Origin: a virus
Lineage: Duplodnaviria > Caudoviricetes
IMG/VR virus record: IMGVR_UViG_3300023095_000008
Span: 1-31,480 of that record
Length of the DNA: 31,480 nt
Direction: 5' to 3' (one strand)
Position numbers and translations under genes: made by a program. The stretch's first letter is position 1, and each line of letters starts with the position of its first letter. The notes under the pieces are model-generated. The model ran no database searches. It was not told the DNA's origin and worked only from the letters and a program-made list of their open reading frames with translations. This document shows, in pieces, positions 1 to 31,480 of the stretch.

Positions 1-454
1 AAACACGCCTGTTTAATGAGTCAAATTCTCTTTGCGCATTTCGTAATTCCCTGTTGTATTGTCTTTGTGTTTGTTCCGCTCGTCTTCCTCCTGCAATCAA
101 ATTTTGTAGGTTTCTAGCAGAAATTGCCTGCTGTGCTGATAATCTTTGGTATGCACCGCCTAAAACGGAAACAGAACGTGCGTATTGATCTGCATTTTGC
201 CTTAAAGTTCGTTGGTTTACTATTTCTGCAGCAGATAATTGATTCGCTCTTTCACGAACGGTATTTAATCGCTGATTCTGTTGCGTAATTTGGTTTAAAT
301 TGTTCGCATTATCGCTTGGGAGTCTTGAATTATTAAGATTCCTGTTTATATTTGTAATTTCGGCAGCGATCTTTTTAAGGTTTTCGATTAACTCCTGAAC
401 CTTTTTGTAGGTTTCGCTTGATGCTATTTCAACTAATCCGTCGTTATTTGCCAT
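1..454 (-). CDS. Tape measure protein, N-terminal part (runs off the window)
   Basis: Not in the ORF track. ATG at 454 opens MANNDGLVEIASSETYKKVQELIENLKK... with no stop to the window edge. Helical Q/R/N/A-rich sequence, located after the tail tube and chaperone genes. Confidence 0.8.
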   Translation of the reverse strand, partial: MANNDGLVEIASSETYKKVQELIENLKKIAAEITNINRNLNNSRLPSDNANNLNQITQQNQRLNTVRERANQLSAAEIVNQRTLRQNADQYARSVSVLGGAYQRLSAQQAISARNLQNLIAGGRRAEQTQRQYNRELRNAQREFDSLNRRV

Positions 455-1037
455 TTTTACGCATTGATTTTTTGTTGGCTTCTGATTTTTGCTTAGCAGA
501 TTTAACCGCTTCACGGAAATAAATTAAAGAAACATTGTCCGGCAATGGTCGCATAAGAATATTTTCAACAGCTACCAAGTCAGATTCAAATGTTCTTTTT
601 ATGCTTTCCTGCTTTTTAGGTTCTGAAGCAATAAGCCTATTTAATTTGTTTTTCATAATTCCTAAATCAGATTTAAGAACTCTATGGCATTCTTCTACAA
701 TGTCTTTTTTAATGTCAATTTTTACGCCCAATTCTTTCAATATAGTTGCTAGTTCTTCTTTTTGACTTTCAGAAGTTGTAGTGTAAAGCAGTACCTGCAT
801 ATTATCTTTTATCGCTTGGATTTGAAGTTTTAAGTGTTCAGTCTTGCATTGCCTATCCAAATACTGCTTAATTTTAGAATTCTCTGAAATCTCAAAATCT
901 TCATCGACAATTTTAGACCACGCCTTTTCTCTTTGCTCGTCAGATTCCCCGCCTAATAATGATAAGTCATTAGTTTCAATAATCTTGAAGTAAATCTTTG
1001 CGGGTATTTCTGCGCTGTCCCAAATAAATGCACTCAT
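444..1037 (-). CDS. Hypothetical tail-region protein, possible tail assembly chaperone
   Basis: 197 aa helical ORF directly upstream of the tape measure gene; function inferred from position only. Confidence 0.5.
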   Translation of the reverse strand: MSAFIWDSAEIPAKIYFKIIETNDLSLLGGESDEQREKAWSKIVDEDFEISENSKIKQYLDRQCKTEHLKLQIQAIKDNMQVLLYTTTSESQKEELATILKELGVKIDIKKDIVEECHRVLKSDLGIMKNKLNRLIASEPKKQESIKRTFESDLVAVENILMRPLPDNVSLIYFREAVKSAKQKSEANKKSMRKNGK

Positions 1038-1486
1038 TGACCTATTCTTTTTTTAATTAGTTTCAGAAATTCAGGCTGATAGTTTGCCTTTGCAATCCTG
1101 TTAAAAGTGTTTTGATTAAGGCTTGCTATTCCTTCACCGTATTTTGAAAGCAAATCATCGTGCTTGCTGTTTGAACTGTCAAATATTACCCTGTTGCTTT
1201 TTACGACTGGAAACAATGAATTCGACCATGCGCCAGTCAATATCAAATCGACGTTTCCAAATCCTGCCAATGGATTCTGATTATTCTTTTTAAAAGCGTA
1301 ATCGTCGCTACGATAAGAGCCTATTTTTGTCCTGTCAGGGTTTAAACCAAATTCAAGTTCGTTAATCTTTGCTTTTCTTAAATTCCTTCCTTTGTCCTGC
1401 TCTATTAGGTCTTTTGCTTTCTTCTGCAGTTCCGATTCCGTTATTGTCTGAAGCCTCTTTATCATCTCCTGAACTGATATTCCCAT
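1034..1486 (-). CDS. Putative tail completion/neck protein
   Basis: Likely ATG at 1486 (MGISVQEM). The VDLILTGAWSNSL segment resembles the LxDTG motif of gp10/GpG-like neck proteins; lies in the tail module. Confidence 0.5.
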   Translation of the reverse strand: MGISVQEMIKRLQTITESELQKKAKDLIEQDKGRNLRKAKINELEFGLNPDRTKIGSYRSDDYAFKKNNQNPLAGFGNVDLILTGAWSNSLFPVVKSNRVIFDSSNSKHDDLLSKYGEGIASLNQNTFNRIAKANYQPEFLKLIKKRIGQ

Positions 1487-1631
1487 GTGGCACATTTTTA
1501 AGTAAAACTTTTGCTCTTTCCTCGTCTTTCGGATTTAGCAGATTTGCTAATTTTTCAATCTGTTTTTCTTTGGTCAAGGTCTTGAAATTTTCAAATCCCT
1601 CTTTGCTGAATGATACGTTGTCGAATTTCAT
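1362..1631 (-). CDS. Hypothetical protein
   Basis: 89 aa ORF with an A-rich start context; its C-terminus overlaps the next gene. Confidence 0.55.
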   Translation of the reverse strand: MKFDNVSFSKEGFENFKTLTKEKQIEKLANLLNPKDEERAKVLLKNVPHGNISSGDDKEASDNNGIGTAEESKRPNRAGQRKEFKKSKD

Positions 1632-1634
1632 AAT

Positions 1635-1859
1635 TTATTTTTTTTTAAGTTTTGCTTCTGCCATCATTTTATCTAATTTCTGCATAAACCTGCTTTTTGT
1701 GCTTACCATAGTGACATCAATTTTAACGTCATACTGTTTTAGTTTTTCATTTATTGATTTTAACTCTGAATCTAAAACTTCTTTGTGTTCGTTTAAAATA
1801 GCCAATACTTTGGTTGTTTTTTCTATTCCATTAGTAATAACATCTACAAATTCACTCAT
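1635..1859 (-). CDS. Hypothetical coiled-coil protein
   Basis: 74 aa ORF co-oriented with the tail module. Confidence 0.6.
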   Translation of the reverse strand: MSEFVDVITNGIEKTTKVLAILNEHKEVLDSELKSINEKLKQYDVKIDVTMVSTKSRFMQKLDKMMAEAKLKKK

Positions 1860-1872
1860 ACTATGTTGTAAT

Positions 1873-1903
1873 AAAAAAGGGCAGGCGATTAACCCACCCT
1901 TTT
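1873..1903 (-). terminator. Intrinsic terminator after major tail gene
   Basis: AAAAGGG...CCCTTTT stem with a U-tract on the minus strand, just after the tail tube stop codon. Confidence 0.65.
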
Positions 1904-1926
1904 AGGTTTATAATTTTTGTTTTGCT

Positions 1927-2874
1927 TTAAGCTACCGCTGTGATAATTGGAGAAACACCTTTGTAAAACAAATTAGTTCCAACCATAGCCACGTTAACAG
2001 GAGGTGTAGCAGTTGCATCAAATGTCTCAACCACGTAAGTTGCCGCCAATGTTGGAGGCGTTGTAGTGTCGATAACATAAGTTCCTGGAGTTGTTCCTGC
2101 CGCAACAGTATCAATAGCTAAAACAGCATTTGTAACCATGTTTCTGATTCTGAAATTTCCAACTCCTAAAGCTTCAATTCCGTAAATCGTATTGTTTACC
2201 GCATTTACTTCTACCGTGAATCCGTTTGCAACCGAAGCAGTACCTGTAATGCTTACTCCAACAATCGGGTAAATGTCAGTATTGAAATCAATTCCTGACT
2301 GACCAACTGTAAGCAATGCCATTCTTGTATTGAATTGAGATTCACTGCCTAATTGAATATCGATAAGCGTTTTTGGCGTTTCATCGCCTGTTTTTGGCAC
2401 ATAAGTGTTTGTGTTATACATTGACATATTGAAGCCTGTAAAACTCAATCCGTCTCCTGTATATGCACCTACCAAAGTACCTGATTCATCGATTAGCAAA
2501 ACGCTTTTTCCTGATTGGCTGTTTCTTGAATAAGCCGCTTTGTGATATCCTACACCTTTATCGAATTCAAAACGATATTGAGGTTTTCCGTTACGGATAA
2601 CTTTCATAATACCGCCCGTGTATTCTTTTGTGGTTGCATCCGGAGTGTTGTTTGTAAATTCAACAGATCCTAAAAAAGGTTCGAATGTTCCGTTTTGGAT
2701 CAATGCCAAAACTTCTTCTAATCCAAATGAACCTGATACAATATCAGCTACGGGGATTTTCCAAGAATTGTCTACTGTTACGAATCCTGAAAACTCGCCT
2801 AACAGCGGTTCGCAGTCAACAGTACCTAAAGCAAATTGTTCTTTGTTGCAATTGATTGCATTTAAATATGCCAT
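1927..2874 (-). CDS. Major tail (tube) protein
   Basis: 315 aa, beta/Thr/Gly-rich with an Ig-like-looking C-terminus; follows the neck genes and precedes a terminator. Confidence 0.75.
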   Translation of the reverse strand: MAYLNAINCNKEQFALGTVDCEPLLGEFSGFVTVDNSWKIPVADIVSGSFGLEEVLALIQNGTFEPFLGSVEFTNNTPDATTKEYTGGIMKVIRNGKPQYRFEFDKGVGYHKAAYSRNSQSGKSVLLIDESGTLVGAYTGDGLSFTGFNMSMYNTNTYVPKTGDETPKTLIDIQLGSESQFNTRMALLTVGQSGIDFNTDIYPIVGVSITGTASVANGFTVEVNAVNNTIYGIEALGVGNFRIRNMVTNAVLAIDTVAAGTTPGTYVIDTTTPPTLAATYVVETFDATATPPVNVAMVGTNLFYKGVSPIITAVA

Positions 2875-2881
2875 AATTTTT

Positions 2882-3433
2882 TTAGTATTTAAACTCGCCT
2901 AAGCAAGTATTTCTTATTTTTAATCCTTTAAATTCTAATTTCAAAGCATCCCAAATATCTATGGTAAAGTTTTTCTTGTCACTTTCGTTATTGTTTTCCC
3001 CTCCATAGTTTGGGTAAGTGGTCTTTCTAAATTCTCCATCCCAAACAAACATCTGAGATTTTTTGAATAGAGTTTCAATATTTTTAGCTAACGGCCAAAG
3101 GATATTCTGATAGCTCATCGCCCAGCGGTTTTCGTTAAGAGAATCAACTGCCTTATTTCTAGTAGCAAGTATTAAAACTAAATCCGTAGTTGTATAATTT
3201 TTGCTAACATCATCAGAATCTGTGTTTGATATCTGATAAATCAAGGGATAAGGAACAGTATTGTTCTTATTGAATAAAATAAGCTGCTTTATTAAATGCG
3301 CTTCATTTCCCCATTTGTAAACAGGTTGAAAAGCATCTACCGCAGGTGTTGGCGGTTCTTCTATTTCAGGATAACCTCCAAGCGTTGGTAATGTACCGAA
3401 TGCCTTTGTTAGCTGTTCTTCAACAATAATCAT
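2882..3433 (-). CDS. Putative tail terminator / head-tail joining protein
   Basis: 183 aa with a YPLI motif, immediately before the tail tube gene. Confidence 0.55.
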   Translation of the reverse strand: MIIVEEQLTKAFGTLPTLGGYPEIEEPPTPAVDAFQPVYKWGNEAHLIKQLILFNKNNTVPYPLIYQISNTDSDDVSKNYTTTDLVLILATRNKAVDSLNENRWAMSYQNILWPLAKNIETLFKKSQMFVWDGEFRKTTYPNYGGENNNESDKKNFTIDIWDALKLEFKGLKIRNTCLGEFKY

Positions 3434-4032
3434 AATCCGAATCGATTAATGGGTTCGTATCTCTTGAGAAATTTAGTATCATAATCATCCGTGAAAGATG
3501 AAATATATTCCCTAAATGAAACATAAGAACTGTTATTTGGATTGTTCCAGTAATCCCAACCTTCAAAATAAAATATAGGCTGTAAAAAGTACCAATCGCA
3601 ATTACTAATTCCCTGATATGCCTCAATAAAGCAATTCCAAGATTCTACCAATTTTAAAGTAGGATTTACAGAAGTAGAGTTTTCCGAATCAGGTCTTTGA
3701 ATCCCTGTAGTCGAATAAATACTTTTATCATTTTTAAGATAGTGGTAAAATATAAAAGGAATTGTTATTGATTTCAATCCTACCCAAATCTTATCATCGT
3801 ACTCTTTGCCGTTTTTCAAGTCAAACCATTTTCCGCTGGTCTCGACATCGGAAATAAGCTCATTGTATTGAACGATTCCCAAAGATTCTACCAACAAAAT
3901 CTTTTCGTACTTTTCAATGAATAGGTCAATTTCCTGTGTCGCTGTTGGCGCACCTCCTATATTTGGCATTACTACCGCATTCGGAATGAAAAATTCCCCT
4001 TTAAAATCAGTATTTTTAGATATTGTTGGCAT
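3430..4032 (-). CDS. Putative head-tail adaptor
   Basis: 200 aa helical protein two genes after the capsid gene; ATGA overlap with the next gene. Confidence 0.55.
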   Translation of the reverse strand: MPTISKNTDFKGEFFIPNAVVMPNIGGAPTATQEIDLFIEKYEKILLVESLGIVQYNELISDVETSGKWFDLKNGKEYDDKIWVGLKSITIPFIFYHYLKNDKSIYSTTGIQRPDSENSTSVNPTLKLVESWNCFIEAYQGISNCDWYFLQPIFYFEGWDYWNNPNNSSYVSFREYISSFTDDYDTKFLKRYEPINRFGL

Positions 4033-4047
4033 TGTCTTTTATTGCTT

Positions 4048-4293
4048 TTATTCTTTTACTCGTTCAGCTAAACCCTGCTTAATCAAAGCTTCTGCTTTAA
4101 TTTTATGAGGCGAATATACTTTACCTTCTTTTTGGTAAACGGTATCTTTCAACAATTTTACTTTAACACGTTCAGTATATTTGATTACTGTTTTTTTTTC
4201 TGCATTTTCAGAAATCATCGCCTTTGCATCGAACGTAGTTCCTTGTGCGTTTTGGTCTTCGGCTAATTTTTTAGCCTTTTCTTTATCTGCCAT
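4048..4293 (-). CDS. Small hypothetical virion-module protein
   Basis: 81 aa ending AEALIKQGLAERVKE, a pattern typical of small genes after capsid genes. Confidence 0.6.
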   Translation of the reverse strand: MADKEKAKKLAEDQNAQGTTFDAKAMISENAEKKTVIKYTERVKVKLLKDTVYQKEGKVYSPHKIKAEALIKQGLAERVKE

Positions 4294-4303
4294 ATTTTAA
4301 ATA

Positions 4304-5560
4304 TTAAGGTATTACAGGTTCAGCAACTACCAAATCATCCTGAATGTCTGAAATGTCTCCATAAAGGATAGATCCAGCATCCGAGCCTTTGATATAAGTT
4401 CCTAAGAAAGCTTCAAGTTTTCTTGATACCAAGTTTTTAGAGAAATCATCGTTCTCATAACCTTCATCGTACATGATGTTTTCAGCAAAAACAACATTGA
4501 ATTTCTTCAAGTCTCCTACTACGATAGCATCATCAGCGATTTTGTTAGAAAACTTAACATTTACCGCACCAACTCTTGTTCCATCAGGAGACACGAAAGG
4601 CGCAACAATATAACGGTTTTCCAAATCTTTGATTCCTGCCATTTTCGCCATCCAAACAGTATTCAAGACAGCGGTAATTTGACCTTTAAAGTTAGACAAT
4701 CTAACTCTTGTTGCCATTGCCATAATAACGTCATAGATGTTTGGTGCCTGGTAATATCCAGCAAGTCCAGCAGGAACGATAAAAGCAGAAGCCAATTCTT
4801 CCAAACCTGCAAGATTATTTCCTGTGCCGTCTCCTTCCAAAATTTGATCGTCTATTTTTTGCTCAACCAACTCTCTTGCATGTTCTTGGAAATCCTGAAC
4901 AATTGCGGGAGCGTGCATCATCAGACGTTTTGTAAACTTCCAACGTACGGCAACCTCTTTGATTGCGTGTTTAGTTGAAGTCCATTCTGCATCTGCCAAT
5001 GGTTTCAATGCGCCTTCAGCAATAAAGGCCGCATCTCCTTCTTCGTTTACACGGTCAGAAGTCCAAATGTTCTCCGTTCCTGGCTGTGTCTTAACAGTTA
5101 CTAAAGGCAACATGATGTTGTCAGGTTTTGGAACGTGACCAATTTCAGTATCGATGTAATTACCGAACAATGGGGAGAAACCTCCCGCAACGTTTGGCGT
5201 AACATTCGCAGTAGTCATTAAGGCGGCTACTTTAATTACAGTCGAAGCACCATAATGCTTGTCTGTTTCCGTGAATTTTTCAATATTCTTTTCAACGAAA
5301 GTAACAAACGTTCCTTTTTCAGCTTCGGCTTTCCCGTCTGCTTTTTCTAGCAACTTGTTGTAGTCGTCCTTTAATTCCAAAAGCTGTTTAGCAATCTTTT
5401 CGAATTCGTTTTTTTGCTCGTCTTTCAAAGCATTAACTGCTTTTTCAATTTCGGCTTTTGTTGATTTTTCTTCAAAATCTCTTTTAGCCACTGTGTAAGC
5501 TTCCGCTTCTTCAGCCGTCATTTTATCAATTTCAGCCTGACTTTTGTACTTGAAATCCAT
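4304..5560 (-). CDS. Major capsid protein, HK97 fold
   Basis: 418 aa with a coiled-coil N-terminal delta domain, AAFIAEGALKP, ILEGDGTGNNLAG and VVGDLKKF motifs. Confidence 0.92.
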   Translation of the reverse strand: MDFKYKSQAEIDKMTAEEAEAYTVAKRDFEEKSTKAEIEKAVNALKDEQKNEFEKIAKQLLELKDDYNKLLEKADGKAEAEKGTFVTFVEKNIEKFTETDKHYGASTVIKVAALMTTANVTPNVAGGFSPLFGNYIDTEIGHVPKPDNIMLPLVTVKTQPGTENIWTSDRVNEEGDAAFIAEGALKPLADAEWTSTKHAIKEVAVRWKFTKRLMMHAPAIVQDFQEHARELVEQKIDDQILEGDGTGNNLAGLEELASAFIVPAGLAGYYQAPNIYDVIMAMATRVRLSNFKGQITAVLNTVWMAKMAGIKDLENRYIVAPFVSPDGTRVGAVNVKFSNKIADDAIVVGDLKKFNVVFAENIMYDEGYENDDFSKNLVSRKLEAFLGTYIKGSDAGSILYGDISDIQDDLVVAEPVIP

Positions 5561-5579
5561 CTGTTTTAGATTTTAATTG

Positions 5580-6374
5580 TTAAATAATTCTTCTTCTAGG
5601 TGTTGGAGTGACTTCAGTCGGCTCTTCTTTTGAAAGTGATTCTTCATCGGCTTTCATATTGTTTTCTAATGTTGGAGTTATCGTATTGCTACCCATAACT
5701 ACCGCACTCCCTTCTACTAATTTCGCTTCTGTAACCGCCCAAAAATAACCCGCTTCATCTGCCCTTTCACTATTGGCTATTTCTTTGTAATACTTTTGCC
5801 AATTCTCGTAATACTGACCTGATCCGCTATCGTTTATACACAAGTACATTTTAACGTATCTCATACCAACTGAATGATTCAATACATAACCGTCACGATA
5901 TTGTTTAAACATAAACTCATTTCGGTTCTTGCCAATAGTTGCATCAAAAATAAGAGCTTCCGTTTTTCCGTTCATTGAAAGCCCTAACTGCTTCCAAGTA
6001 TAATTCTGAACAAACGCATCTACCTCACTTGTGATGATCTTGTCGAACTTCATCTGATGCTCCTGCAGAAGATAAACAGTCTTTGTTTCCGTCAATGTTT
6101 TCCCCCATAATCCCGGAATGTGAACATCACCATGACTGTCTAGCCAATTGGTAGTGTTTATTACAAGTTTCGTTTTTAACGAACTTATATCTTCGTTTAC
6201 AGGCTTATTGTTGATTGCCTTATATGAATCTTCATCTGTTAAAGAAAAATCTTTAGTGTAGCTGAAAGAATCAGCCTCTTTTACACTGTATTTTTTTTCC
6301 GCAATAAGTTCTTTTTCATTCTTGATAAGGAAATCAAACAAATCTGATTTTTCTGCAAACTGTGGTATTTTCAT
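5580..6374 (-). CDS. Prohead maturation protease (HK97-type)
   Basis: DSHGDVH, LQEH, HSVGM and EGSAVVMGSN motifs; located between portal and capsid. Confidence 0.85.
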   Translation of the reverse strand: MKIPQFAEKSDLFDFLIKNEKELIAEKKYSVKEADSFSYTKDFSLTDEDSYKAINNKPVNEDISSLKTKLVINTTNWLDSHGDVHIPGLWGKTLTETKTVYLLQEHQMKFDKIITSEVDAFVQNYTWKQLGLSMNGKTEALIFDATIGKNRNEFMFKQYRDGYVLNHSVGMRYVKMYLCINDSGSGQYYENWQKYYKEIANSERADEAGYFWAVTEAKLVEGSAVVMGSNTITPTLENNMKADEESLSKEEPTEVTPTPRRRII

Positions 6375-6487
6375 TTGTTTACTTTATTATCGTTAACCAA
6401 AGCTTCTTTCTTCTTCTCTAAATCCTTTTTCAGTTCGGGAGAAATATCTTTATTGGTCAACAGCTTATTAATTTCTTCAACTTTCAT
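6371..6487 (-). CDS. Small hypothetical protein (38 aa)
   Basis: MKVEEINKLLTNKDISPELKKDLEKKKEALVNDNKVNK fills the portal-protease gap; ATGA overlap with the protease gene. Confidence 0.6.
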   Translation of the reverse strand: MKVEEINKLLTNKDISPELKKDLEKKKEALVNDNKVNK

Positions 6488-6489
6488 AG

Positions 6490-7716
6490 CTACGTGTTTA
6501 ATATTGATTTAACCATTTCATTTGCTTCACTTTCATTTATACCACCTAAATCTTTTGCTTTTTGGATATTGTCTAATTGCAATCCTACCCTTTCTGCTCT
6601 TTCTTTTTCGAACACCTGGTTAAACATCAAATGCCCCCAGCTCATTCTAATATCTTGCAAACCGTACTGGCTTTCGAACCAATCTGTTAGCATCTGACCT
6701 TTTGGAGACATGCAATATTCTACCAATCTTGCCATTGCCTTTTCTTGATTCTCATAAGTAGAGCCTCTTAAATTGGCTTCCAAAATATCACGTGGAATAT
6801 TAAACATAGTTCCGAACATGAAATAATCATTGTAAAAGCTTTCATCAATCTTAAGATTTCCGATATTCTCAACAAATCTTTTAATGTCAATCATTGATTT
6901 GATTGCGTGGACTTGTTTTGGACCTCTTACTTTTGTCTCAATGTCTAGCTGTTCTGGTCCTGTCATGGGTATTTCAGTAACATCTTTTGGATCAGATTGC
7001 CCTGCAACTAAAAACTTCTGTGCAAATTCTAGATTAATAGCTTTTGCGTCTAAAGCTAATTCACTATTTCTTATTACCTTATACAAAGCATCTATTCTGC
7101 TATAGCCGTTTAAAGGGTTGTCAGTACCCGCATTTGTAAGATCATAGAAAGGAACAATCTCATTTAATGAAATAAGCTTTGTCTGTCCGTTTTCAAATCT
7201 ATATGTAATATTACTTTTAAGAACTTCCTTGTAACTTCCTCCTGAAAGGAATATAGCTTTTAACTTGCTTATAACTGTTGAATCCCAAACGATATTGACA
7301 GGATTAAGCCATTGTATTGAATTTCTATCGCTTATCACTTTTGAATCATTAGGATTATAAAGATAAGCTACTCCGAAGATATTTAGCCAAAATTTATAAT
7401 CCCATAAAAACTGTGTCCAACTCTGCGTTATGTTTGGCTTTTTTGAAAGCGAGTATAGAAAATCCCTTTCTTTTATCTTATCGTCTTTATACTTGTTAAT
7501 TTTCCCTAGAGAAAAAATATCACAATCCAAAGAAATAACTTTCAATAACGCAGGACTATTTGTAACAACTCTTAATTTTTCATTGTCCGGAATTACTTTT
7601 CCTAAAGCTGTGCTAGAACTGAACATCGTGTAAAATATATTACCCGCATTGTCCTGTTCAATTTTTAACGGTTCTCTTTGATTGCCGCCAAACCCAAAGC
7701 TGAAATGAAAACTCAT
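6490..7716 (-). CDS. Portal protein
   Basis: 408 aa between TerL and protease; IFGVAY, GYSRIDAL and FNIPRDIL...STYENQEKA resemble HK97-family portal motifs. Confidence 0.85.
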   Translation of the reverse strand: MSFHFSFGFGGNQREPLKIEQDNAGNIFYTMFSSSTALGKVIPDNEKLRVVTNSPALLKVISLDCDIFSLGKINKYKDDKIKERDFLYSLSKKPNITQSWTQFLWDYKFWLNIFGVAYLYNPNDSKVISDRNSIQWLNPVNIVWDSTVISKLKAIFLSGGSYKEVLKSNITYRFENGQTKLISLNEIVPFYDLTNAGTDNPLNGYSRIDALYKVIRNSELALDAKAINLEFAQKFLVAGQSDPKDVTEIPMTGPEQLDIETKVRGPKQVHAIKSMIDIKRFVENIGNLKIDESFYNDYFMFGTMFNIPRDILEANLRGSTYENQEKAMARLVEYCMSPKGQMLTDWFESQYGLQDIRMSWGHLMFNQVFEKERAERVGLQLDNIQKAKDLGGINESEANEMVKSILNT

Positions 7717-7724
7717 TAATTATA

Positions 7725-7814
7725 AACGTAAAAAATCGCTGTCCTCAATGAAGAAGATAGCGATTCGTTAATATTTTTCTCAAATCCTTGTTTCACAACA
7801 ATAATTTATTTTAG
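7725..7814 (-). ncRNA. Structured leader, weaker member of the two-hairpin (kissing-loop) family
   Basis: Hairpin 7788-7801, AAAAATATT linker, hairpin 7734-7765 and TTTTTACGTT tail. Loops GUGAA/UUCAU give only 5 bp including one G-U. Confidence 0.45.
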
Positions 7815-7822
7815 CAAATATA
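7815..7822 (-). promoter_or_regulatory. Bacteroidota sigma-A -7 element upstream of portal
   Basis: TATATTTG matches TAnnTTTG in an intergenic position. Confidence 0.7.
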
Positions 7823-7841
7823 TGTAAATTTAATTTAGGTT

Positions 7842-8069
7842 TTACATTTTTTTTATACTTATCATTTTGCCTGCTGTAGAAACAACATCTTGGCCTATAG
7901 AAAAAATAATATTTTCCCAATCTTGTTTTAATTGGTTTTCGTCTGCATCCCAAAATATATTTTCATTAGGAGCACATAAAAATATACCATCCCTTACTTT
8001 TTCAATTGAAACTATAAGTTCCAAATTTACTAATACGTTTTTTTCGTTTACACTTTGAATAAATTTCAT
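7842..8069 (-). CDS. Hypothetical protein between terL and portal
   Basis: 75 aa ORF with an ATTATG start context. Confidence 0.65.
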   Translation of the reverse strand: MKFIQSVNEKNVLVNLELIVSIEKVRDGIFLCAPNENIFWDADENQLKQDWENIIFSIGQDVVSTAGKMISIKKM

Positions 8070-8100
8070 AATTATTATTTTTTAATTGTTTGAATTTTGC

Positions 8101-8118
8101 AATAAACTATAGTTTATT
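8101..8118. promoter_or_regulatory. Perfect 18-bp palindrome, possible operator
   Basis: AATAAACTATAGTTTATT is self-complementary and flanked by two ATTGTTTGAAT direct repeats. Confidence 0.4.
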
Positions 8119-8155
8119 ACCGTGTTTATAATTTAATATTGTTTGAATATTGTAA

Positions 8156-9607
8156 TTATATGTTTTTAATCAATCCTTCTTTTCTCCAGAACTCTGCTCC
8201 GTAACGGGCGGGATCCATAAGGTGGTTATCCGTATCTTCAGGTTCTTCCAAAACAATTCCGTAACGGTCAACCTTTCTCGAATAGTTTTCCTGCTCGTAT
8301 TTTAAATTTGCACTTGTTGAAGTATAATAAACATTCAAAGAGTTAAGCAAATCAATTCCATCTATAACAGATCCTGCGCCTTTTGTTGCTGCAATAGCGT
8401 ATTCAAATCCTGCACGCCTTAAAGCCAATATCTTCAACGGCCTGTTGCTATCGCATACTATTACTTTTTCAGGATTAATACCCATCTTTCTGAACTTCCA
8501 CATTATCAATCCTTCCTCTGTATTGTCAATCTGCAACAATTCAGTAGCGGTTAGTTTTTCCCTTATCTTGTTTTCGCTATCGTAGTTCATTTCGTGAAGG
8601 TACAACCCGCCGTCGTAATACTTCATGTGAAGTACTCCCATTGGGTCAACTGCTCCCCAATCCACCGTGTACAAATCCGGTGCTTTAATTGCATTGAAAA
8701 CGTCTAACGGTATTTCAGTCCAATGGAATATTCTGTTAGGGCGTTCGGCTTTCTCTCCAAGTCCGTAAACCTGCCATTTGTATTCAGATGCAGTATTTAT
8801 GGATTCGTTTAATTTGCATCGTGTAAGCTCATTTAAATGCTTTGATGAAAATTCTTTTGGATTTGATTCAATATCATATGTCTTTGCTTCTTCTTCTTTC
8901 AATAGTTTTGAAACAACAATATAGCATAGTTTTACTGGCTGATATGAAAGTATTTTCTTTTTAGCTTCTACAGGACAAAAAGGATTGTCTTTAAATGTAG
9001 AATGAATTGTGATTGTTCTAGGATGTTTTTCTATATCATCTATCCAAGTATCTTTTTTTGGATTAGAATCTATAAAAACAAAATCCGAAGTTCTTTGATC
9101 AACTTGGTCGAAAGTGTCTTTAGATATTTTGTATGGCTCATTAAACCAAGAACAATCTTGAGTAAGTCCGTGTACTGTTTCTTCATCATCCGTACCGTGT
9201 ATTTCGAAAGTTGAATCTGTATCGTAGGTAAAAATACTTTCGGTCTTGTTGAAGTTTTGACCTACTTTATAACGCCCTGTTTTCTTTAGCCTTTTTAACG
9301 TATCATTTAAAACAGTTTTTTTGCAATCAGTCTTAGTGTCTCTCCAAACAGTCATACGTTTATTCTTGTATGCTCTAGCGTACGTATCAAACACATCAAT
9401 CAATGAAACTGTCTTTGAACTTCTTGAAGATCCTTTATTGTTTATGTATCTATAATATTTACCAGAACCTGGATGATTAATTGTAGTACCATCACCACAC
9501 CAATTGCAACTAATGTTTTTTACTAATCCTGACCCATCACAAACATCACACTTTTTAAGTGTTGCGTTCCAATTTTTCTCATAAACTATAGTGGCTTCGA
9601 ATTCCAT
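8156..9607 (-). CDS. terL: Terminase large subunit (PBSX-like)
   Basis: Walker A GSSRSSKT, Walker B WFNE, coupling motif DSNP, FKDNPF, WQVYGLGE, nuclease DWG..DP and DNHLMDPARY. Confidence 0.95.
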   Translation of the reverse strand: MEFEATIVYEKNWNATLKKCDVCDGSGLVKNISCNWCGDGTTINHPGSGKYYRYINNKGSSRSSKTVSLIDVFDTYARAYKNKRMTVWRDTKTDCKKTVLNDTLKRLKKTGRYKVGQNFNKTESIFTYDTDSTFEIHGTDDEETVHGLTQDCSWFNEPYKISKDTFDQVDQRTSDFVFIDSNPKKDTWIDDIEKHPRTITIHSTFKDNPFCPVEAKKKILSYQPVKLCYIVVSKLLKEEEAKTYDIESNPKEFSSKHLNELTRCKLNESINTASEYKWQVYGLGEKAERPNRIFHWTEIPLDVFNAIKAPDLYTVDWGAVDPMGVLHMKYYDGGLYLHEMNYDSENKIREKLTATELLQIDNTEEGLIMWKFRKMGINPEKVIVCDSNRPLKILALRRAGFEYAIAATKGAGSVIDGIDLLNSLNVYYTSTSANLKYEQENYSRKVDRYGIVLEEPEDTDNHLMDPARYGAEFWRKEGLIKNI

Positions 9608-9609
9608 TT

Positions 9610-10095
9610 TTAATCTTCTTCCTCTTCTGGTTTTCTGATCGTTACTTTCAATTCGGTTGGAGTTGTTTTTAGTTCTCCCGATATTTCCTGTTGAATTTTA
9701 TCCCCGTATTTTTTAGGGTTCATTTTTCCTATCATCCATCTTCTTGCATCGTAGCGAAGTCTGCTTCTTTGTATGTGTTCGTGATTTACTTTTTCTATCA
9801 CTATTCCGTCCATGTCAATTTCTTCAACATCGTTTGTTCCGTCATCGACAATTTCAAGTATTTCCTCAAACAAATTATCTGCTCTTTCCTCGCATGCGCG
9901 TGCGTATCGTTTCGTTTTCTCTTTAGCTTCTTCTGTAAGATTACCTTCTTCGTCTTTTTCTTCTAGCCATTTATAAAAAGTAGAAGAACTAGGCATGTCG
10001 TAAATTGCTAGTACTTTTCTCAAAGGACTTCCGTTTTCAATTTCTGAAATGATAAGATTAAATTTTTCGTCCTTTTCTTCTTGACTGTAAGCCAT
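9610..10095 (-). CDS. terS: Terminase small subunit (Sf6 gp1-like)
   Basis: N-terminal HTH (MPSSSTFYKWL), YARA and RLRYDARRWMIGKMNPKKYGDK; adjacent to terL. Confidence 0.9.
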   Translation of the reverse strand: MAYSQEEKDEKFNLIISEIENGSPLRKVLAIYDMPSSSTFYKWLEEKDEEGNLTEEAKEKTKRYARACEERADNLFEEILEIVDDGTNDVEEIDMDGIVIEKVNHEHIQRSRLRYDARRWMIGKMNPKKYGDKIQQEISGELKTTPTELKVTIRKPEEEED

Positions 10096-10101
10096 AATAA
10101 A

Positions 10102-10359
10102 CTATTTACATTGGTATCTATACATATTTCCGTTTCCATCGCTTCTTAAAGCTTTATCCCCTGTGCATTTTGATTCGTCAGCGGGTTGATCGTAAAGAAA
10201 CTGTATGCTGTTGTTATAAACTTCTTTTCTGCAGTTGCAGGTGTCGTTATCTGAAGAACATGATAAAATAAATACTAGGATTACAATAGCTAGAAATAGC
10301 CAAAGTGTGTTTTTTATTTTTCTTTCTCTTTTGTATCTTCTTTGAATAGTATTATTCAT
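10102..10359 (-). CDS. Small Cys-rich lipoprotein
   Basis: Basic N-terminus, hydrophobic helix and lipobox-like ILSC followed by SSDND; likely ATG at 10359. Confidence 0.65.
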   Translation of the reverse strand: MNNTIQRRYKRERKIKNTLWLFLAIVILVFILSCSSDNDTCNCRKEVYNNSIQFLYDQPADESKCTGDKALRSDGNGNMYRYQCK

Positions 10360-10370
10360 TTTATTGTGTT

Positions 10371-10670
10371 TTAGCAAAAATTAGCGATGTTTTTTGTAAT
10401 TATATAGTGAGATTTACATGGCATCTGAAAATTGCCAACACTTGGCGTAAATGATATTTTATCATTAGGTTCTTTTATAAGTTTCCATCCTAAATCCTGT
10501 CCATCAATAATACAATCTATTGGAAGGATAGTTTTTCCACCACAACCACATAAACAATTATGTACAGTTACGCCATATTTCTCTGAAATATAAATAATCT
10601 TTTCTTTTCTTTCTTCAGGAATAAACTCGACATATTCAAAGGTTATTTCTACTTTTTGTAATGTTTTCAT
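10371..10670 (-). CDS. DUF6527-like metal-binding protein
   Basis: HNCLCGCG, W, SFTPSVGN and PCKSHY match the DUF6527 pattern as I recall it; ATG at 10670. Confidence 0.75.
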   Translation of the reverse strand: MKTLQKVEITFEYVEFIPEERKEKIIYISEKYGVTVHNCLCGCGGKTILPIDCIIDGQDLGWKLIKEPNDKISFTPSVGNFQMPCKSHYIITKNIANFC

Positions 10671-10673
10671 AAG

Positions 10674-10681
10674 CAAATATA
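10674..10681 (-). promoter_or_regulatory. -7 promoter element, probably leaderless transcript
   Basis: TATATTTG lies 3 nt before the ATG at 10670 and just after a terminator. Confidence 0.65.
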
Positions 10682-10709
10682 GTTAATTATTTTTAATTTA
10701 ATGTAATAC

Positions 10710-10734
10710 AAAAAAGCGGGAACGACCCCGCTTT
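10710..10734 (-). terminator. Intrinsic terminator ending the early/middle region
   Basis: AAAGCGGG/CCCGCTTT stem followed by a U6 tract. Confidence 0.8.
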
Positions 10735-10850
10735 GATGATCGTAAAATTCATACCGGATTTAAAAATTGTTTTAACTTCTCGGTGGGTGTTTTTTTTATC
10801 TTAATTTCATAATATATCTTTTTAGAGTTAATAATAATTGTTTTCACCCG

Positions 10851-10877
10851 AAAACCCCGCTTATTTCTAAGCAGGGT
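10851..10877 (-). terminator. Terminator-like hairpin
   Basis: ACCCTGCTTA-GAAA-TAAGCGGGGT followed by a short U-run. Confidence 0.55.
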
Positions 10878-10885
10878 GTTTGTTT

Positions 10886-11092
10886 TTAGTTATCGTACCA
10901 ACTTACTGTAAGCTTTTCGTCTTTGAATAAATGGAAATCTTTCATTCCCATGTCAGGAGTTATTACTACCTTCATAAACGCATCTCCTTTTGATGTTTGT
11001 GTAGGAATGGCATAAGTGCCTGGCTCTACTTTTTCAACACTTCCAAACTTCTTGATTAGGAACTGTTTTGCTTCCTCTAATTCTGCTAACAT
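10886..11092 (-). CDS. Hypothetical protein
   Basis: 68 aa ORF in the operon direction. Confidence 0.65.
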   Translation of the reverse strand: MLAELEEAKQFLIKKFGSVEKVEPGTYAIPTQTSKGDAFMKVVITPDMGMKDFHLFKDEKLTVSWYDN

Positions 11093-11113
11093 ATTTTTAC
11101 TTATTTTAAGTTA

Positions 11114-11257
11114 CTATTCGTTTTTAAGTGTTATTCCGTAATCTCTTTTTAATATTTTAATCACATTCTTTTTATTTAATGAAGAAATATAAATGCAATT
11201 TTCTTTTTTTGTAATCTTTTTTTCAGCAGATATATTCCCATTCCATAATCTATCCAT
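11114..11257 (-). CDS. Small hypothetical protein (47 aa)
   Basis: MDRLWNGNISAEKK... fills the gap and overlaps the upstream stop codon. Confidence 0.45.
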   Translation of the reverse strand: MDRLWNGNISAEKKITKKENCIYISSLNKKNVIKILKRDYGITLKNE

Positions 11258-11678
11258 TTATAGTTTTAACTGCGTTTTCTGTGAGGGTTAAGCCTTGTTT
11301 TACGAGGTCTTCTATTTTTGTTAAAACAAAAGTGTTTTTTCCGTCATAATATTTAGGATTAGGCTTGTCAAAATATATATAATCGTAATTTTTATTGTAA
11401 ATAGATTTATTTATTTCTTCAAATGTCCAACCTTCAAATAAAACATTTTTTTCTGCATCTAAAAACTGCTGATTATACCAATCGTCATGAAGTGGATCCT
11501 CTAACGGAACTTCATTTTCATCACAAACAATAAACATCGATAGCTTTAAAGGCTGTGATAGGAATTTAGCGTAGTTTTCAATTCGAGTCCCAAAAACGGA
11601 ATCTCTTGACTCAAAACTTCTGTCGCGACAAAGTTCCAATACGTAATCCAAAAGCGGAATTAGTTTTTGTGTCTTCAT
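11250..11678 (-). CDS. Hypothetical phage protein
   Basis: 142 aa, tightly coupled to neighbouring genes. Confidence 0.7.
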   Translation of the reverse strand: MKTQKLIPLLDYVLELCRDRSFESRDSVFGTRIENYAKFLSQPLKLSMFIVCDENEVPLEDPLHDDWYNQQFLDAEKNVLFEGWTFEEINKSIYNKNYDYIYFDKPNPKYYDGKNTFVLTKIEDLVKQGLTLTENAVKTING

Positions 11679-12085
11679 TAGTAGATTGGTTTTGAGGGTT
11701 CTTTTATAAGTTGGTAATGTGTAATTCCTAAACTTTTATAGGTTTCTGAATAGTAGCAACCCGGTGCAAACCACCGTTTGTAATTTGAAATGTAATTCCC
11801 TATTTGAATTTTTCCATTCTGCATAATAAAACATTGCATATTTTCTTTTGGCAAATCCTCATCTGAATTTATAACCGTCCAATTGTTGTTAGTTTCGATT
11901 CCTGAAAGTGATTTTGGTCTGCCTAATGGAAATTTTGAATCCATTTCAATTGGAATTAAGATATTAGTATCTTTTGTAAATGTAAAGTCACACCACCCAT
12001 TTTCATAAACATAATCTTTTACTATATCCCAATATTCCCCATAAGCCAACTCAATAGCTTTTTGTTTGTTTTCTTGTATTTTCAT
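11678..12085 (-). CDS. Hypothetical protein with DUF551-like C-terminus
   Basis: W..INSDEDLP ... ITHYQ..P.KP pattern; likely ATG at 12085. Confidence 0.6.
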   Translation of the reverse strand: MKIQENKQKAIELAYGEYWDIVKDYVYENGWCDFTFTKDTNILIPIEMDSKFPLGRPKSLSGIETNNNWTVINSDEDLPKENMQCFIMQNGKIQIGNYISNYKRWFAPGCYYSETYKSLGITHYQLIKEPSKPIY

Positions 12086-12087
12086 TT

Positions 12088-12333
12088 TTAAATTTTTTTG
12101 ATTGTCATAATGCAATATCCTTTTTCAATTCCGAAATTACCGCCATTCAAAATATGGGTTACTTCTACTATAATTTTATCGCCGGAATACTCTTCTAAAT
12201 TTGGAAAATATTCTTTTAAAACCAAAGTATCGCCAATCTGATAATTTCTATCATTTAATCGTATTTCCCAAGGCTTTAAGCCACGAACAACATTCTGATA
12301 ATGTTCTGTCCAAGTTTTTAATTCGTGTACCAT
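12088..12333 (-). CDS. DUF3850 / ASCH-PUA-like protein
   Basis: HELKT...KPWEIRLNDRNYQIGDTLVLKEY...VTHIL...GYCIM. Confidence 0.85.
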   Translation of the reverse strand: MVHELKTWTEHYQNVVRGLKPWEIRLNDRNYQIGDTLVLKEYFPNLEEYSGDKIIVEVTHILNGGNFGIEKGYCIMTIKKI

Positions 12334-12357
12334 TTGTTTAGTTTAAGTGGTTAAATT

Positions 12358-12804
12358 TTACTTTTGTTTTAAAATTATAAGTTTTCCTTTGATTAGTTTT
12401 GATTCGTAGGATTGCCATTCTTTGTACTGTTCAGAAGTCCAAGAGTTTTCCGAATCTCTTAATATGTTTGGGGTCTTTCCCATAGGATTTTTAAAGTAAA
12501 TTTCATTAAACCGCAATAGACTTCGGAAGCTTTTTTCTTTTGTTTCGAAAAAACCACTTTCAGGATTATTAAAATCTTTATAAACAGTTCTACCTACAAA
12601 ATTTTTGTTTGGAAGCTCAACGTCAAAAGAAATTTCAGTATCTGTAACTTCGCCTATAATTTCAGAAGCAAAGAAATCTAAATGATACGCTCTTTTTCCG
12701 TTATCTTGATAAAAAATAAAAGTTCCAAATTCATTAATCCTAATATCTGTTGCGTCTTTCTGCACTTCCACCGCAATAAGATTTGTTGGGGTTAGCGTTT
12801 TCAT
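12358..12804 (-). CDS. Hypothetical protein
   Basis: Likely ATG at 12804 (ATGA overlap with the upstream gene). Confidence 0.65.
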   Translation of the reverse strand: MKTLTPTNLIAVEVQKDATDIRINEFGTFIFYQDNGKRAYHLDFFASEIIGEVTDTEISFDVELPNKNFVGRTVYKDFNNPESGFFETKEKSFRSLLRFNEIYFKNPMGKTPNILRDSENSWTSEQYKEWQSYESKLIKGKLIILKQK

Positions 12805-13055
12805 GGTTTTTCTAGTTCTGATTTCACTTCTTCCCAATATTTTATTTTATCAGTAGCATACACGAAGAAATGACTTGCAGGCGTTTCTAAATACTCTGCC
12901 ATTATTTCATCTACCAAAATTTTAATGCAAAATTTCGCTTCTGAATCGCTTAATTCGTATTCTTCAATCGGACTTAAAGAAGATCGTTGAAACGTAATTA
13001 TTTTTTCTGACTGATATTTTTCTAATAATTCTTTTGCTTTTTCCTGTGGTGTCAT
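12801..13055 (-). CDS. Hypothetical phage protein (MTPxEKAKEL...YWEEVK type)
   Basis: 84 aa; motif common among Bacteroidota phage small proteins. Confidence 0.7.
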   Translation of the reverse strand: MTPQEKAKELLEKYQSEKIITFQRSSLSPIEEYELSDSEAKFCIKILVDEIMAEYLETPASHFFVYATDKIKYWEEVKSELEKP

Positions 13056-13072
13056 AATTAATTATTTGTTAG

Positions 13073-13360
13073 TTATTCTGTTGCTGATTTGATTAACTCT
13101 TTTGCTCTTGAAATGGCATCTAATTTGCCTAATCCGTTTTCTTCTAATCTATCGACTAAAAGCTTTACCATTTCCAAAAGTTCAGGAGCGTGTGCTATTA
13201 GTTTTGCGTTGGCGAAATCTTCCATATAGGTCATTTCAGAAGTTTCTACGCTATACACTTCATCACCTTCTCCATTGTCAGTTCCTACGTATATTTTTCG
13301 GTCGTTATCGTAATTATCTATAACCTCCCACTTTCCTTTTGTTCCTTTAAATTCACTCAT
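13073..13360 (-). CDS. Hypothetical phage protein (KGTKGKW...ANAKLIAHAPELLE type)
   Basis: 95 aa with the widespread ANAxLIAxAPEL motif. Confidence 0.75.
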   Translation of the reverse strand: MSEFKGTKGKWEVIDNYDNDRKIYVGTDNGEGDEVYSVETSEMTYMEDFANAKLIAHAPELLEMVKLLVDRLEENGLGKLDAISRAKELIKSATE

Positions 13361-13362
13361 AA

Positions 13363-13611
13363 CTAAACTTCTTTAATAATCGTTACATTTTTATTTTCCA
13401 ATTTCTCCAATTGATTCTGAAGCTGGATTAACTTCTTTTCTTTGCGTTGTTCAGCGTCTTTGATTGCTTCTTCAATATTTTTAAAATGATCTCCTTTATT
13501 GAAATACCCATATTTAATACTATAAAGTATTGTATTTGATTCGAATTTATCTGTAACTTCCATCAACAAAATACCTCTTGTCAATGCGTACTTGGTTACG
13601 TAGACTTTCAT
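13363..13611 (-). CDS. Hypothetical phage protein
   Basis: 82 aa, with a VTKYALTRGI start and coiled-coil end. Confidence 0.7.
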   Translation of the reverse strand: MKVYVTKYALTRGILLMEVTDKFESNTILYSIKYGYFNKGDHFKNIEEAIKDAEQRKEKKLIQLQNQLEKLENKNVTIIKEV

Positions 13612-13775
13612 AAATTATTAATTAATATTTTTAATTCATTTTCTGAACATTTATGAATACCACCTTTATGCCTTATAACATAAGGTTTAGAAACATTTTT
13701 ATCAGTAGCGAATGTTATTTTAGATTGTCCATAAATTTCATGTTCTACAAAGTCACCTATTTTAAATTTAAGCAT
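13608..13775 (-). CDS. Small SH3-like hypothetical protein (55 aa)
   Basis: MLKFKIGDFVEHEIYG... fills the gap; ATGA overlap with the next gene. Confidence 0.6.
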   Translation of the reverse strand: MLKFKIGDFVEHEIYGQSKITFATDKNVSKPYVIRHKGGIHKCSENELKILINNL

Positions 13776-13777
13776 AA

Positions 13778-14035
13778 CTACTCTTTTTTAGATTTTAAAC
13801 ACTCCTTTTCAACATTTTCTAAAGCTTGGTTTGTAACTATATTACTCAATGGTACGTCCGGATTAATTCCGTTTGATTTGCACAAATGAATATAGTTTTC
13901 TAATGAAATAGACCTTCTACCATTTTTCCAGTCTGATAATTGCTCCTGAGGCAAACCTGCATTAAGAGCAATTTGCCTTTGAGTCATCCCTGTTAGCTTT
14001 ATAAGCTCTATAATTGCCTCTTGGTAATTTTTCAT
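13778..14035 (-). CDS. XRE/Cro-like HTH regulator
   Basis: GMTQRQIALNAGLPQEQLSDWKNGRRSIS. Confidence 0.85.
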   Translation of the reverse strand: MKNYQEAIIELIKLTGMTQRQIALNAGLPQEQLSDWKNGRRSISLENYIHLCKSNGINPDVPLSNIVTNQALENVEKECLKSKKE

Positions 14036-14077
14036 TTTATATTTAATTTGCCCCGAAATTAATCGGGGCGTTAATAA

Positions 14078-14263
14078 TTATTTTTTTAACTGACTTTCTG
14101 CAAACTCAATAGAATCTGAAATTTCAGTAGCAGAATTATACCCATAAACCTCTGCAGGCTGTCCTTTTAACTTTAGCGTAACAGTCAGTTTATTAAATCT
14201 AATCTGTTCTACTACTTCTTTTTGAGTAAGAAGTCTAATTTGATCAAATGCGTCTTGTAACAT
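14078..14263 (-). CDS. Hypothetical protein
   Basis: 61 aa with an AAATTATG start context. Confidence 0.65.
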   Translation of the reverse strand: MLQDAFDQIRLLTQKEVVEQIRFNKLTVTLKLKGQPAEVYGYNSATEISDSIEFAESQLKK

Positions 14264-14321
14264 AATTTTTGGTTTGAAATTCTCGCCTACTCTATTCAGT
14301 TTTCGGCTTCCCTGTTTATAT

Positions 14322-14477
14322 TTACTCTTTATTTCTTAAAAATGCTTTCGACACTTCAAGTAGAAATTTTTGAAAATCCTCGTAACCTAAATCTTTTGAT
14401 ACTACAAAAAGTCTATTTAAATTATCATCTATGATTTTTATATTTTCTTTTGCTGTTTGTATTTCTAAATTTGTCAT
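14322..14477 (-). CDS. Hypothetical protein
   Basis: Likely ATG at 14477 (MTNLEIQ), downstream of the promoter at 14511. Confidence 0.6.
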   Translation of the reverse strand: MTNLEIQTAKENIKIIDDNLNRLFVVSKDLGYEDFQKFLLEVSKAFLRNKE

Positions 14478-14507
14478 AATATTAATTTTAATGTTGTTGT
14501 TATCTGA

Positions 14508-14540
14508 GTACAAATATACGACTATATTTTAATTACACAA
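14508..14540 (-). promoter_or_regulatory. Host-type (early) promoter
   Basis: TTG-N19-TATATTTG; 24 of 27 nt identical to the promoter at 26247-26273. Confidence 0.75.
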
Positions 14541-14591
14541 TAGTTTAATATTATATTTTTGATGTATTTTAAAACTTTAACATTTACAAAT

Positions 14592-14618
14592 AAAAAAACC
14601 TAGCTGTTACGCTAGGTT
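14592..14618 (-). terminator. Intrinsic terminator after the methyltransferase gene
   Basis: AACCTAGC/GCTAGGTT stem and a U7 tract. Confidence 0.75.
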
Positions 14619-15248
14619 AGGGTGTTTAAATATTTGATCAATAACGTGAAGTCCTAGTTTTGGATGAACACAATTTCTCAATATCTGAACCGGACAATGA
14701 TTTTTTTCATAATATATATTTTCTTCATAATAAATACCGAGCCAATCCATCATAGTTTTTTTTTGTCCAACAGTTGCTAAATTCATCATTCCTTTTGGGG
14801 ATTTAGGCACTTCCTGCATTTGTTCTATTTCAAAATTACTCCAAAACAAATGTCTACCTATTTTTACGGGATTACCATAAGGTTGATAATACGGTACTAC
14901 GTTTTCAACTACCCACTTTTTGTCTTTGCAATACTGTGTAAGAAATATTATTTCTTCAAATAAAGCACCATCAACATATCTTATCATATTGTGCCTGGTT
15001 GCTAAATTCATCTTTGAATGCTTTTGGCAAGGCCTTGAAGCCCAAATAATATCGTATTCTTTATAATTTTCCAATAAAAACTGATGAGCATCACAAACAA
15101 TTACTTTTTGATTTGGTTTCCTTTTTTGAAGCACATTTGCTATTTTTGGATCTAATTCAACATTAGTAATATCGAATTTGTCTTCGTCCAATAATTCTAT
15201 ATTACCGCCTAATCCGGCATATAGATTTAATAATTTTATTTTTTCCAT
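14607..15248 (-). CDS. Short C5-cytosine DNA methyltransferase
   Basis: Motif I LNLYAGLGG, catalytic ASRPCQ and motif VI VENV. Confidence 0.85.
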   Translation of the reverse strand: MEKIKLLNLYAGLGGNIELLDEDKFDITNVELDPKIANVLQKRKPNQKVIVCDAHQFLLENYKEYDIIWASRPCQKHSKMNLATRHNMIRYVDGALFEEIIFLTQYCKDKKWVVENVVPYYQPYGNPVKIGRHLFWSNFEIEQMQEVPKSPKGMMNLATVGQKKTMMDWLGIYYEENIYYEKNHCPVQILRNCVHPKLGLHVIDQIFKHPNLA

Positions 15249-15252
15249 TTTT

Positions 15253-15594
15253 TTAGAATAATGTTAGTTGCTCAGGCTGTATAAATTGTTCAAGCGCTTT
15301 TAATGCTTTTTGATTGAAATCATATTTTTTGTGGTTATGCCGGTTAATGACTTCTTTTAACTTTTCTACGCCGGACAATAAACAATCTTCTTTTGTTTTA
15401 AAAGTATATCCGGATACGTTTTGAGATAGTCCACCTGTTTGATATCCATATCTTATATGGCTGTTCCACATTCCGGAATAATTCATTGAAAAAAATATTT
15501 CAGCATAAAGAGAATAATGAGTTGAAAATATAAAATAAACATCTTCATTTATACAAACATTGCAATCGTTGAATTTATATTTACCTAATTCCAT
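15253..15594 (-). CDS. Hypothetical protein
   Basis: 113 aa ending QLTLF, a beta-clamp-binding-like motif. Confidence 0.65.
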   Translation of the reverse strand: MELGKYKFNDCNVCINEDVYFIFSTHYSLYAEIFFSMNYSGMWNSHIRYGYQTGGLSQNVSGYTFKTKEDCLLSGVEKLKEVINRHNHKKYDFNQKALKALEQFIQPEQLTLF

Positions 15595-15727
15595 AATTAA
15601 ACCAATTTATTATATTTTCCAATTCTTTAATCTCAATATCGTATTTGTCTGTCTTCTCTACTGAACGCTTTACTTTTAAATTGTTTAGCTTGGTTTGGGT
15701 TTCGGATATTGGATCTTTTTTAGACAT
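15581..15727 (-). CDS. Small hypothetical protein (48 aa)
   Basis: MSKKDPISETQTKLNNLK... fills the gap. Confidence 0.5.
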   Translation of the reverse strand: MSKKDPISETQTKLNNLKVKRSVEKTDKYDIEIKELENIINWFNYGIR

Positions 15728-15758
15728 ATATTTTTAATTCTTGACAAGTGGTACACAT

Positions 15759-16469
15759 TTACACAGAATAAGACGCACTAATTTTTTGGATAAAATCTTC
15801 ATGCTTAAAATCCCAAGCTTTAGTTTCTGTGCCTTTAATCAAAAATACAACATCACCGTCATTGAAGATTTCAACCGATGAATAGTAACCTTTTATATTT
15901 TCAAACTTAATCATTATACCTCCGTCTTGAGTTGAATTCAGTTTTTCAAACTTTACATGTCCGCTATTTAAAAAATCAATAAAATTTTTAGCATAGTGCA
16001 TAACCAAATAATTATCTAAAGCCTTTCTTATATTTGGATATTTTTCTGAATAGTACTCTATTTTTTTTCCATTCTTTAACCCTATCCATACTGTTCTAAA
16101 ATCTATTTCCAGATTGTTTTCGTTTGAAATTTTCCTGAATGGTATTTTAATTCCTTTGTAAACAACCCAAAGCGTATTTCTTAAATTATATTTTTGTTCT
16201 GACAGAGGAATGTAGCAACAGTTTTCTGGACAATAGTCCTTGTTTACGTTTTTTCTTTCTATCGTCAAGCCTTTTTCCCATCCATTAGAAATGCTCCAGT
16301 CATAAAAAGATTTAAAACTTTTGTTCCATTCGTCACATACTTTTATTCCTAATGCTCCATAAGATTTATATCGATCTACATTTGGATTGTTACATCTTTT
16401 TTTCATGTCTGACCACTTTCTGTAAAGAGGATGCTTTATTAGCCCATGTTTTGTATTATTTCCTGCCAT
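15759..16469 (-). CDS. HNH-like homing endonuclease-type protein with extra C-terminal domain
   Basis: KHG...PLYRKWSDMKKRC, YGALGIKVCDEW and LTIERKNVNKDYCPENC; true ATG probably 16469. Confidence 0.75.
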   Translation of the reverse strand: MAGNNTKHGLIKHPLYRKWSDMKKRCNNPNVDRYKSYGALGIKVCDEWNKSFKSFYDWSISNGWEKGLTIERKNVNKDYCPENCCYIPLSEQKYNLRNTLWVVYKGIKIPFRKISNENNLEIDFRTVWIGLKNGKKIEYYSEKYPNIRKALDNYLVMHYAKNFIDFLNSGHVKFEKLNSTQDGGIMIKFENIKGYYSSVEIFNDGDVVFLIKGTETKAWDFKHEDFIQKISASYSV

Positions 16470-16470
16470 A

Positions 16471-16558
16471 ACGTAAAAACCCGCAATCAAAAAGGTCGTC
16501 GTCTTTTATCCTGCGGGAATTTTAAAATATTTTTATTGTAGCGACGACTCTACTAACG
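16471..16558 (-). ncRNA. Two-hairpin kissing-loop leader RNA
   Basis: GTAG-AGTCGTCG-CTAC hairpin; CCCGCA..AAAAG-ACGACGAC-CTTTT..TGCGGG hairpin plus U5. Loops pair over 7 bp. Confidence 0.7.
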
Positions 16559-16566
16559 CAAATATA
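16559..16566 (-). promoter_or_regulatory. -7 promoter element
   Basis: TATATTTG abutting the ninG stop codon. Confidence 0.7.
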
Positions 16567-17142
16567 CTACTTAAATTCTTTAATTTTTATATCGTATTGC
16601 ATTTTTTTAGCAATCAATTCTTCTTTGGTGTACTTGTAAACTCTTTTTGCATCAGAAATACTTTCCAGTTCCTCAATATAAGCCAATCCGTAGCGTTTAA
16701 TCAATCCTTTACGGTATTCTGGTATATTTCCGTGAAAGAACACATTGCATTGCTTACACGCCTTATGTACGTTTTTCTCATTGAATATTAATCCTGAATA
16801 TTTATTGCAGTCAAAATAATGTGAAGCGTGCCATTCAGTAGCTGTATTTGTACCGCATGAAATACATTCTAATTCTGCATCACGAAGCCTTATAAATTTT
16901 TGAAATGATTTTTTTGCTTCGGCTTCATATTCTGATAAAGTTTTCAACTTTTCACGCAATACTTTAGTTTCTTCCCTTGAATTTTTTTCTTTTGAAAGCT
17001 TCACTTTCTCCATTGCTTTTTTAATCAAAATATTCTTTGCTTCTGTTCCTGCTTGTTTGCATTCAGGAGTAGATTCGCAAAATCTGTAGTTGAATATTTT
17101 TTGCTCGAATTTCTTTCTGCAGAATTTGCAATTAGCTATCAT
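16567..17142 (-). CDS. ninG: NinG/Rap-like recombination endonuclease
   Basis: CKFC...FC N-terminus; FQKFIRLRD, CISCG, HASHY, NVHKACKQCN and GNIPEYRKGLIKRYG. Confidence 0.9.
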   Translation of the reverse strand: MIANCKFCRKKFEQKIFNYRFCESTPECKQAGTEAKNILIKKAMEKVKLSKEKNSREETKVLREKLKTLSEYEAEAKKSFQKFIRLRDAELECISCGTNTATEWHASHYFDCNKYSGLIFNEKNVHKACKQCNVFFHGNIPEYRKGLIKRYGLAYIEELESISDAKRVYKYTKEELIAKKMQYDIKIKEFK

Positions 17143-17513
17143 AATAATTCAGGATTTTCGTAAATGTTTCCGATAATTTTTAATGCCCCGCAAGTTCTTG
17201 ATAAGCGAATACTGCTATTATTTTTTTTCAAATAGTAAGCACCGTCTGCAAAAATAACTTCGTGAGCATCATTTCCATATCCCTTTATTAAGTCTCCTTC
17301 ATAAATGCTTATTCCATCTATGTCTTTTATTCCTGAAGACTGCATTAGTTTTATGTTTCTGTTATCGGGATAATCGTTTTCAACTGATAAATACAATTCA
17401 AAATATCCTTCTGAAAAGGAAAAGAAAAAATCATTTCTATTATTATCCTTATCTGTGTAAAGCATTTCAGAACTATCAATGTCCCAAGCTCTAAATTTTA
17501 TTTCTCTATTCAT
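17139..17513 (-). CDS. YopX family protein (copy A)
   Basis: REIKFRAWD, LMQSSGIKD..G..IYEGD, IIGNIYENPELL. Confidence 0.9.
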   Translation of the reverse strand: MNREIKFRAWDIDSSEMLYTDKDNNRNDFFFSFSEGYFELYLSVENDYPDNRNIKLMQSSGIKDIDGISIYEGDLIKGYGNDAHEVIFADGAYYLKKNNSSIRLSRTCGALKIIGNIYENPELL

Positions 17514-17557
17514 AATACTATTTTTAAAAATTAGGGTTGCTTTTGTTGTTTACTTTT

Positions 17558-17749
17558 TTATAAATATTTAGATAATTTGTCTAAAATATAATTTGCATAA
17601 ACAGACATTTTTTTATTAATTCCTCTTAAAGCTATTGCCATTTTATATCTTCCAACAACAATAGGTGGTTGTTTATATAGCTTTGGATTTTTATAATAAT
17701 CAATTATAACCATTCTTTCATAAAAATCGAATAATATTTTATTTTTCAT
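17558..17749 (-). CDS. Hypothetical protein
   Basis: 63 aa in the operon direction. Confidence 0.6.
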   Translation of the reverse strand: MKNKILFDFYERMVIIDYYKNPKLYKQPPIVVGRYKMAIALRGINKKMSVYANYILDKLSKYL

Positions 17750-17754
17750 AATTT

Positions 17755-18117
17755 CTAAATAAATGAGTTAGTATAGTTTTCTGCCATTTTCAATAAGTCG
17801 ATGCTTTCCGGAATTAGCTTATTGCATTCGAAAAGCTTTGAAATAATTTCTTCTATCTCTTTTTTTAATATTGGATAAATTGTCATTTCAATTTTGATCT
17901 TGTTTCTTCCGTGAAGATAGCTAGAATGTTCACGTTTTACCGTTTCGCTTATCTTTTCATTTGTGAGTTCCGTAAATTCCCCGCAAAGGTAAAAGTAAAC
18001 GTGTCTTGCCTTAGCTATGTTTTTATTTCTTAAACTGCTTTTTATAAGCTTTTCTTCAATATAAAAATAACTGCAGACAGTATCTAAAATCTTAGTTGTT
18101 GGCAGATTAGGTTTCAT
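17755..18117 (-). CDS. DnaA C-terminal-like HTH protein
   Basis: ILDTVCSYF...RNKNIAKARHVYFYL...ISETVKREHSSYLHG parallels the DnaA domain IV signature. Confidence 0.8.
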   Translation of the reverse strand: MKPNLPTTKILDTVCSYFYIEEKLIKSSLRNKNIAKARHVYFYLCGEFTELTNEKISETVKREHSSYLHGRNKIKIEMTIYPILKKEIEEIISKLFECNKLIPESIDLLKMAENYTNSFI

Positions 18118-18964
18118 AAAATATATTTTCTTGGTTAGCCAATATCTTTGAAACGAAAAATTCTTTTAGCACTAATTTTTTAGCTCGCAAAATAATTGAA
18201 TTATCCGTTTTTTCTTCGATAGCCTTAAGATTTTCATTGAGGTTAAATAAATTTCCCTTATCCAATCCTAATTTGGCTTTATAAATTTCATTTTTCTTTT
18301 CAGCTATTAGTTCTTTTTGCGCTTCATAAATTTTTCTGTTGTAGTAAGCGTTAAGCTTTGGCGTGTTTTCGTTTGGAACTTTAATCAAAGCGTTTTCAAC
18401 TAAAATTTCATAAATGTAAGTCAATCCATCGGGCAATGATTGTGATTCTTTAAATTCATTGTAAACACGGTTTACTGCTTTTTTATTAATATCTTCTTTT
18501 GCTGAATTAGTAATTACTTCAAGTTTAGGTTTTTCAATTGATTCAGGAATATAATTTATTAACTGATTATTACGATATTCGATATAAGAATAAAGAACTT
18601 CCCCAACAACAACACAATCAATCATTCTGAAAACTTTTACTTCAAATTGCTTTGCAACAAACATTCTAAAAGCCTCTTTTATTTCTTCTAAAGTAAGGAA
18701 GTGAAATTTATCGATAATAAAATTATAAATAAAAGCTAGATTTTTACCGTGTTCCTCTTCTGTTTCTCCAACACTTTTAACGCCGGTTATATCTAAAATA
18801 AAATTAATAGTTTCATCAACTTCACTCAAGTTCTGTATATTCCGTATCTTCAAATAATTCTCCTTCAGTATTGCCAGTTTCGGCTTGTTGGTGTTTTTTG
18901 GCAAGATTTGAGAAGGTATCTCTGAATTTTTGCTTTGTTGCTGCTGTATTTTGTTGATTTCCAT
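18107..18964 (-). CDS. Replication-associated protein (possible helicase loader)
   Basis: Follows the initiator gene; function inferred from position. Confidence 0.5.
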   Translation of the reverse strand: MEINKIQQQQSKNSEIPSQILPKNTNKPKLAILKENYLKIRNIQNLSEVDETINFILDITGVKSVGETEEEHGKNLAFIYNFIIDKFHFLTLEEIKEAFRMFVAKQFEVKVFRMIDCVVVGEVLYSYIEYRNNQLINYIPESIEKPKLEVITNSAKEDINKKAVNRVYNEFKESQSLPDGLTYIYEILVENALIKVPNENTPKLNAYYNRKIYEAQKELIAEKKNEIYKAKLGLDKGNLFNLNENLKAIEEKTDNSIILRAKKLVLKEFFVSKILANQENIFYET

Positions 18965-19739
18965 TTTGTAAATTTTTATTTTCTTTTATCCATTCCGCTT
19001 CAAATCCTTTCCAATCTTTTTCAATGCAGATTCTTAAAATTTGATTAATGTCTTTTCCTGATAAATAAACCTGTGAAATAAATTTGTCTAATGCAGTTTT
19101 GGTGTCGGTGGCGTTCTTTTTTTTTCTGACTTTGTTCCAGTCGTTTAACAAATCCTTTTCTGCACCTAATTTTTCTAATTCTTTGTAAAACTTAAAAATA
19201 CTTTTTGTTTCTTTTTCTAAAAGAAATTCTTTTCTTTTCTTTTCTTCATCTTTTCTAATCTCATCTTCATCTTGTATTGTCTTTATATTATCTGCGATGT
19301 TTTGCGATGGTGGTGCGATTGGTATGCTATCGGTGTGCGATGCTGGTGCGATGGTTTTTGATAATTCTATTGCTTCTTCCAAAGATATTTCTTTTGCTTT
19401 AAAACGTTGATAAATAGGGTGATGCCACCTTTTTAAATTGCCAACAATGCCACTTGTGCTTTTATCTTTATAAACTTCTTTTATTTCTAAATTTTGCTCA
19501 TCAAGGAATGAAATGTAAACATTTTTACTATCCTTTGTCAATATTTTTTTTGAAATAAGAATTTCAAAGTGTTCTTGATCAATTTCAATAATTGAATCTT
19601 CAATTGATAATTCACAATCTTTATTCCAATACATACAGCATAGCCGTAAAAATCTTGCTTGTGTTATTTCAGGGCATCTTTGTATTTTTCCCATCATCCA
19701 ATCACTAGGAGTAAATTTAAACCATTGCAGCTTATCCAT
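18822..19739 (-). CDS. Replication initiator (lambda O-like architecture, DUF1376-like N-terminus)
   Basis: WFKFTPSDWM N-terminus, central low-complexity linker carrying iterons, C-terminal WKGFEAEW. Confidence 0.75.
   Translation of the reverse strand: MDKLQWFKFTPSDWMMGKIQRCPEITQARFLRLCCMYWNKDCELSIEDSIIEIDQEHFEILISKKILTKDSKNVYISFLDEQNLEIKEVYKDKSTSGIVGNLKRWHHPIYQRFKAKEISLEEAIELSKTIAPASHTDSIPIAPPSQNIADNIKTIQDEDEIRKDEEKKRKEFLLEKETKSIFKFYKELEKLGAEKDLLNDWNKVRKKKNATDTKTALDKFISQVYLSGKDINQILRICIEKDWKGFEAEWIKENKNLQNGNQQNTAATKQKFRDTFSNLAKKHQQAETGNTEGELFEDTEYTELE
19293..19352. repeat. Six iterons, putative replication origin
   Basis: TGCGAT at 19293, 19303, 19314, 19336 and 19347, with TGCTAT at 19325. 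The period is 10-11 bp and the array lies next to an AT-rich polypurine tract. Confidence 0.75.
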
Positions 19740-19977
19740 TTTCCACCTCCGAACTTGTTATTTTATTTATTTCAGTACGAAGTGTTTTAGCGAACTTGAT
19801 TGCTGTACTCTTGTCTAGATAAATAGCACTTGATCCCGTATATATATCACATATTTCTATATAAATAATTCCTTCTGGAATATTTTTTCTTATAAAATTG
19901 TTTTCAGGATTCTCTCTTGTTACAGATATTGTAGATTCGTCTGTACAATCTAAAAATTTTAATTCAAATTTTGCCAT
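19732..19977 (-). CDS. Hypothetical protein
   Basis: Probable ATG at 19977 (MAKFELKF); the longer ORF call runs through the structured leader. Confidence 0.7.
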   Translation of the reverse strand: MAKFELKFLDCTDESTISVTRENPENNFIRKNIPEGIIYIEICDIYTGSSAIYLDKSTAIKFAKTLRTEINKITSSEVENG

Positions 19978-20020
19978 AATAAATAAAGGTTTTAAGTTCC
20001 AATAAACTATTAAGTTGATA

Positions 20021-20119
20021 AAAAAACAAAACTCCAATAAATCCCCGCTCATCACTTCGGTTCATTATTGGAGTTGTTTAAGACTGAAGTTGGTATAATG
20101 TGATGAGCCAACTACACAA
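20021..20119 (-). ncRNA. Two-hairpin kissing-loop leader RNA
   Basis: AGTTGG/CCAACT hairpin; AACTCCAATAA/TTATTGGAGTT hairpin plus U-tract. GCTCATCAC/GTGATGAGC are complementary. Confidence 0.7.
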
Positions 20120-20127
20120 CAAAAATA
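20120..20127 (-). promoter_or_regulatory. -7 promoter element
   Basis: TATTTTTG matches TAnnTTTG. Confidence 0.65.
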
Positions 20128-20149
20128 CGATAATATTTGAAATACACAA

Positions 20150-20347
20150 TCAAATCATGTAATTTAATTTGCTTTCGATAATTTCAAATTTATATTTTTT
20201 GAAAAAAATTGAATCTATTATACAATGAAATTTATGACGTGATACGCCGGTTTTTTTTTGTATTTCAATTACAGTGTTTTCTTTTCCTGATAAATAGCAA
20301 TCAGTTACCAAAACTATTTCTTCGTGGGTTAAAGTTGAGGTTGCCAT
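20150..20347 (-). CDS. Small HTH-like protein
   Basis: TVIEIQKKTGVSRHK resembles a helix-turn-helix. Confidence 0.55.
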   Translation of the reverse strand: MATSTLTHEEIVLVTDCYLSGKENTVIEIQKKTGVSRHKFHCIIDSIFFKKYKFEIIESKLNYMI

Positions 20348-20607
20348 CACTCAATATGGTTAATTGCGTTCTGTACTTCTGACGAGCTTAAGTTTGCATT
20401 TACAGAATCTTCGATAAGCTTGTTTTTCTTCGATGTAAGCGATTCATTTAGAACCCTTCTAAGATTGTTCAGCACTTGTACCTTTTCAAGGTCTGTCAAT
20501 TCATATTCTGTCTGTGAATTTAAGACAGCGAAAAGCTCTAAAGTTCTTCGGTTTACTTTCTGTTCAGATGTTGGTACAGGAAAGAAATAGTTTAGTAGGT
20601 TTTTCAT
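20347..20607 (-). CDS. Hypothetical protein
   Basis: 86 aa; ATGA-coupled to the YopX gene. Confidence 0.65.
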   Translation of the reverse strand: MKNLLNYFFPVPTSEQKVNRRTLELFAVLNSQTEYELTDLEKVQVLNNLRRVLNESLTSKKNKLIEDSVNANLSSSEVQNAINHIE

Positions 20608-20990
20608 AATAATTCAGGGTTTTCGTGAATGTTGCCGATTACTTCCAAAGAATGCTTCCAATAATTTTTAAGATACATCCTTTGGGTTTCGTCATCTGAT
20701 TTTATTTTTTCCAAGTCAAATCCTGCGTCTCCATATACAACTATACAATTGTTTGAAACACCCCCTTCTAGTTCTACTTTGCTAATTAAAATATCTCCTT
20801 CGTAAATATCGACACCGTTTTTGTCTTTCAATCCTGTGAACTGCATTAATTCAAAACTGTAAAATAAAGTGTTTATGGTTTCTTCAAAAGGAACGCATAC
20901 CGTTTCTATTTCAGGAAATCCCCACATTGATGTTACTGTATTCATCGTTTTTGTGATCTGATCAAATACTCTAAATTTTATTTCTCTCAT
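20604..20990 (-). CDS. YopX family protein (copy B)
   Basis: REIKFRVFD, MQFTGLKDKNGVDIYEGD, EVIGNIHENPELL. Confidence 0.9.
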   Translation of the reverse strand: MREIKFRVFDQITKTMNTVTSMWGFPEIETVCVPFEETINTLFYSFELMQFTGLKDKNGVDIYEGDILISKVELEGGVSNNCIVVYGDAGFDLEKIKSDDETQRMYLKNYWKHSLEVIGNIHENPELL

Positions 20991-21038
20991 TTTTCAAATA
21001 AATTAAGTGATTGTTATTGTTTTCTGTTTTGTTGCTGA

Positions 21039-21713
21039 TTAAATCTTCCAGGTTTTAAATGTTCTTACAGAGTTTATTGCGCCTCTTGAAACATTATATA
21101 TATCTGCTAGTTTTGAATTACTCATAACACCAACTGTTTCCCTAATGTGCTTTACCTTATCATTATCTAATTTTGCACAAGGATGCATTACTCCTGATAT
21201 AGGATTCATCAATCCTTCTTTATGCGCATGAATAGCATTTTCTGAATATGTACACCATTCTAAATTTTCGATATTATTATCTGTTTTAATTCCACTCTTA
21301 TGATTTACAACAGGTTTATTAGAATTGTTTTCTAAAAAAGCCATAGCTACTAATCTATGCACGCTCAAAGTCTTTAAAATATTATTTTTATCTCTCAATA
21401 CAACAGATGGATAGCCTACATTAGAAACCCATCCTTTTATCAATCTACTTTTTAAGAATATTTTTCGTTTTTTTATAGATATTCTTGAGCATTCTTTTGT
21501 TTTTACTCTACCCATGCTACTGACTTCATAAAATTCTTCATAACCAATAACATTTTTCCAAATTTCTCCTAAATTATTAATTGTTTCCGAATTCTTTTTT
21601 CTGGATAAACAATTTTTACACCGAGGAGTTAATCCCATATTTGCTTTCTTATGTATTCTAAATTCTAATAATTCTTTGTATTGTAAACATTTAGAGCATT
21701 TTTTTGTTTTCAT
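21039..21713 (-). CDS. NUMOD4-HNH homing endonuclease
   Basis: EIWKNVIGYEEFYEVSSMGRVK (NUMOD4) and VHRLVAMAF..VNHKSGIKTDNNIENLEW (HNH), plus an N-terminal CxxC pair and a C-terminal HTH. Confidence 0.9.
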   Translation of the reverse strand: MKTKKCSKCLQYKELLEFRIHKKANMGLTPRCKNCLSRKKNSETINNLGEIWKNVIGYEEFYEVSSMGRVKTKECSRISIKKRKIFLKSRLIKGWVSNVGYPSVVLRDKNNILKTLSVHRLVAMAFLENNSNKPVVNHKSGIKTDNNIENLEWCTYSENAIHAHKEGLMNPISGVMHPCAKLDNDKVKHIRETVGVMSNSKLADIYNVSRGAINSVRTFKTWKI

Positions 21714-21719
21714 AATAAA

Positions 21720-21820
21720 TAAAAATGCCGAAAATTATTCAAGCGCATCTCAACTCGCTATCCTAATAATCGGCTATAATGTTTTTAATGTTACTTTAAT
21801 TGAGATGCTGTAACGTTAAC
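21720..21820 (-). ncRNA. Two-hairpin kissing-loop leader RNA
   Basis: GTTAC/GTAAC hairpin; GCCGA..AGCG/CGCT..TCGGC hairpin plus U-tract. GCATCTCAA/TTGAGATGC are complementary. Confidence 0.7.
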
Positions 21821-21828
21821 CAAATATA
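21821..21828 (-). promoter_or_regulatory. -7 promoter element
   Basis: TATATTTG. Confidence 0.7.
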
Positions 21829-21903
21829 ATAATTATTTTCGATAAAAGCTAATATTTCCAAGCTTAACGATTTCAATTGCTTCTTCTTTTGTTTGTGTCT
21901 TTT

Positions 21904-22347
21904 TCATTCGTTGAAATTTAATGTTGTTTCAGTATTAGGATCTGGAATTATAACATTTAAAAATTCTGCGCTCCATCTTTGTATTTCTAAAATGTACTCC
22001 ATAAATTCAGTAGTTGACATTTCGGAACTGCTTATTTTTTCAGAAATAACTTCGCCCGATTCTATATTTATCAATTCTTTTTCCGGAGCAAACATTTTTA
22101 AAAGTATGTTGTAATGTATGTTTTCCATTGTCCTGTATTCGCCTGTAGCTTCTTTTAAGCCGTTTTGAACTAAAGGAAGACAAACACCCCAGTAAAATTT
22201 ATTTTGCTGATTAGAACGGTTCTTTTTGATTCGCTCAATTGTAAATAAACAATCCTTTCCTTCAAATCCTGAAACCGCATCAACAATCTGATTTATGTTT
22301 CTTTTGAATTTTCCATTAAGTACTGATGTTCTTATCTGTATTTTCAT
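21904..22347 (-). CDS. NinB/Orf-like recombination accessory protein
   Basis: RSNQQNKFYWG, SSSEMSTTEFMEYI and IPDP. Confidence 0.75.
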   Translation of the reverse strand: MKIQIRTSVLNGKFKRNINQIVDAVSGFEGKDCLFTIERIKKNRSNQQNKFYWGVCLPLVQNGLKEATGEYRTMENIHYNILLKMFAPEKELINIESGEVISEKISSSEMSTTEFMEYILEIQRWSAEFLNVIIPDPNTETTLNFNE

Positions 22348-22957
22348 TGAAATAATTTTTAAGTTCTTGGAATATTTTTGCTTTTTCCTTTATTTCGGAA
22401 ATTACAAATTCATCACGATTTAATCTAAACTTAAAATACTCATTTGGTTTTATCTCTCTTATTTCGTTTTCTTCATCTTCATAAGTTTCTACCGAAAGAA
22501 AAACTAAATTTGCTTCTTTCAAATCCGAACAATACATTTGAATCATAATTTGCTCGTAGTTTTTCTTAAATTTCTTTTTCAATACTTCGGTATATTCTTT
22601 TTTAGACAATACCGTTAAAGGTTGAATAATAGATATGAAGTCAGTAAAATAAATAGTTTTTAATTCATCAAAATCAACTATTTTTCCATTTTCAATTTTA
22701 GCAAAATCTATTGATGAGGTAAAAACATTCATTTCTTCAGAAGTTTCTTTCCATTGGCAGAAGTAATCATTTGGCAAAATATTTAAATAATTTTTCTCCA
22801 AAATAGCGCCAGTCCTTAAAGCGTTTATAGGACTTGCTAAAGCATTATAATTAGGTTTATCATCAGACAAAAACTTTCTAATTAAATCTCTAAACCCTTG
22901 TGTTTCTTTTCCCATCATCAAAGATGAAATATCCCCACTTCCTAATACTAAATTCAT
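22316..22957 (-). CDS. YqaJ/lambda-exonuclease-like PD-(D/E)XK nuclease
   Basis: LGSGDIS, LRTGAILE, SSID, ELKT and YEQIMIQM; adjacent to the ERF gene. Confidence 0.7.
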   Translation of the reverse strand: MNLVLGSGDISSLMMGKETQGFRDLIRKFLSDDKPNYNALASPINALRTGAILEKNYLNILPNDYFCQWKETSEEMNVFTSSIDFAKIENGKIVDFDELKTIYFTDFISIIQPLTVLSKKEYTEVLKKKFKKNYEQIMIQMYCSDLKEANLVFLSVETYEDEENEIREIKPNEYFKFRLNRDEFVISEIKEKAKIFQELKNYFNENTDKNIST

Positions 22958-22959
22958 AA

Positions 22960-23592
22960 TTAAATAAGTTTTTTATCTGTGTATGTCTTGTGAATTGTAG
23001 TTACTTGTGCATCTGTCAAGTCTGCCAAAACACCAACATTGAAATATTTCAATATTTCCTGTAATACACTTAAGTTTGAATTAAGGTAATTTTCAATTGC
23101 AATTCTTTTTTCTGATATTGGTTTTCTTGCAGATTCCTCTTTTGATTTTTCTGCATCCGGATCTTCGCCTGTTGCAATTTTATAAGCATTAAGCAATGCG
23201 TATTTTCTTGCGTATGTTGATGCTTTACCGAAACCTTTGTCTCCTGAATCTATACCACGTCCAAAAGATTCTACTTCAATGAAACTTGTTACGTCATCTA
23301 AGTCAACTATTTTTAAAGTCAATTTAATTGTATCTACGTAAGTTATTCCTTCTGTATTGTCTTTTTTTAGTGTTTTTAAAATTTCTGAATTTATCAATTC
23401 CTGCTTTATCGGAACTGATGTAATTCTAAATTTAGTTTCTGCATCTTTTACAGCCAAAGTAACATCTATGTCGCTAATCGCTTTATAAGAATAATTACCA
23501 ATTCCAACAGTCATTCCTTTAGATATATTTCTAATTTCATTTGATACTGATTGAATCTTTTCGTAAATGTTTAATTTTATTTCTTCCGACAT
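22960..23592 (-). CDS. erf: ERF family single-strand annealing protein
   Basis: DKGFGKASTYARKYALLNAYKIATGEDPD. Confidence 0.9.
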   Translation of the reverse strand: MSEEIKLNIYEKIQSVSNEIRNISKGMTVGIGNYSYKAISDIDVTLAVKDAETKFRITSVPIKQELINSEILKTLKKDNTEGITYVDTIKLTLKIVDLDDVTSFIEVESFGRGIDSGDKGFGKASTYARKYALLNAYKIATGEDPDAEKSKEESARKPISEKRIAIENYLNSNLSVLQEILKYFNVGVLADLTDAQVTTIHKTYTDKKLI

Positions 23593-23594
23593 AA

Positions 23595-23864
23595 CTATAT
23601 TTTATTTAATTTATGGTTAAAAAGTTCTCTTAATCTGATGTATTCACCAACACCTTCATATTCTTTTGGAGAACTCAAAGAAATAAAGTTTTCGTTGTAA
23701 ATTCTCTGCATGTTTGAATTTATCCTTTGAAGTTCATTTATTGACATTCTTAAGTCTTGGATTTCTTTTTGCTCGTCGGTAAGTTCGATTACTTCGATTT
23801 CTTCTAAATTAGGAGGGAAAGCGGGGTTTTCATGTCCTAAATGTTCATTGTCATAATTGCTCAT
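23595..23864 (-). CDS. Hypothetical protein
   Basis: 89 aa, coupled to neighbouring genes. Confidence 0.65.
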   Translation of the reverse strand: MSNYDNEHLGHENPAFPPNLEEIEVIELTDEQKEIQDLRMSINELQRINSNMQRIYNENFISLSSPKEYEGVGEYIRLRELFNHKLNKI

Positions 23865-24082
23865 TTTTTATATTTTTTATTATATTCAATAGTTCCTTGT
23901 ATTGCATTTCCTAATGCTGCACCCAAAGTCAGGGTAAAAAAAGAGATAACAATTATTCCTATTCTTTTATCTATATCGTAATATGGTATTCTTAAAAATA
24001 AAAGTATGTCCCAATAAGCAAAACAAAAACCAAGATATACTAATACGAATAATGCAATTATTGTTGTTATTATAATTTTCAT
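23861..24082 (-). CDS. Small two-TM membrane protein
   Basis: Two hydrophobic segments in 73 aa. Confidence 0.65.
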   Translation of the reverse strand: MKIIITTIIALFVLVYLGFCFAYWDILLFLRIPYYDIDKRIGIIVISFFTLTLGAALGNAIQGTIEYNKKYKK

Positions 24083-24083
24083 A

Positions 24084-24575
24084 TTATTTTAATTTATAGA
24101 TTACATTAAAAAAAATGCTTGCTCTGAATTCTGTCTTTCCAGTATCGTACAAGTATTTAATATCTTGTCGAAGCCTGTAATTTGCCTGTAAAGCAACCTG
24201 AACCTTTTTAGTTAGGTCATATCTTGGCTCGATGTTAAATCCGTAGTAAAGCCAGTTTGAATTTCCGTTTCTGATGATTGATCCTGTTTCAACTCCGATT
24301 GCCAAATCAACTTTATACATCGGATAAACTACCCTGTTATAACCAACTCCGTATTGTTGGAAGTCTATTGTAGCGAAGTTTTCATACTGCATATACACTT
24401 CATTTGATTTATACGATGCGCCAACTCTGATTTGACCGTCAAGGCTTGCTTTGTTGTCCGTTGGTTTGCTTCCAATTGTAGCGTTTGCCAAATCAAATCC
24501 TAACGATACGAAAGGATAATTTTCTTGTGAAAATGCAGAGGTTGTAAATACCAAAGCGATTAATAGTTTTTTCAT
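24084..24575 (-). CDS. Small outer-membrane beta-barrel protein
   Basis: Signal peptide MKKLLIALVFTTSAFS-Q; amphipathic strands (YGVGYN, YGFNIEPRY, FFNVIYKL); size fits an 8-stranded barrel. Confidence 0.7.
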   Translation of the reverse strand: MKKLLIALVFTTSAFSQENYPFVSLGFDLANATIGSKPTDNKASLDGQIRVGASYKSNEVYMQYENFATIDFQQYGVGYNRVVYPMYKVDLAIGVETGSIIRNGNSNWLYYGFNIEPRYDLTKKVQVALQANYRLRQDIKYLYDTGKTEFRASIFFNVIYKLK

Positions 24576-24579
24576 AATT

Positions 24580-24810
24580 TTATTTTTTATTTAGTATTAA
24601 TATGTCTGAAAACCCGCAATATTTATAATCTTCGATAAATTTGTAGTTCATAATTCCAAAAAAACCAATACTTCTGCGTAATTTTATTTTTCCCATATCA
24701 GGATAATTTTCTAAAACTTTTACTTTTCTTATTAAACCCATATCAATAAAAATAACATCACCTTTTTTTAAGTTTTTTAGAAATTCAAATACCTCTTTAC
24801 TTAATCTCAT
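24580..24810 (-). CDS. Hypothetical protein
   Basis: 76 aa. Confidence 0.6.
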   Translation of the reverse strand: MRLSKEVFEFLKNLKKGDVIFIDMGLIRKVKVLENYPDMGKIKLRRSIGFFGIMNYKFIEDYKYCGFSDILILNKK

Positions 24811-24812
24811 AA

Positions 24813-25046
24813 TTACTGTTTTAAAAGTTCTTTGAATTGTTCTAGTGTTATTTCTTGATCTTCTTCTACTGTAATGCTTACATTGAAGTCTTTTTCGTTA
24901 TCGAAATACAAAAAATTATAATAATCTTCTTTACACAACCAATAATCTGCACCAATATTAAATCCAGAACCTAAAATTAATTTTTCCACTTCTTTAAGCA
25001 TTTCTTCATCCTTGATGAACAATACCTTGTTTTCAAATTGTTTCAT
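24813..25046 (-). CDS. Hypothetical protein
   Basis: 77 aa ending EITLEQFKELL. Confidence 0.65.
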   Translation of the reverse strand: MKQFENKVLFIKDEEMLKEVEKLILGSGFNIGADYWLCKEDYYNFLYFDNEKDFNVSITVEEDQEITLEQFKELLKQ

Positions 25047-25375
25047 AATAATTCAGGGTTTTCGTGAATGTTTCCGATGATTTCCATTTGGCTTACTAAA
25101 AAATCATTTATATAGACTACAGGCACATTTCTTCCTATAAAACCAAAACATCCGTCTCCGTAAATAAATACCCTGTTCTTTCCTTGATGAAACGCTATAT
25201 CCCCCTCATAAACGTCAACTCCGTTTTTGTCTTTTAAGCCTGTGAACTGCATCCAAATGGCTTTTTCGCAACCAATATATGGGTTTAAAATACCTGAACT
25301 GCCCATGTAGTCGCATAGTTCATGAAAATACATTTTACCTTCTTGAAAAGTCCTAAATTTAATTTCTCTATTCAT
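25043..25375 (-). CDS. YopX family protein (copy C)
   Basis: REIKFR, MQFTGLKDKNGVDVYEGD, EIIGNIHENPELL. Confidence 0.9.
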   Translation of the reverse strand: MNREIKFRTFQEGKMYFHELCDYMGSSGILNPYIGCEKAIWMQFTGLKDKNGVDVYEGDIAFHQGKNRVFIYGDGCFGFIGRNVPVVYINDFLVSQMEIIGNIHENPELL

Positions 25376-25387
25376 AATTAATATTCT

Positions 25388-25534
25388 TTATAAAGGGTTA
25401 GACAATGGCAAATCAAAAACTTCATCAAACTGATTAATTTCGCTTTGCGTTTCTGTTGGTACTTCGTCGTTGATTAATCTTTCAGCCAACATTAAAAGAT
25501 TTCTTTGGTTTAATTTTTCTAAAATATCGCTCAT
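25388..25534 (-). CDS. Small hypothetical protein (48 aa)
   Basis: MSDILEKLNQRNLLMLAERL... fills the gap. Confidence 0.55.
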   Translation of the reverse strand: MSDILEKLNQRNLLMLAERLINDEVPTETQSEINQFDEVFDLPLSNPL

Positions 25535-25535
25535 T

Positions 25536-25772
25536 TTAAGTTATTTTAAGAGTTCCTGATATTTCGCAACCATAATCAAATCCATGAAATTCTACTGATT
25601 TTTCCCCTGTAAGCTTTGCGTATTTGCTTATCATTTCCAACCCGTTAGCACGTCTGTAATCACGGCTCAAAACGTCCTGCCTTACTCCTGCATATATTGC
25701 AAGTTCTTTTCTTTTGCCGAAAGGGTATTTTGCATCTACCCAATTTTGAAATGTTGTTTTTTTATCTGACAT
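25536..25772 (-). CDS. HTH-like DNA-binding protein
   Basis: RKELAIYAGVRQDVLSR; likely ATG at 25772. Confidence 0.55.
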   Translation of the reverse strand: MSDKKTTFQNWVDAKYPFGKRKELAIYAGVRQDVLSRDYRRANGLEMISKYAKLTGEKSVEFHGFDYGCEISGTLKIT

Positions 25773-25774
25773 AA

Positions 25775-25993
25775 TTACATTTTTTCCAAAATATTTATAC
25801 ATGATTCCATTTTTCTAGTAATATTTTTTTTAAAATAGTCTGAATCTAACAAGTTAGCCATAGAATATGAAGCTTCTAAAAAATTAATAATAGTTTCTTT
25901 TAATTCAATTTGGTTTGACCTTATTATTTCCTCTTTAACTGTATCGTTACTTAACTCAATGCCCCAAGATGAAGTTCTTGTTTGTATTTTCAT
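25775..25993 (-). CDS. Hypothetical early protein
   Basis: 72 aa. Confidence 0.6.
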   Translation of the reverse strand: MKIQTRTSSWGIELSNDTVKEEIIRSNQIELKETIINFLEASYSMANLLDSDYFKKNITRKMESCINILEKM

Positions 25994-25995
25994 AA

Positions 25996-26217
25996 TTATT
26001 TAGTATATGCGTTAATATAAAATTCTGAATTGTCACCTTTGTATTTTTTAACCATTGTAGAGGCAAAAGCTATTTGTTTTGAATCTCCTAATATAATCAA
26101 AGAACTGAAAGTTTGTAAATCTTTATCGCCTTCAAGTTCCCAAATATTAATTACATTATCAATTTGTTTATCAGTAAATTCTAATGTTGTATTGTAAAGT
26201 TTTTCTAAAAAATTCAT
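25996..26217 (-). CDS. Hypothetical early protein
   Basis: 73 aa; first gene after the promoter at 26250. Confidence 0.65.
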   Translation of the reverse strand: MNFLEKLYNTTLEFTDKQIDNVINIWELEGDKDLQTFSSLIILGDSKQIAFASTMVKKYKGDNSEFYINAYTK

Positions 26218-26246
26218 AATAAATATATTTTTTTTGTTATTAACTT

Positions 26247-26279
26247 GTACAAATATACAACTATTTATTAATTGTCAAA
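26247..26279 (-). promoter_or_regulatory. Host-type (early) promoter
   Basis: TTTG-N18-TATATTTG, right after the lysis-region terminator. Confidence 0.75.
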
Positions 26280-26314
26280 TTGTAAATATGTTAAAGTTTA
26301 AAATTAAAGCAAAC

Positions 26315-26347
26315 AAAAAACCCTAACACTTGTAAATGCTAGGGTTT
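26315..26347 (-). terminator. Terminator ending the lysis region
   Basis: AAACCCTA/TAGGGTTT stem and a U6 tract. Confidence 0.75.
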
Positions 26348-26375
26348 AAGATTAAGATATTTTTGAATTGCTATC

Positions 26376-26858
26376 TTATTTTGATAAGTTTTTTGCTATT
26401 TCCGATATGGCTATGCTGTTTTTATTTATTGTTTTGTACATTAAAAATAAAGCGATACCGCCTAAAATTGTGATCATTCCGAAACCGTATAAAATCCAGG
26501 TCGTGTTGACTTCTTCTTTTTTAACGGAATCCTTTTCTTTGATGAATTCTTTTAGTTCTCTGTTTTCCTTTTTAAATTCCTCTATAACCGATGCAAAGCA
26601 ATCTATTGACTTTATCTGACCTTGTGTATTGTAAACGGTCTTTAAAGTAGTTCCCTGTCTGTTTGTGGTGTATATTGTAGTGTCTTTATAAGTTATTTTT
26701 GGAACTAGATAAGTAACCGTATCGCCTTTACGGAAAGTCTTTGTTTCAATCTGCTCTTTAAAGTCAGTATCTGTTTTTGACTTTGAAGACTGTTTGTAGA
26801 TGTCGCAGGACTGAAACATTAAAGTTAAAACAAGTATTTTAAATATTGAGCTTTTCAT
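26376..26858 (-). CDS. Putative unimolecular spanin
   Basis: Lipobox-like FQSC after a hydrophobic signal, plus a C-terminal TM helix (WILYGFGMITILGGIALFLMY); downstream of the endolysin; ATG at 26858. Confidence 0.7.
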   Translation of the reverse strand: MKSSIFKILVLTLMFQSCDIYKQSSKSKTDTDFKEQIETKTFRKGDTVTYLVPKITYKDTTIYTTNRQGTTLKTVYNTQGQIKSIDCFASVIEEFKKENRELKEFIKEKDSVKKEEVNTTWILYGFGMITILGGIALFLMYKTINKNSIAISEIAKNLSK

Positions 26859-26983
26859 TTCTTGCAAAATTTAATTTTACGCCTTTCAGAACGATTTGGA
26901 ATAGTGTTTTCTTTTAGGTCTTCGTGTTTTATAGTTAAATATTGAAGTCCTAGTATTGGGTGGTAGTAGAAATTTGTTTGCAT
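26855..26983 (-). CDS. Small hypothetical protein (42 aa)
   Basis: MQTNFYYHPILGLQYLTIKHEDLKENTIPNRSERRKIKFCKK; follows promoter TACATTTG (26995-27002) and is ATGA-coupled to the spanin gene. Confidence 0.6.
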   Translation of the reverse strand: MQTNFYYHPILGLQYLTIKHEDLKENTIPNRSERRKIKFCKK

Positions 26984-27005
26984 ATTTTTTTATTCAAATG
27001 TAAAC

Positions 27006-27081
27006 AAAAAACCTCACTAAATTAATAATGAGGTTTTGTAAAATTCAATGTTGTTTTGTTGATCACTAAATTTTTAAAAGA
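27006..27081 (-). ncRNA. Putative small RNA 2
   Basis: Promoter TATGTTTG (27082-27089), ~40-nt body with no ATG, terminator AAAACCTCA/TGAGGTTTT plus U-tract. Confidence 0.55.
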
Positions 27082-27101
27082 CAAACATACATAAATAATA
27101 T

Positions 27102-27166
27102 AAAAAACCCGATGTTGCTATCGGGTTAATTATTAACTCAAACCATTAAGTTATGAAAAACAAATT
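27102..27166 (-). ncRNA. Putative small RNA 1, antisense to a translation-start-like sequence
   Basis: Promoter TATATTTG (27167-27174), body TTTGTTTTTCATAACTTAATGGTTTGAGTTAATAATT, terminator AACCCGAT/ATCGGGTT plus U-tract. Confidence 0.6.
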
Positions 27167-27184
27167 CAAATATACAAATTATTT

Positions 27185-27250
27185 CTATACAGAAGTGCCT
27201 CCTAATTTATTTCCGTGAACTACATCACCGTACCAAGTGTAATTTTTCAT
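27185..27250 (-). CDS. Possible 21-aa peptide
   Basis: MKNYTWYGDVVHGNKLGGTSV with an A-rich leader. Confidence 0.35.
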   Translation of the reverse strand: MKNYTWYGDVVHGNKLGGTSV

Positions 27251-27314
27251 TTTATTTGTTTTTAAGTTTAACCTTCCAAAGAGTGACCTTTTTTATTTTT
27301 CATGTTTTTATTTA

Positions 27315-27740
27315 TTATTTCAATTCAAAATGGGCTGGATCAAAAAGACTTTTAAAATCCCCCCCCCAAGTAACTCCAATGCCTAAACATTTAGCAACTG
27401 CCTTGATGTGTACAGAGATTAATTTAAGTTTTGGAATTACTTCTTTATCCGATAACTGTACTTTACCATCGTAAAATGGAAATAAGTCTACAGCGTGTCC
27501 GTAGCCGTCTGATTTCGCCTGATGATTTGATTTCTTCTTTACTCCATCCGCATTGGTTACAATTTTGCCTTTAGCCGTTCTTCCTTGTGCATATAGCGAC
27601 TGCTGATATTGCGTAGTTCTTACACCTTGAACAATTGTAAAGTCAACAGGACTTTCTTTGATTGCTTCTGTCATTAGTTTAACCAAATCCGGATGAACGC
27701 CTTTTAAGGTATCTAAACTTCTTTGTGAAAATTTATTCAT
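27315..27740 (-). CDS. Endolysin, M15-family (L-Ala-D-Glu) peptidase
   Basis: GVHPDL, GVRT...Q..LYAQGRT, SNH...GHAVD, WGGDF and DPAHFEL. Confidence 0.92.
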   Translation of the reverse strand: MNKFSQRSLDTLKGVHPDLVKLMTEAIKESPVDFTIVQGVRTTQYQQSLYAQGRTAKGKIVTNADGVKKKSNHQAKSDGYGHAVDLFPFYDGKVQLSDKEVIPKLKLISVHIKAVAKCLGIGVTWGGDFKSLFDPAHFELK

Positions 27741-27742
27741 GA

Positions 27743-28105
27743 TTATTTACGTTTAAAAAAATTAACTATACTGTCCTGTGCCACATTTACCAATGAAGTA
27801 AGAAAGATGTCCACGTTAAATTTATAGATGATGAATCCCGCTATATCTTTGCTCAACATAGCAATTAAAGATAATACTCCAGGTACATATATTTCTTCGA
27901 TGTGCTTATAAACTACCGCACTAAAAGCATAAACTATCCCTACTGCAATTATAATTGAAAGCAGTACATTTATATATGATATTTTTTTATTTTCCCTTTG
28001 CATTTCTACAGCTATTTTTATACCGACGCCAATAATTGCGGGGACAATTATCTTTGTAAAAAAAGCTAAAAGCTCATTCGATAGGTTTTGTAGTCTTTCT
28101 GGCAT
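27743..28105 (-). CDS. Putative holin
   Basis: About 3 TM segments and a basic C-terminus; directly upstream of the endolysin. Confidence 0.7.
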   Translation of the reverse strand: MPERLQNLSNELLAFFTKIIVPAIIGVGIKIAVEMQRENKKISYINVLLSIIIAVGIVYAFSAVVYKHIEEIYVPGVLSLIAMLSKDIAGFIIYKFNVDIFLTSLVNVAQDSIVNFFKRK

Positions 28106-28406
28106 ATCTAAGGTATGTTATAATTATCAAAATTAAGGCAAAAAAAGCCTCATTTAACCCAAATTTAGTATTATCGAAAATTGTTTCATCTAAGAAATTA
28201 TTTAGAGATAAGCATAAAAGTACAAAACTAGCGACATATTTTTTATTATTCAACCAAATAAAAAATGATAACAGTAAAAAAGCCAAAGAATTACCAAAAT
28301 AATAAATCGGTATTCCCGTTTTTTCTTTTATAATATCCCAAAACATGAAAGCTATTACCGAGACGATAATAGCTATCCATAGAATAATGTTATTTCGCTT
28401 ATCCAC
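28074..28406 (-). CDS. Multi-TM membrane protein (holin/antiholin candidate)
   Basis: Four hydrophobic segments; GTG start; in the lysis cassette. Confidence 0.6.
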   Translation of the reverse strand: MDKRNNIILWIAIIVSVIAFMFWDIIKEKTGIPIYYFGNSLAFLLLSFFIWLNNKKYVASFVLLCLSLNNFLDETIFDNTKFGLNEAFFALILIIITYLRYARKTTKPIE

Positions 28407-28530
28407 GGTCTTTTGGTCGTGTTCCGATAAGTTCCAAGCCTACACGCCCTAAAACTTCGTTTGCATCAGCGATAGCCTTATCAATTGCTAATTGGTCAAT
28501 CTCATTTGGATCGGGTGTCGTTCCTGCCAT
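28399..28530 (-). CDS. Small hypothetical protein (43 aa)
   Basis: MAGTTPDPNEIDQLAIDKAIADANEVLGRVGLELIGTRPKDRG; overlaps the next start codon. Confidence 0.6.
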   Translation of the reverse strand: MAGTTPDPNEIDQLAIDKAIADANEVLGRVGLELIGTRPKDRG

Positions 28531-28576
28531 TTTAAATATTTTTTAAGTTAGATGTAAAAGTAATGAAATTTATTTA

Positions 28577-28584
28577 TATGTTTG
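28577..28584 (+). promoter_or_regulatory. -7 promoter element for the plus-strand insert
   Basis: TATGTTTG. Confidence 0.7.
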
Positions 28585-28678
28585 CAATGTAGTTCACGAC
28601 CTACGGAAAAATATAGCTAACTTTTTTAGCAATTAAAGAACCCTGCATCGTGTCGTGACTTTGCAGGGTTTCTTTTTT
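28585..28678 (+). ncRNA. Two-hairpin kissing-loop leader RNA
   Basis: GTAG-TTCACGAC-CTAC hairpin; AACCCTGCA/TGCAGGGTT hairpin with GTCGTGA in the loop, plus U-tract. Confidence 0.7.
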
Positions 28679-28691
28679 AAATTATTTTATT

Positions 28692-29081
28692 ATGAGTAGA
28701 GAAATAAAATTTAGAGCATTTGATCAGATCACAAAAACGATGAATCCAGTAACTTCAATGTGGGGATTTCCTGAAATACAAACGGTATGCGTTCCTTTTG
28801 AAGAAACTATAAACACTTTATTTTACAGTTTTGAATTAATGCAGTTCACAGGATTGAAAGACAAAAACGGAGTTGATATTTATGAGGGGGATATTCTAAT
28901 TAGCAAAGTAGAATTAGAAGGGGGTGTCTCAAACAATTGTATAGTTGTATATGGAGATGCAGGCTTTGATTTGGTAAAAACAAAATCAGATGACGAAACC
29001 CAAAGGATGTATCTTAAAAATTATTGGAAGCATTCTCTAGAAGTAATCGGCAACATTCACGATAACCCAGAATTATTATGA
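28692..29081 (+). CDS. YopX family protein (copy D, inverted near-duplicate of copy B)
   Basis: Same motifs as copy B; about 22 substitutions over ~384 nt by manual alignment. Confidence 0.9.
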   Translation: MSREIKFRAFDQITKTMNPVTSMWGFPEIQTVCVPFEETINTLFYSFELMQFTGLKDKNGVDIYEGDILISKVELEGGVSNNCIVVYGDAGFDLVKTKSDDETQRMYLKNYWKHSLEVIGNIHDNPELL

Positions 29082-29182
29082 AATTCGACAAAAGATATGC
29101 CTACACAGTATTGCTAACAGCTTTTTTAATTTCTGTTTTAGTAGTGGGGTTTTTATTAAAATGTAATTTAGAGAAAAGATGA
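29078..29182 (+). CDS. Single-TM peptide (34 aa)
   Basis: MKFDKRYAYTVLLTAFLISVLVVGFLLKCNLEKR; ATGA overlaps at both ends. Confidence 0.6.
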   Translation: MKFDKRYAYTVLLTAFLISVLVVGFLLKCNLEKR

Positions 29183-29532
29183 AAGCAGAAGAATTAAGAA
29201 TTGGTAATTATGTTTATTTCAATGAAGAAATAGATTTAGTAGAATCAATATCGCATAATATAATTCACGGAAAATTATTTAGCAACTATGAAATTTCCGA
29301 AATAAAACCAATACCGTTAACCGAAGAATGGCTATTTAAAATGGGATTTAATAATTTTCTTTCTTCTAAAAATACATATGAAACACAATATTGTTTTGTT
29401 GACTTTATAGAAAAAGGATTATGTAGGGTATGCTATCCTGGCTATCCTAAAAAAGGCATACGTTACGTTCATGAGTTGCAAAATTATTACTATGTAAATA
29501 GTCTTAGATTTACAGAACTTATAATTAAATAA
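29179..29532 (+). CDS. Hypothetical phage protein (ELRIGN...PIPLTEEWL...YVHELQN type)
   Basis: Motif set common in Bacteroidota phages. Confidence 0.75.
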   Translation: MKAEELRIGNYVYFNEEIDLVESISHNIIHGKLFSNYEISEIKPIPLTEEWLFKMGFNNFLSSKNTYETQYCFVDFIEKGLCRVCYPGYPKKGIRYVHELQNYYYVNSLRFTELIIK

Positions 29533-29574
29533 ACTAAAACCTTTGAAGTGATATAGGGAACTTCTAAATTAATT

Positions 29575-29814
29575 ATGTCAAAATTAATTTACAATACAAA
29601 GCCTCCTAAAAAAGGATATGTTCACAATGAATCTTTCATGACTCACGTAGATTCAAAACCTTCATCTTTAATTAGAGAAGTTTATCCGTCTCAAGAAACT
29701 CAGAAAGAAGCTTGTGAACTTGTTGGAGACACAATGTATAAACTTATAAAAAAGCTTAATGAATTAGGCTACGACCAAACAAAAGTTAGATTTTCTATTC
29801 ACTTTAAAGACTAA
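29575..29814 (+). CDS. Hypothetical protein
   Basis: 79 aa, followed by a terminator. Confidence 0.65.
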   Translation: MSKLIYNTKPPKKGYVHNESFMTHVDSKPSSLIREVYPSQETQKEACELVGDTMYKLIKKLNELGYDQTKVRFSIHFKD

Positions 29815-29816
29815 AT

Positions 29817-29853
29817 AAAAAAATCCCCTGTCGAATCAACGCAGGGGATTTTT
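29817..29853. terminator. Bidirectional terminator
   Basis: AAAAATCCCCTG/CAGGGGATTTTT between convergent genes. Confidence 0.85.
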
Positions 29854-29874
29854 CATTTTAAACATATAAAATGC

Positions 29875-30084
29875 TTAATTCTTCTTTGACAATTCATTTA
29901 TAGAATCATCTTTTGTTGCTGAACTTTTAGAACTTCCGAAATAATAACCCAAGACAACGCTCATAAGCGAAAATAAGCCTATCCTGTCAGCATCATTTAC
30001 TTTTGTGAAAGTAATTATAGACATTCCTCCAAGAACTACTATAACCGCTATTACTGCCTGTATTTTTATTTCCGGAAACTTCAT
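29875..30084 (-). CDS. Small two-TM holin-like protein
   Basis: Two TM helices and a VLGYYFGSS motif. Confidence 0.6.
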   Translation of the reverse strand: MKFPEIKIQAVIAVIVVLGGMSIITFTKVNDADRIGLFSLMSVVLGYYFGSSKSSATKDDSINELSKKN

Positions 30085-30085
30085 A

Positions 30086-30970
30086 TCAATAAGTTATCTC
30101 AGTTCCTGTTATATAATTAACGCTTGCCGTTCCTGTTGTTGCCGTCCTGATTCTCACTAAAGCATTTGTTGGAATTACGCCCGTCAATGTGCCTGTCTGC
30201 GTATTTGTCAATTGTATCGCCACCGTTACGCCAACACCGCTTGAATTGCCGCTTTGAGAAGGGGTAAGCCAAGTTGTACCGCTGTTTAATGAATATTCCA
30301 AATAAGCCGTCGCAGTAGATGTGCCGATTAGCAACGGATTTGTTACAGTACAAGTTACGGAATAAGATACAATTGCGGGTTTTGTTGTCGAAATGGTAAA
30401 GTTTGAATTTAATACTTTAGATGTTACGACCGTTACCGTTGGCTGAACTACGGATATAGTAAGATTTGGAGCAGTACCCGTTATTACTATTCCATTACCT
30501 GCGGTGTAGTTGTTTGCTACAGGAAGTGTTAAGCTATTTCCGTTTGTAATGCTTAATAAGTTTCCTGACAAAGAAAGGCTTTGCAGTTCGTTGGTAGGAC
30601 TGTTATCGGCAACGGCAGGAAAGTTTTTAGGAACACCCAATCCGTCTAAATATTGGCTCGTTAATCCGTTTGGATTATTTAGTTTTAAAGACAATCCGGC
30701 ATTTACAAAACTTTCAGAAGCAAAATAATTCCACGCACTTCCGTTGTTGTATTCAGGCTTTAGAGTTATGGAATTTATCTGAACCCTTCCTGTCAATCTC
30801 AAAGCTCCAAATATATTATTGTGATTTCTTACAGGAAGCAAAACGATAGAATCCCCGCCTACTCCGCCTCTATTTTGAGTATGTATATTCGGAGTGCCTA
30901 TATTATTAATTGTTGTTGATTGGGAAAAGCAAATTAGGGGGAATAATAAGATAAATAGTAATTTTTTCAT
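30086..30970 (-). CDS. Signal-peptide-bearing fibre/adhesin-like protein
   Basis: MKKLLFILLFPLICFS-Q, SQYLDGLG, DNSPTNELQSLSLSGNLLSITNGNSLTLP, YTAGNGIVI and a Thr-rich beta C-terminal domain. Confidence 0.6.
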   Translation of the reverse strand: MKKLLFILLFPLICFSQSTTINNIGTPNIHTQNRGGVGGDSIVLLPVRNHNNIFGALRLTGRVQINSITLKPEYNNGSAWNYFASESFVNAGLSLKLNNPNGLTSQYLDGLGVPKNFPAVADNSPTNELQSLSLSGNLLSITNGNSLTLPVANNYTAGNGIVITGTAPNLTISVVQPTVTVVTSKVLNSNFTISTTKPAIVSYSVTCTVTNPLLIGTSTATAYLEYSLNSGTTWLTPSQSGNSSGVGVTVAIQLTNTQTGTLTGVIPTNALVRIRTATTGTASVNYITGTEITY

Positions 30971-30971
30971 T

Positions 30972-31397
30972 TTAAATAGGTTTATAGGTTAATCTGAATT
31001 TGTCTCCTGCAGTCATCGGGAAATAAAGTTCCCCAGTAGTTTTGTTGTGTGAAGGACTTGGAAGCTCATTTATAGTGATACCTTCAACATTTAAGGTATA
31101 AATGTCAAAGTCTCCGATTAGTTCTTCTATGACCTGATTTCCTGTAACATTGGCAACAGAATCAAGTCCAAAAATCATTCTTGCTTTTACTTTTTCTGCT
31201 TCAAAATCATAATCAGGATAAATAGCGATAACATCTAATTTATATTGAGCTATAGCATTGTTCCTTTCAATCATGACATTTTCAGACATTTTTATACCTG
31301 TAAGCATTTCCTGAATTATAGGATTTGTAATGTAGTTTAGTTGGTCTATAAGAAGGTTTCTTCTTATCTCAATAAGGAGTTTTTGTTCGTCATTCAT
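30972..31397 (-). CDS. Hypothetical protein
   Basis: 141 aa in the late-region direction. Confidence 0.65.
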   Translation of the reverse strand: MNDEQKLLIEIRRNLLIDQLNYITNPIIQEMLTGIKMSENVMIERNNAIAQYKLDVIAIYPDYDFEAEKVKARMIFGLDSVANVTGNQVIEELIGDFDIYTLNVEGITINELPSPSHNKTTGELYFPMTAGDKFRLTYKPI

Positions 31398-31480
31398 TTT
31401 TGTTTGTATTTAAGGTTAATTTTTAATCAGCTAAATATATTTTACATCTATAAATATCAATTCCGCATGCAATTGCGCTT

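Follow-up and report, generated by a model that had tools for sequence, protein, structure and literature searches.

Structured leader RNAs that precede replication initiator genes are known from plasmids. In the pT181/pIP501 and IncI/IncB repZ systems, a loop of the leader pairs with its complement and a few loop letters give the pairing its specificity (PMC10724649, PMC8383071). There, an opposing promoter supplies the partner as an antisense RNA, or the partner is a site close to the ribosome-binding site. The phage leaders described here resemble them in being structured, in preceding a replication initiator, and in relying on a short loop code. In contrast, their loop is matched by the tip of their own U-tailed hairpin, opposing promoters of the TAnnTTTG type are not enriched, and the leaders also serve endonucleases and other genes.

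Riboswitches provide a second point of comparison. ZTP and cobalamin riboswitches, for example, act on transcription by using a pseudoknot or a kissing loop. The fluoride riboswitch forms a long-range pairing beside a terminator during transcription, as is proposed here, and its pseudoknot and terminator rearrange together according to the accessible text of the study (PMC11077080). Unlike riboswitches, the phage leaders lack a conserved ligand pocket, match nothing in Rfam, and precede unrelated genes, and their pairing uses the loop of the terminator rather than its arm.

Phages themselves offer further parallels. The lambda pR'-tR' leader is a short terminated RNA that gates a phage operon. 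HK022 put is likewise a promoter-proximal, two-stem RNA with this role; its adjacent stems bind the zinc-binding domain of beta' via specific bases and suppress downstream pausing and termination, as stated in the available part of the report (PMC9378689). The leaders studied here instead have a linker of 14-28 nt between the stems, loops that covary freely, and again no Rfam match. Finally, 5'-end RNA structures limit the expression of T4-family homing endonucleases (I-TevI, segB, mobE, and seg43(25)), and mobE has a weak terminator (PMC2988022). Those structures are single hairpins that mostly hide the ribosome-binding site and are bypassed by an internal late promoter, whereas here a promoter stands ahead of both hairpins and their loops are predicted to pair. 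No T4-type late promoter was encountered inside the hairpin, as judged by the TAnnTTTG box, which precedes the structure.

Four predicted kissing-loop leaders in one viral record

The window is the entire 31,480-nt stretch of Caudoviricetes virus DNA in IMG/VR record IMGVR_UViG_3300023095_000008 (positions 1 to 31,480). A preliminary description proposed five related leaders in it, and four of these are genuine kissing-loop leaders (Table 1). Each carries a TAnnTTTG promoter, which is the consensus for the Flavobacterium sigma-A -7 box (PMC9723704). Behind it comes a small 5' hairpin, which an A-rich linker connects to a long U-tailed hairpin, and a gene follows. In all four, the tip of the long hairpin is complementary to the loop of the 5' hairpin. 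A descriptor scan agrees with this proposed layout, matching 4 of 68 window promoters versus 1 of 2163 in 40 shuffles. The descriptor was drawn up with the elements already in view, so the tests on homologues are the unbiased ones.

The AAAAAYAT linker reported for four of the five elements is indeed present in four, and the first ATG, placed at about 5-45 nt, lies 5-46 nt past the hairpin base in the window elements. The linker of element 4 holds an extra small hairpin. All four elements have a GC-containing stem followed immediately by a U-tract, and a simple terminator scan called none of the four long hairpins, which have large loops and internal loops. Nested folds of these elements give z scores of only -1.7 to -3.3; what marks the family is that the two loops match and covary.

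Table 1. Coordinates of the leaders and neighboring features in the window
Feature	Position	Strand	Details
Element 5	7725..7822	-	promoter, hairpin, U-tailed hairpin before portal gene; not a kissing element
HNH endonuclease gene behind element 1	15759..16469	-	PHROGs HNH matches, E 7e-39
Element 1 body	16475..16553	-	5' hairpin 16553-16538, linker, long hairpin 16522-16475, U-tract
Element 1 loops	16548-16542 / 16501-16495	-	GTCGTCG / CGACGAC; both loops 1+7 nt
Element 1 promoter box	16559..16566	-	TAnnTTTG; sequence
Replication initiator gene	18822..19739	-	O-like / primosomal protein; PHROGs E 8e-20 and 5e-15
81-aa protein gene	19732..19977	-	predicted PUR/PC4/Whirly-like fold; model pLDDT 83
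Small conserved motif between element 2 and gene	19988..20011	-	short stem, 8-nt A-rich loop
Element 2 body	20024..20116	-	5' hairpin 20116-20085, long hairpin 20079-20024, U-tract
Element 2 loops	20108-20100 / 20055-20047	-	GCTCATCAC / GTGATGAGC; reverse complements
Element 2 promoter box	20120..20127	-	sequence
NUMOD4-HNH endonuclease gene behind element 3	21039..21713	-	Pfam NUMOD4 and HNH_3
Element 3 body	21727..21819	-	5' hairpin 21819-21785, long hairpin 21774-21727, U-tract
Element 3 loops	21808-21800 / 21753-21745	-	GCATCTCAA / TTGAGATGC; reverse complements
Element 3 promoter box	21821..21828	-	sequence
Element 4 promoter box	28577..28584	+	sequence
Element 4 body	28589..28675	+	5' hairpin 28589-28604, linker, long hairpin 28635-28675, U-tract
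Element 4 loops	28594-28600 / 28652-28658	+	TCACGAC / GTCGTGA; reverse complements
YopX-family gene behind element 4	28692..29081	+	first gene of inverted insert; Pfam YopX

The fifth proposed element was rejected as a family member. Its U-tailed hairpin is stable (z -3.89), its loops share only 4 complementary letters, and it was missed by both the descriptor scan and the type-B covariance model. The suggestion of a leader before the head operon is likewise not supported, and the rule that loop 1 is always the reverse complement of loop 2 holds for four elements and fails for this one.

PHROGs and Pfam assignments agree with the remaining gene contexts proposed, namely two HNH genes, the replication block, and an inverted insert. 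Elements 1 and 3 have a homing endonuclease directly downstream, and only element 2 is followed by a replication initiator. The HNH gene of element 1 starts at an ATG at 16469, 5 nt past the hairpin, and the same loop code recurs before a NUMOD4 endonuclease in the cultured phage mumin9-1. Behind element 2, the stem of the small motif covaries in relatives and is weakened in the window. The gene for the 81-aa protein directly precedes the initiator gene; the best structural matches of its model are PUR repeats at Z 6.2-6.8, where the tool sets a clear match at 8, and an atlas search with the protein returned only unnamed viral clusters under 0.9.

Element 3, its promoter, and its NUMOD4-HNH gene make up a block of about 810 bp (21043-21850) that is absent from relatives, with joints found in three runs; relative L016 carries 252 other bases at this site. 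Element 3 and its HNH gene are gained or lost as one unit, and the code of the element also occurs before NUMOD4-like genes in G005 and G168. The region behind element 4 (28692..29081) repeats 20602-20987 in inverted orientation with 94% identity. For elements 1 and 4, the searches turned up no clean empty site.

Covariation of the loops and diversity of their codes

Orthologues of element 2 were recovered by a strict scan at 63 of 80 loci, including the window's own record. Among 67 loci selected by the downstream protein alone, which keeps the test of loop complementarity from being circular, 63 have an own-partner loop score of at least 17, compared with 9.6% for swapped partners. The kissing helix is 98.5% paired in type A (33 sequences), where 6 of the 8 pairs show double changes, and 96.5% paired in type B (25 sequences), where all 8 do. 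Parsimony on downstream-gene trees counts 52 and 30 compensatory swaps, respectively, and each set contains a single G-U cell. Thus, the loop-loop covariation suggested by the four window elements extends to homologues, where complementary hairpin loops with compensatory changes occur as expected for a kissing pseudoknot.

Pair swaps are at least as frequent in the kissing helix as in the outer stems, and the helix avoids G-U. The outer stem of the type-B alignment is poorly aligned (63% paired). The stems are rich in G-U pairs on the element strand, as expected for RNA. The stem closing loop 2 covaries in both alignments as well, and in type B it swaps faster than the kiss. Because this stem covaries and the loop sizes fit pseudoknot geometry, the kiss and the long hairpin look compatible rather than mutually exclusive. 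The original idea that the nascent 5' loop captures the terminator loop thus loses its either/or form, whereas a kiss that coexists with the hairpin fits. Median linkers are 14, 22, and 28 nt by geometry class, and the commonest classes of spare loop nucleotides are 0/6/2/0, 2/0/0/5, and 1/0/1/0. A negative correlation between arm and linker was discarded as a product of the boundary definition used.

Few bases are fixed: the three subtype alignments contain 9, 1, and 0 invariant columns, and 204 elements (after removal by eye of four likely false matches) carry 80 different kissing segments. At least 6 U within 9 nt past the last G/C pair are present in 161 of the 204, partly by selection because the U-tract test formed part of element selection. 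Within genomes, 0 of 74 ordered pairs of copies cross-pair by 6 or more, and between genomes 81 of 1186 do, a difference that is not established, since the pairs depend on one another and some of those between genomes involve orthologues. Drift may account for the lack of cross-pairing within genomes. Hence the claim that each element has its own code applies within genomes; between phages codes are reused, and the hexamer GTGAGA/TCTCAC, in either order, is common to hundreds of phage contigs.

Such codes raise the prospect that hairpins cut from earlier leaders pair in trans with the nascent loop 1 of the same code and switch the operon off, which would give copy-number or co-infection control with no antisense promoter. 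The cross-pairing counts, the variety of segments, the frequent swapping of the kiss without G-U, and the frequent position before replication initiators, as in plasmid copy-control leaders, are consistent with this idea. We regard it as very improbable: the difference in cross-pairing is not established, the type-B closing stem changes faster than the kiss, hundreds of contigs share one hexamer, and an intact leader would presumably pair with itself first. A combined form, in which pairing in cis lets polymerase pass and leftover hairpins shut same-coded operons in trans, is also improbable. If true, a code of 7-9 letters used twice per leader would give several orthogonal channels per genome and antisense-free control of copy number and co-infection in lytic phages.

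Promoters, downstream genes, and distribution

The association with promoters and genes was evident in searches that did not presuppose them. A promoter-free scan gave 163 matches, 88 with a perfect box, compared with 29 matches and no perfect box in shuffles, and the 5' hairpin begins 3-6 nt past the box in 45 of 81 elements. Gene-blind searches with loop codes found both hairpins and the U-tract in 64/120 and 86/120 matches (2/120 for a direct-repeat control). A same-strand ORF lies within 120 nt downstream of 136 of 139 distinct elements, and only 3 of 81 have a further promoter box in the next 60 nt, so the downstream genes would depend on passage through the hairpin. The family precedes replication-type genes (34 of 110 first genes in the gene-blind set), homing endonucleases (13 of 110), and the small predicted PUR/PC4-fold protein.

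These contexts bear on the original choice between attenuators and discrete RNAs. If the leaders were free-standing small RNAs, or put-like RNAs acting on RNA polymerase or on a host protein by binding, the gene behind them would be incidental. Such RNAs would explain the constant size of the promoter-to-terminator unit, and the two promoter-proximal stems recall HK022 put (PMC9378689). This is the least probable reading considered. A same-strand, usually promoterless gene right after nearly every copy favors regulation in cis, element 3 travels with its HNH gene, and few bases are invariant.

Signs of a regulatory input were also sought. Antisense TAnnTTTG boxes within 200 nt are no more frequent (15/81) than the 19% background, and reverse boxes of this type inside or just after the element show no excess (13/181). 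The PUR-like protein was rejected as an obligatory partner: its family occurs in only 2 of 24 gene-blind genomes, as judged with a narrow profile that misses similar-looking small proteins. A role in lysogeny immunity was set aside because elements occur in phages described as lytic, such as the mumin and morran phages, which have no lysogeny genes (PMC7077304).

The family is widespread in phages of Flavobacteriia (Flavobacterium and relatives), including seven cultured phages. Consistent with the earlier impression that no named family was involved, Rfam 15 gave no match on the elements at E<=1, either in the window or at 14 other loci. Elsewhere in the window, its sole match is DUF805b at 14284-14316. 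No account of the family was found in the literature searched, which included tables of PMC10690425. The family was not found in the sampled host genomes: the type-A model, judged on the best 25 candidates per genome, matched in 1 of 151, at a known locus, and one code pattern matched in 6 of 401, against 15 control matches among the matches listed. In 110 metagenome matches, no clustering of contig ends was seen at the expected start site.

Possible attenuation without a ligand

We tentatively favor the view that these leaders are ligand-free transcription attenuators, in which loop-loop pairing would promote read-through into the next gene. From the observed layout, complementarity, covariation, promoter link, and gene context, we infer the following course. 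The RNA would start a few bases past TAnnTTTG, and the small hairpin would form first and present loop 1. Upon leaving the polymerase, loop 2 would pair with it while the 3' arm of the long hairpin is still to be transcribed. The stem of that hairpin would then have to zip with its 5' arm held in a closed ring, the linker winding along, and this hampered zipping could delay completion of the hairpin past the U-tract in a portion of transcripts. With loop 1 masked, or with the loops slow to pair, an RNA of roughly 90 nt would be released. Replication genes and toxic endonucleases would thereby be expressed in metered amounts, with no phage protein needed at the start of infection.

The direction of this effect is proposed by analogy with the fluoride riboswitch and with the repZ leader, in which the pseudoknot is on and its blockage off (PMC8383071). 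The long hairpins are not canonical terminators, which counts against attenuation. Median linkers seem long enough to allow the kiss and the full hairpin at once; the delay may thus be small, or the hairpin may even fold faster with the kiss. Nothing emerged as a switching input, given the antisense-promoter counts and the PUR-like family in 2/24 gene-blind genomes.

An attenuator of opposite sign is somewhat unlikely. The kiss would pre-organize the large apical loop, accelerate terminator folding, and yield a stable, knotted 90-nt RNA, and genes would only leak through unless a phage or host protein, or a ribosome from the upstream gene, disturbed loop 1. The loop sizes accommodate the kiss and closing stem together, an apical stem of 3-5 bp around an 8-13-nt loop would probably gain from stacking, and low expression suits endonucleases, with a T4 precedent in the available sections of PMC2988022. 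However, essential replication genes of lytic phages (PMC7077304) would be off by default, and no candidate antiterminator was identified, though without a systematic search.

A structured 5' UTR that acts after transcription is distinctly unlikely. The kiss would then fasten the 5' end to the hairpin, shield the mRNA, and control translation initiation, and the U-run would be either a weak terminator or a segment of the initiation region. Several endonuclease copies have their AUG just 3-6 nt past the hairpin, which is inside the ribosome footprint; moreover, the 5' hairpin starts at the expected transcription start site, and the simple scan does not call the long hairpins as terminators. Against this, the stem is followed by a U-run at any AUG distance (about 2 to 50 nt), and genes with their AUG 35-50 nt downstream carry this design as well.

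The leader is apparently an undescribed and common regulatory RNA of Bacteroidota phages; a single code is estimated to occur in several hundred IMG/VR contigs. Natural sets of loop codes that do not cross-pair might be used as orthogonal regulatory parts in Bacteroidota. Because the family is present in cultured lytic phages, it is directly testable, including whether pairing of a terminator loop during transcription delays or speeds termination. If the leaders are attenuators, these phages would need no ligand, leader peptide, or antisense promoter to meter their replication initiators and their selfish nucleases.

Kissing-loop leaders in the window and its relatives

The preliminary description had proposed five leaders of one design, in which a TAnnTTTG promoter is followed by a 5' hairpin (loop 1), an A-rich linker and a long U-tailed hairpin (loop 2), with predicted pairing, or kissing, between the two loops. 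Four of these elements were confirmed by a sequence check and by a descriptor scan of the window. The descriptor combines a promoter, a 5' hairpin, at least six Watson-Crick loop-loop pairs, a second hairpin and a U-tract; composed after the elements had been seen, it matches 4 of 68 promoters in the window versus 1 of 2163 in 40 shuffles. The fifth candidate was left out because its loop match is only 4 nt. No element has a match in Rfam 15.

Positions of features in the window
Feature	Positions	Strand	Observation
Fifth candidate element	7725-7814		Upstream of portal gene
Rfam DUF805b motif	14284-14316	-	39.5 bits, exceeds gathering score; between two small genes
81-aa protein gene	19732-19977	-	Follows element 2
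Second conserved motif	19988-20011	-	Just 5' of 81-aa gene ATG
YopX gene, first copy	20602-20987		Inverted relative to second copy, 94% alike
Block with element 3	21043-21850/21863		Jumped over by contigs from three runs
Tandem promoters and terminators	26990-27170	-	3' of endolysin gene; three TAnnTTTG boxes interleaved with two short-loop terminators
YopX gene, second copy	28698-29083		Start of inverted insert, lysis region

Eighty viral loci, including the window's own record, were collected by the protein encoded after element 2. A strict scan passed 63 and failed 16, and one was too short; the loop match is visible by eye in 14 of the failures, of which several have a promoter variant, and a gene is inserted in 2. 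In a non-circular test with windows set at a fixed position from the ATG, 63 of 67 loci reached the complementarity score threshold of 17 with their own partner versus 9.6% with swapped partners, the sequences being related rather than independent. When 163 loci and the window were scanned with no promoter required, there were 163 matches, 88 of them with a perfect box; shuffles yielded 29, none of them with a perfect box. Cultured phages morran9-1, Harreka_1, JQ, phi19:1 and phi10:1 each have an element, phi18:3 and mumin9-1 have two, and 34 records of Flavobacterium phages contain an 80% match to element 1.

A near-identical copy of element 4 (locus L006, minus strand near 3493) carries one change at the base of the long stem, which is weaker (-11.3 versus -16.0 kcal/mol). 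In a relative (locus L598), the portal leader is unlike that of the window, though the portal N-terminus is 92% identical. About 150 nt 5' of the ATG lie a promoter and a U-tailed hairpin, whose 3' arm is complementary to seven letters close to the 5' end, resembling a classical antiterminator.

Covariation, loop codes and geometry

The proposed loop-loop covariation holds in the type-A and type-B alignments. The kissing helix is 98.5% paired in type A (33 sequences; double changes at 6 of 8 pairs), where pairing is 94-99% across all four helices, and 96.5% paired in type B (25 sequences; 8 of 8). On trees of the downstream gene, which is short and the trees rough, Watson-Crick swaps per pair in types A and B number 6.5 and 3.75 for the kiss, 4.1 and 2.4 for the outer stem, and 3.0 and 6.3 for the closing stem. 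G-U cells number 1 in the kiss of each set and 47 and 15 in the outer stem.

Cross-pairing by at least six letters occurs in 0 of 74 ordered pairs within 13 genomes and 81 of 1186 between genomes; with symmetric pairs, and orthologues present in the pool, the comparison at most suggests selection for orthogonality of codes within genomes. The same codes recur in different phages upstream of unrelated genes. Sensing in trans is a reading we consider improbable.

Among 204 elements, the kiss is 7-9 bp in 197, and the loops lie 47-58 nt apart (5th-95th percentile, a range partly fixed by the patterns used). Spare loop nucleotides form three classes: 0/6/2/0, 2/0/0/5 and 1/0/1/0. Pseudoknots need 1-2 nt on the 5' side and 5-6 nt on the 3' side for spanning the deep and the shallow groove; the spare nucleotides fit these needs, so the kiss can probably form alongside the closing stem. 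The linker has a median of 14, 22 or 28 nt depending on class and is longest where helices would stack end to end, the classes being lineages too. No extended alternative helix excluding the long hairpin was seen by eye in the alignments.

Downstream genes and phage setting

Gene-blind scans of IMG/VR used a promoter plus GTGAGA...TCTCAC, or the opposite order, with a direct-repeat pattern as control; estimated stretches number 590 and 830 for the two orders and 270 for the control. Both hairpins and a U-tract accompany 64 of 120 and 86 of 120 code matches versus 2 of 120 controls. An ORF lies within 120 nt of 136 of 139 distinct elements; that the leaders are independent RNAs is the least probable reading.

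Of these 136 first ORFs, 18 encode the 81-aa family. A rough filter on its N-terminus left 121, of which 110 were scanned for domains (10 near-duplicates and one doubtful ORF omitted). Replication-type domains occur in 34: DUF6291 (15), Lin1244_N (7), HTH_36 (4) and DUF7833 (1), which we take to be initiator domains, Prim-Pol (2), BT4734-like (1) and helicase (4). Another 13 encode NUMOD4/HNH or GIY-YIG, 4 fall elsewhere and 59 are without family. Two to four elements each occur in 7 of 27 relatives' genomes.

On contig evidence, element 3's promoter, leader and HNH gene are swapped in and out as one block, because contigs skip it (joints at low likeness, intervening letters not known) and locus L016 has 252 different bases in place of 21043-21850.

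The 81-aa protein has conserved ends, a highly variable middle and a predicted PUR/PC4/Whirly-like fold resembling PUR/PC4 single-strand binders (best matches PUR repeats, Z 6.2-6.8, under the tool's level of 8 for a clear match). Members of its family were found in just 2 of the 24 gene-blind genomes; numerous other small genes in first position resemble it, yet fall below profile significance. The second conserved motif, also in L002-L080, combines an invariant 9-letter lead-in with a short covarying stem (AGG/CCT, CCG/CGG, CGG/CCG, CAG/CTG) that has an 8-nt A-rich loop. It stays with the 81-aa gene where another gene is inserted 3' of the kissing leader (L050, L068), and is possibly a translational operator.

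The phage record (40.8 kb with terminal repeats; 31.5 kb in the window) has lambdoid modules in the window (capsid, portal, terminase, NinG, NinB, ERF, O-like initiator), with four YopX and two HNH genes. Its remaining 9 kb (L177, L178) holds long tail-type ORFs, and inspection by eye saw no integrase-like ORF there. The tandem promoters and terminators could be a source of small RNAs. Hosts of cultured relatives are Flavobacterium, Olleya, Cellulophaga and Tenacibaculum; the Flavobacterium sigma-A -7 box is TAnnTTTG in an excerpt of PMC9723704.

Predicted effect on transcription

No description of the family was found in the literature searched; PMC5737381 motif supplements and PMC10690425 alignment archives, outside that search, may hold a related candidate. 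The elements would work like an attenuator or a rep-leader pseudoknot, yet fall outside each named family by its membership tests. Counting against an attenuator, the long hairpins are non-canonical terminators, and no switching input was found among antisense promoters, which show no excess at elements, or in the 81-aa protein family. A post-transcriptional role of the leader is doubtful.

Because only 3 of 81 downstream genes have their own promoter, transcription of most of them has to run through the U-tailed hairpin. Since loop 2 would leave polymerase ahead of the 3' arm, the kiss is expected to form early; the long stem would only then zip inside a closed ring, and the delay would give more read-through into the next gene. 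The opposite sign, with the kiss lowering read-through, is unlikely, if the strongest of the alternatives. Delay favouring read-through is the likeliest effect, held tentatively, because the repZ leader has its pseudoknot as the on state (PMC8383071, in excerpt) and because a lytic phage must have its replication genes switched on at a stage when no phage protein has yet been made.
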